Source: a candidate division WWE3 bacterium (lineage in GTDB: Bacteria > Patescibacteriota > WWE3 > UBA101185 > UBA10185). Taken from it: a DNA stretch of 64,000 bases. The stretch is taken from positions 622,428-686,427 of the forward strand of contig JBPOHV010000001.1 in assembly GCA_052035175.1 (NCBI GenBank). The letters run 5' to 3'. The position numbers and the translations under genes are program-made. The notes beneath the pieces are model-generated. The model was not told where the DNA came from. It searched no databases and worked only from the letters and a program-made list of their open reading frames with translations. The stretch's first letter is position 1. Every line of letters begins with the position of its first letter. This document shows, piece by piece, positions 1-64,000 of this stretch.

Positions 1-1
1 G

Positions 2-538
2 CTTTACGATCTTACAAATATGTATGCAACCTTTGCTAGAGAAGGGGAGTATCAAAAACAAAAAACTATTTTGTCTATAAAAGGAACTGATGGCAAAGAA
101 CTTTATCAACATGACTCAAAAAGGACTAAGCTAATTTCTAGCGAAACAGCATATATAATCTGGCACATACTATCTGACAATGAAGCTAGAAAAGCTGCAT
201 TTGGTAATCGCAACGCCTTAGAAATTTCTGGCAAAAAAGTTGCTGTAAAAACAGGCACAACAGACCAAATCAAAGACAACTACACTTTGGGATTTACACC
301 TAGTTATGTAGTAGGCGTGTGGGTAGGCAATAATGACAACTCACCGCTAAACCGAACATTGGCATCAGGAATAACAGGCGCTGCTCCGATTTGGAATATG
401 ATAATGTCCACATTATTAAAAGATCAACAAGATGAAAAGTTACCTCAACCAGAGCACATCACCGAAAAGAAACTGGATTGCGGTATAAAAGAAGTCTTTG
501 ATACTACAAAGAAAATACCAGAAAAGTGTTTTTTATAG
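2..538 (+). CDS. class A penicillin-binding protein, C-terminal fragment (gene continues upstream of window)
   Basis: The frame is open to the window edge. It contains KTGTTDQ and SGITGAAPIW motifs and is clearly similar to the transpeptidase C-terminal region of the PBP1A gene at 28621-31293. Confidence 0.7.
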   Translation, partial: LYDLTNMYATFAREGEYQKQKTILSIKGTDGKELYQHDSKRTKLISSETAYIIWHILSDNEARKAAFGNRNALEISGKKVAVKTGTTDQIKDNYTLGFTPSYVVGVWVGNNDNSPLNRTLASGITGAAPIWNMIMSTLLKDQQDEKLPQPEHITEKKLDCGIKEVFDTTKKIPEKCFL

Positions 539-565
539 ATCATAAAAATCTTAGATGTTAAAATA

Positions 566-934
566 ATGAGTATGAAAAATCACATTGTTATACCAATAAT
601 AGCTCTTTCAATAATAATAGGCATTTTTATCGTCTCTACAAAAGTTACCAAATCAACACCCGCGCCAATCCAACCCATAGTAACAGAACAAAAAGCTTAT
701 ACAATGCAAGAAGTTGCTGCGCATAACAATGAAAATGATTGCTGGATGATAATAAATAACAATATTTATGATGTAACCACATATTTAGCTGAACACCCAG
801 GTGGAAACGGGATTGTTGCTTTATGCGGACAAGATGCAACAGCAGGATTTGCAACAAAAGGCAATGAAAACGAACCGCACTCAGAGCAAGCCCAACAACT
901 TAAAGAAGCCTTCCTTGTAGGTACATTAAAATAA
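566..934 (+). CDS. membrane-anchored cytochrome b5-like heme-binding domain protein
   Basis: N-terminal hydrophobic helix followed by an HPGG heme-binding signature (YLAEHPGGNGIVALCGQDAT). Confidence 0.5.
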   Translation: MSMKNHIVIPIIALSIIIGIFIVSTKVTKSTPAPIQPIVTEQKAYTMQEVAAHNNENDCWMIINNNIYDVTTYLAEHPGGNGIVALCGQDATAGFATKGNENEPHSEQAQQLKEAFLVGTLK

Positions 935-964
935 GCAATACAATGCTATAATCTCACTAAGTTT

Positions 965-1040
965 GCGCCTGTAGCTCAGGGGATAGAGCAGTTCCCTTCT
1001 AAGGAAAAGGTCGCAGGTTCAATTCCTGCCAGGCGCACCA
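965..1040 (+). tRNA. tRNA-Arg(TCT)
   Basis: Hand-folded cloverleaf with acceptor GCGCCTG/CAGGCGC, T-arm GCAGG-TTCAATT-CCTGC and anticodon loop CTTCTAA. CCA is encoded. Confidence 0.8.
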
Positions 1041-1074
1041 TATAGTCAAACACCATGAATACAAGATATAATAA

Positions 1075-1644
1075 GTGATGCTTTATACTCCACTTATACA
1101 AAAAGCTATTAGCCTTGCAGGTAATGCACATCGCACACACACGCGTAAAAATGTTAATCGAGAGCCCTATATAGTACATCCCATGACCGTAGCTTTATTA
1201 TTGGCACGAGCTACAAACAATGAAGACTTAATATGCGCTGGAATATTACACGACGTAGTAGAAGATTGCGGAATAAAAATAGAAATAATCGCAAAAGACT
1301 TTAACAAAAATATTGCTTATCTAGTAAATGCAGTAACGGAAAAAGATAAAAGCTTACCTTGGGAAACCAGGAAAAAGATTGCTACAGCTGAAATAGGACA
1401 GATGAATAAAGATGCAGCATTGCTAAAAACAGCCGATGTTTTGGCCAATATAACAAGTGATATTCATGGGATAAAACTTGATGGCTATGAAGCACATATG
1501 AAACTGCGTACAAAAGCACCAGAGATTCTAGTTGCTAAAGAAAACAAACAGTACAATGCTCTATCAAGCGTATGGCCGGAAAATCCCTTACTACCGGAAT
1601 ACAAAGCAGCTATAGATATGTTTGCAAGTTTGGCGATAAAATAG
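1075..1644 (+). CDS. HD-domain phosphohydrolase
   Basis: H...HD metal-binding motif (HPMTVA ... AGILHDVVED). Confidence 0.55.
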   Translation: MMLYTPLIQKAISLAGNAHRTHTRKNVNREPYIVHPMTVALLLARATNNEDLICAGILHDVVEDCGIKIEIIAKDFNKNIAYLVNAVTEKDKSLPWETRKKIATAEIGQMNKDAALLKTADVLANITSDIHGIKLDGYEAHMKLRTKAPEILVAKENKQYNALSSVWPENPLLPEYKAAIDMFASLAIK

Positions 1645-1657
1645 TAACTTTTTAGTT

Positions 1658-2053
1658 ATGGATAACTGTATTTTTTGCAAAATAATAAAAGGTGAAATAC
1701 CAGCGTATAAAATTTGGGAAGACGCTCAATATATTGCGATATTAGATATTTTCCCATCTTCAAAAGGAATGACACTGGTAATACCAAAAGAACACCAGCC
1801 TAGTTATATAAAAGATCTTGATACACAAAGTTGGACAGATATGCTTAAAGCTCTAAAAGCAGTAGCAGAAATCTTGGATACAAAGTTACCTAATATAATA
1901 AGAACGAAGTTTGTTTTTGAAGGCTTGGATGTACCGCATCTACACGCAAAGCTAATACCTGAGTATCCAGAAACTTTGAAAAACCAACCACAGCCGCAAA
2001 AAGCTAGCGACGCAGAACTAGCGGAAGTAAAGAGATTACTAGACCTGGTCTGA
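1658..2053 (+). CDS. HIT-family (HINT-like) nucleotide hydrolase
   Basis: CIFCKIIKGEIPA N-terminus and a histidine-triad-like HLHAKLIP motif. The stop codon lies inside the palindromic repeat at 2042-2060. Confidence 0.7.
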   Translation: MDNCIFCKIIKGEIPAYKIWEDAQYIAILDIFPSSKGMTLVIPKEHQPSYIKDLDTQSWTDMLKALKAVAEILDTKLPNIIRTKFVFEGLDVPHLHAKLIPEYPETLKNQPQPQKASDAELAEVKRLLDLV

Positions 2054-2063
2054 CCTGGTCCTT
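2039..2063. repeat. tRNA-associated palindromic repeat (GACCTGGTC-T-GACCTGGTC)
   Basis: CTAGACCTGGTCTGACCTGGTCCTT. Same family as the copies at 11721, 27247, 28262 and 28593. Confidence 0.8.
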
Positions 2064-2067
2064 TGTA

Positions 2068-2096
2068 TTAAGTTTTCAACGCAAATAGTGTAGAAT
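2068..2096 (+). promoter_or_regulatory. putative sigma70-type promoter for tRNA-Leu(TAA)
   Basis: TTAAGT, 17-nt spacer, TAGAAT, ending about 9 nt before the tRNA 5' end. Confidence 0.4.
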
Positions 2097-2105
2097 GTGC
2101 ATCAA

Positions 2106-2191
2106 GGGCGAGTGGTGGAATGGTATACACGAAGGACTTAAAATCCTTTGTTCTTACGAACTTGAGGGTTCAAGTCCCTCCTCGCCCACCA
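2106..2191 (+). tRNA. tRNA-Leu(TAA)
   Basis: Type II tRNA with acceptor GGGCGAG/CTCGCCC, anticodon loop CTTAAAA, long variable arm and T-arm GAGGG-TTCAAGT-CCCTC. CCA is encoded. Confidence 0.8.
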
Positions 2192-2207
2192 GATAATCCC
2201 CTTATTT

Positions 2208-2771
2208 ATGCAAGATAGCATCGAGATAACAACATTAGAAAGCCTTATAGAACTTTTAAATTCTTTTAAAGTACCGTATGCAACTTGGGGTAAAGTCAGA
2301 ACTTTAGACCATTTATTTTCTGAGTTAATTGCTGGCGAATCTTATCTTACAAACACAAATAACCAGCTAACGCGTAATTTGGATGTAATATGTCTGAAAA
2401 TCATAAAAGATAACAAAGTATTACTTCAATACAAACAAATATTTGTTACAAGAGAAGAAAACAATACAATAAAACTACCTTCAGAAAAAATGTTGCAAAA
2501 TGAAAGCATTGATACTGCTTGCGCAAGATTATTAGAAGAAGAGCTTAATATAACAGGTAGCTTTAAATTCACACATCTAAAAGATAAACAAAACATAGAA
2601 CCAGCTTATGCATATCCAGGTCTTACAAATGCATTAAACTTGCATTTTTATGAAACAAATTTACCAAGCGATGTGTATATAAAAGATATTTACGAAGAGA
2701 TTAACAAAAAGCAAACAACTTATTTCAAATGGTTTGATCAAAGTAAATTAGACGAACTTAGTGATTTTTAA
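2208..2771 (+). CDS. hypothetical protein with a degenerate Nudix-like box
   Basis: ESIDTACARLLEEELNI resembles E-x7-R-E-U-x-E-E but is degenerate. Confidence 0.4.
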   Translation: MQDSIEITTLESLIELLNSFKVPYATWGKVRTLDHLFSELIAGESYLTNTNNQLTRNLDVICLKIIKDNKVLLQYKQIFVTREENNTIKLPSEKMLQNESIDTACARLLEEELNITGSFKFTHLKDKQNIEPAYAYPGLTNALNLHFYETNLPSDVYIKDIYEEINKKQTTYFKWFDQSKLDELSDF

Positions 2772-3213
2772 ATTCTTGTTTAAAATAAAGTCTTCTCATC
2801 GGACCACTTCGAGACCAAGTCTCATTTAACCCTATTGTGTCTATAATCTTTGCAGAAAGTACCACCGCTAAAATAACAGTCAAAATTAACACTGGAAAAT
2901 TCTTTTTATAAGAAAAATCATATTTCTTAAGAAGAAGAATCCCTAAGATAACTAATATGAGTGCTATAAAAGGGACCCACAAAGGAAATGCATCAAACAT
3001 TTGTATAAGACGCCCAGTACCAGGACCTTGCTTTCGTAATAAAAATAAAGTTAAATTTGTAAAAAATACCGCACCAATCATAAGACCCACAAGCCCTATG
3101 AAAGACACTATCGATCCAATTATAAAATAGATTCTCGGTTTCATTTTTACTTCACCAGACATGACTTGACTCATTATTTTATTTTCTAGATCTATTTTTA
3201 TGTTGTTTGACAT
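2758..3213 (-). CDS. membrane protein, putative anti-sigma factor
   Basis: Overlaps the 3' end of the ECF sigma gene and has three predicted TM helices. Function is inferred from context only. Confidence 0.4.
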   Translation of the reverse strand: MSNNIKIDLENKIMSQVMSGEVKMKPRIYFIIGSIVSFIGLVGLMIGAVFFTNLTLFLLRKQGPGTGRLIQMFDAFPLWVPFIALILVILGILLLKKYDFSYKKNFPVLILTVILAVVLSAKIIDTIGLNETWSRSGPMRRLYFKQEFKNH

Positions 3214-3740
3214 ATTTTCCTCATCATAACTTTGGCTCTATTAATCCTTGTTGCTACTGTACCCATAGGTAATCGTAAGATATCTCCTATTTCCTCGTAA
3301 GACTTATTTTCTATATAATACAGTGATAAAGGTTCTCTGTACTTTATATCCATAGTATCTAGACATTTGTGAATACTGGAAGCAACCTCTTCTTTTATGT
3401 ATGCGTCCTCCAAATTATCTGTACTACTAAAATCCATGTAATCTTCTATTGAAAAGCTATGCTTATATTTACCAAGTATATTCATAACTTCGTTATGAAC
3501 GATTTGATAAATCCAGCTTGAAAACTTTCGTTTCGTTTGGAAACTATTCAAATTGATATATGCCTTAATAAAACCATCTTGAACCGCATCACTTGCTTTA
3601 GCCTCATCTCCTGCTAAATAATAAGCATATCTCATAAGCTTAGTCTGATATCTCCGTATAATTTCTCCATATAATTCTTTATTGCCTTGACGCACAAGTT
3701 CTACAAGCTCTTCATCAGTTGTATTTTTATTATCATCCAT
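3198..3740 (-). CDS. ECF-type sigma-70 family RNA polymerase sigma factor
   Basis: Region 2 (YLAGDEAKASDAVQDGFIKAY) and region 4 HTH (PMGTVATRINRAKVMMRK). Confidence 0.8.
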   Translation of the reverse strand: MDDNKNTTDEELVELVRQGNKELYGEIIRRYQTKLMRYAYYLAGDEAKASDAVQDGFIKAYINLNSFQTKRKFSSWIYQIVHNEVMNILGKYKHSFSIEDYMDFSSTDNLEDAYIKEEVASSIHKCLDTMDIKYREPLSLYYIENKSYEEIGDILRLPMGTVATRINRAKVMMRKICQTT

Positions 3741-3762
3741 AGTATTTCCATTATTTTACAGT

Positions 3763-3789
3763 GCGCCCCAGTGCTTCGCGCTGGGGCGC
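3763..3789. terminator. GC-rich hairpin between the secreted-protein gene and the sigma gene
   Basis: GCGCCCCAG-TGCTTCGCG-CTGGGGCGC, a 9-bp stem. The flanking T-run is weak. Confidence 0.35.
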
Positions 3790-3807
3790 ATTGTTTCCAA
3801 TCTAACC

Positions 3808-4176
3808 TTAACGGTTATTATATCCTCTACCCATTCTCTGACCAGAACCATTGTTATAGCCTAATCCAAGTTCTTCTCTTATCTTCATCGCATCATCTTT
3901 CTTTCCTTCCAATTCTAACCTATGCGCTTCTGCAAAACGAGAAAAGTTTTGCTCATTAATTACTTGTAAGACTCTACCCTTACCTTGCATCAATTCTTTC
4001 CAAGCATTGTAATCATTAGTTTCAAATGCACTAGCCATAGCTTCATGCCTTTCTTCCGAAAAGTTTGGACCTTGTACCAATGGGTCACCTCTGTAAGCAA
4101 ACGCTTGTTGAGGAAACAACATGATCCCTCCTAAAGCTATTACTGCTGTTAATATTACTAATGTTTTTTTACTCAT
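3808..4176 (-). CDS. secreted protein (signal peptide), function unknown
   Basis: N-terminal signal peptide ending in AFA, followed by a charged helical region. Confidence 0.5.
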   Translation of the reverse strand: MSKKTLVILTAVIALGGIMLFPQQAFAYRGDPLVQGPNFSEERHEAMASAFETNDYNAWKELMQGKGRVLQVINEQNFSRFAEAHRLELEGKKDDAMKIREELGLGYNNGSGQRMGRGYNNR

Positions 4177-4293
4177 CTGAATTCACCCCCTCAATTTAAC
4201 TTTATACATATGTATTACAAATCAAGTTCTAGTTTTCTTTCATCTTTTTTGATTTTTTAAAACGGATAACAGAAAATAGCGGATAAATAGTAA

Positions 4294-5676
4294 CTAATTT
4301 TCTTTAATTTCTAGGCCTACAGTATTTAGCAAATGTGTAAACATCTCTTTTTCTATCTCAGGAGGTATTTTATAAACATCTTGATTGTTTATACGCTTCA
4401 TGACGCTTTCAATATTCGCCTGGTCATACATAAGAGCAATTAGATCTTCTACAGGTTTAGGCGATTCTGGATGCTGCTTCAAATATTCTTGTGCATATTT
4501 TATAACTAATGGCTCAAAGGCACTACGTATAGCCACATAAAAAGCATTGGTACGATCAGTATACTCATCAAAATTCACATAAGCAGTCTTCATATACTCT
4601 GCAATACTTTTACATTGAGTAAACCGTTCGCGTTCTGCCCGCTGATGAGGAGCATCAGGATTGGCTATTGGATTTGATAGCGCCTCGCTAAATTGCATAC
4701 AAATCGCTTGTTGAGCTTTCAGATGCCCAGGCTGGGTCGCAAACCACCCCATGGTTTTTTGTAAAATATAAAATTTGTCATCGTCGGTTGCCTTTTCAAA
4801 AGATTCATCAAAAGTTGCACCAAATTCTCGTAATCCCAAATTAATTTCACCAAAAAGGTTTTTACTTCCTCGTATATACGCATCATATCCATCTTTGGAG
4901 GCCGCAGCACGTAAGTCAGCATTCGCCAAACTAACACCAGCCAATAACGCACGTGGCCTTAAAGAAGCCAAATCAAAGTCTGGCAAATATTTACGAGCGT
5001 TAGATTCATATTCTTCTAATGCAGCAATATCTATGGCAGAAATACCCATAGGATTGTCTTTATTTGGTATCTTTCCTACTTGAAGAGCACGCACGGCAAA
5101 ACTAGCTAAAGGCTGAGACACCATAGTTGCTTTTATATGTGGCTTGCGTGATGTATCCAAATACTCCGAAAGATTTGGTTTCGTGCACCCGATAATAAAC
5201 ATGACTTCGGTAGGTGTATAAGACGATTCCAAACCACATGCAGTTAATGCATCAATTGCATGCACAGCAGAGTCAATTTCGTTTTGACCCTGTGGTACAG
5301 AATAACTGACTCGTTTTATGCCAGCAGCAAATTTATTTGTATTTTGTTGTATATCATGATGTTTAGCTACTATTTCGGTAGCTTTACACAAAAAAAGAAG
5401 CTCAGTTTCAATAGGAGTCAAACTTTCACCTTGATTATGTAAAGCTTCTAAATACTTTATGTAAAGTGCGTCAACTCCTAAAGCCGTAGTAAATCCTTCG
5501 AGTGTATCGGCTGTTACTGCTTGAGTATGTTCTACCATGTGAAAGGGTCTTTGATCTTCTAAAGAGTTTGATAAACCAAATCTACGATCTATTTCAGCTA
5601 CCACAGTAGCATTTACTTCATTTATCCTAGATTTACCAGGCGCTATACTTTCTAAAGTTGGTGTTAAGCTTGACAT
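4294..5676 (-). CDS. hypothetical 460-aa protein, possible HD-like motif
   Basis: Long uninterrupted ORF. The HMVEH ... AKHHDIQ spacing weakly suggests an HD-fold. Confidence 0.45.
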   Translation of the reverse strand: MSSLTPTLESIAPGKSRINEVNATVVAEIDRRFGLSNSLEDQRPFHMVEHTQAVTADTLEGFTTALGVDALYIKYLEALHNQGESLTPIETELLFLCKATEIVAKHHDIQQNTNKFAAGIKRVSYSVPQGQNEIDSAVHAIDALTACGLESSYTPTEVMFIIGCTKPNLSEYLDTSRKPHIKATMVSQPLASFAVRALQVGKIPNKDNPMGISAIDIAALEEYESNARKYLPDFDLASLRPRALLAGVSLANADLRAAASKDGYDAYIRGSKNLFGEINLGLREFGATFDESFEKATDDDKFYILQKTMGWFATQPGHLKAQQAICMQFSEALSNPIANPDAPHQRAERERFTQCKSIAEYMKTAYVNFDEYTDRTNAFYVAIRSAFEPLVIKYAQEYLKQHPESPKPVEDLIALMYDQANIESVMKRINNQDVYKIPPEIEKEMFTHLLNTVGLEIKEN

Positions 5677-5838
5677 GTATTATTAACCTTGCGACATCTG
5701 CGCTGCACCATTAGTAGCATCACCAGGCACAGAAGCAGAACCAAAACCACCTTGCTGATTTGCAGACGGAGCAGGCTGAGCGTTAATATTAGTCTGTTTT
5801 CTTTTACTCATGTTAAGTTAATTGTATTATATAGACAT

Positions 5839-6546
5839 ATGCAATTCAAAGAAATAGTGACAAAAAACAAAGTAGAAACATTAATAATTTGTTGCATATT
5901 AATTTTTGTTATAACCGGAGTTGCATCAAATATACAAGGACAAAGAGCAGTTGATCGCTCAAAATTACCTGAAAAAGTTGAATTAAATAAAAATTTTCAA
6001 AGATGGTTAACAAATCTAAAAAATAAAGAGTTACCTGTTAGTGCAGACGAATTTGTTTTTGTGGAAGACGCAGAAATTTATAATACAAAATGGATAAAAG
6101 TGTTATCGGGCGACGATCCAAATAATATTAAAGCGTATGAAGAAAACTTGGCACAACACGTTAACTTAAAAAAAGTTGTATTTTCTCCAAGTGAACACTT
6201 ATACATAGATATCAGGCCAGAAATAAGAGAAGGGTATAATCCAAACGAAGCTCATTTTTACGGTTTACTCGACGGTAAAATATTGGATGCACGTATTTTA
6301 GATTGTTCTGTAGATGCTAATTGCTATTTTGACAGGGCATATTTCATCGAGAATGATGTTTTTATTATTAGTGAATTTTCGAGAAATATTGATAAACGCC
6401 AAGCAAATAACCCTGTTTGTACAAAACAAGACATGTGCACATATAGCTTTAAACTTCATTTGATTGATTTGAAAAATAATAAAAGACTTGTATACGAATC
6501 AGCGCCATTTGACGGCATTTGGGAACAAGTCGTCCCAGAGCTATAA
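5839..6546 (+). CDS. membrane-anchored hypothetical protein
   Basis: An internal ATG (MQFKEIV...) is followed by a TM helix. The upstream part of the listed ORF (5689-5838) is R/S/T-rich and looks like a non-coding extension. Confidence 0.45.
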   Translation: MQFKEIVTKNKVETLIICCILIFVITGVASNIQGQRAVDRSKLPEKVELNKNFQRWLTNLKNKELPVSADEFVFVEDAEIYNTKWIKVLSGDDPNNIKAYEENLAQHVNLKKVVFSPSEHLYIDIRPEIREGYNPNEAHFYGLLDGKILDARILDCSVDANCYFDRAYFIENDVFIISEFSRNIDKRQANNPVCTKQDMCTYSFKLHLIDLKNNKRLVYESAPFDGIWEQVVPEL

Positions 6547-6607
6547 TGAAGCTCCCTTAGATTTCTGACCTATGATATGCTATCCAAAATCTGTAAGGAG
6601 GCTGCCA

Positions 6608-6691
6608 ATGAAAAAGAAATTCTTGATTGGATTTCTGATAGTCATAGGCATTGGGCTTATAATTAAAAAAGCCCTAGACTATGACATCTGA
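6608..6691 (+). CDS. 27-aa hydrophobic micropeptide (MKKKFLIGFLIVIGIGLIIKKALDYDI)
   Basis: A perfect SD (TAAGGAGG) lies 7 nt upstream, and a strong terminator follows immediately downstream. Confidence 0.3.
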   Translation: MKKKFLIGFLIVIGIGLIIKKALDYDI

Positions 6692-6697
6692 AGCCAC

Positions 6698-6723
6698 GCA
6701 CCGAGGCATAAATGCCTCGGTGC
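6698..6723 (+). terminator. rho-independent terminator
   Basis: GCACCGAGGCA-TAAA-TGCCTCGGTGC, an 11-bp stem, then GGATTTGTT. Confidence 0.6.
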
Positions 6724-6847
6724 GGATTTGTTAGATTAAAGGTGATAAAATAAGGCCGACGAAGTACAGTCTTGGGTATACGAGCTTACTCATCCCGCTT
6801 CGCGGGATTGCGTTTCCTCGTATAACCCCTCGCGCACTTCGTGCTCT

Positions 6848-6923
6848 CGGGGTATAGCTCAGTTGGTAGAGTGCGCGGTTTGGGACCGTGAGGTCGTGTG
6901 TTCGAGTCACACTACCCCGACCA
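6848..6923 (+). tRNA. tRNA-Pro(TGG)
   Basis: Acceptor CGGGGTA/TACCCCG, anticodon loop TTTGGGA, T-arm GTGTG-TTCGAGT-CACAC. CCA is encoded. Confidence 0.8.
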
Positions 6924-6961
6924 TTTAGCAATTTAACGTAAGTGATAGATTACCGTGACAG

Positions 6962-8551
6962 GTGATTATGAACCAAGACAAACCATTAAAATTTTCTCAG
7001 TCTTACCCAGTAATTGCACAATCAAAACTATTTGGCACACGATATGAAGTAAATAAAATACTCAAACAAAACGCAGAGAAAGTATTTTTAAAAAAGCTAT
7101 CTCAAATATTTCCAGCAATTAATATAAAAACTGAAATCATAGCTACCACATATTTTGAGCCTATACTTATGTTTGAGCCAAAAAAGTCATGCATCGTTAG
7201 ATATAGACAAAGAACAGACTTTGACACAAAAAATCAAAAATACCATATACCAAAAAAATGGGTTTTTGATGGCCCTGGGACATTGGAAGTGAAGCTGCGT
7301 GATAATGCGGAAAGGGGCAATGTTGATAAACAAGGAACATTTTTTCCAAACACAAAAGACATAAACATTAAAACATTTTTAAACCAACCAACACAGTCAA
7401 AAGTAGAAAAATATATAGAGTACGCAAATAATATGCAATACAAATGCACACTTAATAAGCACTTACGTCTTCTAGACCCCAAAACCATATCAAAAATCAC
7501 TGAAAAACTTTATCCGTATGCTACAAGGTTAAATATACGATATACGCTAGAAACAAAAACTACCGAAGAAATTCGTATTACATTTGAGACTAACCCAGTA
7601 TTTTATATATACCCAATATATCATAAAACAGGAGACACCAATACAAAACCAAAGCAATTTATTGCTGATATTGGAGAAGTTTCTAACCGAACAAAGATTG
7701 AAGTAAAAACTGAGACAAAAGCTAAAAACAGCGAGATTTATAAAAACTTGGAAAAAGAACTACGTAAGTTTCAACACCCTACAAATACATATACTGATGT
7801 ACCTTATGCAAATATGATTGTCAAAGCATCGTTGAAAACTGGTACATTGATAAATGAAGCGCCTAATATAGAAATTGAATCAAAAGCAAGTCTACCCAAT
7901 CAAACAAACATAGCAGAGTTAATCGAGACTATACGTAATGAATTGCTAAAGACTAAAAATCCAAAATATTTACTTTTTTTAACTGACCCTCGTGTAGGCT
8001 TGAGAGAATATCCAAATGTTAAAAGAACTATATTTGGATACCAAGACGAAAATGATCAATGGCATGAAGCAGTGAGATTAAATCAAGACATATCAAAAAA
8101 GACTGGATACGTATCACTTAAATGGAAGTCTGATGCTAATACTATTAATAAAACCCTTGTAAGAAAAGAGGTTACTGAAACCTTTGACCACAAGCTTACA
8201 CATAGAGAAGTAATAGAACTTGTAAAAAAACGCTTGGGGAAAAAAGTAGTGCCGCTTGGTAGCTTTACAAAGACCAAGTATAGAATACTTGTACAAGATA
8301 CAAATGGCAGAAATTTTAATATTTCAGTAGATAAAGTTAATATCTACAATAGCAGCATCTGCATGGTTCAGCTTGAATCAGAATACATTCATACAGTTGT
8401 AGCAAACAATGACCTACCAAATACATCCGTGTCTGAAGCATGTGAATCATGTATGAAATACTTTCAAAGTTTACTTAAAAAGATAGGTGTTGTAGCTGTA
8501 CCAACAACCGAACGAAAGCTAGATTTTCTTATAAAAAACAAATTACGCTGA
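6962..8551 (+). CDS. hypothetical 529-aa protein
   Basis: Long ORF with no motif I can name. Located directly 3' of tRNA-Pro. Confidence 0.45.
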   Translation: MIMNQDKPLKFSQSYPVIAQSKLFGTRYEVNKILKQNAEKVFLKKLSQIFPAINIKTEIIATTYFEPILMFEPKKSCIVRYRQRTDFDTKNQKYHIPKKWVFDGPGTLEVKLRDNAERGNVDKQGTFFPNTKDINIKTFLNQPTQSKVEKYIEYANNMQYKCTLNKHLRLLDPKTISKITEKLYPYATRLNIRYTLETKTTEEIRITFETNPVFYIYPIYHKTGDTNTKPKQFIADIGEVSNRTKIEVKTETKAKNSEIYKNLEKELRKFQHPTNTYTDVPYANMIVKASLKTGTLINEAPNIEIESKASLPNQTNIAELIETIRNELLKTKNPKYLLFLTDPRVGLREYPNVKRTIFGYQDENDQWHEAVRLNQDISKKTGYVSLKWKSDANTINKTLVRKEVTETFDHKLTHREVIELVKKRLGKKVVPLGSFTKTKYRILVQDTNGRNFNISVDKVNIYNSSICMVQLESEYIHTVVANNDLPNTSVSEACESCMKYFQSLLKKIGVVAVPTTERKLDFLIKNKLR

Positions 8552-8615
8552 TATTCTAGTATTCTTATATTCTAGTATTTTTATATTCTAGTACTTTTAC
8601 TATTCTAATATTCAT
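8552..8615. repeat. 16-bp tandem repeat (ATATTCTAGTAYTTTT x3 plus a degenerate unit)
   Basis: Direct tandem units start at the stop codon of the 529-aa gene. Confidence 0.6.
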
Positions 8616-8914
8616 AGAATTTGCATACTATTAATATTTAAAAACATAATTTATAACGATAAATATTTCGTCAGCTTAACGCACATTCAAAATTATTTCT
8701 AACAACCTTTTCTATAGTACTAATTGGAATTTTTGTATACGTAATAACAGACCGGCAATCCCCTTATCAACCAAAAGTATTCACACCTGCACAACGTACA
8801 AAAACGCAAAACTGCAAAGCTAATGGACCACTCCCTGATCGAGAATGTACACCAGGAGCGGTCTTTGAAAATGCGACAAAAGAAATAGTATGCGTTAGTG
8901 GATATTCAAAAACA

Positions 8915-9244
8915 GTGAGAATCGTATCTCAAAGTACCAAAGAAGCCATTTATAAAGCATATGGAATAACATCGCGCAAACCAAGACAATACCAAGTAGA
9001 TCATTTTGTGAGTTTGACACTAGGCGGTTCTAACGAACTCGCTAACTTGTGGCCCGAAGCAGCAGAACCATTTCCTGGTTACAACGAAAAGAATTTGATC
9101 ACAAATTACTTACACGAACTAGTCTGCAAAGGTGATCTGCCTCTAAACCAAGCTCAATATATGATTTCATGGGGCTGGGTTGACACATATAATTCTTTGA
9201 AACCAAAAAATCCATTTTTCGAAATTTACAAGCTCATGAAATGA
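8915..9244 (+). CDS. HNH-motif nuclease family protein (possibly truncated or using a non-canonical start)
   Basis: YQVDHFVSLTLGGSNELANLWPE fits an HNH/His-Me finger. The same frame is open from 8702 and encodes a TM helix and Cys-rich segment, but has no ATG, GTG or TTG until 8915. Confidence 0.45.
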   Translation: MRIVSQSTKEAIYKAYGITSRKPRQYQVDHFVSLTLGGSNELANLWPEAAEPFPGYNEKNLITNYLHELVCKGDLPLNQAQYMISWGWVDTYNSLKPKNPFFEIYKLMK

Positions 9245-9290
9245 AATATCAATATTTAACTTTTTAGTATCAAGCGTATAATTCATTCAT

Positions 9291-9767
9291 ATGAAATTGA
9301 ATCACGAACAAATACGTAATATTGTTTTTGGCGTAGAAGACAGCATAGTTTCTACAACAGGAGTTCTATTTGGAATTGCGTCGGTACAAGGCTATAACTT
9401 TAAGCAAATAGCAATAGTCGGACTTGTATTAGTAGCCGTAGAAGCAATTTCGATGGGTGTCGGGTCATTTTTGTCTGAAACGTCTGCACAAGAAGTAGAA
9501 AAGTACAAAAATCAAACACCTTTCTTAGACGGCATTTTAATGTTTTTTTCATATTTTATGACAGGAGTAATCATAGTTATGCCTTATATAATCCTCAATT
9601 CAAACAATGCAAGATATTATTCGGCAGCGCTAGCATTTTTATTATTAGGTTTATTAGGCTATATGCCACAACGAAAACTAAAATCGGCGTTACGTATGTT
9701 GTTTCTAGGTGGTATGGCACTCATTGCTGGTTACACTATTGCCAATTATCTAAATCTCAATTTGTAA
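9291..9767 (+). CDS. VIT1/CCC1-family membrane protein (putative Fe/Mn transporter)
   Basis: FGVEDSIVSTTGVLFG motif and multiple TM helices. Confidence 0.6.
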   Translation: MKLNHEQIRNIVFGVEDSIVSTTGVLFGIASVQGYNFKQIAIVGLVLVAVEAISMGVGSFLSETSAQEVEKYKNQTPFLDGILMFFSYFMTGVIIVMPYIILNSNNARYYSAALAFLLLGLLGYMPQRKLKSALRMLFLGGMALIAGYTIANYLNLNL

Positions 9768-9844
9768 TCGCAATTTCTAATAAAAATAGAATTTACGTGC
9801 TTGAAAATTCCGGTGTATACCGTTAACATTAGTCTTACATATAT

Positions 9845-10549
9845 ATGTCCAACTTTTTTTCAAAAAATGGTAAACAACTCAAAGGCTATGAAACTACAAT
9901 AAAACACGTAGAAACTATAAACTCACTAAGCGACTTAAAACCATTATATGAATCAATTCAAATAAAGTGGAAAAGTTTATTTTCGTCACTTGCTATGACT
10001 GCAGTGTCGTTTGGGGCTGTACTACTTGTAATTGCGCCATCGGTAAAAGCATCTGTAAATATTCAAAAGTACAATATTTTTTCTTCCAGACCATTTGTAA
10101 TGGAAGACGTCTCTAATGTAATCAATACTGGTGATTCTCGATCTCAAAAAATTAATGCCGTTTTCAAAGAATTTAATTGCCCTTTGTACGGTTATGGAGA
10201 AACATTTGTAACTGAAGCCGATAAAAATAATATACCTTGGTGGTTGGTTGCATCAGTATCTTTTCAAGAATCAAATTGCGGAAAGAAAACACCACTTAAT
10301 GATGGGCAAGAAACTTACAACGCATATGGCTGGGGTGTTTGGGGCGGAAATGCATTTCAATTTGATAATTGGGAACACGGCGTAGCAGTTGTATCTCGTT
10401 ATATGAGCACAAAATTCTTTTCGAAAGGTGTTACAGAACCTTGCACTATAATGGCAACCTACACACCACCTTCTAATGGATCATGGTGCAGAGGTGTTCA
10501 ATATTTTGGCGATATTATTCAAAATTACGAATCTCCCGATTACCTTTAA
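9845..10549 (+). CDS. membrane-anchored protein with putative transglycosylase-like (lysozyme-like) domain
   Basis: SFQESNCG...YNAYGWGVWGGN resembles ES...N.YGG transglycosylase-like motifs. Paralogue of 10676-11197. Confidence 0.35.
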   Translation: MSNFFSKNGKQLKGYETTIKHVETINSLSDLKPLYESIQIKWKSLFSSLAMTAVSFGAVLLVIAPSVKASVNIQKYNIFSSRPFVMEDVSNVINTGDSRSQKINAVFKEFNCPLYGYGETFVTEADKNNIPWWLVASVSFQESNCGKKTPLNDGQETYNAYGWGVWGGNAFQFDNWEHGVAVVSRYMSTKFFSKGVTEPCTIMATYTPPSNGSWCRGVQYFGDIIQNYESPDYL

Positions 10550-10675
10550 GACTAAACCGTTTGAAAGTTGCTAAACCGCGATATATGGTATAATTTCTCT
10601 TGTCTTCGACCTTATTGGTCAGATAAATACTCTTTAAAAAGGCTTACATAAGCCACAAATTCCTGCATACAACTT

Positions 10676-11197
10676 ATGATCAAAATTTACAACATTATTG
10701 CTATATTTGCGTTTATTTATATCTCTGCAATTACCAACAGTGAAAAGATATTTGCAGAACCCTTTGTCGATGAAAGTATAAAAATTGAAGATAAGATCGA
10801 GAGTAAACAAGTAAATAGAGCAGAATTAATAGATAAGTATCTAGATAAACATAAATCACCTGTGATGGGTAAAGGGGAATTCATAGTACAAACTGCTGAT
10901 AAATATAATCTGGACTATAAACTATTGGTAGCAATTTCTGGAATAGAATCTACTTTTTGCAAAAGAATTCCTTATCAGTCTTATAACTGCTGGGGGTGGG
11001 GGATATATGGCAATAACATGATTAAGTTCAACTCGTTTGAAGAAGGTTTTGAAAAAGTTGCGCAAGGGCTTAGCGAGCATTATGTAAGTAAAGGGCTAGA
11101 TACTCCTGAAAAGATTGGTAGAAAGTATAACCCTCCAAATCCTGTAAAGTGGGCTGCAGCTGTGAATAAATTTGCGAGTGATATTGAGAAAAACTAA
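10676..11197 (+). CDS. secreted paralogue with putative transglycosylase-like domain
   Basis: GIESTFCKRIPYQSYNCWGWGIYGNN. Shares the ES..C...N..GWG(I/V)(W/Y)G pattern with the upstream gene. Confidence 0.35.
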   Translation: MIKIYNIIAIFAFIYISAITNSEKIFAEPFVDESIKIEDKIESKQVNRAELIDKYLDKHKSPVMGKGEFIVQTADKYNLDYKLLVAISGIESTFCKRIPYQSYNCWGWGIYGNNMIKFNSFEEGFEKVAQGLSEHYVSKGLDTPEKIGRKYNPPNPVKWAAAVNKFASDIEKN

Positions 11198-11607
11198 CTT
11201 ATCAGAGATTCTGCAACTAATCTCGGCAATACATCATGTTTAAATATAGAGCCTATTTCAATATCTTCTGGAATATTCTTGCCAACCCATAAGGTAGATT
11301 CAACCTCATTACTGGGAATGAAATCTCCAACCCAAGACTTTACAACAAAGACTTGCATTGTGACAAAGAAGCCAGGTTTACCGGCTGCTTCTGCTCTAAA
11401 TGTACCAAACTCTTGTAAGTCTACCTCTGTAACAGCTATGTTTAACTCTTCCTTTAATTCGCGCACTAATGCTTGTTTAGCTGTTTCACCAGCTTCCAAC
11501 TTGCCTCCAGGAGAAACATAGACAGTTTTATTAAATGACTTTGTGAGTAATAATTTTTTATCTTTTATGATAATTCCAGCAGCTTTATGTATATCCACGT
11601 CTTGCAT
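11194..11607 (-). CDS. Nudix hydrolase
   Basis: Nudix box GGKLEAGETAKQALVRELKEELNI. Start is set at MQDVDIH because the longer listed ORF overlaps the tRNA. Confidence 0.7.
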   Translation of the reverse strand: MQDVDIHKAAGIIIKDKKLLLTKSFNKTVYVSPGGKLEAGETAKQALVRELKEELNIAVTEVDLQEFGTFRAEAAGKPGFFVTMQVFVVKSWVGDFIPSNEVESTLWVGKNIPEDIEIGSIFKHDVLPRLVAESLIS

Positions 11608-11615
11608 ATAGTTTA

Positions 11616-11699
11616 TGGTGGGCGAGAGAGGACTTGAACCTCCACCCCTTGCGGGACATGGTCCTAAGCCATGCGTGTATACCATTCCACCACTCGCCC
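11616..11699 (-). tRNA. tRNA-Leu(TAG)
   Basis: Reverse complement folds as a type II tRNA with anticodon loop CTTAGGA. Its 5' half is identical to tRNA-Leu(TAA) at 2106. CCA is encoded. Confidence 0.8.
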
Positions 11700-11720
11700 A
11701 AGTGGTTGTATTTTAACACA

Positions 11721-11743
11721 GAGACCAGGTCAGACCTGGTCTC
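11721..11743. repeat. tRNA-associated palindromic repeat (perfect palindrome GAGACCAGGTC-A-GACCTGGTCTC)
   Basis: Lies 22 nt upstream of the tRNA-Leu(TAG) 5' end, overlapping its inferred -35 region. Confidence 0.8.
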
Positions 11744-11767
11744 TAAATAACTGCTACAATATATGCA

Positions 11768-12547
11768 ATGCTCACAAAAGACAAAATAAAAGGCTTTCTG
11801 ACCCCCCAGAACATTTATTTGACTATCATTACAATATTAGTCTTATTTTGTGCCGTACAACTAGCTTGGATACAAATACAGTATAAGTATTTTAATGCAA
11901 ATGAAGAATTTCGTAAGCAAGCACTCAATAAATATGTAAACACACAACTACAATTGAAAGACCGCATTTCAGATTTGGAAGCAAAAGAAAAAGCTTCTCA
12001 ATATAAAATCCGCGAAGCCTACGAACATGTCTTGCATACTATGTTCTTCGAAGAACTTGGTAATAAGCAAACTTATTTAGATGGCAAATACAAACTTCAG
12101 TATTCTTTTCAAAGTGGAGGCCAGTTCTGTTATGACTTTTATATTTGCAATGGTATAGATTGCCAAATGCACCCAGACTCAGAAACTATGGCATGTATAA
12201 ACAGCAATAAAGAACTTACTGATTTTCATGTAGACGAACTACTTACAAAAGTAAGCAAACACCCGCTGATTGTAATAAATTACGAAGAAAACAGCTGGAC
12301 TAAACAAGAAATGCTACTTCCTTACGATTGTAACTCACAAATATGTTATGAACAGTTGTCAAACAAAACTAAAATAAGCGCAGATGATAAATATCAATTA
12401 GACAGTTTTGAAATTAGCACAAATGCAACAACAGGAGATTTGGAAGTAAAAGCCAGGTTGTACAATGGACAAAGCGGAGTACCGACAATATGGAGAACTT
12501 ATACTCTTACAGAGAAAGACGGCATGATCATAGTTAGTATAGGTTAA
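11768..12547 (+). CDS. membrane-anchored Cys-rich hypothetical protein
   Basis: N-terminal TM helix and a Cys-rich extracytoplasmic region. Confidence 0.45.
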   Translation: MLTKDKIKGFLTPQNIYLTIITILVLFCAVQLAWIQIQYKYFNANEEFRKQALNKYVNTQLQLKDRISDLEAKEKASQYKIREAYEHVLHTMFFEELGNKQTYLDGKYKLQYSFQSGGQFCYDFYICNGIDCQMHPDSETMACINSNKELTDFHVDELLTKVSKHPLIVINYEENSWTKQEMLLPYDCNSQICYEQLSNKTKISADDKYQLDSFEISTNATTGDLEVKARLYNGQSGVPTIWRTYTLTEKDGMIIVSIG

Positions 12548-12550
12548 GTG

Positions 12551-12611
12551 ACAGATAGGTGCGCATCCGCATGCCTGCTCAGGCATGCATGGCGGTGCGG
12601 AACTATCTGTG
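12551..12611. repeat. GC-rich structured repeat, family B, copy 1
   Basis: ACAGATAG ... CTATCTGT outer inverted repeat enclosing TCCGCATGCCTGCTCAGGCATGCATGGCGGTGC. An inverted copy lies at 52581-52617. Confidence 0.6.
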
Positions 12612-12616
12612 TAACA

Positions 12617-14377
12617 TTACTCTAAGTACTTCAAAAAGTTTTCTTTTATCTCAGTCATACTTTTCACAAATTCTGACTTATTAGTTTCGGTAATATTTGC
12701 TGGAGGATTATCTATTAAGCTTTGTAATTGAGAAACAGCAAAACTTATACGCTCTTTCCTTCTTGCCATGTTTCCATAAAAGTATTTGCGAAAATAAACA
12801 TCAGGGTTATCTGGTGGTAAATGCGCTGCCAGATCTATATCTGACTCTGCAAAAAGTTTGGGGGTATCCCAATGTTCGACAAATCTATCTTTATACCAGT
12901 CTTCACGAGCTAATAACATCGCGTCATTAATATACATACGCACTTCTTTAGGACCAAATGGTTCATTTCGCGGCAAATCCAGCTCTGAAGCTCCAAAAGA
13001 ATACTTATAGCTTTGAACACCAAAGTCTATCTCGACCTGGTTTAATGCCAACAAGTCGTCATACACTTCTTGAGGTAATTCATCTCTAATCCCACACAAG
13101 ACAGTAGCACCTCGGCGTGAAAACATTGCTTGAGCTGGAGCAATATTATGTTTTAAAAACACTCGATACACTTGGTCATACATATTGACGATTCCTTCGT
13201 CACCATGCGCGTAACTAAGAGATGAATTAGTTTCTTTAATAGGAAAATCAAAAATCATTATCTTTGAAAAGGCTGAAGTCTCCATTACTTGTGAAAACTC
13301 ACTTATACTAGCCACACGCCTTCCAAGCAATTTATCACTTACCTGATTGTCAAAAAAATCTATAAATTCCCATAATAATCTTGCTCTCGAAGCATCATCA
13401 GCAACTTGCATTCGTGCTACTCCAGAAATCATATCGGCAAGTTCAGGATATGCTTTAGACATTTGACGTAATTCAAATTCTAAAGACTTTATATATTTAG
13501 GATCAGACTTTTCGTCCTCAGTAGGTTTCCATTCAGTAAATTCTTGTTTTATGTAAGCCTCTCCCAATGTTTCGACGATAATTTTTGTCTGGCTTGGCGG
13601 AAGGATCATACGATCAAAATAATATCTAAAAATCTCTTGTTCCATGGGAACTTCTGGAACACGTATATTTGTTGATAATGGATTGATCGCTACATTTTCA
13701 AGCTTACCGCGACCATAATAGCCACTAACTGAAGTAATACGTTCCTTAATCTTTTGGTAAGCAAAATCTCTAAGCTTTTCTGGTACTCCAACAAAACCAA
13801 AATAAAATTCATCACCACCATACCTACAAACAACTATATCCGCGTTAGGATTTGCTGCTTGAATCAACTGCTTTATGTAGGGTAATTCTTCGTTTATAGA
13901 GCCTCCGACTTGATTTAGCAAAACATCGGCTGCACTATTACCTACCTGGTCACGTGCTCTATCTGATGCACGCAAGTCTTTTAGATCTAGATCTTTAAAG
14001 TTGACATTTTTACCTGCATCAACAAACTGCTTCAGATGATGTGTAAACGCATTTCTGTTTAATATTGGCGTACCTGAAACATCAAGTACTTCGCCAGTTG
14101 GTAAAGTAAATTGACGAGGCTGATTAATGCCACCATCGATACAATACTCAAAACACCTTTCTAACAAAGCTTGCGACTCAGGTGTATGTAACTCTGAAAG
14201 CGTCGTTAAAAAAGTAGGAACATACTGAAGATAAAAATCTTCATCTGCTGGAGGCAACTCTTGAGACCTGATTTTTTGATATGCAGCCTCGTATGGACTC
14301 GGCATTACTTCTTGATCTTGGTTGTATATCTTGTCTAACACACATAAATTATGCCGCATTATAAGATTTTTTACCAT
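12617..14377 (-). CDS. GGDEF-motif domain protein (putative nucleotide cyclase-like), 586 aa
   Basis: VVCRYGGDEFYFGF, with an upstream D..D...D...G...AD.LL pattern compatible with a GGDEF palm domain. It has a large C-terminal extension of unknown function. Confidence 0.45.
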   Translation of the reverse strand: MVKNLIMRHNLCVLDKIYNQDQEVMPSPYEAAYQKIRSQELPPADEDFYLQYVPTFLTTLSELHTPESQALLERCFEYCIDGGINQPRQFTLPTGEVLDVSGTPILNRNAFTHHLKQFVDAGKNVNFKDLDLKDLRASDRARDQVGNSAADVLLNQVGGSINEELPYIKQLIQAANPNADIVVCRYGGDEFYFGFVGVPEKLRDFAYQKIKERITSVSGYYGRGKLENVAINPLSTNIRVPEVPMEQEIFRYYFDRMILPPSQTKIIVETLGEAYIKQEFTEWKPTEDEKSDPKYIKSLEFELRQMSKAYPELADMISGVARMQVADDASRARLLWEFIDFFDNQVSDKLLGRRVASISEFSQVMETSAFSKIMIFDFPIKETNSSLSYAHGDEGIVNMYDQVYRVFLKHNIAPAQAMFSRRGATVLCGIRDELPQEVYDDLLALNQVEIDFGVQSYKYSFGASELDLPRNEPFGPKEVRMYINDAMLLAREDWYKDRFVEHWDTPKLFAESDIDLAAHLPPDNPDVYFRKYFYGNMARRKERISFAVSQLQSLIDNPPANITETNKSEFVKSMTEIKENFLKYLE

Positions 14378-14431
14378 ATCAGCAGTTAATGATTTGAAAT
14401 GCTAAAAACACATGATACAATAAAACCCGTT

Positions 14432-15334
14432 ATGAAGGCAGAGGTCAAAAAATTACCAAAATCAACCATAGAACTCACCGTCACAGTAGAAGCTACACAG
14501 GTGAAAGCTATGTACGACCATGTTTTGAATGAAGCAGTGGAGTCGACTACTATAGCTGGTTTTAGAGCCGGCAAAGCTCCCAAAGAAGCTGTAGAACAAA
14601 AACTCGGAGTTTCAAAGTTATATGCAGATGTGATAGATCATTTATTACAGTTGTATTATCCACAAGCACTCAAAGAAAATCATATTATGGCTATAAGCAA
14701 CCCTCGAGTTGAAATCAAAGAATTTGACCTCGAAAAAGATTTTATATTTACAGCACAAATCCCAGTAAAACCAGAAGTTAAAATTGCAGAATTCAAAACT
14801 ACACTAAAAAAGACATTTGAAGAACAAAAAGAAGCAAAAAAGAAAGAAAACGAACAAAAGCTTAAAGATGGCCAACCAATAGACTCAGACCACATACATT
14901 TAGCTTCAAATACAGTCATAGATGCAATAACAAATGCTACAACCACAGAGTTACCAGAAATAATTATAGAAGAAGAAACAAACCGCATGATGACAAGACT
15001 GGTTGATCAAGCTCAATCTATAGGACTTTCTTTGGATGACTATTTGAAATCTCAGAACAAAACCAAAGAAGACTTACGCAAAGACTACGATAAAGTAGCC
15101 GAAAGAAATGTAAAAGCTGAATTTGCATTGGCTCAATTGGTAGAACAAGAAAAAGTCGAAATTTCTGAACAAGAGATAGAAGAATTAATCAAAGCATCAG
15201 GGACAGAAAATACAGAAGTTTTATTAAATGATCCTTTACAAAAGCTTTATGTAAAGTCTATCTTACAAAAAAGTAAAGTAATTAGTAATATAATTGCCGA
15301 AATAGAAGGAGATCACGCACATGAGTCACTTTAA
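14432..15334 (+). CDS. tig: trigger factor (short form)
   Basis: N-terminal ribosome-binding domain (MKAEVKKLPKSTIELTVTV...GFRAGKAP) and a position immediately upstream of clpP. Confidence 0.7.
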   Translation: MKAEVKKLPKSTIELTVTVEATQVKAMYDHVLNEAVESTTIAGFRAGKAPKEAVEQKLGVSKLYADVIDHLLQLYYPQALKENHIMAISNPRVEIKEFDLEKDFIFTAQIPVKPEVKIAEFKTTLKKTFEEQKEAKKKENEQKLKDGQPIDSDHIHLASNTVIDAITNATTTELPEIIIEEETNRMMTRLVDQAQSIGLSLDDYLKSQNKTKEDLRKDYDKVAERNVKAEFALAQLVEQEKVEISEQEIEELIKASGTENTEVLLNDPLQKLYVKSILQKSKVISNIIAEIEGDHAHESL

Positions 15335-15929
15335 TACTTTGGTTCCTACAGTTGTTGAAAAAGATCCAAAAGGTCAAGAAAGATATTTTGATATCTATTC
15401 TAGACTTTTGAAAGATTATGTTGTTTTCGTTACTGGACCAATAGACATGATCGAAGCAAATACTTTTATCGCACAACTTTTATTTTTGGAAAGCGAAGAC
15501 CCTAAACGCACTATAAATATATACATAAATACCCCAGGAGGAAGCGTACACTCCGGAATGGCTATGTACGATACAATCAAATTAATTAAAAATCCAATTA
15601 GTACAATAAATGTCGGACTAGCTGCTTCAGCTGGTGCATTATTGTTGGGAGCAGGGGATAAAGGAAAAAGATTTTCATTGCCATACGCAAAAACAATGAT
15701 TCATGAAGCTCGTATTATGGGTGGGGGAATGACTGGCCCAACCACTGACCTAGAAATAGAAATTGAAGAATTAAAACGAAACACAGAAGACTATGCAACA
15801 ATTATTTCTAAAGCTTCAGGACAACCTATCAAAAAAGTTAAAGAAGATATTAAACGTGATAAATGGTTTGATGCAAAAGAAACTATAGAATACGGATTGA
15901 TAGACGAAATTCTCAAACCCAAAAAGTAA
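15321..15929 (+). CDS. clpP: ATP-dependent Clp protease proteolytic subunit
   Basis: DIYSRLLKDYVVFVTGPI ... INTPGGSVHSGMAMYDT ... GLAASAGALLL. Confidence 0.9.
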   Translation: MSHFNTLVPTVVEKDPKGQERYFDIYSRLLKDYVVFVTGPIDMIEANTFIAQLLFLESEDPKRTINIYINTPGGSVHSGMAMYDTIKLIKNPISTINVGLAASAGALLLGAGDKGKRFSLPYAKTMIHEARIMGGGMTGPTTDLEIEIEELKRNTEDYATIISKASGQPIKKVKEDIKRDKWFDAKETIEYGLIDEILKPKK

Positions 15930-15990
15930 TCAGCCAAAATAAACAAAGATTAGTATCTTTTTAGTGAGTCTGATAAAATCGGAGTGTTGT

Positions 15991-16067
15991 GGGCTCATAG
16001 CTCAGATGGTTAGAGCGTTGCATTGACATTGCAGAGGTCTCTGGTTCGATTCCAGATGAGCCCACCA
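15991..16067 (+). tRNA. tRNA-Val(GAC)
   Basis: Acceptor GGGCTCA/TGAGCCC, anticodon loop TTGACAT, T-arm TCTGG-TTCGATT-CCAGA. CCA is encoded. Confidence 0.8.
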
Positions 16068-16074
16068 TTTAACA

Positions 16075-17172
16075 ATGAACATATACAAAAATTTATCATC
16101 AGGAGATATCTCCTTACAAGAAACGGCAAGTGAAACAACATATACAAAAGATTCAAGAAAACACGACATCGGATCTGCTAAAGATCTCGCAAAGGAAATA
16201 ATTAGGAAAATAAGACACGCCCCCTATGTAACAAAACAGGTAGCGAACTCAGGCGTAAATAATATTGCAGAATCAATAGTATTACAAGATTTGGAAAACA
16301 AGGGGGTAGACCATATCTCTCGAATAAAAAAAGATGATAACGGTTTACCGATGTCTATTAGTGGACTTGTATCAATTGGCAATAAAGGAGATCCATATTT
16401 ACTTACAAGTCTAGGGCTCGAAAAAATTGATGGGGAGGATTGGGAAAATGTGGAATTTGAAAGCGAGCATGCCTTAGTTAGGGCAAGTATAAATGCATGT
16501 TATACACTCCAGGATATATACGACAAAGGTTATCTGCATCACGATATAAAACCAACAAACTTGATGCAAGGTAAAGATGGGAACACATATATTATAGACT
16601 TTAACAGTGCAAAAAAACATAAAGATGGAATTTCAAAGACAGAGACAGGAACACCTGAGTATCAATCTCCAGAAAGACGCTTTCCAGAAATATTTCGACA
16701 ATTTTATGGGGGACCTGAGGTACTACTTAAAACTAAAGTAACCGGTGATATATATGCACTTGCCGTAACAATAGCAAAAACGGCCGGCATTGATATCACA
16801 CCTTTCTTGTTAGAGTTTCCAAAATACATACAATCAACCGATCAAGAAGAAAACGAAAAAAAATATAAGCTATACGCAAGTGCAGTCACCGCATTGATAC
16901 AAGAGAGACTTAATACATTTCATCAAAGTATCGAAGACGCCGTCGTAAGGAGGGAAATGTCAGGAAAATTGGGGCTGGTACTAATATTAAATACTAGTGA
17001 GGATTATTTAAAAAGAGCTCAATCATTTGGCGAATTTGCAAAAACCTTAGAAATGGTAAACGACGCACAAATTGCAGATAGCACACTGTTTGAGTATATT
17101 AGCCCTAGACAGAGGAAGAAAATAGCTACAACTACAACAAAGGTCAACCCATTGCCAATGAGTAACGAGTAA
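16075..17172 (+). CDS. atypical eukaryotic-like Ser/Thr protein kinase-like protein
   Basis: Catalytic-loop HHDIKPTN, DFN in place of DFG, and GTPEYQSPE in place of APE. There is no obvious glycine-rich loop. The gene starts 7 nt after tRNA-Val. Confidence 0.55.
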   Translation: MNIYKNLSSGDISLQETASETTYTKDSRKHDIGSAKDLAKEIIRKIRHAPYVTKQVANSGVNNIAESIVLQDLENKGVDHISRIKKDDNGLPMSISGLVSIGNKGDPYLLTSLGLEKIDGEDWENVEFESEHALVRASINACYTLQDIYDKGYLHHDIKPTNLMQGKDGNTYIIDFNSAKKHKDGISKTETGTPEYQSPERRFPEIFRQFYGGPEVLLKTKVTGDIYALAVTIAKTAGIDITPFLLEFPKYIQSTDQEENEKKYKLYASAVTALIQERLNTFHQSIEDAVVRREMSGKLGLVLILNTSEDYLKRAQSFGEFAKTLEMVNDAQIADSTLFEYISPRQRKKIATTTTKVNPLPMSNE

Positions 17173-17213
17173 TATACGCTATATACATAGTACTACTTTA
17201 AAACGCACCCCAT

Positions 17214-18482
17214 ATGGCGCGATTTGGTGAAGAATTAACAGAAATACAATCAGAAATAGCTGGCACAGCCCCAAGTGGGAACAAATACATTTTTTTGTAT
17301 TTGACTATGATTTTTTTGGTGACATTATCTGATGCGGTAATGTCATATCTTTCCCCTGTATACATCAATAACGTCTATAATGATACGTTCGCTGTTGGGT
17401 TAATACTTGCTATATCATCGTCATGCGGGTTTTTCTTTGACCTGTTTGTTTCGACCAGACTCAGACACAAAAGTTTTAGATTTTTTACAAAATATATGGT
17501 CATTTTCTCGATCGTATTCCCGCTATCATTTTTATTATTGCCACATATCTTTTTTACTTTTGCATTAGGCATGGTTGTATGGGCGATTTATTATGAAATG
17601 CGCGGTTACTCAAACTTTCATTATGTGCAACACACAGTCAAAGTTTCTCAACACGCAAAAATGTGGGGATTTATTTTGACAACTCAATACATCGCATATT
17701 TCATCGGGCCATTGATAGCCACAAGTATAGATACACAATGGGATCGATTGCCTTTATTAATAGCAGTTATTTCTACCACACTTGGCTGTTTTATCTTTTA
17801 TTCATCAAAATACTTTAAAGCGCATCAAGAAGTCAAAGAAGCAAAAGTATACACTCTGAACGATTTGGTAAAAGAGTTTAGAGCTATGAATGCTTTGGTA
17901 AAGCGCACTTTTTTCTTTTTGTTATTTAGCTTTACTTTGATACTTATTGACGTATCTTTTTGGACAATGGGTGCACTCTATTCACAAGAACTAATGCAAA
18001 AATCAGAATTGGGGAAGTTTTTCATTAGCATGTATGGTATTCAAGGACTTTATTGCGGAATACTTGCTAGTAAAGCTAATCTCTTTGGTAAAAAGAAAAC
18101 CTCATTCTTAATAGGTATAGTTGTAGGACTTATGATGATAGGCATTTCAATAACTGACAGTGTTTATAAAACACTTTTACTTGTCATGGGAGTTTCTGCA
18201 TTGTATGGAATATGCATAATATTGATAAGCGCTGTCTTTGAAGACTATGTTTCGCGATTACACGAAACATCAAACTATATGATTTCGTTGGAACAGATGA
18301 TTGCAAACATGGCATATGTTATAGGACCAATAGGTCTTGGTTGGGTAGGTCAAACAGTAGGAGTAAAAAACACATTTGGAGTCGTAGGTATTGTAATAAT
18401 GATAGCCTCTGCATGTGCATTAGTTTTTGTACCTAAAAAAATCAAAATGCCACAGGCAGAGTTAAAGTCTATCGAACAATGA
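17214..18482 (+). CDS. MFS-type transporter
   Basis: About 12 predicted TM helices in a 6+6 arrangement. Confidence 0.55.
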   Translation: MARFGEELTEIQSEIAGTAPSGNKYIFLYLTMIFLVTLSDAVMSYLSPVYINNVYNDTFAVGLILAISSSCGFFFDLFVSTRLRHKSFRFFTKYMVIFSIVFPLSFLLLPHIFFTFALGMVVWAIYYEMRGYSNFHYVQHTVKVSQHAKMWGFILTTQYIAYFIGPLIATSIDTQWDRLPLLIAVISTTLGCFIFYSSKYFKAHQEVKEAKVYTLNDLVKEFRAMNALVKRTFFFLLFSFTLILIDVSFWTMGALYSQELMQKSELGKFFISMYGIQGLYCGILASKANLFGKKKTSFLIGIVVGLMMIGISITDSVYKTLLLVMGVSALYGICIILISAVFEDYVSRLHETSNYMISLEQMIANMAYVIGPIGLGWVGQTVGVKNTFGVVGIVIMIASACALVFVPKKIKMPQAELKSIEQ

Positions 18483-19297
18483 ATCTTCATCTGACAACTA
18501 AGACTTATATAAAATTGACACCAATAGTTGCCACACTTGCAGTTGCAGCTTTTTTTATTTCACAAAGTATAGTCGAATTATTGCAAAGAAACATTTTTGA
18601 TATACACCACGAGCTATATCTGCAAATAGTATTGGCACTTACGCTTATGTTTGTAGCGACGACGCTTACAATAGGTGTATGGGGTCAAAATATTCAATGG
18701 TTAATTATAACGTTGCCGATTATTTTAGGCACAATATTTGCCATCCCAAATAATCTTACAAATATACTGATGATAGCACCACTTATTTTTTATGGAATTT
18801 ATCTTTCTACTAAAATCTCACAAAATTCGATCAAGATCGATATCATTACTTCGCTAACTCCCGTGATTAAAGCGCTTATTTTTTATTTTTCATTAATAGC
18901 TGCAACTATTTACTATACTAACTTTGCAAACATTGAGTTGATAAAACAGTCTACAACAAAACTACTCCAAAATACGGTGCAAGAAATAGTATCAGCTCAA
19001 ATTAATAGTACACTAGGTGCAAACTTTGCTTATCTTGAAAAGCTGGGATTTTCTACAGACTTTGCAATCGCACAAATTATAAACACAAAAGATATTGTCA
19101 ATCCTTGGTTTGATAAGTATGAAGAGGCGATATCTCCTATAGTTTCTATTATTTTCTTCACATTGATAGGATTTCTTGGAGGAATTGCAAGATATATCTA
19201 TATGATTGTCATTATGCCTATAATATTTATTTGCAAAAAAACAAACTTTTTGAATACACAAAACATACAAGTTGAAAAAGAAACTCTTACATTTTGA
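18479..19297 (+). CDS. polytopic membrane protein, function unknown
   Basis: Multiple hydrophobic helices. Overlaps the MFS gene stop. Confidence 0.4.
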   Translation: MNLHLTTKTYIKLTPIVATLAVAAFFISQSIVELLQRNIFDIHHELYLQIVLALTLMFVATTLTIGVWGQNIQWLIITLPIILGTIFAIPNNLTNILMIAPLIFYGIYLSTKISQNSIKIDIITSLTPVIKALIFYFSLIAATIYYTNFANIELIKQSTTKLLQNTVQEIVSAQINSTLGANFAYLEKLGFSTDFAIAQIINTKDIVNPWFDKYEEAISPIVSIIFFTLIGFLGGIARYIYMIVIMPIIFICKKTNFLNTQNIQVEKETLTF

Positions 19298-19299
19298 TA

Positions 19300-20049
19300 C
19301 TAAAGAGGCTGAACCAACTCGGCTATCTTTACAGCATCTTCAAGCTTATAAACACCTATACGTGTGCGTAACAACGACGTTAAAACAGCGGATGTGTTTA
19401 AATATTGGCCAAGATCGTGTGCAAGTGACCGTATATAAGTACCGCTACCGCATACTACTTTTAGAGATAAAATAGGTAAGTTTACTAACTTTTCGTCGAT
19501 TAAAATCTCAGTTTCAACAAAGTCTATAATGTCGATTTTATAAATGTGTACTCTTTTAATTGGTAAATCTACATGTGTTAATAAATTATTTCTAGCTAAA
19601 TCGTAAAGTTTTTTACCTTTAACTTTGACTGCTGAATAAGGAGGAACTGTTTGATCGATGTCTCCTATAAATTTTGAAAGCGCAGATTGAATGCGCATTA
19701 AATCTAGATTTGCCCCTTTAACAAAAGAAATTTCTGATGAATCAAGGTCATAAGTAGGAGAATCAACTCCAAACGCTATTTTTGCTATATATTCTTTGTC
19801 GTAAGATAAAAAGTCATTTTGCTTTTTGGTATCTTGCTCTGTCAAAACCACCAAAACTCCCTCAGCCGCTGGATCAAGTGTTCCTGCGTGACCAATCCGG
19901 CGAGTATGCAAAACACCTCGTAATTTGGCCACAACGTCAAATGACGTCCAACCTCTTTCTTTATAAATATTTATAATCACACTGGCATTATATGCTAATA
20001 TGGGCGTAGATAAAATTCCCTGCCTACAATTAATATGGTGCCTGAGCAA
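19300..20049 (-). CDS. truB: tRNA pseudouridine(55) synthase
   Basis: GHAGTLDPAAEGVLVV catalytic motif. Confidence 0.8.
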   Translation of the reverse strand: MLRHHINCRQGILSTPILAYNASVIINIYKERGWTSFDVVAKLRGVLHTRRIGHAGTLDPAAEGVLVVLTEQDTKKQNDFLSYDKEYIAKIAFGVDSPTYDLDSSEISFVKGANLDLMRIQSALSKFIGDIDQTVPPYSAVKVKGKKLYDLARNNLLTHVDLPIKRVHIYKIDIIDFVETEILIDEKLVNLPILSLKVVCGSGTYIRSLAHDLGQYLNTSAVLTSLLRTRIGVYKLEDAVKIAELVQPL

Positions 20050-20910
20050 GCTAAATTCTTAGTTATAGTAAACAGTATCATTAATAATGCCGAGCAAAAA
20101 ATTTTGATACTTAAACGTAGTCCAAAAAGAGAATATAACCCAGGTAAATGGGAATTACCTGGTGGTAAAGTTGCGCTTTACGAATCGTTAAAAAGCGCCG
20201 TCGAGAACCTTGTCTTCACAGATTACGGCATTTCAATTACATCAAATGATAATAGATACTACTGCAATAATCACTTTATCTCCGAAGGAAAATACAAAGG
20301 CTACGAGTATCTAGAGCTTACAACCGGTGCAAAATTGATCGCTGGCAGTGTAGATATAAGTATAGATGAATATACTCAATTTGAATGGATAAAGATTGAA
20401 GATGCATTTGATTACGACCTAACTATAAACACATTACACTCTTTGACGAAATATTATGAAGATGTAAAAAAGCTAGAAAACTTGGACGAACCGAACGAAC
20501 GCCCAGTAATCATAGTCGGAAGAGCACTTATAAAAAATAAAGATGACAAATTTTTATTTATTAAAAGAAGCGAAACTAATACATATCCAAATACTTGGGA
20601 ACTTCCAGGAGGAAAGCTAAATATGCTAGAAACAATCGACAATGCTGTAATCAGAGAAGTATTTGAAGAAACCAATCTTGTTTTGAAAATAAAAAACCTA
20701 GTCTTGTATATAAACAGTTATATCGAAAATTCTGGACGACATAGGGGATATACATATGTAAACTTTGTTAGCGATACGCAAATATCTTCTGGCAAGATAA
20801 AACTCACTGAAAAGCATTCTGCATACAAATGGGTAACAAAAAAAGAAATACAAGATTTGGAATTATCACCATATATGGGGTTACAAATTTCAGAAATCTT
20901 TTTTAAATAA
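20035..20910 (+). CDS. tandem Nudix-domain hydrolase
   Basis: Two GKWELPGGK / NTWELPGGK Nudix-type segments, the second followed by REVFEETNL. Confidence 0.6.
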   Translation: MVPEQAKFLVIVNSIINNAEQKILILKRSPKREYNPGKWELPGGKVALYESLKSAVENLVFTDYGISITSNDNRYYCNNHFISEGKYKGYEYLELTTGAKLIAGSVDISIDEYTQFEWIKIEDAFDYDLTINTLHSLTKYYEDVKKLENLDEPNERPVIIVGRALIKNKDDKFLFIKRSETNTYPNTWELPGGKLNMLETIDNAVIREVFEETNLVLKIKNLVLYINSYIENSGRHRGYTYVNFVSDTQISSGKIKLTEKHSAYKWVTKKEIQDLELSPYMGLQISEIFFK

Positions 20911-20947
20911 TTGACTAAGAAACAATACACATTGTAATATATTAACA

Positions 20948-21235
20948 TTGTTTAGCAATCTATCCCCAGAATTTATAGTCACTACACTTTTTGGCAGCGG
21001 TATTTTACTAACAACATTAAAAGGTAGCATTGAAATCGGCAGATTTTCACAAAGATTAGATAATTTAGAGAAACGCGTAGATAGTTTGGATGAAAAGTTA
21101 GATAGAAAAATCGAATCTCTAGACACAAAGCTAGAAGGGGCTTTCAGGTATTTAAACTCACGCATAGACAACTTGGCTTATTATGTTAGCGGCATAAAGC
21201 AAGCAGAAACCATAAAAACAACAACCCGCCAATAG
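20948..21235 (+). CDS. small membrane-anchored coiled-coil protein
   Basis: TM helix followed by heptad-like LDNLEKRVDSLDEKLDRKIESLDTKLE. Confidence 0.35.
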   Translation: MFSNLSPEFIVTTLFGSGILLTTLKGSIEIGRFSQRLDNLEKRVDSLDEKLDRKIESLDTKLEGAFRYLNSRIDNLAYYVSGIKQAETIKTTTRQ

Positions 21236-21323
21236 GCGGATATACTTTAAATAAAGTAGATAGTTCAGGTAATAAATATTAAATTTCTTGCATCTCTAAA
21301 CAAACCCTTTAGTTGGTGCTAAA

Positions 21324-23108
21324 ATGAGGTCACTTCATATGAGTAAAATACGAAACGAACTAAAAGACGATCCTTTAATGCCATTAAGGCATACTGCAGA
21401 ACACATATTGCATATGTCTATGGAAAAACTATTTCCAGGCTTGATGAAAGTAATGGGACCACCTATTGAAAACGGGTTTTACCACGATTTTGACTATGAA
21501 GGAAAAGTTTCAGAAGAAGATTTTCCAAAAATCGAGGCTGAAATGCAAAAAATAATTGACGCTGATTTACCAATTAAACTAGTCGAAACTACCGTAAAAG
21601 AAGCCAAAGAAATATTTAGCTCTAATAAATACAAACTCGAGTTTTTGGAAGAAATTGAAAAAAAAGGCGAAAAAGTAACTTTGTATCAAATAGGTGAAAA
21701 AGACACACAATTTTATGATTTAGATCTGTGTGCAGGCCCACATATATCAAGTACTGGTGGCGTTAAAGCATTCAAACTCATGAATATAGCCGGAGCTTAT
21801 TGGAGAGGGGATTCAAACAACAAAATGTTAGGGCGCATTTATGGGACTGCATTTGATAAGCAAGAAGCTTTGGAAGAGTACCTGAAAAACTTGGAATTGG
21901 CCAAAGAACACGATCACAAAAAACTTGGCGTAGCTTTGGAATTGTTTATGTTCCACGAAACTGCTCCTGGTATGGCATATTGGTTACCAAAAGGCGTAAC
22001 ACTTTATAACGAGCTCGTTGAATTTTGGAGACAAGAACACAAACAAAGAGGCTATCTAGAAATATTTTCACCATTAATCAATAAAAAAGCATTATATGAA
22101 ACATCAGGACATTGGGAACATTACAAAGAAGACATGTTTATCGCTGATATGGGTGAAAATGAAGTCTTCGCTCTTAAACCAATGAATTGTCCAAACGCAA
22201 TGGTCGTTTTTGGAAGCAAATCACGATCTTATCGAGAACTACCATTTAGACTGGGTGACACTGACTGTTTACATAGATACGAGTTATCTGGCGCACTCAA
22301 TGGCTTACTTAGAATTCGAGAGTTTAGACAAGACGATGCACATATTTTTGTATCAGAAGATCAAATCAAAACTGAATTTCAAAATTTATTTGAAATTACA
22401 CAAAAGTTTTATTCTATATTTGGATTAGAATATAGATTTAGACTAGGAACCAGACCAGAAAAGTTTATGGGTGACCCAAAGTTGTGGGACCGTGCCGAAA
22501 AAGAACTTACTGAAATACTAGAAGAATCAGGTAAAGACTATTTTGTACGTGATGGAGATGGTGCATTTTATGGGCCAAAGATAGATATTTTGATGAAAGA
22601 TGCTTTGGGACGAGATTGGCAAATGGGTACACTGCAACTAGATTTACAGATTCCACGCAGGTTTGGATTGGAATACACCGATAAAGAAGGTAACGCACAA
22701 ACACCAATTGTTATCCATAGAGTGGTTTATGGATCATTAGAAAGATTCATAGGATTAATTACAGAACATTTTGGTGGGGCATTTCCGGTATGGTTAGCGC
22801 CCGTCCAAGTAAAAGTTATAACTATATCTGACAAACAAAATGACTACGCCTACAGCGTAAAACAAGCCCTAGAAGCTAAAAACATAAGAGTAGAGGTCGA
22901 TGACCGTAATGAATCAATGGGTGCAAAAATAAGAGACGCACAAATGCAAAAGACACCTTATATGTTGGTAGTAGGTGATAGAGAAAAAGAAAACAACCAA
23001 GTTAGCGTACGCTTACGCACCGGAGAAGACCTAAAAGCACTACCATTAAACGAAGTAACTGATAAAATATCTGAAATATATTTGACCAAAAGCCTACAGT
23101 TATGGTAA
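21324..23108 (+). CDS. thrS: threonyl-tRNA synthetase (lacks N-terminal TGS domain)
   Basis: HTAEHILHMSMEKLFP...GPPIENGFYHDFD plus class II core motifs. An alternative start at 21339 has a better SD. Confidence 0.9.
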   Translation: MRSLHMSKIRNELKDDPLMPLRHTAEHILHMSMEKLFPGLMKVMGPPIENGFYHDFDYEGKVSEEDFPKIEAEMQKIIDADLPIKLVETTVKEAKEIFSSNKYKLEFLEEIEKKGEKVTLYQIGEKDTQFYDLDLCAGPHISSTGGVKAFKLMNIAGAYWRGDSNNKMLGRIYGTAFDKQEALEEYLKNLELAKEHDHKKLGVALELFMFHETAPGMAYWLPKGVTLYNELVEFWRQEHKQRGYLEIFSPLINKKALYETSGHWEHYKEDMFIADMGENEVFALKPMNCPNAMVVFGSKSRSYRELPFRLGDTDCLHRYELSGALNGLLRIREFRQDDAHIFVSEDQIKTEFQNLFEITQKFYSIFGLEYRFRLGTRPEKFMGDPKLWDRAEKELTEILEESGKDYFVRDGDGAFYGPKIDILMKDALGRDWQMGTLQLDLQIPRRFGLEYTDKEGNAQTPIVIHRVVYGSLERFIGLITEHFGGAFPVWLAPVQVKVITISDKQNDYAYSVKQALEAKNIRVEVDDRNESMGAKIRDAQMQKTPYMLVVGDREKENNQVSVRLRTGEDLKALPLNEVTDKISEIYLTKSLQLW

Positions 23109-23159
23109 GTTTTAGGGCGTAAAGACGGAGGTTTTTCAACTATACAAAGAAAATACGAT

Positions 23160-23651
23160 ATAAATGAACGAATAAGGTTGCGAGAGATGCTAGTAATCAC
23201 TAGAGATGGTGAAAATCTCGGGGTCATAACCAAAGAGCAGGCCTTGAGAGAAGCAAAAGAACGAGAGCTCGATTTGGTTGTCATAGCTGAGAATTCTCAG
23301 CCTCCTGTAGCCAAGATCTTAGACTTTAAGAAGTTTTTGTACGAAGAAAACAAAAAGCTTTCTGCAGCTAAGTCTAGAGCAAAAAAGAGTGAACTTAAGA
23401 TCTTTGAGATAGGTCTTTACATAAGTAAAGGCGATCTAGACAAGAAATTGGGTAGATCAAAAGAGTTTTTACAAGACGGAAATCGAGTAAAGTTTTCTAT
23501 CAAAATGAGAGGAAGACAAAACTTGTTTCCTGAAGTAGCCTTGGAAAAACTACAGATTATTGAAAAAGAACTTGAAGGTATAGGAAAAAAAGAGTCTGAA
23601 CCTAAAAGACAAGGAAATGGCTTTTGGGTAGTATATGTTTCTGCAAAATGA
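23160..23651 (+). CDS. infC: translation initiation factor IF-3 (probable non-canonical ATA/ATT-type start)
   Basis: INERIRLREMLVITRDGENLGV...DLVVIAENSQPPVAKILDFKKFLYE. The conserved N-terminus lies upstream of the first ATG/TTG. Confidence 0.8.
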   Translation: MNERIRLREMLVITRDGENLGVITKEQALREAKERELDLVVIAENSQPPVAKILDFKKFLYEENKKLSAAKSRAKKSELKIFEIGLYISKGDLDKKLGRSKEFLQDGNRVKFSIKMRGRQNLFPEVALEKLQIIEKELEGIGKKESEPKRQGNGFWVVYVSAK

Positions 23652-23663
23652 TATAAGTTTGAT

Positions 23664-23873
23664 ATGAAGACAAGAAAAACGTTAATAAAAAGAATAAAAA
23701 TAACAAAAAGCGGTAAAATTGTTAAAAAGCAAAATAGCACAGGCCATTTAAAAGCAAAATGGGACGCTAGCAGAAAAACAAGAAAAAGAACCAGACTAGT
23801 ACAATTGAACAAAGGACATAGAAGGTTATTTAAAAAAATGCTAGGAAAAGCAGGAAAAAAGATAAAAGGTTAA
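23664..23873 (+). CDS. rpmI: ribosomal protein L35
   Basis: MKTRKTLIKRIKITKSGKI... Confidence 0.85.
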   Translation: MKTRKTLIKRIKITKSGKIVKKQNSTGHLKAKWDASRKTRKRTRLVQLNKGHRRLFKKMLGKAGKKIKG

Positions 23874-23877
23874 TAAT

Positions 23878-24234
23878 ATGCCAAGAGCAAAAGGTGGATT
23901 TAAAACAAAACGAAAACATAATAAAGTACTTAGCTTAGCAAAAGGCTATCGTGGTACTAGAAATAGACTTTTCAAAAGAGCTAATGAAGCAGTCTTAAGA
24001 GCAGGAGAACATGCATTTGCAGGACGTAAAATAAAACGAAGAGATTTGCGCAGATTATGGATTGTACGTATAAATGCTGCACTCATGCCATTTGATATCA
24101 AATACAGCCGATTTATAAATGCTCTCAAAAAAGCAAATATCGACTTGGATCGCAAAGTATTATCCGACATGGCTATTACTGATCCCAAATCTTTTGAAAA
24201 GGTGGTTGAAAAAGCCAAAGAATCGTTTAATTAG
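23878..24234 (+). CDS. rplT: ribosomal protein L20
   Basis: MPRAKGGFKTKRKHNKVLSLAKGYRG... Confidence 0.9.
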   Translation: MPRAKGGFKTKRKHNKVLSLAKGYRGTRNRLFKRANEAVLRAGEHAFAGRKIKRRDLRRLWIVRINAALMPFDIKYSRFINALKKANIDLDRKVLSDMAITDPKSFEKVVEKAKESFN

Positions 24235-24269
24235 TTTAATTCGACCAACTACCCTGATAGAATATCAAT

Positions 24270-25298
24270 ATGGATTTGGAACGCGATGTAAAAGCATTAC
24301 AAGATAAGTTTCTACTCGATCTTACTGAAGCCAGACAAACTGGTAATTTTGACAAGCTTTATCTAAACTATTTTTCAAAAAGTCATGGAGCTACCATCGC
24401 ACTATTGCAAGTGTTACCAAAGATGTCGTCGGATGAAAAACGCGTTTGGGGACCAATTTTGAATGCTCTTCAAGAAAAGCAAAAATCTGACATCGAAGAA
24501 GCAAAATATCAGTATAATCAAAATTTGTACAACGACCCTACAATCGATCTAACAATTCCACAAGTACCACAAAAAGTGGGAAGACTGCATCCTACAACTC
24601 AAACTTTTAGAGAAATGAATGAATTCTTTAGATATCTAGGATTTTCTGTTATAGATGGGCCAGAAATTGAGACAGCATTATATAACTTCCGTAAACTAAA
24701 TTTACCAGAAGGCCATCCGGCAAACGATTTGCAAGACAGTTTGTTTATACATAAAGACGATAAAAATAGCGATAATGATATTTTATTAAGAACACAGACT
24801 TCATCGGTAGAAGCCAGAATTTTGTCAGAATACAAACCGCCGATCAGGATTGTCGTTCCTGGCAATTGTTTTAGAAACGAAACTTTGAATATGACCAATA
24901 GTGACTTTTTTACGCAATTTCAAGGCGTTGTTGTTGATAAAGGTATAACAATACAGCACTTGAAAACTACCTTGACACAATTTCATAAATTTTTGTTTGG
25001 AGATGATGTTGTATTGAGATTTAGATACAAATATTATCCAGAAGTTAGCCCTGGAATGGGCGTAGACATGAAATGCAAATTTTGTGAAGGAACCGGCTGC
25101 ACCACATGCAAACAACGTGGGTGGATCGAAGTATTAGGCAGCGGTATGATTCATTACAATACGCTCAAGATGTGTGGAATAGATCCAGAAATTTATACTG
25201 GATATGCATTTGGTATAGGAAGCGACAGACAAGTAATGATGAAACACGGAATCACAGACATCAGAGCATTATACGGAGCTGGTTTGGTATATAAATAA
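24270..25298 (+). CDS. pheS: phenylalanyl-tRNA synthetase alpha subunit
   Basis: HPTTQTFREMNEFFRYLGF...EGHPANDLQDSLFI and class II motifs. Confidence 0.9.
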   Translation: MDLERDVKALQDKFLLDLTEARQTGNFDKLYLNYFSKSHGATIALLQVLPKMSSDEKRVWGPILNALQEKQKSDIEEAKYQYNQNLYNDPTIDLTIPQVPQKVGRLHPTTQTFREMNEFFRYLGFSVIDGPEIETALYNFRKLNLPEGHPANDLQDSLFIHKDDKNSDNDILLRTQTSSVEARILSEYKPPIRIVVPGNCFRNETLNMTNSDFFTQFQGVVVDKGITIQHLKTTLTQFHKFLFGDDVVLRFRYKYYPEVSPGMGVDMKCKFCEGTGCTTCKQRGWIEVLGSGMIHYNTLKMCGIDPEIYTGYAFGIGSDRQVMMKHGITDIRALYGAGLVYK

Positions 25299-25306
25299 AA
25301 ACAAAT

Positions 25307-27250
25307 ATGAAAATACCTGTTGAATGGTTATCTGAATACATAAAAATAAATAAGACGCCAAAAGAACTAGCGCAAGACTTTACAGCGGTTGGATTGATGC
25401 TTGATAAGTATGATGAAAAAAACAGTGTACTCGATCTAGAACACCGCATGGATCGCTCTGATTGGCTTTCTATATTAGGGTGTGCTAGAGATTTGGCAGC
25501 ATATAACAAAACTGAACTAAGATATCCAAAAGCTTACTTAGCAGATTTACCAAAGATTCCTGAAAGTGAGCAAGTGCAAATAAATGTAGAAGGAACTGAT
25601 TTTGTTAATAGATTTTATACACGTATTTTCAAAAACATAAAAATACAAGATTCTCCAGATTGGCTGAAAAAGCGATTGGAAGCATATGGTTTACCTTCTA
25701 TAAATAATATTGTAGATATAACCAATTATGTAATGGTCGAATACGGACAACCAATGCACGCACACGACTTGGACAAAATGCAAACAAAAGAGATTACTTT
25801 CAGACACGCAAAACCTGGTGAAAAGATTGTAACCTTGCTAGGACAAGAGATAGAACTCGACTCTAATACTTGGATAACAACAAACAACAATTTACCTACA
25901 GGCGTAGCTGGAATTGTAGGTGGAAAACAAGTAGCAATAGATGCGACAACAAAAAATATTGTTTTGGATTCTGGAAATTATAATCAAACAACAATTAGGC
26001 ATACATCAAGAAACATTAAAATAACCAATGAAACTGTTTTGCGCACAGATAAGTTTTTGCACGCGCACAACAATGAACTTGCAATAAAAAGAGCAACTCA
26101 GCTCATACTAGAACTGGCAGGCGGGGACGCTTTTGAAAATTTCGACTATTATCCAACGAGGCAAGGCCTGACCAAGCAACAGCTTAGATATAGCAGACTA
26201 GTAAAAATTGGCGGTATGCATTTTTCAGACGCTGAAATTGAAGATATTTTAACGAGATTAGAATACAAAGTATTATCAAAAAAAGAAGCTGAAGATAATA
26301 CAAAGTTATGGGAACTCGAAGTACCTTATTTTAGAACAGACGTCCAAGTCGAAGACGACATTGTCGCAGATATATTGCGAATAAACGATTACAACAAAAT
26401 ACCAGCCGCATCGATAGACATGGCACCACCATCAGAGATAACACCTGCGGCATATAAATTTGAACAACTATTAAAAGATGAATTGGTAAAATTAGGTCTT
26501 GACGAACATATAACTGCCCCAATGATACCTATCGACAAACTTAACACCGAGCAAGTAACGATTTTGAGTAGCCTGAGCGCAGACAGACAAGGTCTGAGAA
26601 CAAATGTATATACTACGTTGAAAGCTGCTATCGACACTTATAAAAAGCACAATTTACATGAAATAGGGGTATTTGAAATAGGAAATACTTTTCACAAAAC
26701 TGGGAATGGTTCAAAACACGAAGACTATTTAGAAAAAAAGGAAGTAGAAATAATATACGAAAATACTCAGATGAACGTGAAAGAAAACTCAATCAAACTG
26801 AGACAAATTTTAGCAAGCTTATTAACTACTTTGGGAATCGCTAACTACTATCTAGAAAAAGAAGGTCAAAATGTGTGTATAAAATCACAAAGTCAAAATA
26901 CTTTGGGAATACTCACACATACGCACGCTACCTTGGCGATTGATACGTTGCTACTTGAGTATAAAAAACCAAGGTTAGCTATTTCTGAAATGCAAAACTT
27001 TACCAACTTTGATATTTCTTTGGTTATGAATCTAGAGCAACAATTTGGTGCGATATATAAATCTATTAAAGATTTTGATCAAAATATTGTTGATGTCGTT
27101 GTTGCTGAAGACTACATTGGTGCAAATGTCGAACAAGGCAAAAAAGCTGTGTTGGTTCAAATTACGCATAAATTAGCTGATACTTCAGAAGCACGAGTTA
27201 AGCTTTTGGAACATTTGGTTAAAACTTTTAATATTTCTCACCGCAGTTAA
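25307..27250 (+). CDS. pheT: phenylalanyl-tRNA synthetase beta subunit (short form)
   Basis: Its position after pheS, the B3/B4 and B5-like regions, and its length of 647 aa. Confidence 0.85.
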   Translation: MKIPVEWLSEYIKINKTPKELAQDFTAVGLMLDKYDEKNSVLDLEHRMDRSDWLSILGCARDLAAYNKTELRYPKAYLADLPKIPESEQVQINVEGTDFVNRFYTRIFKNIKIQDSPDWLKKRLEAYGLPSINNIVDITNYVMVEYGQPMHAHDLDKMQTKEITFRHAKPGEKIVTLLGQEIELDSNTWITTNNNLPTGVAGIVGGKQVAIDATTKNIVLDSGNYNQTTIRHTSRNIKITNETVLRTDKFLHAHNNELAIKRATQLILELAGGDAFENFDYYPTRQGLTKQQLRYSRLVKIGGMHFSDAEIEDILTRLEYKVLSKKEAEDNTKLWELEVPYFRTDVQVEDDIVADILRINDYNKIPAASIDMAPPSEITPAAYKFEQLLKDELVKLGLDEHITAPMIPIDKLNTEQVTILSSLSADRQGLRTNVYTTLKAAIDTYKKHNLHEIGVFEIGNTFHKTGNGSKHEDYLEKKEVEIIYENTQMNVKENSIKLRQILASLLTTLGIANYYLEKEGQNVCIKSQSQNTLGILTHTHATLAIDTLLLEYKKPRLAISEMQNFTNFDISLVMNLEQQFGAIYKSIKDFDQNIVDVVVAEDYIGANVEQGKKAVLVQITHKLADTSEARVKLLEHLVKTFNISHRS

Positions 27251-27273
27251 GGACCTGGTCAGACCTGGTCTAG
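27247..27273. repeat. 27-bp inverted-repeat end (left) TTAAGGACCTGGTCAGACCTGGTCTAG
   Basis: Perfect reverse complement of 28593-28619. It overlaps the pheT stop codon. Confidence 0.9.
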
Positions 27274-27377
27274 TGTTCATAAATATGTTATCGTCTCATC
27301 GTAGGTTTTGTGAGCAGCTAATCCCGCGGCCCGGGAAGTAGCTGTCTTAATCAACACAAGACCTGCAACACCAGATG

Positions 27378-27440
27378 GGAACAGTAGCTTCAAAGTGACG
27401 TTTGTCGCACCTCCCATCTGGTTTTTCTTTTTTTTGCACT
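27378..27440 (+). terminator. rho-independent terminator (likely end of the thrS-pheT operon)
   Basis: CCAGATGGGA ... TCCCATCTGG 10-bp stem followed by TTTTTCTTTTTTTTG. Confidence 0.55.
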
Positions 27441-27578
27441 TCCGAGACAATCATAGTAATATCCCAACAGCTAAAGCAGTGGCGAGATATGTGTAGGCGA
27501 AAGCCAGCAAGCCGCGAATCGCGGAACACTAATCTCCCTCTGCTTTAGCACACTCGTTTAAAGGTTAAACCTTCATAT

Positions 27579-27607
27579 TTGCTTATTTTAAAAGTTTTGT
27601 ATAGAAT
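27579..27607 (+). promoter_or_regulatory. putative sigma70 promoter for the tRNA-like gene at 27621
   Basis: TTGCTT, 17-nt spacer, TAGAAT. Confidence 0.4.
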
Positions 27608-27620
27608 GCACTCCATCGCC

Positions 27621-27692
27621 GGAGATGTAGCTCAATTGGGAGAGCACCGAGCTTTTGCTCGTAGGTTGCAGGTTCGAGTCCCGCCATTTCCA
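27621..27692 (+). tRNA. tRNA-like gene, anticodon region CTTTTG (Lys-TTT-like), apparent 6-nt anticodon loop, no encoded CCA
   Basis: Acceptor GGAGATG/CATTTCC pairs at all 7 positions with one G-U, and the D-arm GCTC-AATTGGGA-GAGC is canonical. The T-arm GCAGG-TTCGAGT-CCCGC has one mismatch. The anticodon stem CCGAG/CTCGT leaves only 6 loop nucleotides. Confidence 0.45.
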
Positions 27693-27960
27693 TTCGAGTG
27701 CACAACAGGTAGAACGTCTCCTATCATGTTGTGCGCTCGTGTAGGGCTGACAAGGTGATGCGCTCGCATCATTAACCTTGTCAGCCCTCCTCCAAATTCT
27801 TCACATACACCACTTACGTGATACTATTCAAACATTAAAATGTGCAAGCGGGAAACTATATGCACATACGGAGTGAAGCTTAGAAATGCTCGGTCAGGCA
27901 TCGGGGATTTTATTCTAGCTTCACTCCTTTGCTTTCTAAACACCCAACTTTAAGATTTGA

Positions 27961-27989
27961 TTGACCTATAGTTGTGGTGTTGTTATACT
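27961..27989 (+). promoter_or_regulatory. near-consensus sigma70 promoter
   Basis: TTGACC, 17-nt spacer, TATACT. Confidence 0.5.
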
Positions 27990-27996
27990 AGCGTTT

Positions 27997-28085
27997 GATA
28001 AACTGTGCCCAAGAAACTTGGACACAGTATCGTTGGGGCATTGCTTCGCCGCAAGGCACAGGAAAAGCAATGCCCCCATTTTCTT
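27997..28085 (+). ncRNA. candidate small RNA or structured tRNA leader
   Basis: Directly downstream of the consensus promoter. Ends in GGGGCATTGC...GCAATGCCCC (10-bp stem) followed by CATTTTCTTT, which abuts the tRNA at 28087. Confidence 0.3.
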
Positions 28086-28086
28086 T

Positions 28087-28160
28087 AGGGATGTGGCGCA
28101 ATTGGAAGACGCGTCGGACTTATAATCCGAATTTTGCGGGTTCGAAGCCCGTCATCCCTA
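28087..28160 (+). tRNA. candidate tRNA-Ile(TAT), no encoded CCA
   Basis: Acceptor AGGGATG/CATCCCT, anticodon stem TCGGA/TCCGA with loop CTTATAA, T-arm GCGGG-TTCGAAG-CCCGT. The D-arm is irregular (3-bp stem, 11-nt loop). Confidence 0.5.
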
Positions 28161-28261
28161 TATAGCCTACAAGAACAAACGTCTCTCTTGTAGACTTACT
28201 GGATGCATTTGGTGATAGCCTCCTTCTATCTTCTAATGCATCCAGTTTATTCAAATGTTAT

Positions 28262-28288
28262 TTAAGGACCTGGTCAGACCTGGTCTAA
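28262..28288. repeat. internal direct copy of the 27-bp repeat (TTAAGGACCTGGTCAGACCTGGTCTAA)
   Basis: 26 of 27 positions identical to the left end copy. Confidence 0.9.
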
Positions 28289-28400
28289 TATTTATAAATC
28301 CCACGTCTTAGGTTAATAGCTTATTTTTTTTAATAGATTGTTTTTTTAATGGACAAGTTTGCCTTTTGTTCGGGTACTTAGTATAATCCAAGACATAAAA

Positions 28401-28471
28401 GGCGGTATAGCTCAGCGGGAGAGCACCGGGCGACAACCCGGAAGTCCGTGGTCCGACTCCACGTGCCGCCA
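28401..28471 (+). tRNA. tRNA-like gene, anticodon region CGACAA, apparent 6-nt loop, unusual T-loop TCCGACT, no encoded CCA
   Basis: Acceptor GGCGGTA/TGCCGCC, D-arm GCTC-AGCGGGA-GAGC, anticodon stem CCGGG/CCCGG enclosing 6 nt, T-stem CGTGG/CCACG. Confidence 0.45.
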
Positions 28472-28592
28472 ATCCGGAGTATATTATGCGGTCGTAACCA
28501 ATCGTTCCGCTTATATACTCTAGAGTAGAGTGAACTAAGGGCCTTACCTAAGGCGTTCGCCTTTAGTTCACTCTAATTTTCTTTATTGGAAA

Positions 28593-28619
28593 CTAGACCA
28601 GGTCTGACCAGGTCCTTAA
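28593..28619. repeat. 27-bp inverted-repeat end (right), exact reverse complement of 27247-27273
   Basis: CTAGACCAGGTCTGACCAGGTCCTTAA. Abuts the PBP1A stop codon. Confidence 0.9.
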
Positions 28620-28620
28620 A

Positions 28621-31293
28621 TTACTCCAGAACCCAGCCTTTAATATTTAAATCAACGCTATCTGAACCTTCGTTACCGTCATCGTCTTCGGCTTCTACTT
28701 TAAATGTGTGATTGCCCAATTGATTTTTATTAAACGTAAAGTTATAACCATACGGCGCTGACTTATCTGTTGCAACCTCATTACCATCCATATATATTTT
28801 GATACGCTCAATATCGTTGTATGCCGATATTTCAACATTAATTCTAAAATCTAGTGGAACGTCGTCACCATTTTCTACGCCTACAATAGAAACATTAACA
28901 TCATCTTTGTTTGAAACTTCGTTTCCGTCAAACTCTAACTTACTAACCATTTGAGGAGGGAAATATTTATCATCACCACTAAAGTTCTCTTTTAACCAAC
29001 TATCTACATAAGTCTGCCACAATGAAACTTCTGGTTTTATTTTGATAAATGTTTTGACTTCTGTTTCATCTGCATCTCTACATTCATTATTTGCTATACG
29101 ACCATCAATTTTGCATATTTCTATTTTTTGATACCAATCGCTCACCGAAGTAGGCTCGGTACCTTTTACAAACCATTCTTCGCGTGTGGCTTCCTCACCA
29201 GTAGGTAATCCACCTGTCAAACGGTCAACTTTGATCTTTTGTACATTTTCTGGAGATTCAAACTTTTCTTCTTCTTTATCTTTTAAATATTCAACAAAGA
29301 AATTATGCCAAATAGGTGTCGCACCAGTTATACCAGAAGAAATATACTGGTTTAAAGGCTCGTTGTTGTTGTTTCCAACCCAAGTACCAACGACAAGCGA
29401 AGGAGTATACCCAACAGCATAATTATCACGCTTATCATTGGTTGTACCTGTCTTAACTGCTACTTGATGACCAGGAATATTTAGTAAACTACTAGGACCA
29501 AACGCATCACTACGTGCGCCATTATCAGATAAAATATCTGAAATCAAAAAAGCAACACCATCGCTTAGTGCACGTTTGCCACCAGCGTCTGTCCACTTGT
29601 ACAAGGTATTACCAGATGAATCTTTTACTTCTAATATTGGCGTAGGTTCTCGATACATGCCTTTGGATGCAAAAACAGTATATGCACCAGTCAATTGAAG
29701 TAAAGACGTTTCTGCGCCACCAAGCGTAATTGCAAGCCCATAACGAGAACGATCGGTAAATGAAGTTATACCCATTTTTTCTGCTTGATCTATCATTGTA
29801 TCTACACCTACAATCTGCAAAGCTTTTACAGCAGGAATATTCAATGAATTAGCTAGTGATTTTCGTAATGACATCGGTCCCCTAAAAGTACCATCATAAT
29901 TTACAGGCTCATAAGGTTCATCAACTTTGGCGCCAGGAAATTTTGTAGGAACATCTAAAAATGGAAACGCTGATGTATAACCCTTTTCTAGCATTGTTGC
30001 ATACGTCACTGGTTTTATCGCAGAACCAGGCTGACGAAGCGAAGTAGCTACATTTACTTGCGGTTCAAATGTACAGCTATCTTCACCAGTTATACCAGAA
30101 ATGCAATCTGCTGGTTCTGAATTCAAGAAAAATCCTTTACTACCTACCATTGCAAGAACTTGCGAAGTTTTGGAGTCTAAGGCAACTAATGCACCGTTTC
30201 CTACATTATAATTCTTTTCTTTTTCAACTTGGTCAAAAACTATTTGCTGTGCTTTATTTTGTAAATCTAAATCTAGTGTGGTTGTTACTTGTAAACCAGC
30301 TTGATCTACATAATCTTCTCCAAACATATCGGCCAAAACACTTTTGACATAAAAGACGAAATGAGGAGCATTCAATGGAACATCGGCGTCTTGAAATGCC
30401 AATTGCTCGTTTTTTGCTGCTTCATAGTCTTCGGTACTCAAAAAGTATTTATTGCCATCTTCTCCTTGCCAACCGCGTTCGTGCATCAATTGCAAAACAT
30501 AGTTTTTGCGTGATACACCTGCTTCTGGCGTATTACCAAAATAAGAATACCGAGATGGACTTTGAGGTAAACCAGCAATATATGCTGCTTCGGCAATCGT
30601 AAGGTCTTTTGGTGATTTATTAAAATAAGATCGTGCAGCAGTAAAAACCCCATAATTTTGCCCACCGTATGGAGTCTCATTCAAATACATTTGTAGTATT
30701 TCATTTTTTGTATATCTGTTTTCTAATTGTAAAGAAAGTATAAGTTCTTTGGCTTTGCGTGTAATAGTTTGTTCTTGGCTCAAAAGGGTATTTTTTACAA
30801 CTTGCTGTGTAAGCGTAGACCCGCTTTGTAAACCTTCACCCAATGCTATGTTTTTGACTGCGCGCAACATGCCCAAAAGATAAAAACCTTGATGGCTATA
30901 AAAGTTTGCGTCTTCAGCAGCTAATGTAGCGTGTATCAAGTTTGGTGAAATATCTTCGAATTTGACTAAAGTTCTATTTTTATCGCCATAAAATTCGTAT
31001 AAGATTTTGCCATTGCGATCAAAAATCTTTGTCGAAAGCTCAAAACTGCGCTCCAACAATTCATTTGGATTGGGCAATTCATACGAAAAATATGCAAAAA
31101 CAGCAAAAATTAATGTGATTGCAAAAACTAGTCCAAATAAAGACATTTTGGCCAAAAACAAAGCAATTTTTAGCTTTTTAGTTTTGTCTGTAATAAATTT
31201 CTTTGGTATAAGTCTGCTGCTAATACTAGGAGACTTTGATGATTTGCTTGGTAAGGTTGCTTTAGTTTTCTGTTGCATACGATCATTATACAA
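28621..31293 (-). CDS. class A penicillin-binding protein 1A (transglycosylase/transpeptidase) with C-terminal extension
   Basis: N-terminal TM and GT51 motifs (EDANFYSHQG, GGSTLTQQ). Transpeptidase SxxK/KTG motifs (KTGTTND). Confidence 0.9.
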   Translation of the reverse strand: MYNDRMQQKTKATLPSKSSKSPSISSRLIPKKFITDKTKKLKIALFLAKMSLFGLVFAITLIFAVFAYFSYELPNPNELLERSFELSTKIFDRNGKILYEFYGDKNRTLVKFEDISPNLIHATLAAEDANFYSHQGFYLLGMLRAVKNIALGEGLQSGSTLTQQVVKNTLLSQEQTITRKAKELILSLQLENRYTKNEILQMYLNETPYGGQNYGVFTAARSYFNKSPKDLTIAEAAYIAGLPQSPSRYSYFGNTPEAGVSRKNYVLQLMHERGWQGEDGNKYFLSTEDYEAAKNEQLAFQDADVPLNAPHFVFYVKSVLADMFGEDYVDQAGLQVTTTLDLDLQNKAQQIVFDQVEKEKNYNVGNGALVALDSKTSQVLAMVGSKGFFLNSEPADCISGITGEDSCTFEPQVNVATSLRQPGSAIKPVTYATMLEKGYTSAFPFLDVPTKFPGAKVDEPYEPVNYDGTFRGPMSLRKSLANSLNIPAVKALQIVGVDTMIDQAEKMGITSFTDRSRYGLAITLGGAETSLLQLTGAYTVFASKGMYREPTPILEVKDSSGNTLYKWTDAGGKRALSDGVAFLISDILSDNGARSDAFGPSSLLNIPGHQVAVKTGTTNDKRDNYAVGYTPSLVVGTWVGNNNNEPLNQYISSGITGATPIWHNFFVEYLKDKEEEKFESPENVQKIKVDRLTGGLPTGEEATREEWFVKGTEPTSVSDWYQKIEICKIDGRIANNECRDADETEVKTFIKIKPEVSLWQTYVDSWLKENFSGDDKYFPPQMVSKLEFDGNEVSNKDDVNVSIVGVENGDDVPLDFRINVEISAYNDIERIKIYMDGNEVATDKSAPYGYNFTFNKNQLGNHTFKVEAEDDDGNEGSDSVDLNIKGWVLE

Positions 31294-31331
31294 GTTTTTT
31301 TCTACAAAAGATGAGATATAATGACTTTATA

Positions 31332-31469
31332 ATGCAAGCCAATGATTTAAAACATAAATTCAAAAGAGTGCTTAAAAGAGTTTTCAATAAAGACACACTG
31401 GTCAAGGCCATAATAGGATTTGCAGGATTTTGCCTTTTGGCAACATCGATACTACCTTATCTATTATGA
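31332..31469 (+). CDS. possible 45-aa small membrane protein
   Basis: MQANDLKHKFKRVLKRVFNKDTLVKAIIGFAGFCLLATSILPYLL. No clear SD. Confidence 0.2.
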   Translation: MQANDLKHKFKRVLKRVFNKDTLVKAIIGFAGFCLLATSILPYLL

Positions 31470-31497
31470 GGCTTCATCAGTATAACAATTAAGCAGT

Positions 31498-33522
31498 ATG
31501 ATGATTAATCTAAAAGCTTCTGTTTCAAAATTAGCGGGTGTAGGACCCAAATATCTTAAATTATTGGAAAAACTGTATATATATACCACCGAAGACTTTT
31601 TGTACTATTTTCCTTTTAGATACGATGACTTTACCAATATCTCTACGATAGATAATTGGCAAAACGGTCAAACACTCACGACATCTGCCCAAATTACAAG
31701 CATAACAAATGTAATTTCAAAAAACGGCAAAAGACTGACAATCGCACAAATACAAGATAATACAGCTAAGGGTAGAGTAGTGTGGTTTAATCAACATTTT
31801 TTGATAAAAGTTTTGAAAAAAAATATAACTTACAATTTTTCTGGAAAAGTTGCAGAGTTCAACGAAAAAAACACATTAGTTAATCCGATATTTGAGTCGG
31901 TAGACAATCAAAGTATTCACACTCAAGGGTTAGTACCAATTTACCCAGAAACTGAAGGCGTGTCATCAAAATGGCTTCGCACTAAAATAAAAGACTTAGT
32001 AACCAAAATAGATACTGACTCACTCGATGAGTATCTTCCTGAACATTTATTAAATGAATACGATTTGCTAGATATAAATACAGCAATCAAAGATATCCAT
32101 TTTCCACAAAGTCACATTCACGCACAAAAAGCAAAAGACCGACTTGCGTTCGAAGAAATCTTTTTTGAACTTTTAAATGTTGAATACCGAAAGTATGAAT
32201 TGGAAAACAAACATAAGGGTATTAAATTAAATATAAATCAAACATATATCAACGAGTTTATAGCTACATTACCTTTTGAACTAACATCAAGCCAAAATGA
32301 CGCATGTGATCATTTACTGAGATTGATGCAAATAAATAAACCAATGAACTCATTGCTCGCTGGAGACGTAGGCAGCGGAAAAACAATAGTAGCTGCTATA
32401 TGTGCATATGCCGCATATACAAGTGGCTATCGGACTGTATATTTGGCGCCGACAGAGATCTTGGCCAACCAACACTTTCAAACATTTTCAAATTTGTTTA
32501 CCAAACTAGGTATCAAACTACAACTAGTTACTAGCAACACAAAAGAAAAAACATTTGATGCAGACATGTTGATCGGAACGCATGCACTTTTGTACAAAGA
32601 AGATATTTATAAAAAAATTGGATTTGTTGTAATCGATGAACAACATAGATTTGGTGTAGAACAAAGACATAAAATCTCGAAAGTATTAACAGCAAACGAA
32701 ACGATACCACATGTACTTAGTATGACTGCAACACCAATACCGCGTACGTTAGCTTTGACGCTTTTCGGCGATTTGGATATCTGCACGTTAGACGTTTTAC
32801 CAAATAAAGATAAAAAAATAATTACAAAAGCAGCAACACATACACAAAGAACCACTATTTATACTTGGATAAAAAACAGCAACAAAAGAGCCTTTATTGT
32901 TTGCCCGTTTATAGAAGTGTCTGATCAACCTAATTTGGAAAATGTAAAAGCAGCGCAAGTAGAATACGAAACACTCAAAAAAACGTTTTTTAAAAACCAT
33001 AATGTTGGTTTACTTCACGGCAAGCTCAAACCAGAAGAAAAAACTAAGATAATCGAAGATTTTACACAAGGTAATATTCAAATCTTGGTTTCTACGCCTG
33101 TTATAGAAGTAGGCATAGATATTCCTGACGCTGAAATTATTGTTATCGAAAGTGCAGAGAGATACGGCCTTGCGAGTTTACACCAGCTCCGCGGCCGTGT
33201 AGGCCGCGGAGCCAAAACCGGCTATTGCTTTGCAATAATGAGCGATAACTCTACAACAGGCTATTCACGACTTAAACACCTAGAAACAATAGATAAAGGC
33301 ATAGAACTCGCCGAAATAGATATGCAGACACGCGGCAGGGGAGACATCTTCGGAACAATACAACACGGATTCAAAAGCTTTAAACTAGCAGACTTATCTG
33401 ATATAAATCTGTTAGAGAAAGCAAAAAAAGCTGCAATTGCTACATTTGAACAAATAGATACTTTGCCCAAGCTCAAAGCCAAGCTCGAAAATAAATACAG
33501 CAAGTTTATTTCTTCAAATTAG
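31498..33522 (+). CDS. recG: ATP-dependent DNA helicase RecG
   Basis: Wedge domain plus helicase motifs (LLAGDVGSGKT, DEQHRFGV, LHQLRGRVGRG). Confidence 0.9.
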   Translation: MMINLKASVSKLAGVGPKYLKLLEKLYIYTTEDFLYYFPFRYDDFTNISTIDNWQNGQTLTTSAQITSITNVISKNGKRLTIAQIQDNTAKGRVVWFNQHFLIKVLKKNITYNFSGKVAEFNEKNTLVNPIFESVDNQSIHTQGLVPIYPETEGVSSKWLRTKIKDLVTKIDTDSLDEYLPEHLLNEYDLLDINTAIKDIHFPQSHIHAQKAKDRLAFEEIFFELLNVEYRKYELENKHKGIKLNINQTYINEFIATLPFELTSSQNDACDHLLRLMQINKPMNSLLAGDVGSGKTIVAAICAYAAYTSGYRTVYLAPTEILANQHFQTFSNLFTKLGIKLQLVTSNTKEKTFDADMLIGTHALLYKEDIYKKIGFVVIDEQHRFGVEQRHKISKVLTANETIPHVLSMTATPIPRTLALTLFGDLDICTLDVLPNKDKKIITKAATHTQRTTIYTWIKNSNKRAFIVCPFIEVSDQPNLENVKAAQVEYETLKKTFFKNHNVGLLHGKLKPEEKTKIIEDFTQGNIQILVSTPVIEVGIDIPDAEIIVIESAERYGLASLHQLRGRVGRGAKTGYCFAIMSDNSTTGYSRLKHLETIDKGIELAEIDMQTRGRGDIFGTIQHGFKSFKLADLSDINLLEKAKKAAIATFEQIDTLPKLKAKLENKYSKFISSN

Positions 33523-33595
33523 TAGATTTGTTGATACAAAATAGCAAGTTTGTTGCTACAAAAAGCAAGTTTGTTGCCACAAATGGGAAAATAAT

Positions 33596-34147
33596 ATGTT
33601 ACCAAGTTTGCGAATTACATCTGGAATAGTAAAGAACAAAAAACTTACTGCACCAAAGATAGAAGGTTATCGGGCCGTGCAAGACAAAGCTAAGTTGGCT
33701 GTGTTTTCAATATTGGAAGACACAATACTTGACGCCAAATGCTTAGATTTATATGCGGGTAGTGGAAGTATGGGGCTCGAAGCTTTGAGCCGTGGAGCAG
33801 CCTGGTGCGATTTTGTAGATCAAAGCTATGAAGCAATAGGAGCAATCAGGCAAAATATTGCTGATTGCAAATTTGAAAACAAAAGCTTAACTCACCATAC
33901 TGATGCCGTTAAATACGCCGCTAATACCAGTGAAAAATATGACGTTATCTTTTGTGATCCGTTTTATAAAGATACAGCCCACATTTTTTTATTAAAGAAT
34001 ATAAGTGAAATTTTGACTGAAAATGGTGTTTTAATATTTTTTCATGGTGGATTAGACTTCACCAAGCTTTTAAAAGATAATTCATTGAAAGTGGTAGATG
34101 ATAGAAGGTTTGGAAAGAGTTTTGTCACCTTTTTAAAGTGCAATTAG
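33596..34147 (+). CDS. rsmD: 16S rRNA (guanine966-N2)-methyltransferase
   Basis: LDLYAGSGSMGLEALSRGA SAM-binding motif and a DPPY-like FCDPFYK. Confidence 0.8.
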   Translation: MLPSLRITSGIVKNKKLTAPKIEGYRAVQDKAKLAVFSILEDTILDAKCLDLYAGSGSMGLEALSRGAAWCDFVDQSYEAIGAIRQNIADCKFENKSLTHHTDAVKYAANTSEKYDVIFCDPFYKDTAHIFLLKNISEILTENGVLIFFHGGLDFTKLLKDNSLKVVDDRRFGKSFVTFLKCN

Positions 34148-34235
34148 AAATACACTTTTTGTAAAGTTTGTTTTGTGGGTGGGCCAAGAATATGCATAAA
34201 GCACGATTCTTGGCCCACGCCACGTCACCAGGGTT

Positions 34236-34385
34236 GGGTTAGGACTTTTTTTCTGGGTCCTTTTCCCCTGGTGACGTTGTTTCGCCATGCGCGCCTTTGG
34301 GGGCGAGCATGGCCATAACACCCAAGAAAAGCACGAATCCTCCTAATAGAAGGAGGACCGTACAAACGGGTTGGATAATATCCAT
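34236..34385 (-). CDS. 49-aa hydrophobic small peptide A (MDIIQPVCTVLLLLGGFVLFLGVMAMLAPKGAHG...)
   Basis: AAGGAGA SD about 4 nt upstream and a single TM helix. Lies in a GC-rich palindromic insert and is a paralogue of peptide B. Confidence 0.35.
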
Positions 34386-34594
34386 GGCTCTCCTTTGTCC
34401 CGCCGAAGCGGGACAAGATAAATATTTTTGATAGAAATAGTATAACCTATAGCTAGTTTTTTGTAAAATTGAAAGATTTAATCAATAAAGGATCAATGGC
34501 CAAGTGAGGTTTCGCAAAAAAATGCGACCTTCAAATGGCCATTTGAGTCAGGGGGGAACGATTTTGTTTATGTTTCTTGCAACATAAACAAATA

Positions 34595-34616
34595 GGAATA
34601 GTCCTAGGACTATTCC
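34595..34616. repeat. perfect 22-bp palindrome GGAATAGTCCTAGGACTATTCC
   Basis: Exactly self-complementary. Lies just downstream (minus-strand sense) of peptide B. Confidence 0.8.
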
Positions 34617-34647
34617 CAGCCCCCCACAGAAAAAAAACCGATGCCCA

Positions 34648-34788
34648 TTAGGACCTCCTTTTATCCTTGGGGGCAATATGAATGCTCCAATGAGCAAACA
34701 CCGCCCCCAAAGTGAGGCCGCCGAAGGCGGCCAAAAAAAAGATAACAGCGGCGAGTTGCTCGCCGAAGTTATTTGCCATGGTATCCAT
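34648..34788 (-). CDS. 46-aa hydrophobic small peptide B (MDTMANNFGEQLAAVIFFLAAFGGLTLGAVFAHWSIHIAPKDKRRS)
   Basis: Strong SD AAAGGAGG 4 nt upstream. TM helix with a GG motif and an APK motif shared with peptide A. Its stop overlaps a second SD-preceded 12-codon ORF (TAATG). Confidence 0.35.
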   Translation of the reverse strand: MDTMANNFGEQLAAVIFFLAAFGGLTLGAVFAHWSIHIAPKDKRRS

Positions 34789-34912
34789 GGCACCTCCTTT
34801 TCATAAATCACACGACCTAACGTGACTTATGAATTAGTGGAATTATTATTGATATTAGCATCGGGTACAGATGTATGGAAGGTCAGTCCTCGATGAGGAC
34901 TGACCTTCGGCT

Positions 34913-34939
34913 TGACTGACATAAGTCCTCATGTATAAT
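34913..34939 (+). promoter_or_regulatory. sigma70 promoter for rpmF (near-leaderless transcript)
   Basis: TTGACT, 15-nt spacer, extended -10 TGTATAAT. The ATG lies about 10 nt after the -10. Preceded by the perfect hairpin GAAGGTCAGTCCTC-GAT-GAGGACTGACCTTC. Confidence 0.5.
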
Positions 34940-34949
34940 GGGCTGCAGT

Positions 34950-35096
34950 ATGCCAGTACCAAAAAGAAAACATTCATTAGGAAGAGTCAGACGCAAAAGA
35001 CAAGAAAAAATGCGTAAGTCAGCTGTAATAGCAGTTCAAGACAAAAAAAGCGGAACTTACCATAGACCTCACGTAGAAGAAAAAGTTAAAATCTAA
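34950..35096 (+). CDS. rpmF: ribosomal protein L32
   Basis: [48 protein letters not shown] matches the bL32 pattern (MAVPKRKTS...HRV). Under 60 aa, so absent from the ORF track. Confidence 0.75.
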
Positions 35097-35098
35097 GC

Positions 35099-35518
35099 AT
35101 GAAATCAAAACTTGACCCACGTCACGGAGCGAGAAAACTTGCACTTTCTTCAATCTTTTGTTGGTTGTTTTCTGAGCCAGACCAGCGAATGACCTTAAAA
35201 CTCGCTGAAGATGTATTAGAAGAGCAAAGTGTCGACACAACATTGACAAACGAAATAGTCGAAGGCGTAAAAGTTCACAAATCTGATATTGATGATATAA
35301 TCCAAAAATGCGCGCCAGACTGGCCTTTAGATAAGATCGCACGTATAGACCTTGTCATATTAAGGATAGCAATTTTTGAGGTTCTTTTTGCAAAAAAGAC
35401 TCCACAAAAAGTTGCAATTGACGAAGCAATAGAACTAGCAAAGGAATTTGGAGGCGAAAGCTCATCTAAATTTATCAATGGGGTTCTAGGCACAGTAGTA
35501 CAAAATTATAAAATTTGA
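35099..35518 (+). CDS. nusB: transcription antitermination factor NusB
   Basis: [15 protein letters not shown] ... typical NusB helical fold sequence. Confidence 0.8.
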
Positions 35519-35585
35519 TCGGAGATCAAGAAGGATTGACCAGGAGTCAAGAAAATTTGATCGTCAGATCAAAAATAAATTTAAA

Positions 35586-35819
35586 ATGGATAACGTTTCA
35601 AAAAAAATATTACATATAATAGCAAATAACTGCGCAGTGGAAGAAACCGAAATTACACCAGAATCTTTTTTGGAAGAAGATTTGAATATAGGTGAGATGG
35701 AGCTCTTAGAGCTTTGGCCAGATATCGAAGAGGCTTTTGGTGTAGAACTTGAAGAAGAAGTAAAAGAAGGCGTAGAATCTGTCCAAGACATAATAGATAT
35801 AGTCGAAGAAGAATTATAA
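35586..35819 (+). CDS. acyl carrier protein homologue lacking the phosphopantetheine-attachment serine
   Basis: Aligns to ACP helix II. SFLEEDLNIGEMELLEL corresponds to SFVEDLGADSLDTVELV, so the DSL serine is replaced by Glu. Located immediately upstream of rnc, as acpP is in Firmicutes. Confidence 0.6.
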   Translation: MDNVSKKILHIIANNCAVEETEITPESFLEEDLNIGEMELLELWPDIEEAFGVELEEEVKEGVESVQDIIDIVEEEL

Positions 35820-35822
35820 TTT

Positions 35823-36527
35823 ATGGCAGTTGAGACTATGGCATTTAATTTTGATAAGATAAAAATCTTGCTTGAGATTGTATCAGACAATGAAACATTG
35901 TTTAAAACAGCCTTTACGCACAGATCTTATCTCAACGAGCACCCAGAATACACAAATCCCTCTAATGAAAGGCTAGAATTCTTGGGAGACGCAGTTTTGC
36001 AACTGCTTTCTTCTGAATACTTGTATGAAAAATACCCAAACTCACCAGAAGGAGAACTTACCAACTTTCGGGCTTCAATAGTATGTACACAATCTTTGGC
36101 GCAAGAAGCCAAAAGGTTAGGCTATGGCGCACATTTATTGCTTTCAAACGGTGAAGATGCAACTGGTGGTAGAGACAGAGAATATATATTGGCAAATACA
36201 TTTGAAGCCGTGTTGGGAGCTATTTTCTTAGAAAAAGGCATAGACACAGCAAAAGCATTTGTATCCAAAAACTTACTTTATAAGATTACAGAAATTGTAG
36301 ACAAAGAAAAATATAAAGACGCAAAATCGATGTTTCAAGAGAAAGCTCAAGAATTAAAAGGCCTTACCCCGCAGTATAAAGTTGTAGATTCTTGGGGATT
36401 AGACCACGAAAAAACCTTTAAAATCGGGGTTTACATAGGCGATGAGCTCTATGGCATGGGTGAAGGAACGAGCAAACAGAAAGCAGAACAACAAGCTGCA
36501 ATTACGGCCTTGGAAAAATTGAAGTAA
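35823..36527 (+). CDS. rnc: ribonuclease III
   Basis: ERLEFLGDAVL signature and a C-terminal dsRBD. Confidence 0.9.
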   Translation: MAVETMAFNFDKIKILLEIVSDNETLFKTAFTHRSYLNEHPEYTNPSNERLEFLGDAVLQLLSSEYLYEKYPNSPEGELTNFRASIVCTQSLAQEAKRLGYGAHLLLSNGEDATGGRDREYILANTFEAVLGAIFLEKGIDTAKAFVSKNLLYKITEIVDKEKYKDAKSMFQEKAQELKGLTPQYKVVDSWGLDHEKTFKIGVYIGDELYGMGEGTSKQKAEQQAAITALEKLK

Positions 36528-36548
36528 TCTGCTAGAATTGGCGATGTT

Positions 36549-36845
36549 ATGTCAGTATCAATACGTTTAGCAAAAATAGGAAGAATACATACACCTGCAT
36601 ATAGGATTGTTGTAGCAAATACACGAGATAAGAGAAATGGACGTTCTCTAGATATATTGGGGCATTATAACCCAATAGATAAAAAGAATACTTTTGTTAT
36701 CGACAACGACAAATACGCAGAATGGGTAAAAAAAGGCGCAATAGTCACAGATGCAGTCAAAAGCCTAGTAGCTGGAACATATGTATTTAAAAAGTATGAT
36801 CCAAAAGCTGCTAAAGAAGCCGCAGAAGCAGCATCACAAGCATAA
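36549..36845 (+). CDS. rpsP: ribosomal protein S16
   Basis: MSVSIRLAKIGRIHTPAYRIVVANTRDKRNGR... Confidence 0.9.
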   Translation: MSVSIRLAKIGRIHTPAYRIVVANTRDKRNGRSLDILGHYNPIDKKNTFVIDNDKYAEWVKKGAIVTDAVKSLVAGTYVFKKYDPKAAKEAAEAASQA

Positions 36846-36890
36846 AGTCTAGATTTAAAGTAACAGCTTGTAATCAAAGAACTAAATAAA

Positions 36891-37127
36891 ATGATCGATT
36901 TCATAAAATATATATTTCAACAAATAGTCTCAAAACCCGAAGCAGTTGAAGTTGATGAACTACAAACGGAAGACGCTAACACTTATAGTGTTTCTCTAGA
37001 CAAAGACGATATTCCATTAGTTATAGGAAAACAAGGAAGAAATATAAAAAGTATCCGCAGTCTGGTTAAAGTAAAAGCCCTCAAACTGGGCTTGAACAAG
37101 CAAATCTATATAGATATAAAAGAATGA
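36891..37127 (+). CDS. KH-domain RNA-binding protein (YlqC-like)
   Basis: VIGKQGRNIKSIRSL GXXG loop. Sits in the conserved rpsP-KH-trmD context. Confidence 0.7.
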   Translation: MIDFIKYIFQQIVSKPEAVEVDELQTEDANTYSVSLDKDDIPLVIGKQGRNIKSIRSLVKVKALKLGLNKQIYIDIKE

Positions 37128-37786
37128 ACTTCCATATTCTTACACTTTTTCCGCATTTGATACAAACTCACTTTACTGAAAATCCATTTAAAAAAGCTCA
37201 ACAAATAAGTGCTGCAGAATATAAAACTTGGAATTTACGAGACTACGCGATCGATAAAAGAGGAACTGTAGACGACAAACCTTATAGTGGGGGAGTAGGA
37301 ATGATTTTACGTATAGAACCCATTTATAATGCTCTACGAGACATAAAAGCATCTATCGGGCCAGAAGCAAAGATAAAAGTTATATTACTTTCACCAAGAG
37401 GTAAAACTTTTGATCAAAAAAAAGCTATAGAACTTTCGAATGAAGACAACATTGTACTTATTTGTGGTAGATACGAAGGTATAGATGCACGAGTAGAACA
37501 ATATCTAGTAGATGAAACTATTTCTATAGGCGATTACGTATTAACTGGAGGTGAAGTACCCGCTTTGGCTGTAATGGAAGCTGTAACTAGATTATTACCA
37601 AATGTATTAGAAAAAGAAAATGCCACTACAAACGAATCTTTTTCTATAGATCAACTAGATCAAACTAAAAAAGAATACCCACAATATACGCGGCCAGAAG
37701 AATTTGACGGTATGAAAGTGCCAGAAGTACTTTTATCTGGAAACCACAAAGAAATAGAAGCCTGGAAAAAAGAAAATACAAAATAG
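37124..37786 (+). CDS. trmD: tRNA (guanine37-N1)-methyltransferase
   Basis: ILTLFPHL...YSGGVGMILRIEPI...LICGRYEGIDARV. Confidence 0.9.
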   Translation: MNFHILTLFPHLIQTHFTENPFKKAQQISAAEYKTWNLRDYAIDKRGTVDDKPYSGGVGMILRIEPIYNALRDIKASIGPEAKIKVILLSPRGKTFDQKKAIELSNEDNIVLICGRYEGIDARVEQYLVDETISIGDYVLTGGEVPALAVMEAVTRLLPNVLEKENATTNESFSIDQLDQTKKEYPQYTRPEEFDGMKVPEVLLSGNHKEIEAWKKENTK

Positions 37787-37796
37787 CTAAACAAGA

Positions 37797-38597
37797 TTAT
37801 ATTTCTGGAGTTTCTTCTGTATCTTCGGTAGCTGGAACAGGTAAAGCATTTATATCTTCTTGAGTAATCTCATAATATTTCAATGACTTTACTGCATTCA
37901 TTACGTTTACAAAATCTGGGCTAGCTATATCCAAATTTATTGGGTCATCTGTGACCGCAGCAGATTGTATACTGATATAAGGAGATGCTAAAGAAAAGCT
38001 AACTGTCAGTCCAAAGCCTCCAGACTGAGTTTCACCATTCATAAATCTAAAATTTGACACATTTATCATGCGCGAAGCATTTTCTAGAGTCTTTAAAAAT
38101 AAGACTAACTGATCGTAAGTACCTTCTGCACCCATAGATAACGCTACTGTTTTTGATTGAGTGCTGTCACTCGTAGAAACATCGTAAGAATAGCTCAATC
38201 TTGTAAGTTTGAGGCCAGATTCAGCTGCAATTTTGTTTACTTGAGTCGACAATTGCAAAACTTGAGCCTCTGATAAAAGAACTTTATCGACTAATGAAGA
38301 ATTTTCACTTACAACTGCTTGAAAATCGACTAATTTATTTAGTGTAGAAAGCTTTGTAGCCAAAACATCTCGCAAATTTTGATTGGTTTGAAGCTCTGCC
38401 CTTATATTTGGTAAATCATTTATTGCAGGATAAATCACAAGCAAAAATAACAAAACCGAACCGCTCAAACAAAGTAAAGGCGTCAAAAAGTTTATAAACA
38501 ACTCTTTCAACGAATCCTTATCTACACCAACACTAGACTTTGGCATATCGTTTGCAGGAGTGTTATTGATATTTGGAAATATACTATTTAGCTGCAT
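37797..38597 (-). CDS. pilO: type IV pilus assembly protein PilO-like
   Basis: Single N-terminal TM plus coiled coil. Located downstream of the pilM and pilN homologues. Confidence 0.5.
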   Translation of the reverse strand: MQLNSIFPNINNTPANDMPKSSVGVDKDSLKELFINFLTPLLCLSGSVLLFLLVIYPAINDLPNIRAELQTNQNLRDVLATKLSTLNKLVDFQAVVSENSSLVDKVLLSEAQVLQLSTQVNKIAAESGLKLTRLSYSYDVSTSDSTQSKTVALSMGAEGTYDQLVLFLKTLENASRMINVSNFRFMNGETQSGGFGLTVSFSLASPYISIQSAAVTDDPINLDIASPDFVNVMNAVKSLKYYEITQEDINALPVPATEDTEETPEI

Positions 38598-39150
38598 ATG
38601 GCTTTGTGAGCTTCTCGGCTGAATAATTTACTACTATAAAATAACTGACTTTTCCGCTGTTGATATCGAGGTTAACTGTATTTATATTTGCAGAAGTAAA
38701 TATTTCTGAAACTAATAAATTATCTATAAATTTTGAAATATCCAAATATGTGTCTCCTATACCAGATATACTTACCGAACCATCTAGGCCGAATGCAAAT
38801 TCATCGATTGCTACTGTAGAAGGGACTCGTGTAGCCAAATCTTCTAAAAGAAGAGAATAGTACTGGCGTGTAGAAAACATATCTTTTAAAATACTAACTT
38901 TTGCACCTAGGTTACGAGCAGTTATTTCTATTTGTGCCATTTCAGATATTTTTGTACGAGAAGACTCGATTTCAGTTTTGGTCGCTGCTACTTCTTTTTT
39001 CAAATTTGACGTAGTAAACATATAATAACCGCTAATACCCAAAGTAATAAGTAAAACTATTGCTGAAATTACTGTACTAAAATGAACAAAAAAGATTTTT
39101 CTCCTTTGTTGTATCTCTTGATCGGTTAATAAGTTTATTCCTTGTCCCAT
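38584..39150 (-). CDS. pilN: type IV pilus assembly protein PilN-like
   Basis: Short cytoplasmic N-terminus, TM and periplasmic domain. Overlaps its neighbours. Confidence 0.5.
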   Translation of the reverse strand: MGQGINLLTDQEIQQRRKIFFVHFSTVISAIVLLITLGISGYYMFTTSNLKKEVAATKTEIESSRTKISEMAQIEITARNLGAKVSILKDMFSTRQYYSLLLEDLATRVPSTVAIDEFAFGLDGSVSISGIGDTYLDISKFIDNLLVSEIFTSANINTVNLDINSGKVSYFIVVNYSAEKLTKPYAAK

Positions 39151-39151
39151 A

Positions 39152-40180
39152 TTATAAGCCTCTCATTGCCAAACCAACGGCCACAGCGTATTCGGGGCCA
39201 TGTTCTTTGAGATAGTCTTGCTGTTTGCTCAATCTTTGAGAAATTTCGACATTTACCCAAGGGTTTGCCAACGAAACCTCAGCATCAAATGTATTTGCCA
39301 TGTATAAAATTAGTCCGGGCATAAGAGCAGTGCCACCACACAATACTACTCGTTTAATCGTAGCACCTGGATACTGCGTTGTGAAGAACATCATGCTTCG
39401 GTTAATTTCTAAAACTAGCGTTTCAAACATAGGCCTTAGAGCTTCATAAACTTTGCCGTCGACATAAGACTTATCTAAACCATAAACTTTTTTGTATTCT
39501 TCTGCTTTTAGTTGGTCCAGCTCTAGGCCTTGCTGTATAGCTTTTGTAAAATCATCTCCACCCATTGAAATACTTCTAGTGAATCTAACTATGCCACCAT
39601 AAGTTACGACTAGGTAAGTACTAAACCTCCCAATATTCAAAATTAGTGTAGGGACTTTGTCGTCTTCAGAATCACCAAACAATCTAGCAACAGCCAAAGT
39701 TTCTGGTTCGAGTGCATCGGGTATCAAATGCGCACTTCTTAACAGTTGTTCATAGCGCTCTGACACATTGTTTTTGGTTGCAACTAGTTGAACGCTGATA
39801 GCTTCTTTTGTTGATTCACTGTCAATTTCTTGCCAAGAAATACGCATATCTTTGGCTGGAAATGGTAAATATTGCTCTGCATGATACATAACAGAGTTTT
39901 TGAGGTCTTTACCTGTTATCTTTGGCATTTTAACAATACGCATAAAAATATTGCGTTCTTCTAAACCCCCAATAATATGAGGGGTTGAGAATCCGATTTC
40001 TGAAAAGAAATTGTGCAATGCATCTGAATATACTTGTAAGTCATCCATATCTTCGTGATCAAAGTTTAATTTTGGGTTTTCATAGGCTCCAAAATTCTTG
40101 AGCAAAACACCTTTTTTTGTTTTTTCGAGTTCTACGGCTCTGAAACTATATTTACCTAAATCTAAACCAATTATGGACAT
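39152..40180 (-). CDS. pilM: type IV pilus assembly ATPase-like protein PilM
   Basis: Actin-like fold motifs (IIGLDLGKYSFRAVEL ... LCGGTALMPGL). Confidence 0.75.
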   Translation of the reverse strand: MSIIGLDLGKYSFRAVELEKTKKGVLLKNFGAYENPKLNFDHEDMDDLQVYSDALHNFFSEIGFSTPHIIGGLEERNIFMRIVKMPKITGKDLKNSVMYHAEQYLPFPAKDMRISWQEIDSESTKEAISVQLVATKNNVSERYEQLLRSAHLIPDALEPETLAVARLFGDSEDDKVPTLILNIGRFSTYLVVTYGGIVRFTRSISMGGDDFTKAIQQGLELDQLKAEEYKKVYGLDKSYVDGKVYEALRPMFETLVLEINRSMMFFTTQYPGATIKRVVLCGGTALMPGLILYMANTFDAEVSLANPWVNVEISQRLSKQQDYLKEHGPEYAVAVGLAMRGL

Positions 40181-40201
40181 AATTTATTATACAAGCTTCA
40201 A

Positions 40202-40987
40202 CTAATCATTTGACAAGTCATCTGTATTTGAAAATTGATACAACGCATAATCAAATATTTCTGGTAATGATGTATAAGTCTTGAGCACACTAACAGTTTT
40301 CGAAACATTTTTAGTTGTACCAGTTGCAGTTATAACGATACCCTGAGATGGTAGTGAATGTCCAGCTTGTGGAATTACAAATGCTTCTACATCTTTATAA
40401 ACTGATTTGAGTCGCAAAACTTGTGGCGTAGTTGCAGTCGGTATTGTATAGCAATTTGAATACCCACCAGACGCCGTTGCTAGCTCAAAACCATTGAATG
40501 GATCATGCGGTTGTACCGCATTGACGGCATATACATTGGCCTTATATGTTGTACCTGTTTTATATATGTACGATGCATAAATAGACGCTCCAGAATCTTG
40601 CCAACACACATTTATATTTGTACCAGCATATGAACTCAAACTTATTTCAGTAATTTTTGTGGTTAGTAGATCTACAGTATGCGGATCTGTAGAATTGCCA
40701 TCAAAACTTAAAGCAATAGAAACATCTGAAGTCACGCCATCGTCTCCGGTAATAGTATAAAAACAATTCGACCCACAATTATTACCATTTATATAGCCAG
40801 ATAAAGTAGCATTTGGTATTAAAAGTGTTTTTTCAGCACCAGACTCAGCTGCAGCCAATGACCGGGATGCAAAATCTACAGAAACAGAATTATGAAGATT
40901 TTTTACAAAGCGCATAGACAAGCTTATACCAGCCGCCAAAGCAATAATCATAAGCATTATAACTGATACTAAAACCTGACCTTTCAT
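40202..40987 (-). CDS. PilX-like pilus-associated protein (paralogue of 45155-46063)
   Basis: N-terminal hydrophobic segment IIALAAGISLS without a G/FTLIE site. Shares a ...SRV/LAAAE(A/S)G... region with 45155-46063. Confidence 0.4.
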   Translation of the reverse strand: MKGQVLVSVIMLMIIALAAGISLSMRFVKNLHNSVSVDFASRSLAAAESGAEKTLLIPNATLSGYINGNNCGSNCFYTITGDDGVTSDVSIALSFDGNSTDPHTVDLLTTKITEISLSSYAGTNINVCWQDSGASIYASYIYKTGTTYKANVYAVNAVQPHDPFNGFELATASGGYSNCYTIPTATTPQVLRLKSVYKDVEAFVIPQAGHSLPSQGIVITATGTTKNVSKTVSVLKTYTSLPEIFDYALYQFSNTDDLSND

Positions 40988-41005
40988 GTTTATTAATTCA
41001 AATTC

Positions 41006-41593
41006 TTAATAAGTATTCCGAATGACTATAGTATTCTTAGAAATAACTTGAGCTGAAAAATTTATACCCGTTACTGTAGTTGGTTGTGCAAACACAAGAC
41101 TATAACTAAAAATTTGTGGTGAAGTACCAGTCACTGTAAAACAGCTCCCGCTGCAGGCTACTGCAACACCTCCCGATACATTTTTTGTAAGACCCTCGTA
41201 TGTACCTGCAACCAAGCAATTTGCAGTATTTAACCGTTGAAGCTCGTTACTTTGGACTCGGTAAAAAGAACAACTACCATCAGAAAATCTTACAATTGCG
41301 ACATTACTCAAAACCGAGACATTTGTTGCTTTGCGTAATTCTTTCTCTAACTTTTGTGTGGCAAAATTGGCGCTTTGTTCCACATCACTTAAGATTTGTG
41401 TTTTACCATAACTACGAGTCAAAGATAATAAAATATCGGTAGTTAAACCTACAGTTATACCGAGCAAAGCAATAACAAGTAACAATTCAATAAGGGTGAA
41501 GCCCGCAAGCTTTTCATTTTGAGTAGACAAAGTTGAAGTCTTATCATCATGAAGATACTTTTGTGAAAATAGCTTCATTACTGACCCCTCCAA
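41006..41593 (-). CDS. type IV prepilin-like minor pilin
   Basis: Prepilin signal KLAGFTLIELLLVIALLGI (G/FTLIE). Confidence 0.6.
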   Translation of the reverse strand: MEGSVMKLFSQKYLHDDKTSTLSTQNEKLAGFTLIELLLVIALLGITVGLTTDILLSLTRSYGKTQILSDVEQSANFATQKLEKELRKATNVSVLSNVAIVRFSDGSCSFYRVQSNELQRLNTANCLVAGTYEGLTKNVSGGVAVACSGSCFTVTGTSPQIFSYSLVFAQPTTVTGINFSAQVISKNTIVIRNTY

Positions 41594-42081
41594 TTGGTAA
41601 GGTCGGTATAAACATTTGTACTTATAGTTCTACCTCCTATTGGCCACGACGCACTAGCTCTAACACGGACTGTTTGATCTGTTGATACTAAAACCCCACC
41701 ATTTACATTTGTAGCTCTAAAAAAATATGTCACAGTACTCAAACCAGTACCAGTTGTACCGTTGCCTACAGTTACTGTAGGTAATCCGCTACCCGTAGGC
41801 TCTGTCATATAACAACCAGTGGAACACGGAGTAACAGCAGAAATGAAAGTAGCCCAATTTGCAGTAATATCACGCAAAGCTCTGACCAGTTCTATTTGTT
41901 TGTTTGCAGTTTTTGTACCTTCCAAATAAAGTTTACTTTGTAATGATGAACGCAAAGAAAAGACTGATAAAGAAACCAATGATGTAATAACAATCACAGC
42001 TACACCGACTGCCGCGATTACTTCGACCAAACCTATACCAAGACTATGCTTAGTTACATGCGATACTTGCGCTGCTGACAT
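41578..42081 (-). CDS. divergent prepilin-like protein
   Basis: KHSLG/IGLVEVIAAVGVAV with Glu at +5. Start trimmed to the internal Met to avoid a 98-nt overlap. Confidence 0.45.
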   Translation of the reverse strand: MSAAQVSHVTKHSLGIGLVEVIAAVGVAVIVITSLVSLSVFSLRSSLQSKLYLEGTKTANKQIELVRALRDITANWATFISAVTPCSTGCYMTEPTGSGLPTVTVGNGTTGTGLSTVTYFFRATNVNGGVLVSTDQTVRVRASASWPIGGRTISTNVYTDLTNWRGQ

Positions 42082-42622
42082 CGATAAGCCCTCCTTGGTA
42101 AATTTGTAACCTTCTACAATTTGTACTGGCGCCTTGCTTACCCACAATTATATTCAAAGGAAATGAAGCTGCAGTGTTTGTACTTGTACTACCATCAGAA
42201 TAAGAAAAAAATACACACATAGAAACTCGCGACACAAGTCCACCAGGCAATGCGCGGCTCGTACCTTTACTCAAAACATCTGTGGTAGGAGGGCAATCAG
42301 CTGCTTTTGAAGATATAAAATAACTGTAAGTTGTAGCATTTTGTATAAACCGAACACCCCAATAAGAAGGGAGAATATTAGCGCTTACTTGATCCAAAGA
42401 ATTTTCTCCAGTAAGAGCCTTGTTTTGTAATGAACGTAAATCTGATCGTATTTGGTCACGTGCTTGATTCACATTTTGGTTTGCAATATAAGTTGAAAAA
42501 CCCGGGATCATTGATCCGGTAATGATTATAATTATTGAAACAACCAACAATAATTCAATTAGAGTAAAACCTACATTTTTAAGCTGGGCAGATAACATAA
42601 TTATATTTATTATACATTGCAA
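42050..42622 (-). CDS. type IV prepilin-like minor pilin
   Basis: KNVGFTLIELLLVVSII. Confidence 0.6.
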   Translation of the reverse strand: MQCIINIIMLSAQLKNVGFTLIELLLVVSIIIIITGSMIPGFSTYIANQNVNQARDQIRSDLRSLQNKALTGENSLDQVSANILPSYWGVRFIQNATTYSYFISSKAADCPPTTDVLSKGTSRALPGGLVSRVSMCVFFSYSDGSTSTNTAASFPLNIIVGKQGASTNCRRLQIYQGGLIDVSSASIACN

Positions 42623-42627
42623 TCCAC

Positions 42628-43158
42628 TTACAAAATAGTCAAATCTGATCCTATTTCATACAAATCTAGATCATTCCCAGAATCTGATGTTTCATAATCT
42701 ATAAAAGCTTCCATATTTACATTGAGTTCAAATCCAACATCTGTGTGTCGATAAATATATAAATGCAGTTCGTCATTCAACGGGTCAATCGGTAATTTAA
42801 CAATATATGGTGATAAATCTTGAGCTATCCAACCGGTACTAGAACTCACCAACGGACCAGCCTGACCAGAAGGTAAAGTATTACTCAAATATGTTGTATT
42901 TGAAACACCAGGGTATGCATAATTGTCTAAAGAATATTCACTGATAGCACGTTCTAGAGTCGACAAGTCTGATAAACGTTTTTCATCACGGGTTTTGCCA
43001 TGATAAGCATTTGATGTAATTAAAGTAGAGTAAGTTGTAATTAATATACCGACAACTAAAATAACCACTAAAGCTTCGATAAGTGTAAAACCTGAAGGGT
43101 CTTTGGCTTGACGAGAATAAAAGACTTTAAGGGTTTTCTGTACCATAACAATAATCAC
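42628..43158 (-). CDS. type IV prepilin-like minor pilin
   Basis: DPSGFTLIEALVVILVVGIL. Confidence 0.6.
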   Translation of the reverse strand: MIIVMVQKTLKVFYSRQAKDPSGFTLIEALVVILVVGILITTYSTLITSNAYHGKTRDEKRLSDLSTLERAISEYSLDNYAYPGVSNTTYLSNTLPSGQAGPLVSSSTGWIAQDLSPYIVKLPIDPLNDELHLYIYRHTDVGFELNVNMEAFIDYETSDSGNDLDLYEIGSDLTIL

Positions 43159-43705
43159 CTACAGTACCAGCCATAGAACAACCTAATGCTGCCCAATTAT
43201 TGAGACCCGTGCATTCATATCCATTATTTGAATTTGCTTCTTCCATAATTGCAGTCAAAATGTATGAACTACCAGCACCACCAGGTCTATATGAATACTT
43301 TCTATCTGTCGACGCATTACACGGAGATGCATTTGTATAAGAGAGTAGGGGATCGACTGGAATTTTATTCATATAGTTTGGAGACAATAAAGTGGAAATG
43401 TTATCTGTACCTGTAATTACAAAATAAGTAACCCCAATCACATTTGGAGCAGGATAGGCACGATTTTGAGCATAATATAATTCGAGACCAGCTTGTAATT
43501 TTTTGAGATCAGCAATCCGTTGAGAATCTCGCGCTTTACCTTTGATTGCTTTGGAATTAAGCAAACCTATAACCACACCAGAAAGCACAGCTATAATTAA
43601 AACCACTAAAAGTAATTCAATTAGCGTGAAGCCTGTTGGCTTCTTTGTGCTGCCTTGGTGAGACAAATAGAAACTTTTTGTATTTGTAGATATTTGTTTA
43701 AACAT
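43127..43705 (-). CDS. type IV prepilin-like pilin
   Basis: KKPTGFTLIELLLVVLIIAVLSG. Confidence 0.6.
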   Translation of the reverse strand: MFKQISTNTKSFYLSHQGSTKKPTGFTLIELLLVVLIIAVLSGVVIGLLNSKAIKGKARDSQRIADLKKLQAGLELYYAQNRAYPAPNVIGVTYFVITGTDNISTLLSPNYMNKIPVDPLLSYTNASPCNASTDRKYSYRPGGAGSSYILTAIMEEANSNNGYECTGLNNWAALGCSMAGTVGDYCYGTENP

Positions 43706-43709
43706 ATAT

Positions 43710-44267
43710 TTAAGGGCAAAGCGCGTTTCCGGCTAAAGCAGCACAAGTTCTTATACTAGTCCAAGTAGAGTGATATTTATAAAATTGGCTTGTACCAGAT
43801 TTCTTTATACCAACCGCAAAGTTATCGGTATCGATAAAATAGTAATAATAAATTTCTGAACCTGCAGGAATTGGCCCACCTGTCTGGATGTACCCTGGCC
43901 AATATTTTAAATAAGTACCCAAAGCTGTGGCATCTGTGCCACCTGTACCCAAAGGATTATTATAGTTGCCCTGAGCTGGATACTTACTCTCTACAGTATA
44001 AAATGCCTCTATACCTTGAATAATCTTTTCTAGATCTGCCATGCGCACACCGTCGCGAGCACGATCTTTGGTTTGCGTAATATTTATAACGCTTGTCATT
44101 ACTCCAGCGAGAACTCCAATTAAACCTACTACCAACAATAACTCAATCAAGGTGAAGCCTGTTGGCTTCCTTGTCTGAGACAAATAGAAGCCTGCTGGCT
44201 TTGAACCAGTACCATCCCCAGTTGATTTTAAAACTTTATGCTGATTTAAAATTTTTGTATTAAACAT
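43710..44267 (-). CDS. type IV prepilin-like pilin
   Basis: RKPTGFTLIELLLVVGLIGVLAG. Confidence 0.6.
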   Translation of the reverse strand: MFNTKILNQHKVLKSTGDGTGSKPAGFYLSQTRKPTGFTLIELLLVVGLIGVLAGVMTSVINITQTKDRARDGVRMADLEKIIQGIEAFYTVESKYPAQGNYNNPLGTGGTDATALGTYLKYWPGYIQTGGPIPAGSEIYYYYFIDTDNFAVGIKKSGTSQFYKYHSTWTSIRTCAALAGNALCP

Positions 44268-44362
44268 AGAAACTATTCATTTAAATTTTTCATTTTCATG
44301 CCCCCCGCGATCGCGGGGGGCATAAAAGAAGTTAACATACTTAAGTCTATTAACTAAAAATA

Positions 44363-44974
44363 CTATAGACTACATGAAGCGCTAGCAGAAAGATCTGCAG
44401 TACCATCCAAGTTTGCAGTCGCATCACAATTGTACATTTGACCTAAACTCGTATCGTAAGCAAATATTCTACCGGTTAAACCGAAAGATTTAGCATAGAT
44501 TCTGAATCTTTCAACAGCCCAAGGTGAAGCACTGTTGTTTCTGTAATAGCGGTAATAACATTGAGTAGCACCATTACCATTCCAACCGTTGGAAGCTCCA
44601 GTACAAGTTGAAGGTAAATTGTTGCCTGTTACAGCAAAAGTACAATCAAAACCGCCTGTTGTTCCACAAACTGGTGTACCACCACCACTATCAGAAGCAA
44701 AATTCAATCCTCCCAACATCTGTACTTCATCTGGAGCAGAACCATAAGCAGAAACGTAACCTTGTGTCGCCAAAACTACTTTATTAATAGTTGCGATAAC
44801 ATTTGCGTCTCTTGCTCTATTTTGTTGCTTTGCTGGATTGATAACTGCCATCAAAACCCCTGCTAGAATACCGATAATAACGATAACTATCAAAAGTTCG
44901 ATAAGCGTGAAACCTTTTGCTTCAGCATCATCTGAAGATCTAAGCTTTGCGAGGGTCGTTCTTTTTTTGAACAT
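44363..44974 (-). CDS. type IV prepilin-like pilin (long leader)
   Basis: AKGFTLIELLIVIVIIGILAGV after a 19-aa charged leader. Confidence 0.6.
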   Translation of the reverse strand: MFKKRTTLAKLRSSDDAEAKGFTLIELLIVIVIIGILAGVLMAVINPAKQQNRARDANVIATINKVVLATQGYVSAYGSAPDEVQMLGGLNFASDSGGGTPVCGTTGGFDCTFAVTGNNLPSTCTGASNGWNGNGATQCYYRYYRNNSASPWAVERFRIYAKSFGLTGRIFAYDTSLGQMYNCDATANLDGTADLSASASCSL

Positions 44975-45154
44975 AGTATTCTACACCCCCTCTCATAGCT
45001 TTATGTTGAATTTGGGCAGACATATACATAAAGTTCTATATCAAAGTATGAATTTAAATAATTTCACTGTCAAGAAGTACGGACTATAAGTTTATTTCTG
45101 TAGCAAGTGTAAGCGCTAGCTTAGCTTGCAAAGAAAGAATACTTAGCAAAGTCT

Positions 45155-46063
45155 TCATTGTATTCCTTGATTTGCAAATATACTAAAATCAAATATACCT
45201 GATAAGTAAGGAACTGATTTGTAAGCTACAATTTTTCTTTTTGTATTTGGGTCTTGAGACAAAACACCGGTTGACTCGAGCATGTATCCTTGAGAAGGTA
45301 AGGTTCCTCCATTTAACGGGAACACACCTACTTTTGCGTCTCCTGCCAATGACCTCAAACGCAAACCGTACATTCCATTTGCCGCAACGGTCTGACAATA
45401 AGTAAAACCATTTGCACCGCCAGGTTGTGGTTTAAACCCATGCCTATCATAACCATTGGATGAAGCATTACCTTGAACCCCAGCACTTTCTTGGATCCCA
45501 GACGAGTTGTAAGTTATATAAAATAAATCTGCGCCAGTTGATGAAGTAGGTGTCCAACAAACTTGAACATTGGCTGCACTATAGCCAGACAAATTTACTT
45601 CTTTTACTACGCCATTTTTCAAGTTGAAAAAGTAATGACTAACTGGACTTGTTTTATTGTAATTGAACGATGACGCATCTAGTAGAGCAGTGGAAGTTAT
45701 GGCATCTCCACTACTTGGAGTTGTTATGGTTAATAAACATTTGTTTGACGTAGCATCATAAGTAACACCAGGAATCAAACCACAATTTGTAGAATTGGGT
45801 GTTGTATCTATGAGGCTCAGTACATTGTTTGGCGTATTTAACAACCTCTCTATTCCTGCCTCTGCGGCAGCCGATACGCGAGAACTAGTATCACTTTGTG
45901 ACGTACGAGATAGAGAAGAAATTGTATTGACTGAAATGCTTACACCAGCAGCCAAAGCTATAGTCATCATAACTACAACAAAGAGTAGAGTTTGACCAGA
46001 CTCAGCTGGGTTTTTATCTGAAAGCTTTTCTTTTGTAAATAGTTTATTCATATTGAACGTCAT
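45155..46063 (-). CDS. PilX-like pilus-associated protein
   Basis: N-terminal TM TIALAAGVSISV. Paralogue of 40202-40987. Confidence 0.4.
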   Translation of the reverse strand: MTFNMNKLFTKEKLSDKNPAESGQTLLFVVVMMTIALAAGVSISVNTISSLSRTSQSDTSSRVSAAAEAGIERLLNTPNNVLSLIDTTPNSTNCGLIPGVTYDATSNKCLLTITTPSSGDAITSTALLDASSFNYNKTSPVSHYFFNLKNGVVKEVNLSGYSAANVQVCWTPTSSTGADLFYITYNSSGIQESAGVQGNASSNGYDRHGFKPQPGGANGFTYCQTVAANGMYGLRLRSLAGDAKVGVFPLNGGTLPSQGYMLESTGVLSQDPNTKRKIVAYKSVPYLSGIFDFSIFANQGIQ

Positions 46064-49000
46064 ACATCATCAAACCAGTATAGTTTTCACCAGCTGAAGG
46101 CAAACCAGAACGTGACTGGTTTGTAAGTTGATACAAATATTTGTAATTATACATAAATATCTCTGCGGGATTACCTGCAGACAAACCGCGATCTCTTTCT
46201 AATTGAAGTTTTGCGCCTGTCGCAATTGGACCTTCAACAATAGCTGTTGTATCGCTACCACTCGGAATACCTGCCATTAAAACATTGGCCGTAGTAGATT
46301 TACTTATAATACCTGCTTGAATATGTGGAGTAAGAGAACTTTGAACAGGGTTGGCGTTACCAAAAGTATAATCGTATTTTACGCTTACTCCTGAACCAAG
46401 AACAAAAAGTATACGTCTATTATTAAGTAACTCTGGATAAAATATTGCGTTAAAATTTAATTGACCCGTACCAGTCACATAAACTACCAAAATGCCTTCG
46501 GTATTACTGCTTGCTCCCGTAAATTTATAACCGCCTCCCAAGTTTTCTGCAGTATCAATGGCTTGTTGGACACAACTTACTGACGCATAGTACGTACTTA
46601 GATAAGTAGGCAATCCTGTAACTTTACGGAACATCTGCGAACAATTACCACCTGTAGCAACTTGCAAATCTAAAGCAGTAGAAGGATACGTAGCTGGAAT
46701 AGTTGTAGGCCACATACTGCCGCCAGTATTCACGTTTTCTACATATTTACCAGATTGATTTGGATTGGTTTGACCATTTGCAAACACAATATTACTGTCA
46801 GAAATAAGCATTGCATCAAAGTCGGCAGATTCTTGTCCATAACTTAAATAAGGTGGTGTCCAATCGGCATCGGGCACAGCAGGACCTTGCACAGCTTCTA
46901 AACCACTTGAGATAAACACATTACCTTTGTAAGAAGTAAACCACGGAGCATCTGCAGGAGCTGACACAACGACTTGTGAAGCATCATCTACACCTGGAGA
47001 ACATTTTGCATAGTTAGAATCATTACTAGATGTTGCGTAATAACTTGTACCACTACCACTACGACCCGTGCACAAACCAGCGCCACCAGGATTTGCATCT
47101 GTAGCTTCTGTCCATATATTCCAGGTACCTACGTCACCAGCAACAGGTGTCCAAGTAAAGGTAGAGGCAGGAGGTGTACAAAAATTGCTTGTCCCACCGC
47201 AGTTATGCGTACCGATTGTCGTAACGGCTCCAGGTGCAGTAGTTTTTGCACGCTTTACACTTATCGTACTTATTTTTGATTCTGTATCTCCACCTTGAGT
47301 AGTAAATGTTAATGCAGGATTTCCAATTGTATATGAATATTGGCCAGAAGCTGGCTCGTTGAGAAATACTGCTGACGGTGAATCATTTATAAATACTTGA
47401 GCATCATCAGTAATACCGCAGGCAGCTGCATTATCGCCAGAATTACCACTACACATAAGTCCATATGAATCTGTTGCACGCAAAAATAAATGCCATGAGC
47501 CTGGTTGTGGATTTTCCCAATTTAAATTTGCACCTAAATCACACGGAGATACCGAACATTGGGAAGCTGCGATTAATGAAATACCCGATGAACCTGGGTA
47601 ATTTGCCTGAAGCATTTTGTGAACTGCTGTTGTCAAAGTCACAGGTACAGTTGCATCTGAAGAAGATGCAGCTAGATTTAATGTATTAAAAGATAATCCT
47701 GGCAATTTGGTGAGCGTGTTGAAATTATAGCTAGTCGTTGGCGCCGACAGAGTACCAGTTGGAGGCGTATTTGTAATTGGTGCGTCTACAGTGATAAATA
47801 AATCATCCAAAGAAGCGTGGCAATCATCCCAATTGGCTGGGTCTTGCTGCCAATTTCCACTGCATGCATTTCCACTATTATCAACAGCATTCACTACTAC
47901 CTGCCATGTACCGGTCTCATTTGGAATCCAATTATTATAAGAAAACGTACACGACGTATTTCCTACATTACAATTTTGAGAAGTCATTTGGTTTTTTGCA
48001 AAAACTATCCACGGACCAGGAAAAGTAAAATTCCAGTGGCGTGCAGCAAAATAATAATCAGACAAACCACCTGTGTCTGCGGCAGTACCAGAAAGAGTAA
48101 CAGGCAAGTCTTCAACATAATGTGCACCGTATATAGGGCTGCTCATACTTGCTGTAGGTGCTTGACCATCGGTAACATTTATTTCTATAAGGTCTTGAGT
48201 TGCGTGGCAACTCGTCCAATATTGTGGGTTTGTAAAATCGTCTCCAGCGCAAATACCAGTATTAGCATAATCGGCATCGGCGTTATCAATGACGCGTAAT
48301 GCCAATTGCCATCGACCTTCTGGCAAAGTAGCAGTGCGATCGTAAGAACAATTATTATTACCACCGCAGTTAGAAAAAGCCGCAAACGTACTCCAGCTAC
48401 CTGGAACATTGGGATTAGAATAATCGCGCTTCCAAACTTCTATTCTATATAACCCAGTTGGATCAGGGTCTGTAACATTAGCTGTAACTACGCGTACATT
48501 ATTTGCCGTTACAGGAAAATTTGCTTCATCCGCAGGCTGACTTATACGACCTGTAGGGTTTGTATTTGATGTAACAGTAAAAGACCAAACATCTGATTCT
48601 CCTTCACCGTTATCTACACCATTAGTTGTTTTTACTTGCCAATAATATGTACCAGACGTAACTGGAACTGTTTTTGTAGGACCACCTTGCAAATAAAATG
48701 GTGGGGGATTGGTAGTTCCAAAATGCAAACGGTATTCATTTTCACGATCGCCATCGCAAACTTCGCCCCATTGATTATCGCTTAATTCTTGCCAATTCAA
48801 AACTACTGTTGTTGGATTTCCAGTAAACAGAGTGCCGTTAATAGGTGAAATTAAATTCGGATCATTCGGCGATGTGGTTTCACAATTATTACCAGGATTA
48901 CAATCAGCAGTACAACCACCATCAAATTGGCCAGGATTTTGGTAGTACCCAAAAGCACAACTGCTACAAGATATCATATTGCCACCATTAATAGGGTCAG

Positions 49001-49229
49001 AATCACATAAATCACTATTAGTACAACTACCTTGCGAACCACTAGCATTGACATAGTAATAGGGTTGATCTGGAGAACAATCTGGACCTAACGAGCATTG
49101 CTGGACAGAACATGAGCAAGAATATGCATATAAGAATTGCGTCTTTGCATAAAAACTAAAAACAACAAACAAAGATAAAACATAAACAGTAAAAGTGGGT
49201 AATCTTTTTAACAAACTTCTGGATGACAT
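46044..49229 (-). CDS. 1061-aa Cys-rich secreted protein, putative pilus-associated adhesin (PilY1/PilC-like position)
   Basis: Signal/TM N-terminus, a Cys-rich N-domain, and long G/N/T/S-rich repeats. Heads the operon of PilX-like and minor pilin genes. Function is inferred from context only. Confidence 0.45.
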   Translation of the reverse strand: MSSRSLLKRLPTFTVYVLSLFVVFSFYAKTQFLYAYSCSCSVQQCSLGPDCSPDQPYYYVNASGSQGSCTNSDLCDSDPINGGNMISCSSCAFGYYQNPGQFDGGCTADCNPGNNCETTSPNDPNLISPINGTLFTGNPTTVVLNWQELSDNQWGEVCDGDRENEYRLHFGTTNPPPFYLQGGPTKTVPVTSGTYYWQVKTTNGVDNGEGESDVWSFTVTSNTNPTGRISQPADEANFPVTANNVRVVTANVTDPDPTGLYRIEVWKRDYSNPNVPGSWSTFAAFSNCGGNNNCSYDRTATLPEGRWQLALRVIDNADADYANTGICAGDDFTNPQYWTSCHATQDLIEINVTDGQAPTASMSSPIYGAHYVEDLPVTLSGTAADTGGLSDYYFAARHWNFTFPGPWIVFAKNQMTSQNCNVGNTSCTFSYNNWIPNETGTWQVVVNAVDNSGNACSGNWQQDPANWDDCHASLDDLFITVDAPITNTPPTGTLSAPTTSYNFNTLTKLPGLSFNTLNLAASSSDATVPVTLTTAVHKMLQANYPGSSGISLIAASQCSVSPCDLGANLNWENPQPGSWHLFLRATDSYGLMCSGNSGDNAAACGITDDAQVFINDSPSAVFLNEPASGQYSYTIGNPALTFTTQGGDTESKISTISVKRAKTTAPGAVTTIGTHNCGGTSNFCTPPASTFTWTPVAGDVGTWNIWTEATDANPGGAGLCTGRSGSGTSYYATSSNDSNYAKCSPGVDDASQVVVSAPADAPWFTSYKGNVFISSGLEAVQGPAVPDADWTPPYLSYGQESADFDAMLISDSNIVFANGQTNPNQSGKYVENVNTGGSMWPTTIPATYPSTALDLQVATGGNCSQMFRKVTGLPTYLSTYYASVSCVQQAIDTAENLGGGYKFTGASSNTEGILVVYVTGTGQLNFNAIFYPELLNNRRILFVLGSGVSVKYDYTFGNANPVQSSLTPHIQAGIISKSTTANVLMAGIPSGSDTTAIVEGPIATGAKLQLERDRGLSAGNPAEIFMYNYKYLYQLTNQSRSGLPSAGENYTGLMMYDVQYE

Positions 49230-49274
49230 TAAGTAAATGATAGAGTATTGAGTTATTTTTGTGAAGAATCAATC

Positions 49275-49622
49275 TTAGAATGCCCTCCCTTGCGGGAACA
49301 AGGGAGGGTGGTTCGAGCCGATTCGGCGGTACAGTTCGGTTTTTTCAAGCGCACTTATGTACGCTTGATAACCTATCGGCTCAATGTAGAGCCGAACCGT
49401 ACCGGGGTAATCTTTTTGGTACACCAAGTAAATAGGTGTACCTGTTTTTACGGCAGTATCGATCAAAATATCGATATCGCTATTATATGTCGACCCCCAG
49501 TCGACATACTCAACGGGTGGATTTGTTCCCACCCGAATCAGGATGCTATTATGGCTTGCAGCCGAAGCTGGCACAGCCAATAACAAAAGTAATGCGAGCA
49601 AAATCAAAACCCGTTTCATTTT
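49275..49622 (-). CDS. small secreted protein in a GC-rich segment
   Basis: GAGGAGAG SD. Signal peptide MKRVLILLALLLLLAVPASAAS. The 3' end of the ORF reads through a GC-rich hairpin, CCCTCCCTTG..CAAGGGAGGG. Confidence 0.45.
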   Translation of the reverse strand, partial: KMKRVLILLALLLLLAVPASAASHNSILIRVGTNPPVEYVDWGSTYNSDIDILIDTAVKTGTPIYLVYQKDYPGTVRLYIEPIGYQAYISALEKTELYRRIGSNHPPLFPQGRAF

Positions 49623-49832
49623 TTTCTCTCCTCTGGCTGCCGCCAGACTTTTCCCCCGAGGGGGATTCATGTTTTAAAAACAATCGATGCATTATGAATA
49701 TCACACCTTTCAAATAACTGCAAACTATAGGTTTACAAGCATAGTATAAAATCTATCAATAGCACTATAGGGTATTATGAGGTAGAAAACACATCAAAAA
49801 ATAACTTTTTTTGTATATCGAAAAATATTAAT

Positions 49833-50354
49833 TTAATTCACAACGCATCCAGAAACAAAACTCGTACAATCAACATCATTACACAACCCGCTAAAAGAAA
49901 CGTACTCATTAGCAATTAATCCAGCTTGTAAATCGGTGAAAGACAATTGTTCAAAATTGGGCAGCTTGACTGTTGATACCTCTTGAGGCCACGTACGTAA
50001 GCGATAATCATTTACATCACACGCCATTATTGCTTTTACATTTGATTGGTTAAAATTTGGTGGCCAAGTGACTTCGCCACTTATAAGATTTTGATCTTGA
50101 TCATAGTTAGTAATTTTCAAATAAACTACTTCATGCTCTGGATTAAATTCGATACCTTCGTATTTTTTTATAGTTTCTTTGAGTACTTGTTCTGGAGTGA
50201 CTGTTTTTGCAAAAGGGGAGTCAGATTCAGTTAAAGCATTTGTTTGTGTATCAGATACATTTGCAGGTTTTGTATAAATTTTGTACAGCAAAAACCCGCC
50301 TACACTTACTAATAAAGCTATACTCAACAATAGTAAAATTCTTTTGGACAGCAT
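49833..50354 (-). CDS. membrane-anchored/secreted hypothetical protein
   Basis: N-terminal signal-anchor. Confidence 0.4.
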   Translation of the reverse strand: MLSKRILLLLSIALLVSVGGFLLYKIYTKPANVSDTQTNALTESDSPFAKTVTPEQVLKETIKKYEGIEFNPEHEVVYLKITNYDQDQNLISGEVTWPPNFNQSNVKAIMACDVNDYRLRTWPQEVSTVKLPNFEQLSFTDLQAGLIANEYVSFSGLCNDVDCTSFVSGCVVN

Positions 50355-50434
50355 GTATTTATCTTAACATACGAATTACTATTCATCGGAATTAAACTAG
50401 CCTCGTAATATACACAGTGCTAATATAAGAGCAT

Positions 50435-51577
50435 ATGAATCAATATCTGCCCATTATTATTTCTGCAGGAAGTGCCTTCACTGTAGCAACAATCTTTTAC
50501 CTTAACATAATCGCAGCAATAAATAGTGAAAAAAAGAAAAATCAGCACATGCTAGACGGCGTTTTGGAATCGATTTTTACATTGACGCAAGACAACAAAC
50601 TTATTTTCGCAAATACAAATCTTCTTCAAATACTTGGGAAACCATTACGAGATATCAAAATGAAGAAAGTAGACGAAGTAGTAAAAATTATGGATAAAGA
50701 TGATAAGCAAATGCTTGCACGAGACTATGTAAACAAAAAACTTGTCGCAGGAGTATTTTTTGTCCACCCAAACGACGCTGAGCATAAGTATTTTGTAAAC
50801 CTTAAATCTACTCAAATCAAAAACACTAATGAAATTATGATAACCATGACCGACGTTACATATGAAAAACGACTCGAACAATCAAAAAACGACTTTATAT
50901 ACGTTACCTCTCACGAATTGCGCACACCGTTAACAATCATAAAAAGCTATTTGTGGATGCTAGTCAAAGACAATACAGAAAACTTATCTGACAAACAAAA
51001 AGATTATATAAAAAAGGCTTATACTGGCGCAGAAAGAATGTTGGAGCTCATCAATGATACTTTGAACATCGCACGAATCGAACAAGAAAAAGAAATGATA
51101 GCTTCGGAAGACATTAATATAAAAGAATTTCTGACTGAGGCAGGAGAAGAATTTACTGTCAAAACAAAAGAAAAGGACCTAGAGTTTAAACTTGAGATTC
51201 CAGATAGTATTCAAAATATATACGCCGACCGCAAACGCTTACGAGAAATTTTGAATAATTTATTTACAAATGCGCTCAAATTTACACGATTAGGCTATAT
51301 AAAAATACGTGTAAGAGACTTTGGATCTGACTTTGTCGAAATATCTGTAGTCGATACTGGTAAGGGTATTGATCCTGTAGATATACCCAAATTGTTCAAA
51401 AAATTTAGTCGCCTCGACAACACTTATCAAACTGTTGCAGAAGCCGGTGGTACTGGCCTAGGTTTGTATATCGTCAAAAGCCTCGTCGAAACAATGCGAG
51501 GGGGAATAGGTGCATATTCTGAAGGACTAGGGAAGGGGAGCACCTTCTGGTTTATCTTGCCAAAGAAAAAGCTCTAA
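50435..51577 (+). CDS. sensor histidine kinase (no adjacent response regulator in window)
   Basis: TM N-terminus, H-box SHELRTPLT, N-box NLFTNALKF, G-box GTGLGLYIVKSLVE. Confidence 0.75.
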   Translation: MNQYLPIIISAGSAFTVATIFYLNIIAAINSEKKKNQHMLDGVLESIFTLTQDNKLIFANTNLLQILGKPLRDIKMKKVDEVVKIMDKDDKQMLARDYVNKKLVAGVFFVHPNDAEHKYFVNLKSTQIKNTNEIMITMTDVTYEKRLEQSKNDFIYVTSHELRTPLTIIKSYLWMLVKDNTENLSDKQKDYIKKAYTGAERMLELINDTLNIARIEQEKEMIASEDINIKEFLTEAGEEFTVKTKEKDLEFKLEIPDSIQNIYADRKRLREILNNLFTNALKFTRLGYIKIRVRDFGSDFVEISVVDTGKGIDPVDIPKLFKKFSRLDNTYQTVAEAGGTGLGLYIVKSLVETMRGGIGAYSEGLGKGSTFWFILPKKKL

Positions 51578-51605
51578 ACAATATATTAATGTATGAGATT
51601 TGAAT

Positions 51606-52511
51606 TTAGTTTCCAAAAAGCTTGAAGTACCAGTCCAAAATGACTTGACCCCAAATCAATGAAAATACACTACCCATTATCAAAAATGGACCAAATGGAA
51701 TTGTATCTTTCATAGTCTTTTTCTTTGTTACGACTAAGACCAAGCTAATTACAGATCCCAAAACAAATCCTATAAATATAGCTAAGATGTTATATGGAAA
51801 TCCGTTGAATATACCGATTAATGCAGCAAGAGGCACGTCACCAGAACCCATACCACGACCACGAGTAATCCAGATCAAGAATGAGAAAAATAAAACTATA
51901 CAAAGTGTACTTACTAGCAAAATACCCAGATTCCATAAGCCAGAATACACATTTTGATGCCAATAACCTGCATCGTATAAATATTTACCAAATTCATCGG
52001 CTAACAAAGTCTTTCTAAAAATAAACATTGAAATAACAAAATTAACTACCAAGAACATAAGTGAAAAAATAATAGCTGGAAAAACTACTTTGCTAGGAAT
52101 AACTTTTTCTTTAGCATCTGTCATAAACAAAACTACAAAGAATGAAAAAACTACTGAAACAAAAACAAAACCGATGAATGGGTAAATACCTTGTGTAGAA
52201 TCTTGAAAAATATTTGTAATGTGTGCTGCTACAACAAAAAGTGCGCCTGTAAGAATTTCGGAAATTGGATAATACCAAGATAACTTCTCTGTACAATAAG
52301 AACATTTACCTTTTTGAAAAAGAAAGCTGAAAACTGGAAAAAGATTTTTCCATGAAAGTGGCTTATTGCAAAAATCACATTTTGATCTATCAAAAACAAT
52401 AGATCCACCTTTTAATAAACGGTCAGAAACCAAATTTAAAAATGAACCAACAAATAAACCAGATAAGAAAACAAGCCCGTAGTATATGTATAAGAGATAG
52501 TTTGAAATCAT
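51606..52511 (-). CDS. pilD: prepilin peptidase (A24 family)
   Basis: Paired CxxC (CDFC ... CSYC) zinc-binding N-domain and polytopic membrane domain. Lies downstream of the pilin gene. Confidence 0.8.
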   Translation of the reverse strand: MISNYLLYIYYGLVFLSGLFVGSFLNLVSDRLLKGGSIVFDRSKCDFCNKPLSWKNLFPVFSFLFQKGKCSYCTEKLSWYYPISEILTGALFVVAAHITNIFQDSTQGIYPFIGFVFVSVVFSFFVVLFMTDAKEKVIPSKVVFPAIIFSLMFLVVNFVISMFIFRKTLLADEFGKYLYDAGYWHQNVYSGLWNLGILLVSTLCIVLFFSFLIWITRGRGMGSGDVPLAALIGIFNGFPYNILAIFIGFVLGSVISLVLVVTKKKTMKDTIPFGPFLIMGSVFSLIWGQVILDWYFKLFGN

Positions 52512-52580
52512 GCGAGGATTGTAGCACTATGATTTCTTATGCACAATAAAAACTTTCTTACCTTATGCAGATAATCACGC

Positions 52581-52617
52581 GCCGCCTTGCATGCCTGAGC
52601 AGGCAAGCGGACGCATG
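52581..52617. repeat. GC-rich structured repeat, family B, copy 2 (inverted relative to 12551-12611)
   Basis: Reverse complement reads TCCGCTTGCCTGCTCAGGCATGCAAGGCGGCGC. About 31 of 35 positions identical to copy 1. Confidence 0.6.
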
Positions 52618-52650
52618 TCTACCTTCGTATAGTAAAAATGGATGAATGCA

Positions 52651-52709
52651 AAAAGCTATGCTCGGAAGCTTGCCTGTGAATACATGCAATGCTGAAGAGC
52701 ATAGCTTTT
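52651..52709 (-). terminator. rho-independent-type terminator or attenuator between pilin gene and pilD
   Basis: AAAAGCTATGCTC ... GAGCATAGCTTTT, a 13-bp perfect stem, followed on the minus strand by a T-rich tract. Confidence 0.5.
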
Positions 52710-52727
52710 GCGTAAAAACATAAAGCT

Positions 52728-53261
52728 TTATGGTACCAAAGTTAAATTTGTACCAACCTCGTATCTAGTAGCGCTATCGCCACCATCTACAGTGTACTTA
52801 GCTTGATTAGATAAATGTTCAAATTGAGCATTTAACTCATAACCTGATGCGGTAGATGCAAACTCATAAAAATATGTTGCATCGTTAGTTGGATCCAAGG
52901 GCAGAGCTGCAATATAATTTGCAAGTGAGCCAGTTCCTATTTGTACCCAACCAGTACCGTCAACTGCAGTTACTGTTCCAGAACCACTATTACTTGCGCA
53001 AGCACTGCAGTTTGCTCCAGTGATTTGCAAAGTGATAGCTTGTTCGGCCAAAGCTAAATTCAAAGCTTTATTCATAACTTCCAAGTCTTGAAGTCTTCTG
53101 GCGTCTCTACTCTTTTGCAAGAGTGAAACAGGATCAATTGCCAATGCTAAAACACCAGCTAAAACTGCGATAATAGCAATAACTACCAAAAGCTCGATAA
53201 GCGTAAAACCTGTTGATTTCTTTGTATATTTATTCATCATGTTCTGTTTCACCTCCTTCAA
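52728..53261 (-). CDS. type IV pilin (candidate major pilin)
   Basis: KSTGFTLIELLVVIAIIAVLAGV. Sits between pilC and the terminator plus pilD. Confidence 0.7.
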   Translation of the reverse strand: MKEVKQNMMNKYTKKSTGFTLIELLVVIAIIAVLAGVLALAIDPVSLLQKSRDARRLQDLEVMNKALNLALAEQAITLQITGANCSACASNSGSGTVTAVDGTGWVQIGTGSLANYIAALPLDPTNDATYFYEFASTASGYELNAQFEHLSNQAKYTVDGGDSATRYEVGTNLTLVP

Positions 53262-53315
53262 AATATCGAAAAACTTAATACTTAATCATAAACAACTAAT
53301 CAAAACTACAAGTAT

Positions 53316-54518
53316 TTATATCGCACTCGTAATTTTGTAAATCGGTGTGATGATTGCGATTATCAAAATACCTACCATACCTCCCAAAAGAATGAGAATG
53401 ATAGGTTCCAAAGCACCTGACAAACCTTTTACCAAATGGTCAACCTCACCATCAAAATAATACGATGACTTTTCAAAAAGTTTATCCATTTGACCAGTTT
53501 CTTCACCTACGTGTGCCATATCTCCGATAAAAGGTGGGAAAATTTTGTTTGACATAATATATTCTGACAAAGGTCTTCCTTTGCGCACATGCTCAGCAGC
53601 TTCGAGTGAAGCACGTTTATATGCATCATTAGACATAACTTCGCTTACTATTTCTAAAGCATCGACAATAGGAACTGCAGATGAAATAAGTAATCCCATC
53701 GTACGAGTAAATTGCGCATTTTCTTTCATACGATTTATTTTTCCAAAAACCGGTAATCTAAAAGAAATATCAGAAGCCAATTTTTTACCAGCTTCGCTAC
53801 TAAACAAAGTACGTAGACCCCAAACCGAAAATGCCATCAATCCCAAAACTGCAAATATATTACGAATAATAAATTCAGAGAAATTAATTAAGAATTGAGT
53901 TGATGTCGGTAGATCAACATCCAAAGACTTATACATCTCGGCTAGCTTTGGAATAACGAAAATCATCAATATAAAAAACACAGCGATCATCGCTACAAAA
54001 ACAACCACAGGGTATACCATTGCAGATTTGAATTTACCATTCAACTCACGTTCGTTTTCGAGTGTAACAGCAAGCCTTTCCAAAATTGTGTCAAGCTTTC
54101 CCGAAGATTCACCAGCTTTGACCAAAGATCTGTAAGTGCGTGTAAAAATGTTTGGATATCTGCCAAGACCAGCAGACAACGCAGAACCACCTTCAACATC
54201 GCGTAATACATCTAGAAGTATTTTTTTGAAATGCTTATTTGCTGACTGCTGTGCCAAAACATCCAAAGCACGTGAAACAGGTAAGCCTGAAGAAAGCATT
54301 GTTGAGAATTGGCGTGTAAACGCAGCAAGCTCACTTTGCGGAATCCCACGTAAGCCAACTATATGATCAATAACAGACTCTTTCTTTTCTTGTAATGCAA
54401 CAACAAACAAACCTTGTCCGCGCAATAAATCTACTGCTACTTCTTTTGAACGAGCATCGACAGTACCTTCTTTACGGAGTCCAGACTGCTCTGTTGCTAC
54501 ATACAAATATATAGGCAT
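53316..54518 (-). CDS. pilC: type IV pilus platform protein PilC (GspF family)
   Basis: Two GspF-like repeats with three TM segments. Confidence 0.85.
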   Translation of the reverse strand: MPIYLYVATEQSGLRKEGTVDARSKEVAVDLLRGQGLFVVALQEKKESVIDHIVGLRGIPQSELAAFTRQFSTMLSSGLPVSRALDVLAQQSANKHFKKILLDVLRDVEGGSALSAGLGRYPNIFTRTYRSLVKAGESSGKLDTILERLAVTLENERELNGKFKSAMVYPVVVFVAMIAVFFILMIFVIPKLAEMYKSLDVDLPTSTQFLINFSEFIIRNIFAVLGLMAFSVWGLRTLFSSEAGKKLASDISFRLPVFGKINRMKENAQFTRTMGLLISSAVPIVDALEIVSEVMSNDAYKRASLEAAEHVRKGRPLSEYIMSNKIFPPFIGDMAHVGEETGQMDKLFEKSSYYFDGEVDHLVKGLSGALEPIILILLGGMVGILIIAIITPIYKITSAI

Positions 54519-55591
54519 TATCTAGATTTTACTCCTTTCACAAGGCGTCTTAGCTCACCAACACGACTTGTATGCTTTGCAGCCTCTTCAAAAGTAATCA
54601 CATTGTTATTTACCAAATCAGCCAAGCTTCTCTCCATACTGATCATGCCCAAATGTAAACTGGTATCGATTACATTATCGATAAGATGTGGTTTACCTTC
54701 GCGTATAAGATTGCGCACAGCATCATTACCAAGCATCACTTCTACAGCAGGTATAACTTTTGAGTCTAGAGAAACTACTAATCTTTGTGACAAAACAACT
54801 TCCATAACCCCGGCTAATTGCTCTTTTACTTGATCTTGCTTGGCTTCTGGAAAACTAGAAATAATTCTCTCGATTGTCTGAGACGCAGAGTTCGTATGTA
54901 AAGTTGCAAATACCAAATGGCCAGTTTCCGCAATATTCAAAGCAGCTTCTACTGTTTCTGTATCGCGCATTTCTCCTACAAAGATAATATTTGGATCTTG
55001 CCTTAAAACCGATTTGAGAGCAGCAGGCCACGAATGGGTATCTATATACATTTCTCTTTGTTCGATAAGCGAAAGCTTGTTTGTAAAAACATATTCTATA
55101 GGATCTTCGACAGTAACAATGTGCTCAGCACGTGTCTCGTTAATGTAATCAATCATAGAAGCTATGGTAGTGGACTTTCCTTGACCTGTAGGCCCAACAA
55201 CCAGCACCAACCCTTGAGTCAAACCACACAGTTGTTTAACTGTGTCTGGTAAATGCAAATCTGAAAGTGAAGGGATATCTACTGGAATGTGTCTTAAAGC
55301 AACAGAAGAGTATCCGCGCTGATAATATGCATTTACTCTAAATCTAGATTTGCTACCCAACGCTACAGAAAAGTCTAATTCTTTATTTACCTCCAACAAT
55401 TCTTTTTGATCAGTTTCTAAGATTTGAGACAAGAAATATTCTATGTCTTCTAAACTCAAAGCTTGCATATCTTCCATTGGAACCAATTTTGTATTTACCC
55501 TGATTATAGGAACGCTACCTACAACTAAATGTAGATCTGATGCGTTTTGATCCATTATTCTTTCTAAAATTTTTGTTGCATTAAGTGGCAT
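54518..55591 (-). CDS. pilT: twitching-motility (retraction) ATPase PilT
   Basis: Walker A GPTGQGKSTT, Asp box, Walker B and His box. The 357-aa length is typical of PilT. Confidence 0.8.
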   Translation of the reverse strand: MPLNATKILERIMDQNASDLHLVVGSVPIIRVNTKLVPMEDMQALSLEDIEYFLSQILETDQKELLEVNKELDFSVALGSKSRFRVNAYYQRGYSSVALRHIPVDIPSLSDLHLPDTVKQLCGLTQGLVLVVGPTGQGKSTTIASMIDYINETRAEHIVTVEDPIEYVFTNKLSLIEQREMYIDTHSWPAALKSVLRQDPNIIFVGEMRDTETVEAALNIAETGHLVFATLHTNSASQTIERIISSFPEAKQDQVKEQLAGVMEVVLSQRLVVSLDSKVIPAVEVMLGNDAVRNLIREGKPHLIDNVIDTSLHLGMISMERSLADLVNNNVITFEEAAKHTSRVGELRRLVKGVKSR

Positions 55592-55603
55592 AAAAAAACC
55601 TAA

Positions 55604-57373
55604 CTAAGAACTTGATACACGCATTACTTCTTCCAAAGTTGTTACACCCTCTATAACTCTTAAGAAACCATCTTGTTGAAGTGTAACCATACCCTCATCT
55701 TTAGCGACTGATTCAATCTTGCTAGCAGGGCTATTTTCCAAAGTCATATGAGCAACTTCTGTAGAAACCCTCAAAACTTCAAAAATACCAACTCGACCTT
55801 TATAACCTGTATTACCGCATTTATCGCAGCCTTTACCTTTGTATAAACTAAGCTTTTCTTTACTCAATAAATCTATAAGCTTCGCAACTTCGTGATCTTG
55901 CGTCATCAAAACTTTATTGTCTTTAAGTGGTTTTAATGATGCTGTGATGTCTTCTGCAATTTCTGATGGTGCATCATAAGCTTCTTTACAATCTGGACAT
56001 ATGCGACGTACAAGACGTTGTGCTAAAACAGAGTTTATTGTTGAAGCCAACAAAAAGCTTTCAACGCCCATATCTAAAAGTCTAGGAATAGCACCAGATG
56101 AAGAATTTGTATGCAAAGTAGCCAACACTAAGTGACCGGTAAGAGCAGCGTGTACTGCAAGTTCTGCAGTTTCTGCGTCGCGGATTTCTCCGATCATTAT
56201 GACGTTTGGATCTTGACGTAAAAATGCACGCAACCCAGTTGCAAATGTAAGACCAGCTTGAGGATTTACTTGAACTTGATTTACACCAGGCACACGAATT
56301 TCAACTGGATCTTCTATAGTAACAATGTTTACTCTAACAGAATTTAATTTTGATAAAGCAGACGCCTGGGTGACTGATTTACCTGAGCCAGTAGGACCAG
56401 TAACCAATACCATACCTGTCGGTTTTAAAAGAGATTCTTCAAAACGACGCAAAGAAAGACCGCGTAATCCCAAATCTTTAAAACTGAAAACAACGCCTTC
56501 TTCACGCAAAAGTCTTATAACAACTTTTTCACCAAAGATCGTTGGCAAAGTTGAAACTCTCAAATCGACCGAAACTTTACCAACTTGAAACTTTATACGA
56601 CCATCTTGAGGAATACGTTTTTCGTCTATTTTCATACTTCCAGACAAAATCTTTATTCTTGCGATGATAGAATCGTGCATTTCTTTTGGAATTCTACGTT
56701 TTTCTTCCAAAACACCATCGACACGATAACGCAAACGTGAGTCTGATTCGCCTGGTTCCAAATGAATATCTGAAGCGCCAAGTTTGACAGCTGTTTCCAA
56801 AATCATACCTACAACACGCGCAATTGGTGCATCACGAATAGTAGCTTCGGTAAGTTCTTGATGAGATTCTTCAATTTTTAATACATTTTTCTCATCGCTA
56901 ATCTCTTGAAGTGCGGCACTTATCTCATCTGCGATTGCTTTTCCGTGTTGTTCATCTAAAAAGTGAGATATTTGATTTTCTAATGCGATAAGAGGAACAA
57001 TTTTATAACCACTTTTTCTTTCGACAAAATCGATTGTTTGCAAATCCAAAGGATTGCCCATAGCAAGTTTCAAAATATTGCCATCTAGGGCTACAGGTAT
57101 AACTTTGAATTTTTGCGTAAGACTAAGTGGAACATTTTCAAATAATTTTGGATTAATTTTAAAACCTGTTAAGTCAATGAATTCAAACCCATATGCTTCA
57201 CCAAATGCTTTGGCATAGTCTTCACTGCTTACATAACCACGTTCTTTGATTATTTCGGTTGTTGGTTTATCTGAATTTACATGCTCAAATTTGATAGCAG
57301 AAAGCTGATCGGTAGTCAGGAGCTTTCTTTCGAATAAGACATCTTCAATTGACTTTGGTTTATTAACACTCAT
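55604..57373 (-). CDS. pilB: type IV pilus assembly ATPase PilB (GspE family)
   Basis: GSPII N-domain, Walker A GPTGSGKS, and a C-terminal tetracysteine CPDC...CDKC. Confidence 0.85.
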   Translation of the reverse strand: MSVNKPKSIEDVLFERKLLTTDQLSAIKFEHVNSDKPTTEIIKERGYVSSEDYAKAFGEAYGFEFIDLTGFKINPKLFENVPLSLTQKFKVIPVALDGNILKLAMGNPLDLQTIDFVERKSGYKIVPLIALENQISHFLDEQHGKAIADEISAALQEISDEKNVLKIEESHQELTEATIRDAPIARVVGMILETAVKLGASDIHLEPGESDSRLRYRVDGVLEEKRRIPKEMHDSIIARIKILSGSMKIDEKRIPQDGRIKFQVGKVSVDLRVSTLPTIFGEKVVIRLLREEGVVFSFKDLGLRGLSLRRFEESLLKPTGMVLVTGPTGSGKSVTQASALSKLNSVRVNIVTIEDPVEIRVPGVNQVQVNPQAGLTFATGLRAFLRQDPNVIMIGEIRDAETAELAVHAALTGHLVLATLHTNSSSGAIPRLLDMGVESFLLASTINSVLAQRLVRRICPDCKEAYDAPSEIAEDITASLKPLKDNKVLMTQDHEVAKLIDLLSKEKLSLYKGKGCDKCGNTGYKGRVGIFEVLRVSTEVAHMTLENSPASKIESVAKDEGMVTLQQDGFLRVIEGVTTLEEVMRVSSS

Positions 57374-57466
57374 ATGGGCAGTTCTCTATGCAATATTATT
57401 GCAATATCTTCTTAATGATAACAAGTTGTATCTCTACCATCAATAATTTAAAGTATAATACCGAAT

Positions 57467-58117
57467 ATGGCGGCGATTTTTATATACGGAAGCGAGGATT
57501 CAGCTAGGCAAAACAAGCTAAACGAGTATATTGCACAATATTTTGAAAAAAAAGAGCATGCAGACTTACTAATAGTAGAAGCAGAGAAAGACAAGAAAAG
57601 CATCGGCATCGACCAAATAAAACAAATTAACCAGTTTAGTATAAAAAAACCATTTTCTGCTAACAAGAAAATATGTGCGATCCCTCATGCAAATAGTTTG
57701 ACTATACAAGCTCAAAATGCTTTGTTGAAAATTTTGGAAGAACACCCAAGTTATTTGGATATTTACTTACTAGCACCAAATGTAAGCGCAGTTTTACCCA
57801 CAATATTATCTAGGTGCAAAAGAATACGTATAAATGAGCAACAAGAAGTGTTTTCACAACAATTTTCTGATGTTTTTGATATTTCTATTGGACAAAGACT
57901 AGACTTAGCTGATGAGATTTCTGCGCAAACGCCTGAAGAAATTGCTGAAACATTCAAATCGTGGATTCAAATAATCAGGAAGCGACTACACCAAAATCAA
58001 GATGCTATGGCGTTTGCGCATAACACAAAACTTATAATGAAAGCGAAAAAAGACCTTGAAACCACAAATATGAATAAGAAGCTAATTGTGGAATGGTTGT
58101 TAGTTAACCTCACCTAG
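57467..58117 (+). CDS. holB: DNA polymerase III delta-prime-like clamp-loader subunit
   Basis: SRC motif (PTILSRCKRI), degenerate Walker A, AAA+ lid. Confidence 0.65.
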   Translation: MAAIFIYGSEDSARQNKLNEYIAQYFEKKEHADLLIVEAEKDKKSIGIDQIKQINQFSIKKPFSANKKICAIPHANSLTIQAQNALLKILEEHPSYLDIYLLAPNVSAVLPTILSRCKRIRINEQQEVFSQQFSDVFDISIGQRLDLADEISAQTPEEIAETFKSWIQIIRKRLHQNQDAMAFAHNTKLIMKAKKDLETTNMNKKLIVEWLLVNLT

Positions 58118-58142
58118 GGTAAAATCATTTGGCTAATTCTAT

Positions 58143-60110
58143 ATGACAAACTCTTACAGCTCAGAACAAATACAAGTACTCGAAGGTTTAGACGCAGTTC
58201 GTAAGCGCCCAGGTATGTATATTGGGTCTACAGGTGAACCAGGCTTGCATCATTTGATTACAGAAATAATCAATAACTCGATGGACGAAGCCATGGGCGG
58301 ATTTGCGACTCATATCAGGCTCGACTTTCTCAAAGATGGTTCCACTGCGATATACGACAACGGCCGAGGTGTTCCTTTTGATATTAAAAAAGAATACGGT
58401 GTAAGTGCATTGCAACTTGTTTATACCGAATTACACGCAGGAGGAAAGTTTGGTGGCGGAGGATATAAAGTAGCAAGCGGTCTGCACGGAGTAGGTTCGT
58501 CTGTAGTAAACGCACTTTCCGAGTGGATGCGTGTTGTTGTAAAACGAGGCGACAAAATAGTTATTCAAGAATACGAAAAAGGCGGAAAAGTTTTGCGCCC
58601 TGTTGAAGATCTAAATATAAAAAAACCAATTTCTAAAATAAAAGGTGTCGATGTAAATCTCGACTTGGAAAATTGGCAATACGAAAGCGGCACTATCGTA
58701 CAATTCTTACCAGACGCATCAATTTTTGAAACTACCGATTTTAAACTGAAATTCTTTTTGACACAGATAAAAGAGTACGCTTATCTTACACCTGGCGTTA
58801 AATTTGAAATAAATGACGAAAGAGTAGGGGAGCATTTGGTATTTTACTTTGAGGGTGGCCTCAAAGCTTACCTAAAAGCATTAAATAGAAATAAAAAGAT
58901 TATTAACGAGACTCCATTTGTTATACGTAAAGAAGTTGACGATGTAGATGTAGAAGTAGGTATTCAATACACTGATGCATACGGTCAAAACTTACTTAGT
59001 TTTGCAAATAATTTGCGTACACAAGAAGGCGGTACACATTTAACTGGTTTCAAAACTGCGCTTACAAAATCTATAAATGACTATGCCAAAGCGAATAATC
59101 TTGTAAAAGATACTGACAATGGCTTGATGGGTGACGACATTCTAGAGGGCATTACTGCTATTGTTTCTGTCAGGCTTGACTCAATGAAATTGCAATTTGA
59201 AGGACAAACCAAAGGCAAACTAGGTAGCTCAGTAGCAAGACCTGCAGTAGAAACTGTAGTAAAAGAAGGCTTAGAGCAATTTTTGGGAGAAAATCCAAAA
59301 GACGCCAAAGCTATCATCGAAAAAAATCTTATAGCTTACAAGGCAAGGCTTGCTGCCAAAGCAGCCCGCGATAGTGTTATTAGAAAAAGCGCACTCGAAG
59401 GTGGCGGTGTTTTACCTGGTAAATTGGCCGATTGCTCGACCAAAGACAAAGAAAAAAGCGAATTATTCATAGTAGAAGGAGACTCAGCAGCTGGACCTGC
59501 AAAAGACGGAAGAGACAGGGTGACTCAAGCGATATTACCGATGTTTGGAAAAATCATTAATACAGAAAAAGCTCGATTAGACAAAATTGTCGAGTCAGAG
59601 AAATTTAAAACTCTTATTATTGCAGTAGGCGGCGGTATAGGAGATCTTTATAATCCAGAACGCTTGCGTTACGGCAAAATAATAGTCATGGCTGATGCAG
59701 ACATCGACGGGCAACATATTATGACTTTGTATTTAACATTCTTTTATAGACATATGGTTCAACTAGTACAAGAAGGCCGAGTTTATCTGGCTGTTCCTCC
59801 TTTATACAAAGCAACATGGGGCAAAGAAAAGAAATACCTTTTTGACGATAAAGATTTAGAAGCGTTTAACAAAACACCAAACGGCCCAAAGGCTACTATT
59901 CAACGGTTCAAAGGTCTTGGTGAAATGAATTCTGACGAGCTATGGGAAACTACAATGAATCCTCAAACTCGAAGACTCAAAAAAATTCAAGTCGACGATG
60001 CAGCCAAAGCTGACGAAATATTTACTATGCTTATGGGTCAAGAAGTGGCCCCACGCAAACGCTTTATTCAAGCCAATGCCAAATACGCAAATATCGACGT
60101 TGCAGGCTAA
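58143..60110 (+). CDS. gyrB: DNA gyrase subunit B (topoisomerase IV ParE not excluded)
   Basis: GHKL ATPase motifs (LHHLITEIINNSMDEAMGG), TOPRIM EGDSAAG, and a C-terminal tail. Confidence 0.9.
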   Translation: MTNSYSSEQIQVLEGLDAVRKRPGMYIGSTGEPGLHHLITEIINNSMDEAMGGFATHIRLDFLKDGSTAIYDNGRGVPFDIKKEYGVSALQLVYTELHAGGKFGGGGYKVASGLHGVGSSVVNALSEWMRVVVKRGDKIVIQEYEKGGKVLRPVEDLNIKKPISKIKGVDVNLDLENWQYESGTIVQFLPDASIFETTDFKLKFFLTQIKEYAYLTPGVKFEINDERVGEHLVFYFEGGLKAYLKALNRNKKIINETPFVIRKEVDDVDVEVGIQYTDAYGQNLLSFANNLRTQEGGTHLTGFKTALTKSINDYAKANNLVKDTDNGLMGDDILEGITAIVSVRLDSMKLQFEGQTKGKLGSSVARPAVETVVKEGLEQFLGENPKDAKAIIEKNLIAYKARLAAKAARDSVIRKSALEGGGVLPGKLADCSTKDKEKSELFIVEGDSAAGPAKDGRDRVTQAILPMFGKIINTEKARLDKIVESEKFKTLIIAVGGGIGDLYNPERLRYGKIIVMADADIDGQHIMTLYLTFFYRHMVQLVQEGRVYLAVPPLYKATWGKEKKYLFDDKDLEAFNKTPNGPKATIQRFKGLGEMNSDELWETTMNPQTRRLKKIQVDDAAKADEIFTMLMGQEVAPRKRFIQANAKYANIDVAG

Positions 60111-60216
60111 ACCTAACAGTTTAAATACCACCCTATAGCTTTCTTATATATTTTTGATACAATCCCTATCATATATTCACTATGGGGATCATCGTCCCCG
60201 AAGGAGAAAAATAACG

Positions 60217-60867
60217 ATGAAAAAATTGATTGTTTTGGTTCTGCTTTTCGCAACTATGGTTGCGTTAGCAGGAATGCCCTCCCTTACGGGAGGAGCGACG
60301 GGCGGTGAACCCACCCCGACAAATGTTCCAAATTTGCCACCAACACCAACTCTGGTACCGGCGAATGGGTTGGAGCCAAAATCTTTTTTGGCGTTGGTCC
60401 AAAATGGACCAACCTTGGTGCCCCCAGTCCCACCGACTGGAACACCAACGGCAACTCCGACTGATCTACCAACCCCCACCCCAGCACCTTATCAAGAAAC
60501 AAAGTGCGGGCCGTTGCCAGAAGGCATTATTGACGGGTTTTATGATCCGGAATGGACGTCTATCTGGGCACAAAGCAATGCCATCGGCTGGACAGGGCCA
60601 GCTAGGATTGATGCCATGGAAAATGAATTCACTGTCCCAGGGGGGGATGCGGCAGTGTTTATTCTGACAGACCATGGTGCCATCTTCTGGGATCAAACCC
60701 AGGTCGATGGCCATGACCAAATGTCTGCGTGCCATACCAATATGGCACCAGATGAAAACACAGTGAACAAATGGGCACAAGATGCCCAAACAAATACTGG
60801 GGCTCCCAATATCTGGATTGTCACCATCATTGACGGTGACCTCCACGCGGTATTGTGGGCCCCATAG
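60217..60867 (+). CDS. secreted Pro/Thr-linker protein in a GC-rich island (copy 1)
   Basis: SD AAGGAG, a signal peptide and a PTPT linker. Paralogue of 61020-61595. The longer listed ORF start is upstream of the SD. Confidence 0.5.
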   Translation: MKKLIVLVLLFATMVALAGMPSLTGGATGGEPTPTNVPNLPPTPTLVPANGLEPKSFLALVQNGPTLVPPVPPTGTPTATPTDLPTPTPAPYQETKCGPLPEGIIDGFYDPEWTSIWAQSNAIGWTGPARIDAMENEFTVPGGDAAVFILTDHGAIFWDQTQVDGHDQMSACHTNMAPDENTVNKWAQDAQTNTGAPNIWIVTIIDGDLHAVLWAP

Positions 60868-60884
60868 TAAAAATATGTTAGGCA

Positions 60885-60942
60885 AAAAAGACCTTGTCGA
60901 GCCGATAGCGATATCGCATGACGAGGTCTTTTGCGTTGTATA
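60885..60942 (+). terminator. 58-bp repeat containing a terminator hairpin (copy 1)
   Basis: AAGACCTTGTC ... GACGAGGTCTT stem then TTGCGTTG. Near-identical to 61610-61668. Confidence 0.6.
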
Positions 60943-61019
60943 CATAAAAGCAAACATTGATATAATCCCTACTAATAATTCACGTGTGAGTACAATTACT
61001 TGCACAAAAGGAGCAAAAG

Positions 61020-61595
61020 ATGAAGAAGTCTTATTTAGTTCTGCTGATACCATTAGCAATGGTGATCTTAGCAGGCATGCCGGCCCTTACGAGCCAGGCA
61101 CAAGGTGGCGAAGCTACCCCTTCACCAGAACAACCCACAAAAAGTTTTCTAGTGTTCATGCCTGCAGTAATGCGGGCAGACACATATCAAGAAAGTTTTT
61201 GCGGGCCAGTGGAAAGCGGAGGCGTAATTTTGAATTACGAATCCAATTTCCCGGCGCTGCAAGCGCCAGAAGATCCCCAGTACACCCACATCGTTGGGTG
61301 GGCCAGTTGGTCTTATGTAACATATCAAGGCCAAAGTTGGTTGATTCCAGAAGGGGATGTTGCTGTTTTCATTACTCAGGCGAACCAGTCACTTGAGTTT
61401 TTTAACATGCAACTCGTTGAAGGACATGCTTTTATGGAAGCGTGTGCCGCTACAAAGTTCCCGCCTGGGCCAAGTCTCCTAGCATGGGGAGATAAAGCCA
61501 GAACTGGGACTGGCGTTGGCGGGCTGCTTTGGCTCATCACAATCACTGAAAGTGGTGAGCTAAAGGTTGATCCCTGGCCAGGGATCGTGCAGTAA
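61020..61595 (+). CDS. secreted protein in a GC-rich island (copy 2, diverged paralogue)
   Basis: Signal peptide MKKSYLVLLIPLAMVILAG. Shares CGP..G.I, PEGD.AVFI and EGHAFMEAC blocks with copy 1 and the same TTGATAYAATCCC promoter-like upstream sequence. Confidence 0.5.
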   Translation: MKKSYLVLLIPLAMVILAGMPALTSQAQGGEATPSPEQPTKSFLVFMPAVMRADTYQESFCGPVESGGVILNYESNFPALQAPEDPQYTHIVGWASWSYVTYQGQSWLIPEGDVAVFITQANQSLEFFNMQLVEGHAFMEACAATKFPPGPSLLAWGDKARTGTGVGGLLWLITITESGELKVDPWPGIVQ

Positions 61596-61609
61596 ATCTT
61601 TATGGCGCG

Positions 61610-61668
61610 AAAAAAGACCTCGTCGAGCCGATAGCAATATCGCATGACGAGGTCTTTTGCGTTGTATA
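61610..61668 (+). terminator. 58-bp repeat containing a terminator hairpin (copy 2)
   Basis: AAAGACCTCGTC ... GACGAGGTCTTT, an 11-bp perfect stem, then TTGCGTTG. Confidence 0.6.
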
Positions 61669-61695
61669 GATATATTTAATGAAATTCCGAGATAA

Positions 61696-62304
61696 TTAGT
61701 TTGCTAGCTGACCGTCAAAAGTTTTTTTGAAAAACTCATGAGCTTCTTTGATTATCTTGTAAGCGTCTTCTTTGTTACCCCAACCTTCGACTAATACCTT
61801 TTTGTCGTGTTGACCTTTGTATTTGAATTGAAGATCTTTGTATCTTTCAAAAAAGAAAGTGATTTCATCTCTTTGATGCGTACTCAAATCATTTATATCT
61901 TCGATATGTTTGTATCTTATATCATCAGCAGGAACTGCTAATATTTTGTCATCTTTGTCACCACTATCATTAAAAAGCATTACACCAATAGGTCTTACAG
62001 AAATAAGACACCCCGGAAAAGTTGGATAATGTACCAGGCACATAACATCGAGCAAATCATTGTCATGATCCCAAGTTTGTGGAATAGCGCCATATTCAAC
62101 AGGGTAGGGGAGTTTGGAAAATAAAACTCTGTCTAGTTTGATCAAACCAGTTTGAGTATGAAATTCGTATTTGTTTATAGAACCCATTGGAGTCTCGACC
62201 AACATATTAATTTCTTTTGGCGTATTATCTCCTACAGGTAAACCAAAGAGAGGATTAAACATAGCATGAAATACTGTATCATTAAGGTGTTTTATGTCAG
62301 CCAT
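61696..62304 (-). CDS. ppa: inorganic pyrophosphatase (family I)
   Basis: YPVEYGAIPQTWDHDNDLLDVMCL...DDKILAVPADD. Start set at MADIKH. Confidence 0.8.
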   Translation of the reverse strand: MADIKHLNDTVFHAMFNPLFGLPVGDNTPKEINMLVETPMGSINKYEFHTQTGLIKLDRVLFSKLPYPVEYGAIPQTWDHDNDLLDVMCLVHYPTFPGCLISVRPIGVMLFNDSGDKDDKILAVPADDIRYKHIEDINDLSTHQRDEITFFFERYKDLQFKYKGQHDKKVLVEGWGNKEDAYKIIKEAHEFFKKTFDGQLAN

Positions 62305-62388
62305 AGTAAAAGTGATATTACTACAATCAAAAAAGCTCTGCAACATTGAACCAACCTGCTAAACCTGGTACGATGTGTTAGCTCTGAT

Positions 62389-64000
62389 ATGAAAAAAGAT
62401 AAAGTCACACAATTAAATGAAGAAATCGAAGGCTCAACCTCACAAGGTACTATCCTAAATTCAGATATTTCAGAAGAAATGCAAAGGTCATACCTCGATT
62501 ATGCGATGAGCGTAATTGTATCTCGTGCATTACCTGACGTAAGAGACGGCTTAAAACCAGTTCACCGAAGAATAATTTATTCTATGGCTGAAAAAGGTTA
62601 TAACTCAACTTCAAATTTCAAAAAATGCGCAACGGTCGTAGGCGACGTCATGGGTAGATACCACCCTCATGGTGATAGTTCTATATACGAAGCACTCGTT
62701 AGGATGGGGCAACCATTTTCTTTGAGATATACATTTATCAACCCACAAGGAAATTTTGGCAACATCGACGGTGACCCTGCAGCCGCAATGAGGTACACAG
62801 AATGTAAACTTACAAAGCTAGCAGAAGAACTTTATCGAGACATTGACAGCGACACTATAGATTTTGTGCTAAATGACCTTCAAAACTATGAACCTACTGC
62901 ACTTCCTTCAGCTATACCAAATCTAATAATCAACGGCGCAGTTGGTATTGCTGTTGGTATGGCTACAAATATTCCACCGCATAATCTTGGCGAAATAATC
63001 GACGGTATAAGCTTGTTAATCGATACTGCCGAAAAGATCGGTACACCACCGGTAAAAGATGCAGTTGGTAAAGAAATACTAATATACGAAGGTAAAGTAC
63101 CTAGCGTATTTGCACAAGTTGCGGCAACCGAGTTTGTATCAAAAGCAACTGTAGAAGATTTGATCAAATATGTAAAAGGACCCGACTTCCCAACCGGCGG
63201 TATTATTTATGATCAAAAAGAACTTATGCAGGTCTACGCTACGGGACGAGGCCGAGTAGTAACCAGAGCTAGAACACAAATAGAAGAAGTAAAAGGTCAA
63301 ACACGCATAATTGTTAGCGAAATACCATATCAAGTAGTCAAAGCAACGCTGATATCAAAAATAGCTGACCTCGTTAAAGAAAAGAAGATTGAAGGAATAT
63401 CAAATCTACGCGATGAATCAAACAAGCAAGGAATGCGCATAGTAATAGAGCTTAAACGCGATGCAATTGCAAAAAAAGTTGAAAACCAATTGTTTAAGTA
63501 CACCGCATTGCAAAGTACATTTAACGCAAACATCGTTGCATTGGTAAATAATGAACCGCGCTTACTCACGCTCAAAATGATTTTGGAAGAATTTATCAAA
63601 CACAGACAAAGCGTAGTAGTAAGACGCACTTTATTCTTATACAAAAAAGCTAAAGAAAGAGAACATATCTTAATAGGATTGAAAAAAGCCTTGGATATTC
63701 TCGACGAAGTAATAGCGCATATTCGAGCCAGTAAAGACGCAGAAACAGCCAAAGCAGGATTGATAACCAAATTTGGTTTTTCTGAAATACAAGCTCAAGC
63801 AATCTTGGATATGCAATTACGAAAATTGGCAGCACTAGAACGAAAGAAGATTGAAGAAGAATTGGCAGAGATATTAAACACAATTAAATCGTTTGAAACT
63901 TTACTGGCTTCCCCTGAAAAGATTATTAAAACTGTAAAAGATGAACTACTTTCTCTTAAAGAGAAATATGGTGATGAGCGCAAGACAAAAGTTATAAAAG
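62389..64000 (+). CDS. gyrA: DNA gyrase subunit A, N-terminal part (continues beyond window)
   Basis: [33 protein letters not shown]...[16 protein letters not shown]. The frame is open to the window end. Confidence 0.9.

Follow-up and report, generated by a model that had tools for sequence, protein, structure and literature searches.

MITEs and other TIR-bounded non-autonomous elements, such as the Correia elements of Neisseria, are delimited by terminal inverted repeats of ~30 nt and contain no transposase. REP/BIME sequences, known together with RAYT proteins, are short extragenic palindromes that occur in both orientations, at the 3' ends of genes and in local clusters, with a unit that is copied between loci. 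The Xer dif modules (pdif) of Acinetobacter plasmids and the attC sites of integrons enclose small cargo between ~28-bp sites, direct or inverted, in modules with no recombinase inside; the signature of a dif-type site consists of two inverted arms (ATAA/TTAT) around a 6- to 8-bp spacer. Finally, the met boxes (MetJ) and CIRCE (HrcA) are highly conserved tandem palindromic units for cooperating dimers, with few sites per genome. Likeness to each of these systems can be recognized in the repeat family described here, together with clear differences.

We analyzed a window of 64,000 nt (positions below are counted from its first letter) from the genome of a Patescibacteria (CPR) bacterium near WWE3. 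Extension of the window with Logan contigs from this organism brought the stretch to 80,647 nt (-8342 to 72304 in window coordinates), or ~9% of the ~925-kb genome.

A tandem palindrome near tRNA genes

Five exact matches to GACCWGGTCNGACCWGGTC (GACCWGGTC-N-GACCWGGTC) were found, at positions 2042, 11723, 27252, 28267, and 28596, against an expectation of 0.01 from 100 shuffles, which bears out the five-copy palindromic family noticed in a previous inspection of this DNA (here, the sequence-only reading). All exact 9-mer half-sites in the window (10/10) lie inside the five tandems, and the 80.6 kb contain one isolated half-site, within the RNase HII gene. The five copies have no mismatches; none with one to four mismatches was detected in the 80.6 kb, and two sites with five mismatches are at chance level. 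This is the sole dispersed repeat family in the 80.6 kb, with its five copies at three loci, and it is absent from 48 of the 53 intergenic regions, including spacers of 287 to 622 nt. It does not follow the pattern of a DNA uptake sequence, in which copies recur about once per kb and genes also contain single units, and the public collections searched held no related element, nor did plasmid or phage records give any match.

Each 9-mer GACCWGGTC is palindromic in itself and the two are paired at a 10-bp phase, a per-half symmetry that exceeds the needs of one single 19-nt palindrome. Across the five copies only the two W and the central N vary, which implies reading of the remaining 16 bases by a protein and fits a symmetric protein on duplex DNA, in agreement with the dimeric or tetrameric binder suggested before. 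The same base is found at both W positions in four of the five copies, so that pairing is broken, not preserved. The motif is flanked by CTA, AAG, AGA, or TTA, and no GTAG-type 5' tetranucleotide is conserved at its copies. The asymmetric flanks AAG ... TAGT are common to copy 1 and to the copies within the island of RNA genes described below, from which we infer that a unit of at least 26 nt was copied, as opposed to operators having evolved independently. The 19-base double palindrome is most likely a protein-recognized border or recombination site, not a terminator.

Copies 1 and 2 are solitary: TTAA does not flank them, and no partner end is located within 10 kb. Copy 1 (2039 to 2064, minus strand) has its core at 2042 to 2060 (GACCTGGTC-T-GACCTGGTC; in the minus-strand reading, AAG-GACCAGGTC-A-GACCAGGTC-TAGT), overlaps the HIT gene at its final four codons (GAC CTG GTC TGA), and lies about 43 to 45 nt upstream of tRNA-Leu(TAA) (2106 to 2191, plus strand). 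Copy 2 (11720 to 11744, no strand assigned) is a perfect 25-nt palindrome, AGAGACCAGGTC-A-GACCTGGTCTCT, located in the divergent region between tRNA-Leu(TAG) (11616 to 11699) and the ORF at 11768, where it overlaps the -35 positions of the putative promoters of both genes. The distances between copies and tRNAs quoted earlier were correct, but tRNA-Leu(TAG) is encoded by the minus strand, with the motif 22 to 24 nt upstream of its 5' end. Both tRNA-Leu genes are core tRNAs with an encoded CCA. The start of a NUDIX gene is found 8 nt downstream of tRNA-Leu(TAG).

None of the five copies is farther than 360 nt from a tRNA or tRNA-like gene, and the tRNA context held up over the 80.6 kb. When compared to random placement on the 6,540 intergenic bases, this proximity has a P value of 0.0019, or of 0.0064 if the island is counted as one locus, and the two nonisland copies alone give 0.0056. 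Both tRNA-Leu genes have a copy 33 to 55 nt upstream, while tRNA-Arg, tRNA-Pro, and tRNA-Val have none, as already observed, and neither does tRNA-Gly, to the left of the window. With promoters assigned by consensus matches only, the motif centers fall at ca. -52 (Leu-TAA), -29 (Leu-TAG), and -118 (tRNA-like 2); copy 3 is ca. 340 nt upstream of the tRNA-like 1 promoter, and copy 5 has no downstream gene at all. Given such variable distances, a classical tRNA-promoter operator fits poorly, and the earlier idea of a tRNA-promoter operator, taken as a site at a defined position, was not supported.

The RNA-only island at the pheT/PBP junction

Copies 3 to 5 belong to an RNA-only island (27251 to 28615, plus strand) that occupies 1.37 kb between the border copies 3 and 5. 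Its GC content is 44%, against ~36% for the genome, no credible ORF was found between 27251 and 28615, and an independent assembly (L116) is 100% identical over the island. Copy 3 (27247 to 27284, plus strand; TTAAGGACCTGGTCAGACCTGGTCTAGTGTTCATAAAT) is the left border repeat, and the stop codon of pheT (TAA, 27248 to 27250) sits within its leading TTAA. The right border repeat, copy 5 (28587 to 28624, minus strand), is inverted with respect to copies 3 and 4, and a single nucleotide separates its TTAA from the stop codon (28621 to 28623) of the PBP gene, which is convergent. Copy 4 (28257 to 28299, plus strand) is internal, parts the tRNA-Ile unit from the tRNA-like 2 unit, and is a direct repeat of copy 3 (27247/28262, 38 nt, 92% identity) and an inverted repeat of copy 5 (28257 to 28287/28594 to 28624, 31 nt, 97%). 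The inverted arms of the two borders (27247 to 27279/28587 to 28619) extend over 33 nt with 94% complementarity. The island is bounded by these 31- to 33-nt inverted copies of TTAAGGACCTGGTCAGACCTGGTCTAGT, and the unit common to its three copies measures 28 nt. The repeat core had been recognized correctly in the sequence-only reading, but the island repeat is longer than the 19 to 25 nt given there.

From left to right, the island contains a structured RNA with an intrinsic terminator (~27293 to 27440; canonical terminator at 27367 to 27425 plus a T-run), a long hairpin (27470 to 27549), tRNA-like 1 (27621 to 27692), hairpins at 27695 to 27739, 27743 to 27788, and ~27870 to 27930, a promoter (27961 to 27989), tRNA-Ile(UAU) (28086 to 28161) with a structured leader ahead of it, a terminator-like hairpin (28198 to 28246), a second promoter (28359 to 28387) that precedes tRNA-like 2 (28401 to 28471), and a hairpin (28526 to 28575). 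An island with tRNAs had been described before, but the genes at 27621 and 28401 are noncanonical, with 6-nt anticodon loops. None of the three island tRNA or tRNA-like genes has an encoded CCA, versus six of six core tRNAs, and their identity to host tRNAs is at most 67%; judged by their sequences, they are foreign in character.

The gene order thrS-infC-rpmI-rplT-pheS-pheT / PBP(-) / RecG is conserved in four relatives, and the island is absent from the orthologous junction in all four, which are distant (~50% PheT identity). There, pheT and the PBP gene overlap by 14 nt (L120 and L135), adjoin with a 0-nt gap (L136), or have one small gene between them (L121), and no tRNA or half-site was found in the 14 to 22 kb of these relatives. 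The C termini of PheT and PBP have their native length in the host, and deletion of the island with one TTAA leaves ...AGT TAA A TTA..., with the two stop codons 1 nt apart. At the level of sequence, the island is an insertion placed precisely between the pheT stop codon and that of the convergent PBP gene. TTAA is present on both outer sides (27247 to 27250 and 28616 to 28619); since it is itself a palindrome, it may be part of the inverted repeat instead of a target duplication.

Transposition or recombination ends as a candidate function

The explanation that we favor, tentatively and at rather less than even odds, is that the motif copies are protein-bound transposition or recombination ends. 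A transposase or a site-specific recombinase would recognize the motif sequence-specifically on duplex DNA, with one dimer seated on each 9-mer of the tandem pair, and the motif would mark the end or border of a mobile cassette that is small and protein-free. A TTAA may have been the target into which the island was inserted, cut-and-paste or site-specifically, and may then have become duplicated; the enzyme would be encoded elsewhere in the genome or supplied in trans. The solitary copies upstream of the tRNA-Leu genes would be further copies of the same unit of at least 26 nt (AAG-core-TAGT in copy 1), acting as single ends or secondary recombination sites, and may have been kept intact because the protein still reads the motif. 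The association with tRNA genes could have two sources, as tRNA-type genes would be the cargo and tRNA-flanking spacers would be among the few insertion-tolerant places in a compact genome. The att-like and REP-like options of the sequence-only reading came closer to this evidence, although the terminal inverted repeats of an insertion had been missed. Several observations count against transposition or recombination ends: the 80.6 kb contain no transposase or dedicated recombinase, only the ends of the element are repeated, the solitary copies 1 and 2 lack TTAA, their placement 33 to 55 nt upstream of both tRNA-Leu genes (P of about 0.006) is not predicted, the internal copy 4 finds no simple explanation, the relatives with the empty junction are distant, and public collections gave no related element.

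Among the described systems, MITE-like elements resemble the island in the ~30-nt terminal inverted repeats with no transposase inside, in its position in a tight intergenic junction, and in its being missing from the orthologous site in relatives. Moreover, derivatives of the IS5 group generate YTAR target duplications, which TTAA, as a candidate short AT-rich palindromic target, would fit, and the ends may also resemble those of the IS5 type. However, the 1.37-kb body of the island consists of RNA genes and is single-copy in the 80.6 kb, where only its ends recur; these ends are two tandem 9-bp palindromes, with a third, internal copy and solitary ends at the tRNA-Leu genes, and no cognate IS, transposase, or dedicated recombinase was found in the 80.6 kb. 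Similarly, dif modules and attC cassettes are comparable in their small cargo, in the 28-nt island repeat, in the module having no recombinase inside, and in the presence of a Xer-family gene in the genome, but the motif has no ATAA/TTAT arms, is centered on a single base (5- or 7-bp spacer, not 6), and is oriented +,+,- in the island instead of alternating. The Xer-family gene, the only recombinase in the 80.6 kb, is ~39 kb distant, is generic (249 bits with the XerC model, below the 335-bit cutoff), and looks like a housekeeping gene.

A bolder version, to which we give little credence, is that protein-free RNA-gene cassettes of CPR bacteria are moved, stacked, inverted, or excised by a site-specific enzyme at tandem GACCWGGTC sites, with the tRNA-Leu copies as docking sites and a nondecoding cargo. 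The cassettes would be the tRNA and tRNA-like genes, each under its own promoter and with hairpin trailers, and the nondecoding cargo the tRNA-like RNAs, which lack CCA and have 6-nt anticodon loops. If this is true, CPR bacteria would have, for their stable-RNA genes, a platform comparable to integrons or dif modules.

Alternative explanations

The main alternative, possible if doubtful, is that a host DNA-binding protein uses the motif as its operator, insulator, or roadblock site, with a tetramer (dimer of dimers) on the tandem palindromes, as cooperating dimers do on met boxes and CIRCE. A subset of stable-RNA genes (the tRNA-Leu genes and the RNA island) would be regulated, or else shielded from mRNA read-through, and the island copies could cooperate via looping. 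A dimer of dimers on one helix face would match the geometry, and the restricted variation implies a protein that reads 16 bases; the proximity to tRNAs is significant (P of 0.002 to 0.006), both tRNA-Leu genes have a copy upstream, copy 2 covers two divergent promoters at -35, and three copies lie where a roadblock would be expected to act, at 0 to 3 nt from stop codons of adjacent protein genes. On the other hand, the position relative to promoters is not constant, contrary to met boxes and CIRCE, copy 5 lacks any gene that it could regulate, at copy 2 there is no read-through that could be blocked, and four other tRNAs have no site. A degenerate spectrum of sites is normal for operators, whereas here there are five perfect and zero near-perfect ones. 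The flanks of copy 1 and the island copies and the 31- to 38-nt identity within the island point to copying, not convergence, and the sites bracket an insertion. A binding regulator, the counterpart that the earlier operator idea called for, was not found next to any copy; a nearby gene encodes an ECF sigma factor, not a palindrome binder.

It is unlikely that the motif is a REP-like or IS200/IS605-type palindrome that a Y1 (HUH) transposase, for example a RAYT, would read as a hairpin in single-stranded DNA, with a ~26-nt unit that spread and a BIME-like clustering in the island. As in REP/BIME, the short extragenic near-palindrome occurs in either orientation, is frequent at the 3' ends of genes, and forms a cluster within one long spacer, and the common asymmetric flanks imply that a short unit was copied. 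In addition, its ~8-bp stem, mismatched at the center and closed by a 3-nt loop, is about the size of the imperfect hairpins of Y1 transposases. However, the density is low (five copies at three loci in 80.6 kb, with nearly all intergenic regions empty), there is no sequence scatter among copies and no GTAG-type tetranucleotide, and hairpins are no better than shuffles in four of the five copies. A Y1 or RAYT gene was not seen in the annotated 80.6 kb, and a hairpin does not need the internal palindromy of each 9-mer.

An RNA-level role, as a terminator, an mRNA-stabilizing 3' hairpin, or a long-range processing stem, seems very improbable. In the last version, the inverted island copies would pair in a precursor and form an RNase III site, as in rRNA operons; the 31- to 33-nt inverted arms are long enough for an RNase III duplex and an RNase III gene is present. 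Copies 1, 3, and 5 lie in mRNA 3' ends, and copy 2 folds into a perfect hairpin of 11 to 12 bp (z of about -6), but it is in a divergent promoter region and probably not transcribed. The local hairpins of the other four are weak (-7.6 to -10.4 kcal/mol; z of -0.3 to -2.2 versus shuffles), and the identical base at both W positions in four copies breaks pairing. The paired arms would rarely be on one transcript because promoters proper to the island units lie downstream of both copy 3 and copy 4, and a canonical terminator separates copy 3 from the remaining island. A terminator function, already judged a poor fit in the sequence-only reading, was rejected given the poor hairpins, with a W.W mismatch, in four of the five copies, the lack of a T-tract (U-tract in the RNA) at all five, and the real pheT terminator downstream of copy 3.

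Lastly, a chance cluster, or a methylation or restriction feature of the Dcm/EcoRII type with no other meaning, an idea raised earlier on the CCWGG within each half-site, is effectively refuted, as the expected number of matches is only 0.01, the annotated region shows no gene for a methyltransferase or an EcoRII-like enzyme, CCWGG is neither avoided nor enriched outside the motif (CCAGG, 57 observed versus 51.6 expected; CCTGG, 31 versus 34.2), and the constraint reaches GA..TC beyond CCWGG and the tandem arrangement.

Motif copies and their placement near tRNA genes

The 19-nt tandem of two 9-mer half-sites (GACCWGGTC-N-GACCWGGTC) was found five times in the window without mismatches (GACCWGGTCNGACCWGGTC, at 2042, 11723, 27252, 28267, and 28596; copies 1 to 5), compared with a chance expectation of 0.01 from shuffles, and all the exact half-sites in the window belonged to these tandems. 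On re-check, the motif coordinates and distances to tRNAs obtained by the sequence-only reading were correct. Using the proteins encoded in the window, we extended the surrounding sequence by 8.3 kb to the left (contig L118) and 8.3 kb to the right (contig L122), 16.6 kb in total, and the joined stretch of 80,647 nt represents ca. 9% of the genome. These contigs contributed one tRNA-Gly and one isolated half-site within a coding region, and no further tandem motif was found in them. A mismatch scan of the 80,647 nt recovered the five perfect copies, none with one to four mismatches, and two chance-level sites with five, and the motif was the sole dispersed repeat family along the 80.6 kb. A Logan contig (SRR34217543) matched 14 kb of the window, island included, with 100% identity, so the repeats are not an assembly artifact. 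The exact PheT protein was also recorded in one Logan assembly, SRR34217543, and PheT homologues indicated an affiliation to the Patescibacteria (CPR) close to candidate division WWE3, with a PheT identity of only ca. 50% to the nearest relatives sampled. Genomes of CPR bacteria are small and repeat-poor and are thought to hold few mobile elements; the genome studied here has a GC content of ca. 36%. The motif finding is real and non-trivial.

ARAGORN and Rfam identified eight tRNA-type genes in the window, all within the first 28.5 kb: Arg, Leu(TAA), Pro, Leu(TAG, minus strand), and Val, together with tRNA-Ile(UAU) and two tRNA-like genes in the RNA-only island between pheT and a convergent PBP gene. 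Copies 1 and 2 precede tRNA-Leu(TAA) and tRNA-Leu(TAG), respectively, and copies 3 to 5 lie in the island. Intergenic DNA amounts to ca. 6.5 kb in 53 regions of the 80.6 kb, with 12% of it within 60 nt of a tRNA or tRNA-like gene, 20% within 130 nt, and 28.5% within 360 nt. Under random intergenic placement, the probability of finding all five copies within 360 nt of a tRNA was 0.0019 (0.0064 with the island considered a single locus and 0.0056 for the two non-island copies alone). Spacers of 287, 363, 456, and 622 nt without tRNA contained no motif copy, and four canonical tRNAs (Gly, Arg, Pro, and Val) had none. The tRNA-adjacent placement noticed in the sequence-only reading thus holds in an enrichment test (P = 0.0019 to 0.0064), and within this sample of ca. 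9% of the genome the association is real and goes beyond mere layout.

When all copies are oriented alike, four of them read AAG-GACCWGGTC-A-GACCWGGTC-TA, while copy 2 has different flanks (AGA-...-TCT). Sixteen fixed bases were invariant across copies, with variation only at the two W and the central N, and each 9-mer is itself palindromic, a property not needed for one 19-nt palindrome. Judging from the sequence, these features fit duplex-DNA recognition by symmetric protein dimers at two sites one helical turn apart, and the self-palindromic 9-mers and the confinement of variation to W and N lend support to the paired half-site geometry of the sequence-only reading. Copy 1 and the island copies also share asymmetric flanks (AAG on one side and TAGT on the other), which points to a unit of at least 26 nt copied between loci rather than to an independently evolved symmetric operator. 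The suggestion of a Dcm/EcoRII site found no support, since no methylase or EcoRII-type gene was found in the annotated region and CCWGG was present at the expected frequency outside the motif (CCAGG, 57 observed versus 51.6 expected; CCTGG, 31 versus 34.2). A CtsR box, a DasR/GntR dre site, an ECF-sigma promoter, a dif site, parS, and an outward-facing promoter inside the motif were also considered and dropped on sequence grounds.

An RNA-only island between pheT and the PBP gene

The island (27251-28615) has copy 3 at its left border, copy 4 inside, and copy 5 at its right border, and its repeats are much longer than the core. We found a direct repeat of 38 nt (27247/28262, 92% identity) and inverted arms of 33 nt (27247-27279 / 28587-28619, 94%) and 31 nt (28257-28287 / 28594-28624, 97%), and the putative ends would begin with TTAA|GGACCTGGTC. 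The gene order thrS-infC-rpmI-rplT-pheS-pheT, followed by the convergent PBP gene and RecG, was kept in all four relatives, where the pheT/PBP junction was a 14-nt overlap (L120 and L135), had no gap (L136), or contained one small gene (L121). None of these 14- to 22-kb loci contained a tRNA, a tandem motif, or a half-site. In the window, the PheT and PBP C termini have their native length; the pheT stop codon is within the TTAA preceding copy 3, and the PBP stop is 1 nt past the TTAA that follows copy 5. In silico removal of the island plus one TTAA yielded ...CGC AGT TAA A TTA CTC..., with convergent stops 1 nt apart; this reconstructed empty site, ...CACCGCAGTTAAATTACTCCAG..., is of the kind seen in the relatives (L136 has ...TAG|TTA...). 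The insertion is lineage specific and RNA only, its tRNA-like cargo is atypical, and the island copies are its terminal inverted repeats, which had not been recognized from the sequence alone. At this junction, whose length is zero in relatives, the acquired island is delimited by a double palindrome of perfect conservation, and the element compares with those that have terminal repeats or recombination sites at their borders.

The cargo has a foreign character. Its GC content is 44% versus ca. 36% for the genome, encoded CCA is absent in all three island tRNA or tRNA-like genes and present in all six core tRNAs, and identity to any host tRNA is at most 67%. There was no credible ORF in the island, Rfam matched only the tRNAs even at E ≤ 1, and matches of the island DNA to phages came solely from generic tRNA similarity. 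Two non-coding segments, 27285-27575 and 27693-27960, are densely structured (z of -7.6 and -9.3 versus shuffles), and the first, which terminates in a canonical intrinsic terminator, could produce an sRNA derived from the pheST 3' UTR. The tRNA-like genes, tRNA-like 1 (27621-27692) and tRNA-like 2 (28401-28471), have 6-nt anticodon loops and score 55 and 54 bits with the Rfam tRNA model: one resembles a tRNA-Lys(UUU) without position 37 and the other a tRNA-Val(GAC) without U33. tRNA-like 2 has 69% GC in a 36% GC genome. Both genes possess a sigma-70-type promoter of their own, with two long hairpins after each gene, and from these sequences they are probably not ordinary decoders. The tRNA-Ile(UAU) (28086-28161), whose anticodon is rare in bacteria, has a strong promoter (TTGACC-17-TATACT with an upstream TG) and a leader of ca. 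95 nt with two stable hairpins (27990-28085).

Possible roles of the motif

The best single reading, to which we would give somewhat less than an even chance, is that a transposase or site-specific recombinase recognizes the motif, which would form the ends of a cassette. The motif would then be the end sequence of a non-autonomous RNA-gene cassette, putatively inserted at a TTAA. However, no transposase or site-specific recombinase dedicated to the motif was found within the 80.6 kb, where recombinases are represented solely by a generic Xer-family protein ca. 39 kb away, and the motif has no dif-type arms. The element body is single copy, the TTAA may be simply part of the inverted repeat, and the solitary copies upstream of the tRNA-Leu genes would not be predicted.

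These tRNA-Leu copies, as well as the three copies at stop codons, would be accounted for if a host protein used the motif as an operator, insulator, or roadblock site, the main rival reading, which we consider somewhat less likely. Against this reading, degenerate sites are absent, the asymmetric flanks are shared, the motif exactly brackets an insertion, and the geometry relative to promoters (located by consensus-type matches and inspection of the sequence) is variable. The motif center is at about -52 relative to tRNA-Leu(TAA) and about -118 relative to tRNA-like 2, and it precedes the tRNA-like 1 promoter by ca. 340 nt. For tRNA-Leu(TAG) it is at about -29, with copy 2 overlapping the -35 positions of both an extended -10 promoter and the promoter of the divergent ORF 11768. 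Copy 5 is flanked by the 3' ends of convergent units and has nothing downstream. No one operator mechanism acting on tRNA promoters fits these offsets and a copy without target; the tRNA-promoter operator proposed earlier as a possible role is not supported.

A REP/RAYT-type element is improbable given the low density, the lack of scatter and of a GTAG-type signal, and the poor hairpins. In four of the five copies both W positions have the same base, so the halves are direct repeats with a T.T or A.A mismatch in any hairpin, and these copies fold at -7.6 to -10.4 kcal/mol (z of -0.3 to -2.2 versus shuffles); copy 2, a perfect 25-nt palindrome, was the only strong folder (z of about -6). No T-run follows any of the five, and a canonical terminator is found downstream of copy 3 (stem 27367-27425, then TTTTTCTTTTTTTT), so that copy 3 is inside the pheST 3' UTR and is not its terminator; the initial rejection of a terminator is supported. 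The folding results, together with the terminator and promoters inside the island, make a role at the RNA level very improbable.

If the motif is a transposition or recombination end, it shows a way in which stable-RNA genes can move on an element devoid of protein genes, and a precise sequence would be available for finding the enzyme; a cassette system for such genes, if demonstrated, would have far greater significance. If it is a regulator or insulator site, few cis-elements controlling stable-RNA genes would have been defined before it in this phylum. In both cases, the promoter-driven tRNA-like genes, with their 6-nt anticodon loops and dense long hairpins, merit their own study.

Searches elsewhere and neighboring genes

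In genome contigs, the bare 19-mer gave chance matches in high-GC genomes (lowest GC of 49% among the 115 loci listed), and its one match in IMG/VR, in a coding region of a 62% GC contig, is also chance. The extended 23-mer consensus was absent from the JGI metagenomes and IMG/VR, the 43-nt extended repeat gave nothing meaningful against phage and plasmid collections, and nothing relevant was found in the literature on the motif string and comparable elements. A looser metagenome scan requiring an AT-rich flank retrieved 12 loci, none from CPR organisms or with a tRNA nearby, most of them either microsatellites of eukaryote-like type, (GACCAGGTCW)n, or a mobile element of Bacteroidota type. 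Short arrays of two to four of these 10-nt units were present in L126, L129, L130, L133, and L134, eukaryotic-looking contigs without long ORFs; the arrays have no relation to the motif of the CPR bacterium.

The two tRNA-Leu genes, each with a motif copy ahead, are inverted and face each other, enclosing 9.7 kb (2042-11741) with many ORFs of unknown function and tRNA-Pro; several ORFs in 2208-11197 had no Pfam or NCBIfam match. On the minus strand, two overlapping genes (2758-3740) are found ca. 0.6 kb downstream of tRNA-Leu(TAA): an ECF-type sigma factor (3198-3740) and, downstream of it, a 151-aa ORF without family match, possibly an anti-sigma factor. ORF 11768 is apparently leaderless, with a TACAAT -10 box ending 7 nt ahead of the ATG (11755-11770), and a NUDIX gene on the opposite strand begins 8 nt past tRNA-Leu(TAG), suggesting co-transcription.

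A local patch of 45% GC contains two paralogous genes (60154-60867 and 61020-61595) whose secreted products have Pro/Thr-rich linkers; their only database match was the protein itself, and the family looks orphan. The Logan contig breaks at this pair, where the 9-mer GACGAGGTC appears at 60920 and 61646. In L122, a very AT-rich spacer of 622 nt (3940-4561, about 67.7 to 68.4 kb in window coordinates) near gyrB/gyrA and upstream of the Xer-family tyrosine recombinase contains a direct repeat (GTAGATTTGTCATAGTTTTCTGCT / GTAGGTTTGTCATAGTTTTG) and a DnaA-box-like TTATCCA, and by these features could be an origin or dif region. A large type IV pilus or competence-type cluster, typical of CPR bacteria, occupies 37797-57373; besides a 1,061-aa protein without family match, it includes PilM/N/O, a run of pilin-like ORFs of ca. 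190 aa, a prepilin peptidase, PilC, and two PilB/PilT-type ATPases.

Follow-up and report, generated by a model that had tools for sequence, protein, structure and literature searches.

Horizontally disseminated supernumerary tRNA genes have been described in cyanobacteria as the L-array or trn operon, in which 3 out of 26 genes are pseudogenes in Anabaena (PMC8421152). The locus reported here is a 1.37-kb protein-free island located between the stop codons of pheT and PBP1A in a CPR/Patescibacteria bacterium, of whose roughly 925-kb genome a 64-kb stretch (hereafter the window) was analysed. Like the L-array, it carries extra tRNA genes apart from the housekeeping set, at a lineage-specific location and with some apparently non-functional members. 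Nevertheless, the genes of the L-array, about 20 or more in number, are closely packed into one long operon whereas the island contains only three, each with its own predicted promoter and terminator. It further differs by 6-nt anticodon loops in two of the three genes, by long structured trailers, by bounds made of short dispersed repeats and by its CPR host. In Mycoplasma mobile, AUA is decoded by a tRNA-Ile(UAU) without lysidine (PMC3575796). Likewise, one island gene is a bacterial tRNA-Ile whose anticodon is UAU, and its genome, AT-rich and reduced, makes heavy use of AUA.

The repeats of the island resemble MITE, REP/REPIN and Correia-type elements in that they are short, GC-rich and partly palindromic, lie at gene ends where they overlap or supply stop codons, and occur both singly and in inverted pairs. 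On the contrary, their unit is a tandem pair of 9-bp palindromes repeated at 10 bp, with invariant half-sites and flipping centres. In addition, the motif is present in tRNA promoter regions, the internal DNA is unique and the 64 kb yielded no RAYT (REP-associated tyrosine transposase) or other transposase. In MetJ met-boxes and other ribbon-helix-helix operators, short palindromes stand in tandem at about one helical turn, an arrangement suited to dimers that bind cooperatively along the same side of the helix. The island motif is likewise built of adjoining short palindromic boxes about one helical turn apart, but its sequence is unrelated.

In the TMERs of MHV68, a viral tRNA-like moiety is followed by pre-miRNA hairpins, and MALAT1-mascRNA and mitochondrial tRNA punctuation rely on similar processing handles. 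RNase Z can cut only where CCA is not encoded. Bacteria are not known to possess miRNA machinery. The likeness of the island to these systems is one of architecture only, with a seemingly non-decoding, CCA-less tRNA shape placed directly before one or two stable hairpins; all of them come from eukaryotes, viruses or organelles, whereas the island belongs to a bacterium. Altogether, the locus is tentatively viewed as three tRNA-type transcription units, each autonomous, that form a lineage-specific and probably foreign cluster flanked by a dyad-symmetric cis-element predicted to be protein-bound.

The island and its site in relatives

The island contains three CCA-less tRNA-type genes, predicted promoters and 12 stable hairpins (Table 1). 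In agreement with the original prediction, no credible ORF was found between the two stop codons. The sole SD-led ORF of at least 20 aa (GGAG, 4 nt, GTG; 60 aa) is weak, crosses hairpins and is unconvincing. The left repeat, R1, was also correctly described as holding the pheT stop codon (TAA, 27248-27250) and the right one, R3, as abutting that of PBP1A, which lies 1 nt beyond it. The pheT product has 647 aa, the same length as in the relative P0018, and PBP1A has 890 aa versus 834-899 aa in relatives. A second assembly of the run SRR34217543 (Logan) contains the island as well and agrees throughout 14,148 nt with 0 mismatches, although it may share reads with the NCBI contig and is not fully independent.

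Table 1. Coordinates of the island features, flanking genes and solitary motif copies within the window
Feature	Position	Strand	Evidence and remarks
pheT (context)	25307..27250	+	ORF; Pfam B3_4, B5, tRNA_synthFbeta
R1, 27-bp repeat	27247..27273	+	core GACCTGGTC-A-GACCTGGTC
Hairpin H1, pheT 3' region	27296..27366	+	-30.9 kcal/mol
Hairpin H2, then U-run (TTTTTCTTTTTTTT)	27367..27437	+	inverted repeat; -24.5 kcal/mol
Branched hairpin H3, upstream of TL1	27468..27551	+	-41.6 kcal/mol; inverted repeat
Weaker promoter-like site, TTGCTT-17-TAGAAT	27579..27607	+	read from sequence; ends 13 nt before TL1
TL1, tRNA-Asn-like	27621..27692	+	ARAGORN; Rfam tRNA 55.2 bits
Hairpins Ha (27695-27740), Hb (27743-27788)	27695..27788	+	-27.0, -31.8 kcal/mol
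Hairpin Hc and U-rich tail	27866..27937	+	fold; terminator-like sub-hairpin 27889-27905
Promoter-like site, TTGACC-17-TATACT	27961..27989	+	10/12; TG before second hexamer
Leader hairpins Hd, He, then U-rich CATTTTCTTT	28001..28085	+	-13.7, -24.7 kcal/mol; directly before tRNA-Ile
tRNA-Ile(UAU)	28086..28161	+	ARAGORN; Rfam 59.7 bits
Hairpins Hf, Hg after tRNA-Ile	28164..28246	+	-8.5, -22.9 kcal/mol; inverted repeat
R2, direct copy of R1, one mismatch	28262..28288	+	similarity reaches 38 nt
Promoter-like site, TTGCCT-17-TATAAT	28359..28387	+	10/12; ends 13 nt before TL3
TL3, tRNA-Val(GAC)-like	28401..28471	+	ARAGORN; Rfam 53.6 bits
Hairpins Hh, Hi and tail AATTTTCTTTATT	28473..28590	+	-17.3, -26.0 kcal/mol; inverted repeat
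R3, exact reverse complement of R1	28593..28619	-	inverted-repeat search
PBP1A (context)	28621..31293	-	Pfam Transgly, Transpeptidase
Solitary double 9-mer	2042..2060	.	overlaps HIT-domain gene stop; 46 nt upstream of tRNA-Leu(UAA)
Solitary double 9-mer, 25-bp perfect palindrome	11723..11741	.	near tRNA-Leu(UAG)

The gene order thrS-infC-rpmI-rplT-pheS-pheT / PBP1A(-) / recG is common to six relatives, all of them distant (pheT identity about 46-50%). In these genomes, pheT and PBP1A either overlap tail to tail, over 4-14 nt, or have a single small ORF between them, and the 11-22 kb retrieved contain no tRNA, at the junction or elsewhere. Because the two genes overlap or nearly abut without a tRNA in all six examined relatives, the island is a derived insertion relative to them. 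The empty site that the original prediction had suggested looking for was thus observed in 6 of 6 relatives, albeit distant ones. Non-coding RNA genes, probably acquired horizontally, would have been inserted where the 3' ends of pheT and PBP1A originally adjoined each other. The internal sequence of the island was found nowhere else in the window, nor in the metagenome, viral, phage or plasmid collections, and none of the collections searched contained a homologue of its RNAs or of its motif.

tRNA-type genes and their structured trailers

The three tRNA-like genes claimed at the outset, spaced by 209-393 nt, were called by both ARAGORN and Rfam, all above the gathering score of the latter, 29 bits. 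None of the three encodes CCA, versus 5/5 of the host tRNAs elsewhere in the window. For the 130 nt 3' of each gene, folding energies are -41 to -61 kcal/mol in the island versus -12 to -16 kcal/mol for the five host tRNAs. TL1 comes closest to tRNA-Asn genes of phages and archaeal viruses (88.5% identity) and TL3 to phage tRNA-Val genes. A host tRNA-Val(GAC) is present, and TL3 is no copy of it. Together with the absence of CCA and the long structured trailers, this makes the island genes look foreign, in line with the separate origin first proposed for them.

A 7-nt anticodon loop with U33 was observed only in tRNA-Ile(UAU), one gene out of three, which also possesses the A1-U72 pair and discriminator A73. 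AUA is the most-used isoleucine codon (295/679) and this gene is probably a working decoder of it. In the two other genes, ARAGORN and Infernal both give anticodon loops of 6 nt, CUUUUG in TL1 and CGACAA, which lacks U33, in TL3. Because of these 6-nt loops, TL1 and TL3 are predicted to be RNAs that cannot act as normal decoders. Both keep the bases of tertiary interactions (U8, A14, G18-G19, G53 and C56 through A58), and the cloverleaf of TL3 is predicted within its sequence context. TL1 shows two stem mismatches (C27-U43 and A51-C63), TL3 carries C55 in place of U55, and the two have the lowest tRNA scores among the eight. Such defects would fit decay equally well as a new function.

Two of the promoters claimed at the outset were found with scores of 10/12; a further site before TL1, at 8/12, falls under the threshold of the promoter scan. 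At least six long hairpins had been announced and 12 were found, ranging from -8.5 to -41.6 kcal/mol, with fold z-scores of island segments between -5.8 and -9.4. For instance, Ha begins 2 nt past TL1, whose trailer has a fold z-score of -9.35. H2 and its U-run are probably the intrinsic terminator of pheT. A U-tailed hairpin is present at the end of each of the three units; Hc is the probable terminator of the TL1 unit, and Hh/Hi with their tail probably play this role for TL3. The Hd/He leader may be an attenuator, or else a small RNA in its own right.

Each unit would be best described as self-contained: a sigma-70-type promoter precedes a tRNA-shaped gene devoid of CCA, and two or three long hairpins make up the trailer, which ends in a terminator-like one. 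The acceptor, D and T arms of TL1 and TL3 should fold and then be cleaved by RNase P and RNase Z. TL1 and TL3 may thus be tRNA-like RNAs that do not decode, the cloverleaf providing a 5' and 3' processing handle for the hairpin trailers, or else recently disabled passengers of the acquired cluster.

Alternatively, the cluster as a whole may be in decay. Foreign Asn, Ile-UAU and Val genes would have arrived together, tRNA-Ile(UAU) alone would be under selection, the others would be pseudogenes disabled by changes in the anticodon loop and the hairpins terminators or stabilisers. This explanation is possible but somewhat less likely. It agrees with the low tRNA scores, the stem mismatches and C55, and with the tRNA-Val(GAC) already owned by the host, and the event would be recent, judging from how nearly identical the repeats are. 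Supernumerary tRNA arrays that have spread horizontally and include some pseudogenes are also known (PMC8421152). On the other hand, each anticodon-loop defect amounts to the loss of a single nucleotide in cloverleaves that are otherwise intact and preceded by good promoters, and 12 hairpins go far beyond the needs of termination. Moreover, CPR genomes are streamlined and expected to shed dead DNA, and one of roughly 0.9 Mb should have purged 1 kb of it.

A dispersed GACCWGGTC element

The 27-mer TTAAGGACCTGGTCAGACCTGGTCTAG was retrieved at the three places first reported, exactly in R1 and R3 and with one mismatch in R2, and was never met in 100 dinucleotide-preserving shuffles. R1 and R3 are complementary at 27/27 positions (33 nt at 94%) and R2 and R3 over 31 nt at 97%, so that terminal inverted repeats are present. 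The three copies in the island hardly differ over 27-38 nt, TTAA and inner flanks included, which is the pattern that recent duplication or mobility would give.

The core of the repeat is formed by two palindromic 9-mers, GACCWGGTC, 10 bp apart. Five copies were found in the 64 kb, every one a double 9-mer, although no more than 0.11 single 9-mers would be expected by chance, and they sit at gene ends or in promoter regions. Across the five copies, all 16 half-site positions are invariant and the outer flanks and the centre W are variable, the latter being A or T whatever the flanks are. Such independent switching would be easier to reconcile with a site recognised as double-stranded DNA than with a mobile end that was simply copied. 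As RNA, the centres would mismatch in four of the five copies and weak hairpins of -7.6 to -9.7 kcal/mol are predicted in four of five, R1 reaching only -9.7 kcal/mol.

Two of these copies, the solitary ones, had been overlooked in the original prediction and are located 24 and 46 nt upstream of canonical tRNA-Leu genes. For tRNA-Leu(UAG), on the minus strand, the copy at 11723-11741 covers about -38 to -20 of the extended -10 promoter (TGTTAAAAT). The core of the repeat thus occurs outside the island as well, in tRNA-Leu promoter regions. The probability that two random non-coding sites both lie within 46 nt of a canonical tRNA is about 0.012, a statistic weakened by the fact that the two copies are not independent, since they belong to a single, old duplication of a block made of the motif, a promoter, a tRNA-Leu and a NUDIX-like gene. 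Between the blocks, the motif is kept at 18/19 positions, the adjoining spacer has diverged with a 21-nt indel, and the proteins share 40% identity over just 53 aa. The repeat is probably a dyad-symmetric cis-element and is predicted to be bound by a protein, for which no candidate was identified.

The original prediction of a MITE-like cassette, in which the 27-mers are terminal inverted repeats and the 1.37-kb unit or its 358-bp sub-unit (28262-28619) moved into TTAA with its tRNA genes, is only partly borne out and appears unlikely. The perfect 27-bp inverted repeats and the site empty in six relatives speak for it, as do repeats that supply or adjoin stop codons, as is often the case with MITEs. 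TTAA, which would suit the YTAR 4-bp target of IS5-type elements, is found at both outer ends. However, TTAA lies at the outer end of the three island copies, where it is inseparable from the repeat itself, and is missing from the two solitary ones (3/5), and it therefore does not mark target sites in general. The solitary cores occupy conserved promoter-proximal spots of the duplicated tRNA-Leu blocks, which does not suit plain terminal repeats of a cassette, and neither does the independent switching of the centre W. Furthermore, searches for the motif and the whole unit yielded the two further cores in the window but no second copy of the unit or its internal sequence there or in the collections. 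A domain scan of about 40 ORFs of the window, complemented by precomputed annotations for its other genes, detected no transposase, integrase, RAYT or recombinase.

Finally, a site-specific recombination module, in which R1/R2 would excise TL1 and tRNA-Ile while R2/R3 or R1/R3 would invert their segment for phase-variable RNA expression, is very improbable: direct and inverted copies do bracket promoter-containing segments of 306-1307 bp and the 25-bp palindrome resembles invertase or resolvase sites, but no recombinase domain was detected among the genes just mentioned, both available assemblies show one and the same orientation, and strong terminators would defeat the logic of an invertible promoter here.

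Significance of the locus

In the cluster of tRNA-type units that is tentatively preferred, the 27-bp repeats would be copies of a dispersed element composed of two GACCWGGTC palindromes one helical turn apart. They are probably not the ends of a transposon. The element would most likely be the site of an oligomeric DNA-binding protein tied to tRNA-type units, where it may act in regulation, as a boundary or as a roadblock. The island is unusual, yet it is probably not the jumping cassette that was first proposed.

A tRNA block at the junction of pheT and the PBP1A gene

The convergent stop codons of pheT and the PBP1A gene are separated by an island of 1.37 kb that carries three tRNA-type genes, called by ARAGORN and Rfam alike, and three copies of a 27-bp repeat (TTAAGGACCTGGTCAGACCTGGTCTAG). 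The original prediction described this island as devoid of protein genes and likened it to a mobile, MITE-like cassette; the anatomy on which it relied is borne out. The 27-mer did not occur in 100 shuffles of the window; the observation is real and beyond chance. Only one candidate was found among ORFs of at least 20 aa with a Shine-Dalgarno sequence, and it was weak and unconvincing. Promoter-like sites are present along with 12 hairpins of -8.5 to -41.6 kcal/mol, and segments of the island surpass their shuffles in folding stability by 5.8 to 9.4 standard deviations. When Rfam was run over 26500-29500 with E up to 1, and over the whole window at the gathering threshold, tRNA was the only match, with no sign of a group I intron, of a riboswitch or of any known small RNA. 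The group I intron story of Patescibacteria (PMC13011429) is inapplicable because the island genes are contiguous. A second assembly of run SRR34217543, from Logan, is identical to the window over 14,148 nt including the island, with 0 mismatches.

Features of the island, its flanking genes and the further copies of the repeat core
Feature	Position	Strand	Description
Extra core copy	2042-2060		Overlaps HIT-domain gene stop codon; 46 nt upstream of tRNA-Leu(UAA)
Extra core copy	11723-11741		24 nt upstream of tRNA-Leu(UAG), a minus-strand gene
pheT	25307-27250		TAA stop inside left 27-mer copy
27-mer, left copy	27247-27273	plus	Exact
TL1 promoter-like site	27579-27607		TTGCTT-17-TAGAAT; 8/12, read from sequence
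TL1	27621-27692		Nearest tRNA-Asn, 88.5% to archaeal-virus tRNA-Asn; two stem mismatches
tRNA-Ile promoter-like site	27961-27989		TTGACC-17-TATACT; 10/12
tRNA-Ile(UAU)	28086-28161		Normal 7-nt anticodon loop; A1-U72 pair
27-mer, interior copy	28262-28288	plus	One mismatch
TL3 promoter-like site	28359-28387		TTGCCT-17-TATAAT; 10/12
TL3	28401-28471		Nearest tRNA-Val; C55
27-mer, right copy	28593-28619	minus	Exact
PBP1A gene	28621-31293	minus	Transgly and Transpeptidase domains; gene end 1 nt beyond right 27-mer copy

The junction was compared at the level of gene order with that of six relatives, in fetched loci of 11-22 kb. All six keep the order thrS-infC-rpmI-rplT-pheS-pheT followed by the convergent PBP1A gene and then recG. 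In these loci pheT and the PBP1A gene overlap by 14 nt (L088, L089) or 4 nt (L095, L096), or are separated by one ORF of 182 aa (L086) or 170 aa (a JGI contig, sample 3300072015), and none of the six contains a tRNA gene. The flanking proteins are full length, with 647 aa for pheT and 890 aa for PBP1A as against 834-899 aa in the relatives. The non-coding block is thus a derived feature of the window's lineage, and this empty-site comparison upholds the view of the island as an insertion. The only 100% match of the pheT product was itself, followed by proteins from Patescibacteria and WWE3-type bins; as these are just 46-50% identical, the source belongs to a poorly sampled CPR lineage. No DNA-level relatives of the window were found in the collections searched.

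Other parts of the window also drew attention. A second structured, GC-richer stretch lies at 34150-34950 between a Cons_hypoth95 methyltransferase gene (likely rsmD) and an L32 gene (likely rpmF). On visual inspection, hydrophobic peptides of ~46-48 aa appear to be encoded there on the minus strand by two or three tiny ORFs, every one of which has a GGAGG site and strong hairpins after it. In L086 the matching position is occupied by a minus-strand ORF of 90 aa. At 60217-61661, two paralogous genes stand in tandem; their products are small, lack a Pfam match and have hydrophobic N-termini that are likely signal peptides. Both genes are followed by a near-identical hairpin of ~55 nt (AAAAAAGACCTYGTCGAGCCGATAGCRATATCGCATGACGAGGTCTTTTGCG, about 60886-60940 and 61612-61666), and the Logan short-read contig ends at this pair. 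A large type IV pilus region (37797-57373) comprises PilM/N/O, at least five N_methyl pilin-like genes, prepilin peptidase, PilB/T/C-type and histidine kinase genes, and a 1061-aa protein without Pfam match.

The three island RNA genes

TL1 is a tRNA-Asn-like gene and TL3 a tRNA-Val(GAC)-like gene; the third gene is a tRNA-Ile(UAU). Both TL1 and TL3 retain the acceptor, D and T arms with the usual tertiary bases, and a cloverleaf fold is predicted for TL3 in its sequence context. Their anticodon loops have 6 nt: CUUUUG in TL1, as against an Asn loop given as CUGUUAC/CUGUUAA, and CGACAA in TL3, which is the Val(GAC) loop minus U33 (Val consensus CUGACAA). A sequencing or assembly error is unlikely, since the second SRR34217543 assembly is identical and an altered homopolymer length alone could not restore the Asn or Val consensus loop. 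TL3 was not copied from the host tRNA-Val(GAC) at 15991.

The separate origin proposed for the island tRNAs agrees with their foreign look. CCA is encoded by none of the three, whereas all five other tRNAs of the window encode it, and the 130-nt 3' flanks reach -41 to -61 kcal/mol in the island as against -12 to -16 kcal/mol for these host tRNAs. The first trailer hairpin begins 2-3 nt past the discriminator base, and every unit closes with a U-tailed hairpin. Two leader hairpins lie between the tRNA-Ile promoter and its gene, with a U-rich run after the second. Several short matches within the island are no more than chance would give in about 1.4 kb: AACGTCTC in the loops of the first hairpins 3' of TL1 and of tRNA-Ile (27713-27720 and 28177-28184), the 9-mer TCGTAGGTT at 27299 and 27659, and a 12-nt complementarity, also about chance level, between the pheT terminator loop (27394-27405) and the hairpin loop after tRNA-Ile (28175-28186). 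In the stretch 6697-6847, a perfect 13-bp hairpin (6697-6724) and a strongly structured leader of roughly 110 nt (-39.7 kcal/mol per 120 nt), with no Rfam match, come before tRNA-Pro(UGG); no other canonical tRNA of the window has a leader of this kind.

In 19 genes of the window, ATA is the most used Ile codon (295/679), so that an AUA decoder is clearly needed; AUA is decoded by a UAU anticodon in Mycoplasma mobile (PMC3575796). Codon usage in these genes is strongly A-ending (AAA 561 vs AAG 129). The prevailing stop codon is TAA; TGA ends 3 of the 19, hence no UGA recoding is evident.

The double GACCWGGTC element

The core of the repeat consists of two 9-bp palindromes GACCWGGTC set one base apart (GACCWGGTCWGACCWGGTC), which gives a 10-bp period. 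Ten occurrences of the 9-mer lie at five places in the window, each as part of a double unit and never singly, for a chance expectation of 0.11 single 9-mers. All 16 half-site positions are invariant over the five copies; variation is confined to the outer flanks and to the W at the centre of each 9-mer. With all copies turned the same way, these centres are TT, TT, TT, AA and AT, and four of the five copies would therefore have mismatched centres in hairpin form; the hairpins of these four are weak (-7.6 to -9.7 kcal/mol). The core motif may thus be a double-stranded DNA site for a symmetric oligomeric protein. Readings of the motif as an ECF-sigma site, a CtsR-box, parS or a DNA-uptake sequence were dropped, since they disagree with it in spacing or sequence and the 9-mer is never single.

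The two copies outside the island belong to tRNA-Leu loci (2039-2771 and 11194-11746) that share a block made of the double 9-mer, an extended -10 promoter, the tRNA-Leu (UAA or UAG) and, 13-17 nt after it, an ORF starting ATGCAAGA. The copy next to tRNA-Leu(UAG) spans roughly -38 to -20 of the extended -10 promoter TGTTAAAAT. The ORFs are NUDIX-like paralogues of weak similarity (40% identity across 53 aa, E = 5e-6), and the loci look like an old segmental block duplication. In their DNA alignment 18 of 19 motif positions are kept, with ~12 nt of further similarity and a 21-nt indel in the remaining spacer, so that the motif reads as a selected cis-element rather than a free mobile end. The repeat is hence not simply a cassette end, as had been suggested, but a dispersed, conserved element associated with tRNA promoters.

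TTAA, taken earlier for a possible target-site signature, adjoins the three island copies and neither tRNA-Leu copy, and so does not qualify as a target-site duplication in general. The island copies resemble one another over 27-38 nt, more than they resemble the tRNA-Leu copies, and the island was therefore probably built with the element or recently duplicated it. In the favoured reading, its flanking repeats are copies of a host dyad-symmetric element, probably protein-bound and tied to tRNA-type units.

Searches beyond the window gave no recurrence of the 27-mer or of island sequence in the genome, metagenome, viral, phage and plasmid collections, where the repeat and the island RNAs met nothing but generic tRNA similarity. 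A scan of genome contigs (a collection without the source genome) with the 19-mer core gave 84 matches, which are chance coding matches in high-GC genomes, none below 45% GC. The repeat had no match in metagenome and viral scans, nor had the TL1 and TL3 anticodon arms in viral scans. Two metagenome matches of the TL1 arm plus T-arm were due to chance, in high-GC DNA without tRNA. The literature held nothing relevant on GACCWGGTC or on 6-nt anticodon loops.

Origin and possible roles of the island

The most likely reading of the island is a lineage-specific insertion of three autonomous tRNA-type transcription units, probably acquired horizontally. In this scheme tRNA-Ile(UAU) would be a selected decoder, and TL1 and TL3 are predicted to be unable to decode. 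They could be non-decoding tRNA shapes whose cloverleaf is an RNase P/RNase Z handle for the hairpin trailers, which would resemble viral TMERs or mascRNA. RNase Z needs a CCA-less transcript. At 35823-36527 and 37124-37786, 7-9 kb away from the island, are the genes for RNase III and for TrmD, the tRNA m1G37 methyltransferase; that RNase III could cleave the 14-19-bp island stems is only a thought.

TL1 and TL3 could otherwise be recently disabled passengers, as horizontally spread tRNA arrays are known to include some pseudogenes (PMC8421152). Stem mismatches and low scores speak for such decay, but the intact cloverleaves, the good promoters and the surplus of very stable hairpins favour function. 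CPR/Patescibacteria genomes are extremely compact, so a highly structured insert of 1.37 kb that has strong promoters and no protein gene is unlikely to be idle.

A MITE or cassette carrying tRNAs keeps its formal features, namely inverted repeats, TTAA on both sides and a site empty in relatives. Nevertheless, no second copy of the internal DNA and no transposase was found in the 64 kb examined (transposase, integrase and Y1 domains were absent from about 40 scanned ORFs and from the precomputed annotations of the other genes), and the conserved solitary core copies would be unexplained. The mobile-cassette reading thus holds for the insertion and the foreign-looking tRNAs, but not for the repeat, which is dispersed and tRNA-promoter-associated, nor for TTAA. 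In form, the repeats would also allow an excision or inversion module, but no recombinase was found among the window ORFs scanned and a single orientation was seen.

Accessory tRNA clusters and short dispersed palindromic elements are the known kinds of which the region is a variant; its host is unusual. It seems improbable that TL1 and TL3 would be deliberately non-decoding, either as RNase P/RNase Z handles (a bacterial counterpart of TMERs or mascRNA) that free stable hairpin small RNAs or as aminoacyl carriers or decoys outside translation, and that, with either role, the double GACCWGGTC would be the site at which a dedicated DNA-binding or recombination protein tags and relocates tRNA-type gene modules of this CPR lineage.

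If tRNA-Ile(UAU) is the sole AUA decoder, an inserted gene would have become indispensable for reading about 3% of all codons. Should TL1 and TL3 be pseudogenes, the region would be an ordinary, though tidy, relic of tRNA genes gained horizontally; expression of the 6-nt-loop RNAs would make them a natural example, in bacteria, of the tRNA shape serving a purpose other than decoding. The double-palindrome element offers a way into the regulation or delimiting of tRNA genes in a barely known lineage.

Follow-up and report, generated by a model that had tools for sequence, protein, structure and literature searches.

The locus described here raises the question of what two tRNA-like genes, each with an anticodon loop one nucleotide short, represent in a small bacterial chromosome: sequencing artifacts, dead tRNA copies, unorthodox decoders, or tRNA-shaped RNAs that act outside decoding. 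The genes lie in a 64,000-nucleotide stretch of a candidate division WWE3 genome (referred to here as the window), which covers 64 kb of a total of ∼925 kb. Its DNA, with a GC content of ∼36%, is ordinary for a Patescibacteria (CPR) chromosome and carries truB, thrS-infC-rpmI-rplT-pheS-pheT, a gene for PBP1A, recG, rsmD, nusB, the RNase III gene, trmD, and a type IV pilus cluster, together with eight tRNA-type genes called by ARAGORN. The best PheT homologues are 48 to 50% identical, with 50% the highest value among 5.8 billion proteins; among the homologues listed, the few with a named source bear the label Patescibacteria or WWE3, and a scan of GTDB genomes with this single protein retrieved no relative. 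Judged by PheT, the lineage is one that has no close representative in the databases.

The first tRNA-like gene (gene 1; positions 27621 to 27692, plus strand) folds into a full cloverleaf and was recognized both by ARAGORN and by the Rfam tRNA family (RF00005), the latter at 55.2 bits (gathering score, 29) with an alignment that spans the full model (positions 1 to 71) and has a one-position deletion inside the anticodon loop. The coordinates and anatomy proposed for this gene in the initial annotation are therefore borne out, including an acceptor stem paired at 7 of 7 positions with one G-U pair (G4-U69) and a D stem paired at 4 of 4, both seen in the drawing and the fold. The single A-C mismatch described in the T stem is A51-C63; the discriminator is A73, and TTC stands where an encoded CCA would be. 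ARAGORN names the gene tRNA-??? with a 2-base anticodon (tt), and its drawing shows CTTTTG under the label ?(Lys|Lys). Both programs thus agree on a 6-nt loop, CUUUUG, within the stem CCGAG/CUCGU, as had been reported, with the qualification that the stem itself pairs at 4 of 5 positions and has a C27-U43 mismatch. Position 38 is missing. The conserved elbow and tertiary nucleotides are all present (U8, A14, G18-G19, U54-U55-C56, A58, and the 15-48 pair). In the minimum free energy fold, a C32-G37 pair lengthens the anticodon stem to 6 bp and leaves a UUUU tetraloop.

Phage tRNA-Asn(GUU) genes are close matches to gene 1 in the D arm, anticodon stem, variable loop, and T loop, and in them the same arm carries a normal CTGTTAA loop. 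Because these canonical phage genes also have the C27-U43 mismatch, that mismatch is, on this comparison, no sign of decay. The identity set for Lys consists of a UUU anticodon and A73, whereas Asn needs G34 and G73 (PMC9976931). By these rules, gene 1 has a Lys-type identity set (UUU plus A73) placed on an Asn-like body. The earlier description of the gene as Lys-like consequently holds for the identity set and does not extend to the body, which is closest to phage tRNA-Asn genes. Relative to the Lys loop CUUUUAA, the loop of gene 1 has one deletion and an A-to-G change.

The second gene (gene 2; positions 28401 to 28471, plus strand) forms a perfect cloverleaf, which is also its minimum free energy structure at -32.6 kcal/mol. 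It scores 53.6 bits against RF00005 (gathering score, 29) over model positions 1 to 71, where the alignment places the missing nucleotide at position 33, and ARAGORN calls it tRNA-??? with a 2-base anticodon (ac) and the drawing label ?(Val|Cys). Its anticodon loop, CGACAA, likewise has 6 nt, such that the existence of a second short-loop gene at this position, noted initially, is upheld by both programs; the discriminator is A73, and CCA is not encoded. The loop is exactly that of tRNA-Val(GAC) minus U33, the nucleotide that makes the U-turn in tRNA anticodon loops. Gene 2 retains A35, C36, A73, and G20, which are identity elements for Val (PMC9976931). Its T-loop, UCCGACU, has C55 in place of U55. 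This unusual T-arm is also found in tRNAs called on jumbo-phage contigs, and the nearest database relatives of the gene are phage tRNA-Val genes. The bodies of the two genes thus resemble phage tRNAs, Asn-like in gene 1 and Val-like in gene 2.

Before any function is considered, the short loops must be genuine. The alternative, that indels introduced by sequencing or assembly shortened ordinary tRNA-Lys and tRNA-Val genes, draws on the T4 run in the loop of gene 1. An extra T in that run would give CUUUUUG, in which position 37, a purine in canonical loops, is a pyrimidine (U37) and C32 pairs with G38, and which is still no tRNA-Lys loop; the loop of gene 2 contains no homopolymer. In addition, a Logan assembly of SRR34217543 (L001; 14,148 nt) is 100% identical to window positions 15307 to 29454, including both loops, although it was possibly built from the same reads as the contig. 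The initial argument that one indel is unlikely to account for both genes is strengthened by these results, and we consider the indel explanation extremely improbable.

An alternative stem register that yields a standard loop was sought among suboptimal folds, and none compatible with a cloverleaf was found. For gene 1, the anticodon hairpins that fit a cloverleaf enclose either 4 nt (-23.6 kcal/mol) or 6 nt (-19.4 kcal/mol), and 7-nt loops occur solely in folds that break the D arm. For gene 2, the 6-nt register (-32.6 kcal/mol) is followed by an 8-nt register (-29.6 kcal/mol) and then by a 7-nt register (-26.3 kcal/mol) that needs a bulged 2-bp stem. As a rough background, 72 ARAGORN tRNA calls from 29 loci showed odd loops solely in genes 1 and 2 (in L001, the same locus) and in one other call, from a locus that had been picked by a 6-nt-loop pattern. 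A group I intron, a reading prompted by a report on an intron in Patescibacteria tRNA-Asn (PMC13011429), was rejected, as the loops are shortened rather than interrupted.

If the loops are genuine, the RNAs might still decode, as doublet or -1 frameshift readers or after editing that restores the loop to 7 nt. Consistent with this, the cloverleaves are intact, the tertiary nucleotides largely so, and the anticodon triplets are recognizable; furthermore, AAA is the commonest codon in a sample of 20 genes from this chromosome, where it makes up 82% of Lys codons. On the other hand, gene 2 is missing U33, and a canonical, CCA-encoding tRNA-Val(GAC) already stands at positions 15991 to 16067 of the window, which makes gene 2 redundant for decoding; in gene 1, the predicted fold reduces the loop to a tetraloop. 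Neither gene is present in the syntenic loci fetched from six relatives. Phrase searches across 8 million papers and broader literature searches gave no natural decoder with a 6-nt anticodon loop and no precedent for one, and attempts to select two-base decoders with 6-nt loops have, to our knowledge, been unsuccessful. Decoding by these genes is thus very improbable. Of the three readings offered at the outset, the non-decoding ones (a pseudo-tRNA or a regulatory tRNA-like RNA) are favored, and the decoder is disfavored for gene 2, given its missing U33 and its redundancy.

Genes 1 and 2 are part of a 1.37-kb non-coding island that also holds a normal-looking tRNA-Ile(UAU) gene and several very stable hairpins, and that fills the exact interval between the stop codon of pheT and that of the PBP1A gene (28621 to 31293, minus strand; identified by its Pfam domains). 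Three copies of a boundary repeat were located by repeat search and pattern scans. The left copy (copy A; 27247 to 27279, plus strand), which begins with TTAAGGACCTGGTCAGACCTGGTCTAGT and comprises two tandem GACCWGGTC palindromes, starts at the pheT stop codon and is identical over 26 to 28 nt to the other two. An internal copy (copy B; 28260 to 28287, plus strand) is direct with respect to copy A and forms a perfect 28-nt inverted repeat with the right copy (copy C; 28587 to 28621, minus strand), which ends 2 nt from the PBP1A stop codon. As such, the gene 2 unit (28260 to 28621) has perfect 28-nt inverted repeats on both sides. Pattern scans placed the repeat at five sites in the 64-kb window, each beside a tRNA-type gene; apart from this repeat, no island sequence recurs elsewhere in the window. 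The lone match to the repeat in viral contigs was a chance one in a high-GC coding region (L015).

Six relatives, with PheT proteins 48 to 50% identical to that of the window, share the gene order around pheT and the PBP1A gene. In five of the six, the 3' ends of these genes leave no spacer, with overlaps of 14, 14, 4, and 4 nt and one directly adjacent pair; in the sixth, they are separated by a 182-aa open reading frame. No tRNA gene and no boundary repeat was found in the fetched syntenic loci of the six. Encoded CCA ends likewise set the island apart, being present in 5 of 5 housekeeping tRNA genes of the window versus 0 of 3 island genes. Because it is absent from these relatives and its genes lack the CCA that host genes encode, the island is best read as a lineage-specific insertion whose tRNA genes are unlike the host's own in style. 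Its terminal inverted repeats and the five repeat sites recall MITE-like elements, but any TTAA target-site duplication would coincide with the TTAA of the repeat itself, and neither another full copy of the element nor a gene for a transposase or RAYT was found in the 64-kb window.

The remainder of the island was surveyed by inverted-repeat search and folding. A terminator-like hairpin with a T-run follows pheT (27367 to 27437, plus strand; arms at 27367 to 27380 and 27412 to 27425, located by inverted-repeat search and by reading the sequence). Beyond it lies a three-way-junction hairpin RNA with GAAA- and AAU-capped arms (27470 to 27549, plus strand; -41.6 kcal/mol, z = -5.96), which is preceded by TTGCAC-17-TAATAT, a candidate promoter read by eye, and which has no Rfam match at an E value of ≤1. 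Two further hairpins (27840 to 27867 and 27870 to 27927, plus strand; z = -5.4), the second of which runs into a T-rich tail, are accompanied in a consensus scan by a promoter-like site at 27800 to 27827 and a terminator-like site at 27889 to 27905, and they are possibly a separate small transcript. At a permissive threshold, the island contains no Rfam family besides tRNA; with tRNA the sole family matched, readings of the island as GOLLD, ROOL, or a riboswitch are unsupported. Its small open reading frames (at least 25 aa) look spurious.

The tRNA-Ile(UAU) gene (28086 to 28161, plus strand) is the sole canonical-looking tRNA of the island. It was called by ARAGORN and by Rfam (59.7 bits), has a normal 7-nt loop (CUUAUAA) and an A1-U72 pair, and does not encode CCA. 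Upstream is a promoter-like TTGACC-17-TATACT (27961 to 27989; 10 of 12 consensus matches) and a structured leader with hairpins at 27997 to 28031 and 28035 to 28076 (together 27961 to 28076, plus strand; z = -4.95), and downstream are two trailer hairpins (28164 to 28246, plus strand; about 28164 to 28196 and 28198 to 28246), supported by folding (z = -6.2) and inverted repeats. Because AUA accounts for 43% of Ile codons in the 20 sampled genes, this tRNA is plausibly useful to the host.

Genes 1 and 2 are furnished in much the same manner. A -10-like hexamer, TAGAAT (27602 to 27607, plus strand), was found 13 nt 5' of gene 1 by comparison of upstream sequences, and it is the hexamer that stands at the housekeeping tRNA-Leu(taa) gene; no recognizable -35 accompanies it, and the consensus promoter scan therefore missed this -10. 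Upstream of gene 2, the scan returned TTGCCT-17-TATAAT (28359 to 28387, plus strand), with 10 of 12 matches to the sigma-70 consensus and a -10 that likewise ends 13 nt from the mature 5' end. The corresponding spacing is 9 to 12 nt in four of the five housekeeping tRNA genes and 21 nt in tRNA-Pro. On the 3' side, a pair of very stable hairpins (fold z scores from -6 to -10) begins a few bases beyond each of the three island tRNA genes. Those of gene 1 (27695 to 27788, plus strand; 27695 to 27739 and 27743 to 27788), found by folding and inverted repeats, reach -59.4 kcal/mol over 108 nt (z = -9.7). Those of gene 2 (28476 to 28575, plus strand; 28476 to 28521 and 28526 to 28575; inverted repeats, z = -6.1) are succeeded by the terminator-like ATTTTCTTT. 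From these signals, both genes are probably transcribed and processed.

These features bear on a further alternative, namely, that genes 1 and 2 are silent relics: dead copies of tRNA-Lys and tRNA-Val, unexpressed or unprocessed, that were caught before deletion. The blemishes of gene 1 (A51-C63, a loop more than one change away from that of Lys, and the missing -35) fit such a history, as does the lack of homologues of either gene in viral, GTDB, and metagenome searches. Accessory tRNA clusters also hold pseudogenes, e.g., 3 of 26 genes in an Anabaena operon (PMC8421152). Yet neutral decay would be an improbable source of a one-base loss in both 7-nt loops while the stems of gene 2 stay perfect and the elbow largely intact, and both genes keep -10 boxes placed like those of housekeeping tRNA genes. 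The genome is moreover streamlined, five of six relatives having no spacer between pheT and the PBP1A gene, and the boundary repeats, being identical, suggest that there has been little time for decay. We therefore regard silent relics as unlikely.

The explanation that we favor, if by a modest margin over doubt, is that genes 1 and 2 are acquired, probably still expressed, non-decoding pseudo-tRNAs or tRNA-like small RNAs carried on a non-coding island. The 1.37-kb segment, with its identical inverted palindromic repeats, fills a site that is spacerless in relatives, and the three tRNA-type genes on it are foreign in style, lacking CCA; upstream of each is a -10 box or promoter-like site, and 3' of each is a pair of strong hairpins. 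Each gene would then be transcribed independently, RNase P would trim a short 5' leader, the trailer would be cut after the discriminator, and CCA would be added later. By sequence and predicted fold, the products would have intact acceptor, D, and T arms and a largely intact elbow, with an anticodon arm that is 1 nt short. That the anticodon arm alone is off in both genes, which differ in identity, while the rest is preserved fits RNAs that retain a tRNA shape and are not selected for decoding; RNase P, the CCA-adding enzyme, and possibly the synthetases would still recognize them. In gene 1, the C32-G37 pair could close the loop to a UUUU tetraloop, and gene 2 lacks the U-turn nucleotide U33; from established tRNA structure, neither RNA would be expected to offer the A site of the ribosome three stacked anticodon bases, and both would be excluded from normal decoding. 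The tRNA-Ile(UAU) would be the only working decoder on the island. Any activity of the other two RNAs would depend on their tRNA shape, through which they would be bound or processed by tRNA-binding proteins (e.g., RNase P, the CCA-adding enzyme, LysRS, or ValRS), and would be like that of the Bacillus cereus tRNAOther.

To place these genes in a wider context, homologues and similar elements were sought. Patterns that fixed the D arm and anticodon stem, and would miss diverged relatives, detected no 6-nt-loop homologue of gene 1 or gene 2 in viral contigs, GTDB species genomes, or JGI metagenomes. Conservation and covariation, which would require such a homologue or a close relative of the organism, therefore lend no support to selection on the short loops or on the genes themselves. 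In viral contigs, anticodon-arm patterns allowing loops of 5 to 9 nt retrieved ordinary tRNAs with 7-nt loops (Asn, Ile-GAT, and Met) and a chance match in a coding sequence (L009). A pattern that combined a D arm with a 6-nt loop gave 0 viral matches, 1 actinobacterial element (in GTDB), and 5 metagenome loci, none homologous to the window genes.

Two of the elements encountered in these searches have an organization of their own. In the actinobacterial tRNA-like element, the body is invariant, and the central triplet of a C-U-NNN-A loop alone varies. On a contig of 65% GC (L023), tandem units consist of a short-loop tRNA-like element followed by a tRNA-like element with a truncated acceptor stem. 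Both kinds score above the Rfam tRNA threshold and are unrelated to the window genes.

Conserved tRNA-like elements with 5- or 6-nt loops are present in unrelated bacteria. They show that predicted short-loop tRNA look-alikes recur in bacteria, and because this recurrence extends to unrelated lineages, the present finding is not a curiosity of one assembly. As RNAs of tRNA origin that have ceased to decode, which is their most likely identity, the two genes are unusual but not without precedent.

Such recurrence also lends itself to the proposal that the short loop is itself selected. Genes 1 and 2 would then yield RNAs that are charged by LysRS and ValRS and excluded from the ribosome, serving as aminoacyl donors in a non-ribosomal reaction (e.g., one that modifies the cell envelope) or soaking up, as decoys or sponges, enzymes that bind tRNA or toxins that cleave it. 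The identity bases are retained in both genes (UUU and A73 for Lys; A35, C36, A73, and G20 for Val, by the rules in PMC9976931), and the same class of lesion affects both, although they differ in identity. Peptidoglycan synthesis is known to employ non-proteinogenic tRNAs (work cited in PMC3399842), and the cell-wall gene for PBP1A is the immediate neighbor of the island. That adjacency, however, is ancestral synteny rather than an association with the island. Moreover, Pfam assignments for ∼50 annotated open reading frames of the window include no Fem/MurM-type transferase, no MprF-type gene, and no toxin gene, and the non-proteinogenic tRNAs that we know of keep 7-nt loops. Selection for the short loop, though attractive, is therefore improbable. 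A broader conjecture, which we put forward tentatively and consider quite unlikely, is that the island is a small mobile cassette for short-loop, tRNA-shaped RNAs that are recognized and perhaps charged by LysRS and ValRS but barred from the ribosome, acting as carriers or decoys in an episymbiotic Patescibacteria cell; it would then be part of a wider, undescribed bacterial habit that includes the actinobacterial and L023 elements.

The locus is of interest under either outcome. If the short loops are functional, they would constitute a simple natural separation of tRNA shape, processing, and possibly charging from decoding, with a bearing on non-translational uses of tRNA and on how very small genomes neutralize acquired tRNA genes or put them to new use. 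Should the genes be disabled passengers instead, the locus would still be a clean case of non-coding DNA recently inserted into a Patescibacteria chromosome, at a site where spacers are otherwise not tolerated. In both cases, the genes call for caution in annotation, as both are well above threshold with the Rfam tRNA model, and ARAGORN alone flags the undetermined anticodon.

Several known systems invite comparison. Frameshift-suppressor tRNAs, such as the sufD type with its 8-nt loop, have, in the natural and selected cases known, expanded anticodon loops of 8 to 9 nt and read four bases. They share with genes 1 and 2 a loop size other than 7 nt on a tRNA that is normal elsewhere, but the loops described here are contracted to 6 nt rather than expanded, and we know of no established decoding activity for a contracted 6-nt loop. 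The boundary repeat, for its part, is reminiscent of REP sequences and MITEs in being a short palindromic repeat at gene ends, with perfect inverted copies that enclose a short stretch of non-coding DNA. Each of its five copies in the window neighbors a tRNA-type gene, however, which is atypical of REPs, and neither a transposase nor a RAYT gene was found.

Closer in content are the accessory tRNA arrays and phage tRNA clusters, which likewise consist of extra isoacceptor duplicates with foreign features and some non-functional members (PMC8421152, PMC4758250). Whereas those arrays comprise about 20 to 43 dense, co-transcribed genes (PMC8421152, PMC4758250), the island has three genes in 1.37 kb, each with its own promoter-like signals and hairpin trailers, and no protein genes. 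The non-proteinogenic tRNA-Gly of Staphylococcus (references 15 and 16 in PMC3399842) offers a parallel in its off-ribosome use, the building of peptidoglycan bridges, and in the cell-wall gene beside the island. It differs in having a normal 7-nt loop, in escaping EF-Tu through changes in the T-arm, and in working with Fem transferases, for which the window has no counterpart.

The nearest parallel to the reading that we favor, expressed RNAs that do not decode, is tRNAOther of B. cereus, a pseudo-tRNA that is embedded in a regulatory RNA, associated with an island, and not used in translation (PMC3399842). Genes 1 and 2 have the makings of pseudo-tRNAs in that they combine a tRNA-like fold with the loss of a feature needed for translation and are located in or beside acquired DNA. 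They share with tRNAOther a tRNA-level score, a presumed absence from translation, and an association with a genomic island (PMC3399842). For tRNAOther, which has a defined Trp anticodon, phenotypes and poor lysylation have been measured, whereas genes 1 and 2 are known from sequence alone; their defect is a 6-nt loop, there are two of them, and they have no sequence relationship to tRNAOther. The authors of that study proposed that tRNA genes, once inactivated, can take on other functions (PMC3399842).

The ends of the tRNA-bearing island (the 1.37-kb noncoding insertion between pheT and the PBP1A gene) carry a palindromic repeat whose unit is two tandem copies of GACCWGGTC with a period of 10 nt (consensus, approximately AAGGACCWGGTCAGACCWGGTCTAGT). 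Five copies of this repeat occur in the 64-kb window (2040-2062, 11722-11742, 27247-27279, 28260-28287, and 28587-28621), compared to 0 expected by chance, and every one of them adjoins a tRNA-type gene. Each of the two tRNA-Leu genes has a copy upstream of it, at distances of 46 nt and 24 nt, and the other three copies are at the island boundaries. The -35 region of tRNA-Leu(tag) is overlapped by one of these copies, and a HIT-family ORF has its stop codon inside the copy at 2040-2062. The repeat was not found in the syntenic loci of six relatives sharing the pheT-PBP1A gene order. It could be the end of a REP or MITE element or, alternatively, a tRNA gene-associated site of protein binding.

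Within the island, a unit (28260-28621) comprising a promoter-like site, tRNA-like gene 2 (the second of two island tRNA-like genes with 6-nt anticodon loops), and two hairpins is flanked by inverted repeats that match perfectly over 28 nt and are separated by 306 nt. Such an architecture would suit either a MITE-like cassette or an invertible segment; the 64-kb window showed no recombinase or transposase.

The island is rich in predicted RNA structure. A very stable, unannotated three-way-junction RNA (27470-27549; -41.6 kcal/mol, z = -6), with arms capped by GAAA and AAU, is preceded by a promoter-like TTGCAC-17-TAATAT and has no match in Rfam. Long, GC-rich, near-perfect hairpins are densely packed at 27695-27788, 27840-27927, 27997-28076, 28164-28246, and 28476-28575 (fold z-scores of -5 to -10) in a genome of 36% GC. 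Two hairpins lie 3' of each island tRNA-type gene, and AACGUCUC is common to two of the island's hairpin loops. These hairpins may act in termination or 3' protection.

The island also encodes a tRNA-Ile with a UAU anticodon (28086-28161), a type uncommon among bacteria, which has an A1-U72 pair, lacks a gene-encoded CCA, and is preceded by ∼95 nt of structured leader. Because AUA accounts for 43% of Ile codons in the genes sampled, this acquired tRNA may be an important or even the sole decoder of AUA. Elsewhere in the window, two GC-rich, UUCG-capped hairpins (6780-6847) flank a TATAAC box upstream of the housekeeping tRNA-Pro, and just upstream is a 27-codon ORF (6609-6692) that has a terminator hairpin of its own and a strong ribosome-binding site, AAGGAGG.

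Searches beyond the window retrieved several other tRNAs and tRNA-like elements. A metagenome contig of 65% GC (L023) carries two tandem units of ∼590 nt. Each contains a pair of tRNA-like sequences (at 1594-1734 and 2180-2322): the first encodes CCA and has an anticodon loop of 6 or 5 nt, and the second, which starts within ∼5 nt of it, has a truncated acceptor stem. Conserved hairpins come next. A high-GC actinobacterial (Micromonosporaceae-type) element recurs at five loci (L010, 1677-1748; L024, 2470-2541; L025, 4000-4071; L026, ∼6426-6497; and L027, ∼1551-1622). It scored 43 to 47 bits on Rfam tRNA at the three of five loci scanned (L010, L024, and L025) and received no call from ARAGORN. 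Its body is invariant, its 6-nt loop reads C-U-NNN-A with variation only in the central triplet (TTC, TTA, GGG, or GTT), and its T-loop is noncanonical (GGCAGAG or GGCGGAG). At L025, the ATG of a long ORF begins 2 nt past the element. Finally, two predicted tRNAs from jumbo-phage contigs, Gln-CUG (L018, 4033-4104) and Trp-CCA (L019, 11579-11652), share the T-arm CGTGGTCCGACTCCACG, in which the near-universal U55 of tRNAs is replaced by C55, as it is in tRNA-like gene 2.

Follow-up and report, generated by a model that had tools for sequence, protein, structure and literature searches.

Pseudo-tRNAs with roles outside translation have been documented, and one of them, the tRNA-Other of Bacillus cereus, retains a Trp anticodon that can be read and shows phenotypes in experiments (PMC3399842). 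The Y RNA Yrn1 of D. radiodurans is a known non-decoding mimic, and in its model (PMC4201824) a six-base loop caps an ‘anticodon’ stem of 5 bp. Mobile tRNA arrays (L-arrays) include pseudogenes (PMC8421152), and phage tRNAs with anticodon-loop changes have been described (PMC10264068).

The present study concerns a tRNA-like gene, tl2, in a 64-kb stretch of DNA (hereafter the window, 64,000 nucleotides in full), which resembles each of these systems in part. Like B. cereus tRNA-Other, tl2 is tRNA-shaped, tied to horizontally acquired DNA, and predicted to stand outside translation; however, its loop is shortened, its host is a CPR bacterium, and the two sequences are unrelated. Like Yrn1 and YrlA, it is a predicted non-decoding tRNA mimic, and it shares the six-base loop of the Yrn1 model, but its cloverleaf is that of a whole tRNA, beginning and ending in the acceptor stem. 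The island in which it lies is, like mobile and phage tRNA arrays, a cluster of extra, apparently foreign tRNA genes that includes members with altered loops. Unlike those arrays, it holds no more than three genes, which are not joined in an operon but have separate promoters and terminators, and it is a 1.4-kb inverted-repeat element without a protein gene; moreover, tl2 is altered in loop length, not by base substitution as phage tRNAs with loop changes are. Compared with bacterial tRNA-Val(GAC), tl2 has the same cloverleaf dimensions, the same D-arm, a loop in which A comes after GAC, and the same A73, but it is one nucleotide short (U33), has C55 in place of U55, and does not encode CCA. 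Finally, the island shares with bacterial MITEs and REP-type repeats its shortness, its freedom from ORFs, perfect terminal inverted repeats, a 4-bp flanking duplication, and a repeat core that recurs in intergenic DNA. What sets it apart from MITEs and REP elements is the cargo, a complete unit of promoter, tRNA-like gene, and terminator, for which, as MITE cargo, we found no bacterial precedent in the searchable literature.

We put at roughly 0.55 the probability that tl2 is a non-decoding pseudo-tRNA carried on a 350-bp cassette, itself within a 1,365-bp insertion at the TTAA of the pheT stop codon. On this reading tl2 would be grouped with pseudo-tRNAs and mimics of tRNA (PMC3399842), and also with the unusual genes found in mobile tRNA arrays (PMC8421152, PMC10264068).

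Results

Genomic setting and features of the island

The window is a chromosome segment of a Patescibacteria (CPR) bacterium. Among named entries, its PheT protein is matched best by ‘Patescibacteria group bacterium’ and ‘candidate division WWE3’, yet identity reaches only about 45–50%. The island is surrounded by housekeeping genes. Upstream of it lie genes for TruB and a NUDIX protein, followed by thrS, infC, rpmI, rplT, pheS, and pheT; downstream lie the convergent PBP1A gene, recG, genes for a methyltransferase, NusB, RNase III, and TrmD, and type IV pilus genes. The features of the island, with the means by which each was located, are as follows.

27247–27250, no strand: left TTAA, putative copy of a target-site duplication, which provides the TAA stop of pheT (sequence)
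27251–27274, plus strand: left terminal inverted repeat of the 1,365-bp insertion, GGACCTGGTCAGACCTGGTCTAGT (24/24 complementary to 28592–28615)
27621–27692, plus strand: tl1, the first tRNA-like gene, Lys(UUU)-like (ARAGORN, Rfam)
28087–28160, plus strand: tRNA-Ile(UAU), canonical seven-base loop, no CCA (ARAGORN, Rfam)
28262–28265, no strand: inner TTAA, directly before the inner repeat copy (sequence)
28266–28287, plus strand: inner repeat copy in the orientation of the left one, left end of the 350-bp cassette (repeat search)
28359–28387, plus strand: σ70-type promoter, TTGCCT-17 nt-TATAAT (consensus scan, 10/12 matches)
28401–28471, plus strand: tl2, tRNA-Val(GAC)-derived gene (sequence, ARAGORN, Rfam, fold, alignment)
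28473–28524, plus strand: 3′ trailer hairpin of 52 nt, directly after the tRNA-like domain (folding)
28526–28590, plus strand: terminator-like element, a 17-bp hairpin (28526–28575) followed by the T-rich run AATTTTCTTTATT (repeat pair, folding)
28592–28615, minus strand: right terminal inverted repeat, common to the 350-bp cassette and the 1,365-bp insertion (repeat search)
28616–28619, no strand: right TTAA, second copy of the putative target-site duplication (sequence)

tl2 is a tRNA-shaped gene with a six-base anticodon loop

From 5′ to 3′, tl2 reads GGCGGTA-TA-GCTC-AGCGGGA-GAGC-A-CCGGG-CGACAA-CCCGG-AAGTC-CGTGG-TCCGACT-CCACG-TGCCGCC-A, with acceptor, D, anticodon, and T stems of 7, 4, 5, and 5 bp and a 5-nt variable region. 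The initial annotation of this DNA had described every stem as perfectly paired. That description holds for the D, anticodon, and T stems, which are Watson–Crick throughout, but not for the acceptor stem, in which one pair, U6–G67, is a wobble. Its other statements about the gene stand. The anticodon loop, CGACAA, has six nucleotides and no U at all, in place of a seven-nucleotide loop with U33, as read from the sequence, from the ARAGORN call, and from the fold; the T-loop, TCCGACT (T54-C55-C56-G-A-C-T), has C at the psi55 position and thus departs from T54-U55-C56; and A73 is followed by ATCC, so that CCA is not encoded. The bases for tertiary contacts, U8, A14, G15–C48, G18–G19, A21, G53–C61, and A58, are all present in the sequence and the Rfam alignment, and an L-shaped fold is therefore to be expected.

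Outright rejection by tRNA finders, which the initial annotation had named, together with the absence of a transcript, as counting against the gene, was looked for, and both programs accept 28401–28471. ARAGORN reports exactly this interval as ‘tRNA-???’ with a two-base anticodon (ac), that is, a six-base loop. The Rfam tRNA model RF00005, with a gathering score of 29, gives tl2 53.6 bits (E = 1.1e-8 over the whole window), the lowest tRNA-model score among the eight tRNA and tRNA-like genes of the window. Both the minimum-energy and the centroid fold yield a cloverleaf whose 5-bp anticodon stem closes a six-base loop (−32.6 kcal/mol, z = −2.3). In a Logan assembly of run SRR34217543, the island and its surroundings (1,501 bp) show 100% identity to the window, and the missing loop base does not fall within a homopolymer, lying between C and GAC; an error of assembly is thus unlikely. 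tl2 is a genuine tRNA-shaped gene.

The gene also has its own expression signals. A consensus scan recovered the promoter that the initial annotation had assigned to it, TTGCCT and TATAAT with a 17-nt spacer; an A/T-rich tract lies upstream, and 13 nt separate the end of the −10 element from the first base of tl2. The 200-nt unit of tl2 folds with z = −5.3. A short sequence common to two trailer hairpins of the island, AACGTCTC, was set aside as being at chance level. The promoter and the terminator-like element suggest that tl2 may be transcribed.

An insertion bounded by inverted repeats separates pheT from the PBP1A gene

The stop codon of PBP1A lies on the minus strand at 28621–28623, and 1,365 bp (27251–28615) separate it from that of pheT. 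This element has perfect terminal inverted repeats (24/24 nt) with TTAA on both sides, and a scan for ORFs found none of at least 61 aa in it. When the element and one TTAA are removed in silico, both ORFs are left intact with their stops 1 nt apart. Nested at its right end is the 350-bp cassette (28266–28615), with terminal inverted repeats of 22/22 nt, TTAA flanks, and tl2 as its sole cargo; the left 1,011 bp of the insertion have no right-end repeat of their own. The initial annotation had placed tl2 in an inverted-repeat-bounded unit at 28262–28619, and indeed a longer pair of inverted repeats, 31 nt and 97% complementary, was found at 28257–28287 and 28594–28624. Only one full copy of the cassette is present within the 64 kb.

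Five copies of the repeat core, GACCWGGTCWGACCWGGTC, are present in the window against 0.01 expected by chance. Two of the copies, at 2042–2060 and 11723–11741, are solo and lie outside the island beside native tRNA-Leu genes: one is 46 nt upstream of tRNA-Leu(UAA); the other precedes tRNA-Leu(UAG) by 24 nt and is part of a 23-nt stretch, perfectly palindromic, that overlaps the −35 region. A Logan contig from the same sample breaks near the first of these, at 2042–2060, and the two Logan contigs examined for sequence past the borders of the window both stop within it. Metagenome contigs gave 86 single matches to the core, mostly in high-GC DNA and none island-like, and viral contigs gave one, which is unrelated. 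The 86 matches look like chance, which points to a motif specific to the lineage.

Three relatives (L125, L126, and L128), fetched via PheT with roughly 16–22 kb of sequence each, are distant, their PheT proteins being about 49–50% identical to that of the window. All three keep the order thrS-infC-rpmI-rplT-pheS-pheT followed by the convergent PBP1A gene. In 2/3 the 3′ ends of pheT and the PBP1A gene overlap by 4–14 nt; the third has a 182-aa ORF between the two. No tRNA genes and no copies of the repeat motif were found in the fetched 16–22 kb of any of them. This comparison supports the island being an insertion that is absent at the same site in three distant relatives, and because they are distant, the date of insertion is not derivable from them.

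The 1,365-bp element thus appears to carry the marks of a MITE-like, transposon-like insertion. No transposase was found in a Pfam search of the about 58 ORFs of the window, and the mobility of the element, as suggested by its structure, would come from a transposase encoded elsewhere. The repeat is nearly palindromic and has solo copies beside tRNA-Leu genes, and it might alternatively be a REP-like motif or a site bound by a protein, and not a transposon end. Other classes of element were considered and rejected: the core sites do not fit integron attC sites, no integrase is nearby as expected of tRNA att-site hybrids, and no insert is present as in a group I intron-containing tRNA.

Other cargo and structure in the island

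The first tRNA-like gene, tl1, scores 55.2 bits with the Rfam tRNA model and has a promoter-like site of its own, TTGCTT-17-TAGAAT. Its loop, CTTTTG, likewise has six bases, with the missing base on the 3′ side (CUUUU-G), and CCA is not encoded; its stems contain C27–U43 and A51–C63 mismatches and a G4–U69 pair. The tRNA-Ile(UAU) has an A1–U72 pair. Among the Ile codons of 19 ORFs in the window, AUA is the most frequent (258/620, 42%), and this tRNA may be useful to the host, as judged from codon counts.

An Rfam search of the island at a relaxed threshold returned the three tRNA matches alone, with no Y RNA, tmRNA, or riboswitch. Dense predicted structure extends over the entire island, where z ranges from −4.9 to −8. 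At 27961–28085 a strong promoter-like site (TTGACC-17-TATACT) precedes a leader of ~90 nt with two hairpins, the second of which is GC-rich, is followed by TTTTCTTT, and abuts the 5′ end of tRNA-Ile; this leader could be a small RNA or an attenuator ahead of the tRNA. The segment at 27273–27445 (z = −4.9) ends in a terminator-like hairpin and T-run after pheT, and that at 27470–27549 (z = −5.4) forms one long, closed hairpin interrupted by GAAA and GAAU internal loops; no Rfam family matches either segment.

Ancestry of tl2

An alignment that took in the native Val(GAC) gene of the window, two Streptomyces Val(GAC) genes, a gene from a proteobacterial MAG, and other Val-like genes matches tl2 to tRNA-Val(GAC) genes along its full length, the sole gap falling immediately 5′ of GAC. 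The Val(GAC)-type features of tl2 are the D-arm TAGCTCAGC-GGGAGAGCACC, the loop bases C-GAC-AA, and A73. It has the A35, C36, and A73 of the Val(GAC) isoacceptor as well as its overall similarity, and the best annotated phage match of tl2 is a tRNA-Val. A derivation of tl2 from a tRNA-Val(GAC), by loss of U33, is thus supported by the alignment.

A native tRNA-Val(GAC) with an encoded CCA lies at 15991 in the window. CCA is encoded by all five ordinary tRNA genes of the window (Arg, Leu, Pro, Leu, and Val) but by none of the three island genes (tl1, tRNA-Ile(UAU), and tl2), and from this difference we infer that the cargo is probably foreign in origin. GC content is 41–42% in the island against about 36% in the window.

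Search for a family of tl2-like genes

Exact and near-exact patterns of tl2, tl1, and the tRNA-Ile gene had no match in viral contigs. A scan of a genome-contig collection with a PheT peptide also gave no match, so the source genome and its close relatives are not in that collection. A looser family pattern, a Val-type D-arm followed five bases later by YGACA (no U33), gave 17 matches across 185,579 species genomes and another 19 across viral contigs. These matches are heterogeneous. None has C55, and only two have a clean six-base loop, one in Marinobacter (L103) and one viral (L115). The Marinobacter gene (L103 1216–1287, in the isolate Marinobacter xestospongiae JCM 17469) is a cloverleaf of 50.8 bits with the loop TGACAA and a 4-nt variable region, and its neighbours, genes for an SPFH protein and a TRAP transporter, are uninformative on function. 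One of the other matches is the proteobacterial MAG gene, and the Streptomyces match (L100) differs from neighbouring Val genes solely by one C in a CCC run. The planctomycete matches are Val genes with a seven-base loop; in the tRNA-Val(GAC) genes of the Planctomycetota MAGs L094, L096, L097, and L105, the arm reads ...CTGC-TCGACAC-GCAG... with C at 33, in a register judged by eye. Ten viral matches are tRNA genes with an insert of ~50–60 nt in the anticodon region. These loci (L106 4857–4977, L111 7774–7893, L116 7423–7544, and seven similar ones) match the tRNA model over ~120 nt with 40–44 bits, and inserts of this kind hold a second T-arm-like hairpin (ACGGTTCGAGTCCGT).

A narrower pattern of the anticodon arm common to tl2 and L115 retrieved L115 only. 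The comparison with phage and plasmid tRNA elements that the initial annotation had proposed, made by BLAST with tl2, gave generic tRNA-level similarity and no close relative. Across the 185,579 genomes and the viral contigs searched, tl2 is, as far as these patterns reach, an orphan with no homologous family.

Comparison with Y RNAs

In its tRNA-like module, 5-bp stem, and six-base loop, tl2 agrees with the arm of Yrn1. The viral match L115 (IMGVR_UViG_3300032144_000004, 7494–9560) contains an ORF for Ro60 (TROVE+vWA) and, 130 nt downstream of it, a tRNA-like gene with the loop CGACAG and a poorly paired acceptor; just downstream of that gene is a permuted module of T-arm, hairpin, and D-arm that looks YrlA-type. 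No TROVE (Ro60/Rsr) domain was matched among the about 58 ORFs of the window, and a Pfam search of the same ORFs found no integrase, Ro60, anticodon nuclease, Fem-type or other tRNA-dependent transferase, or RNA-repair gene. The motif GNCGAAN0-1G is absent from the tl2 transcript (plus strand), and its three matches on both strands of the island, against about 0.8 expected, are at chance level. The long 5′/3′ stem that carries the Ro60-binding site is absent from tl2.

Discussion

In tRNAs, U33 makes the U-turn that stacks the anticodon for pairing in the A site, and the reading of triplets requires a seven-membered anticodon loop. U55 is the substrate of TruB and pairs with G18. tl2 lacks U33 with its seven-base loop as well as U55, and we therefore regard it as almost certainly non-decoding. 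In the mechanism that we propose, the cassette would supply a promoter and a terminator, giving an RNA of about 190 nt that RNase P would cleave at G1 of tl2. As all stems and nearly all bases for tertiary contacts are intact, the 71-nt domain should adopt the normal L-shape. Its six-base loop without U33 would present no triplet in the ribosomal A site, and its C55 could not be converted to pseudouridine; although a TruB gene is present in the window (19300–20049), tl2 offers it no U55 substrate. Enzymes that bind the top half of the molecule, the acceptor and T-arm, would be expected still to recognize it, among them RNase P and possibly the CCA-adding enzyme, while recognition by ValRS is uncertain. 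The product would occupy tRNA-binding proteins at most and take no part in translation.

The six-base loop might also be a feature and not damage, such that tl2, with tl1, is a selected, working tRNA mimic, a reading that we regard as possible and put forward tentatively. It might act as a decoy or sponge that draws off tRNA-targeting nucleases and further proteins with affinity for tRNA, it might pair with a Ro60-type protein in the manner of a Y RNA, or, given the neighbouring PBP1A gene, it might be an extra-ribosomal donor of amino acids. Selection would account for two genes in a 1.4-kb island that are each one loop base short at different positions (C-GAC-AA and CUUUU-G), since random inactivation would seldom strike the loop twice, and for a tl2 whose stems, promoter, and terminator are otherwise untouched. 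The six-base loop of Yrn1 (PMC4201824), the viral gene with loop CGACAG that adjoins a Ro60 ORF and a YrlA-like module, and the pseudo-tRNAs on record with roles outside translation (PMC3399842) point the same way. Selection sits less well with the orphan status of tl2 in the genomes and viral contigs searched, with the absence of a gene for Ro60, an anticodon nuclease, a Fem-type transferase, or RNA repair among the about 58 ORFs, with a GNCGAAN0-1G motif at chance level in the island, and with the two stem mismatches of tl1; moreover, the perfect repeats suggest a recent arrival, so that intact signals need no selection. A bolder form of this idea, which seems to us rather unlikely, is that tl1 and tl2 represent an undescribed kind of cargo, in which deliberately non-decoding six-base-loop mimics with their own transcription are carried by a TTAA-targeting cassette and occupy tRNA-binding proteins. 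Anticodon-nuclease decoys or Y-RNA-like partners would be examples, and the Lys(UUU)-like tl1 matches the type of the classic PrrC target. The recent arrival suggested by the perfect repeats likewise enters into the case for a dead relic of a foreign tRNA-Val, unexpressed or quickly degraded, that rides along with tRNA-Ile(UAU). A relic would explain changes at two near-invariant positions (U33 lost, U55 replaced by C), a tRNA-model score below those of the other seven genes in the window, and the orphan status; the host has a native CCA-encoding tRNA-Val(GAC) at 15991, the frequency of AUA (42% of Ile codons, 258/620) means that tRNA-Ile(UAU) could explain why the insertion is retained, and pseudogenes are known from mobile tRNA arrays (PMC8421152). 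We nevertheless consider a relic quite improbable, as the stems, promoter, and terminator of tl2 are undamaged, the gene has its own cassette apart from the Ile gene, and the same type of loop defect occurs twice in the island.

Two further readings would make tl2 an ordinary gene in function or in origin. In one, which we hold to be very improbable, it still decodes. It might pair only 4 bp of the stem, leaving a loop of eight bases for four-base or frameshift reading; it might read two bases; or some repair or editing step might restore it. A73 and GAC, which are identity elements for ValRS, are present in tl2, and ARAGORN gives similar Val-like genes (L093 and L100) eight-base loops with the anticodon ‘gaca’. 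However, the G31–C39 pair of tl2 is strong, ARAGORN and the minimum-energy fold both give it the 5-bp stem and six-base loop, U33 and U55 are absent, CCA is not encoded, and we know of no recoding signal in the host genome. The other reading supposes an ordinary tRNA-Val gene whose sequence was corrupted in sequencing or assembly. Such errors might be suspected in the Streptomyces gene with one C fewer or more in its CCC run, a difference that could equally be a real deletion, but the identical second assembly (SRR34217543), the position of the missing base outside a homopolymer, and the further, independent oddities of tl2, namely C55, the lack of CCA, and its own cassette, make an artefact scarcely credible. 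A non-decoding pseudo-tRNA on a mobile-looking cassette is therefore the reading that we prefer.

What the analysis adds is a transposon-like insertion defined with base precision between pheT and the PBP1A gene and a Val(GAC) origin for tl2. If tl2 were only a relic, the finding would be of smaller value, and it would still offer a clean, base-precise non-coding insertion between abutting essential genes in a streamlined genome. For annotation, the locus suggests that calls with a six-base loop (‘tRNA-???’) in reduced genomes can be real foreign genes and not errors, and that such calls are best left out of any tally of decoding tRNAs. Should tl2 RNA be produced and prove stable, the locus would be a compact cassette in a bacterium, resembling a DNA transposon, whose sole cargo is a gene for a tRNA-shaped RNA. 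Such a cassette would be conceptually near the tRNA-derived SINEs of eukaryotes, although reached by a different route, and CPR bacteria would join the organisms that carry pseudo-tRNAs.
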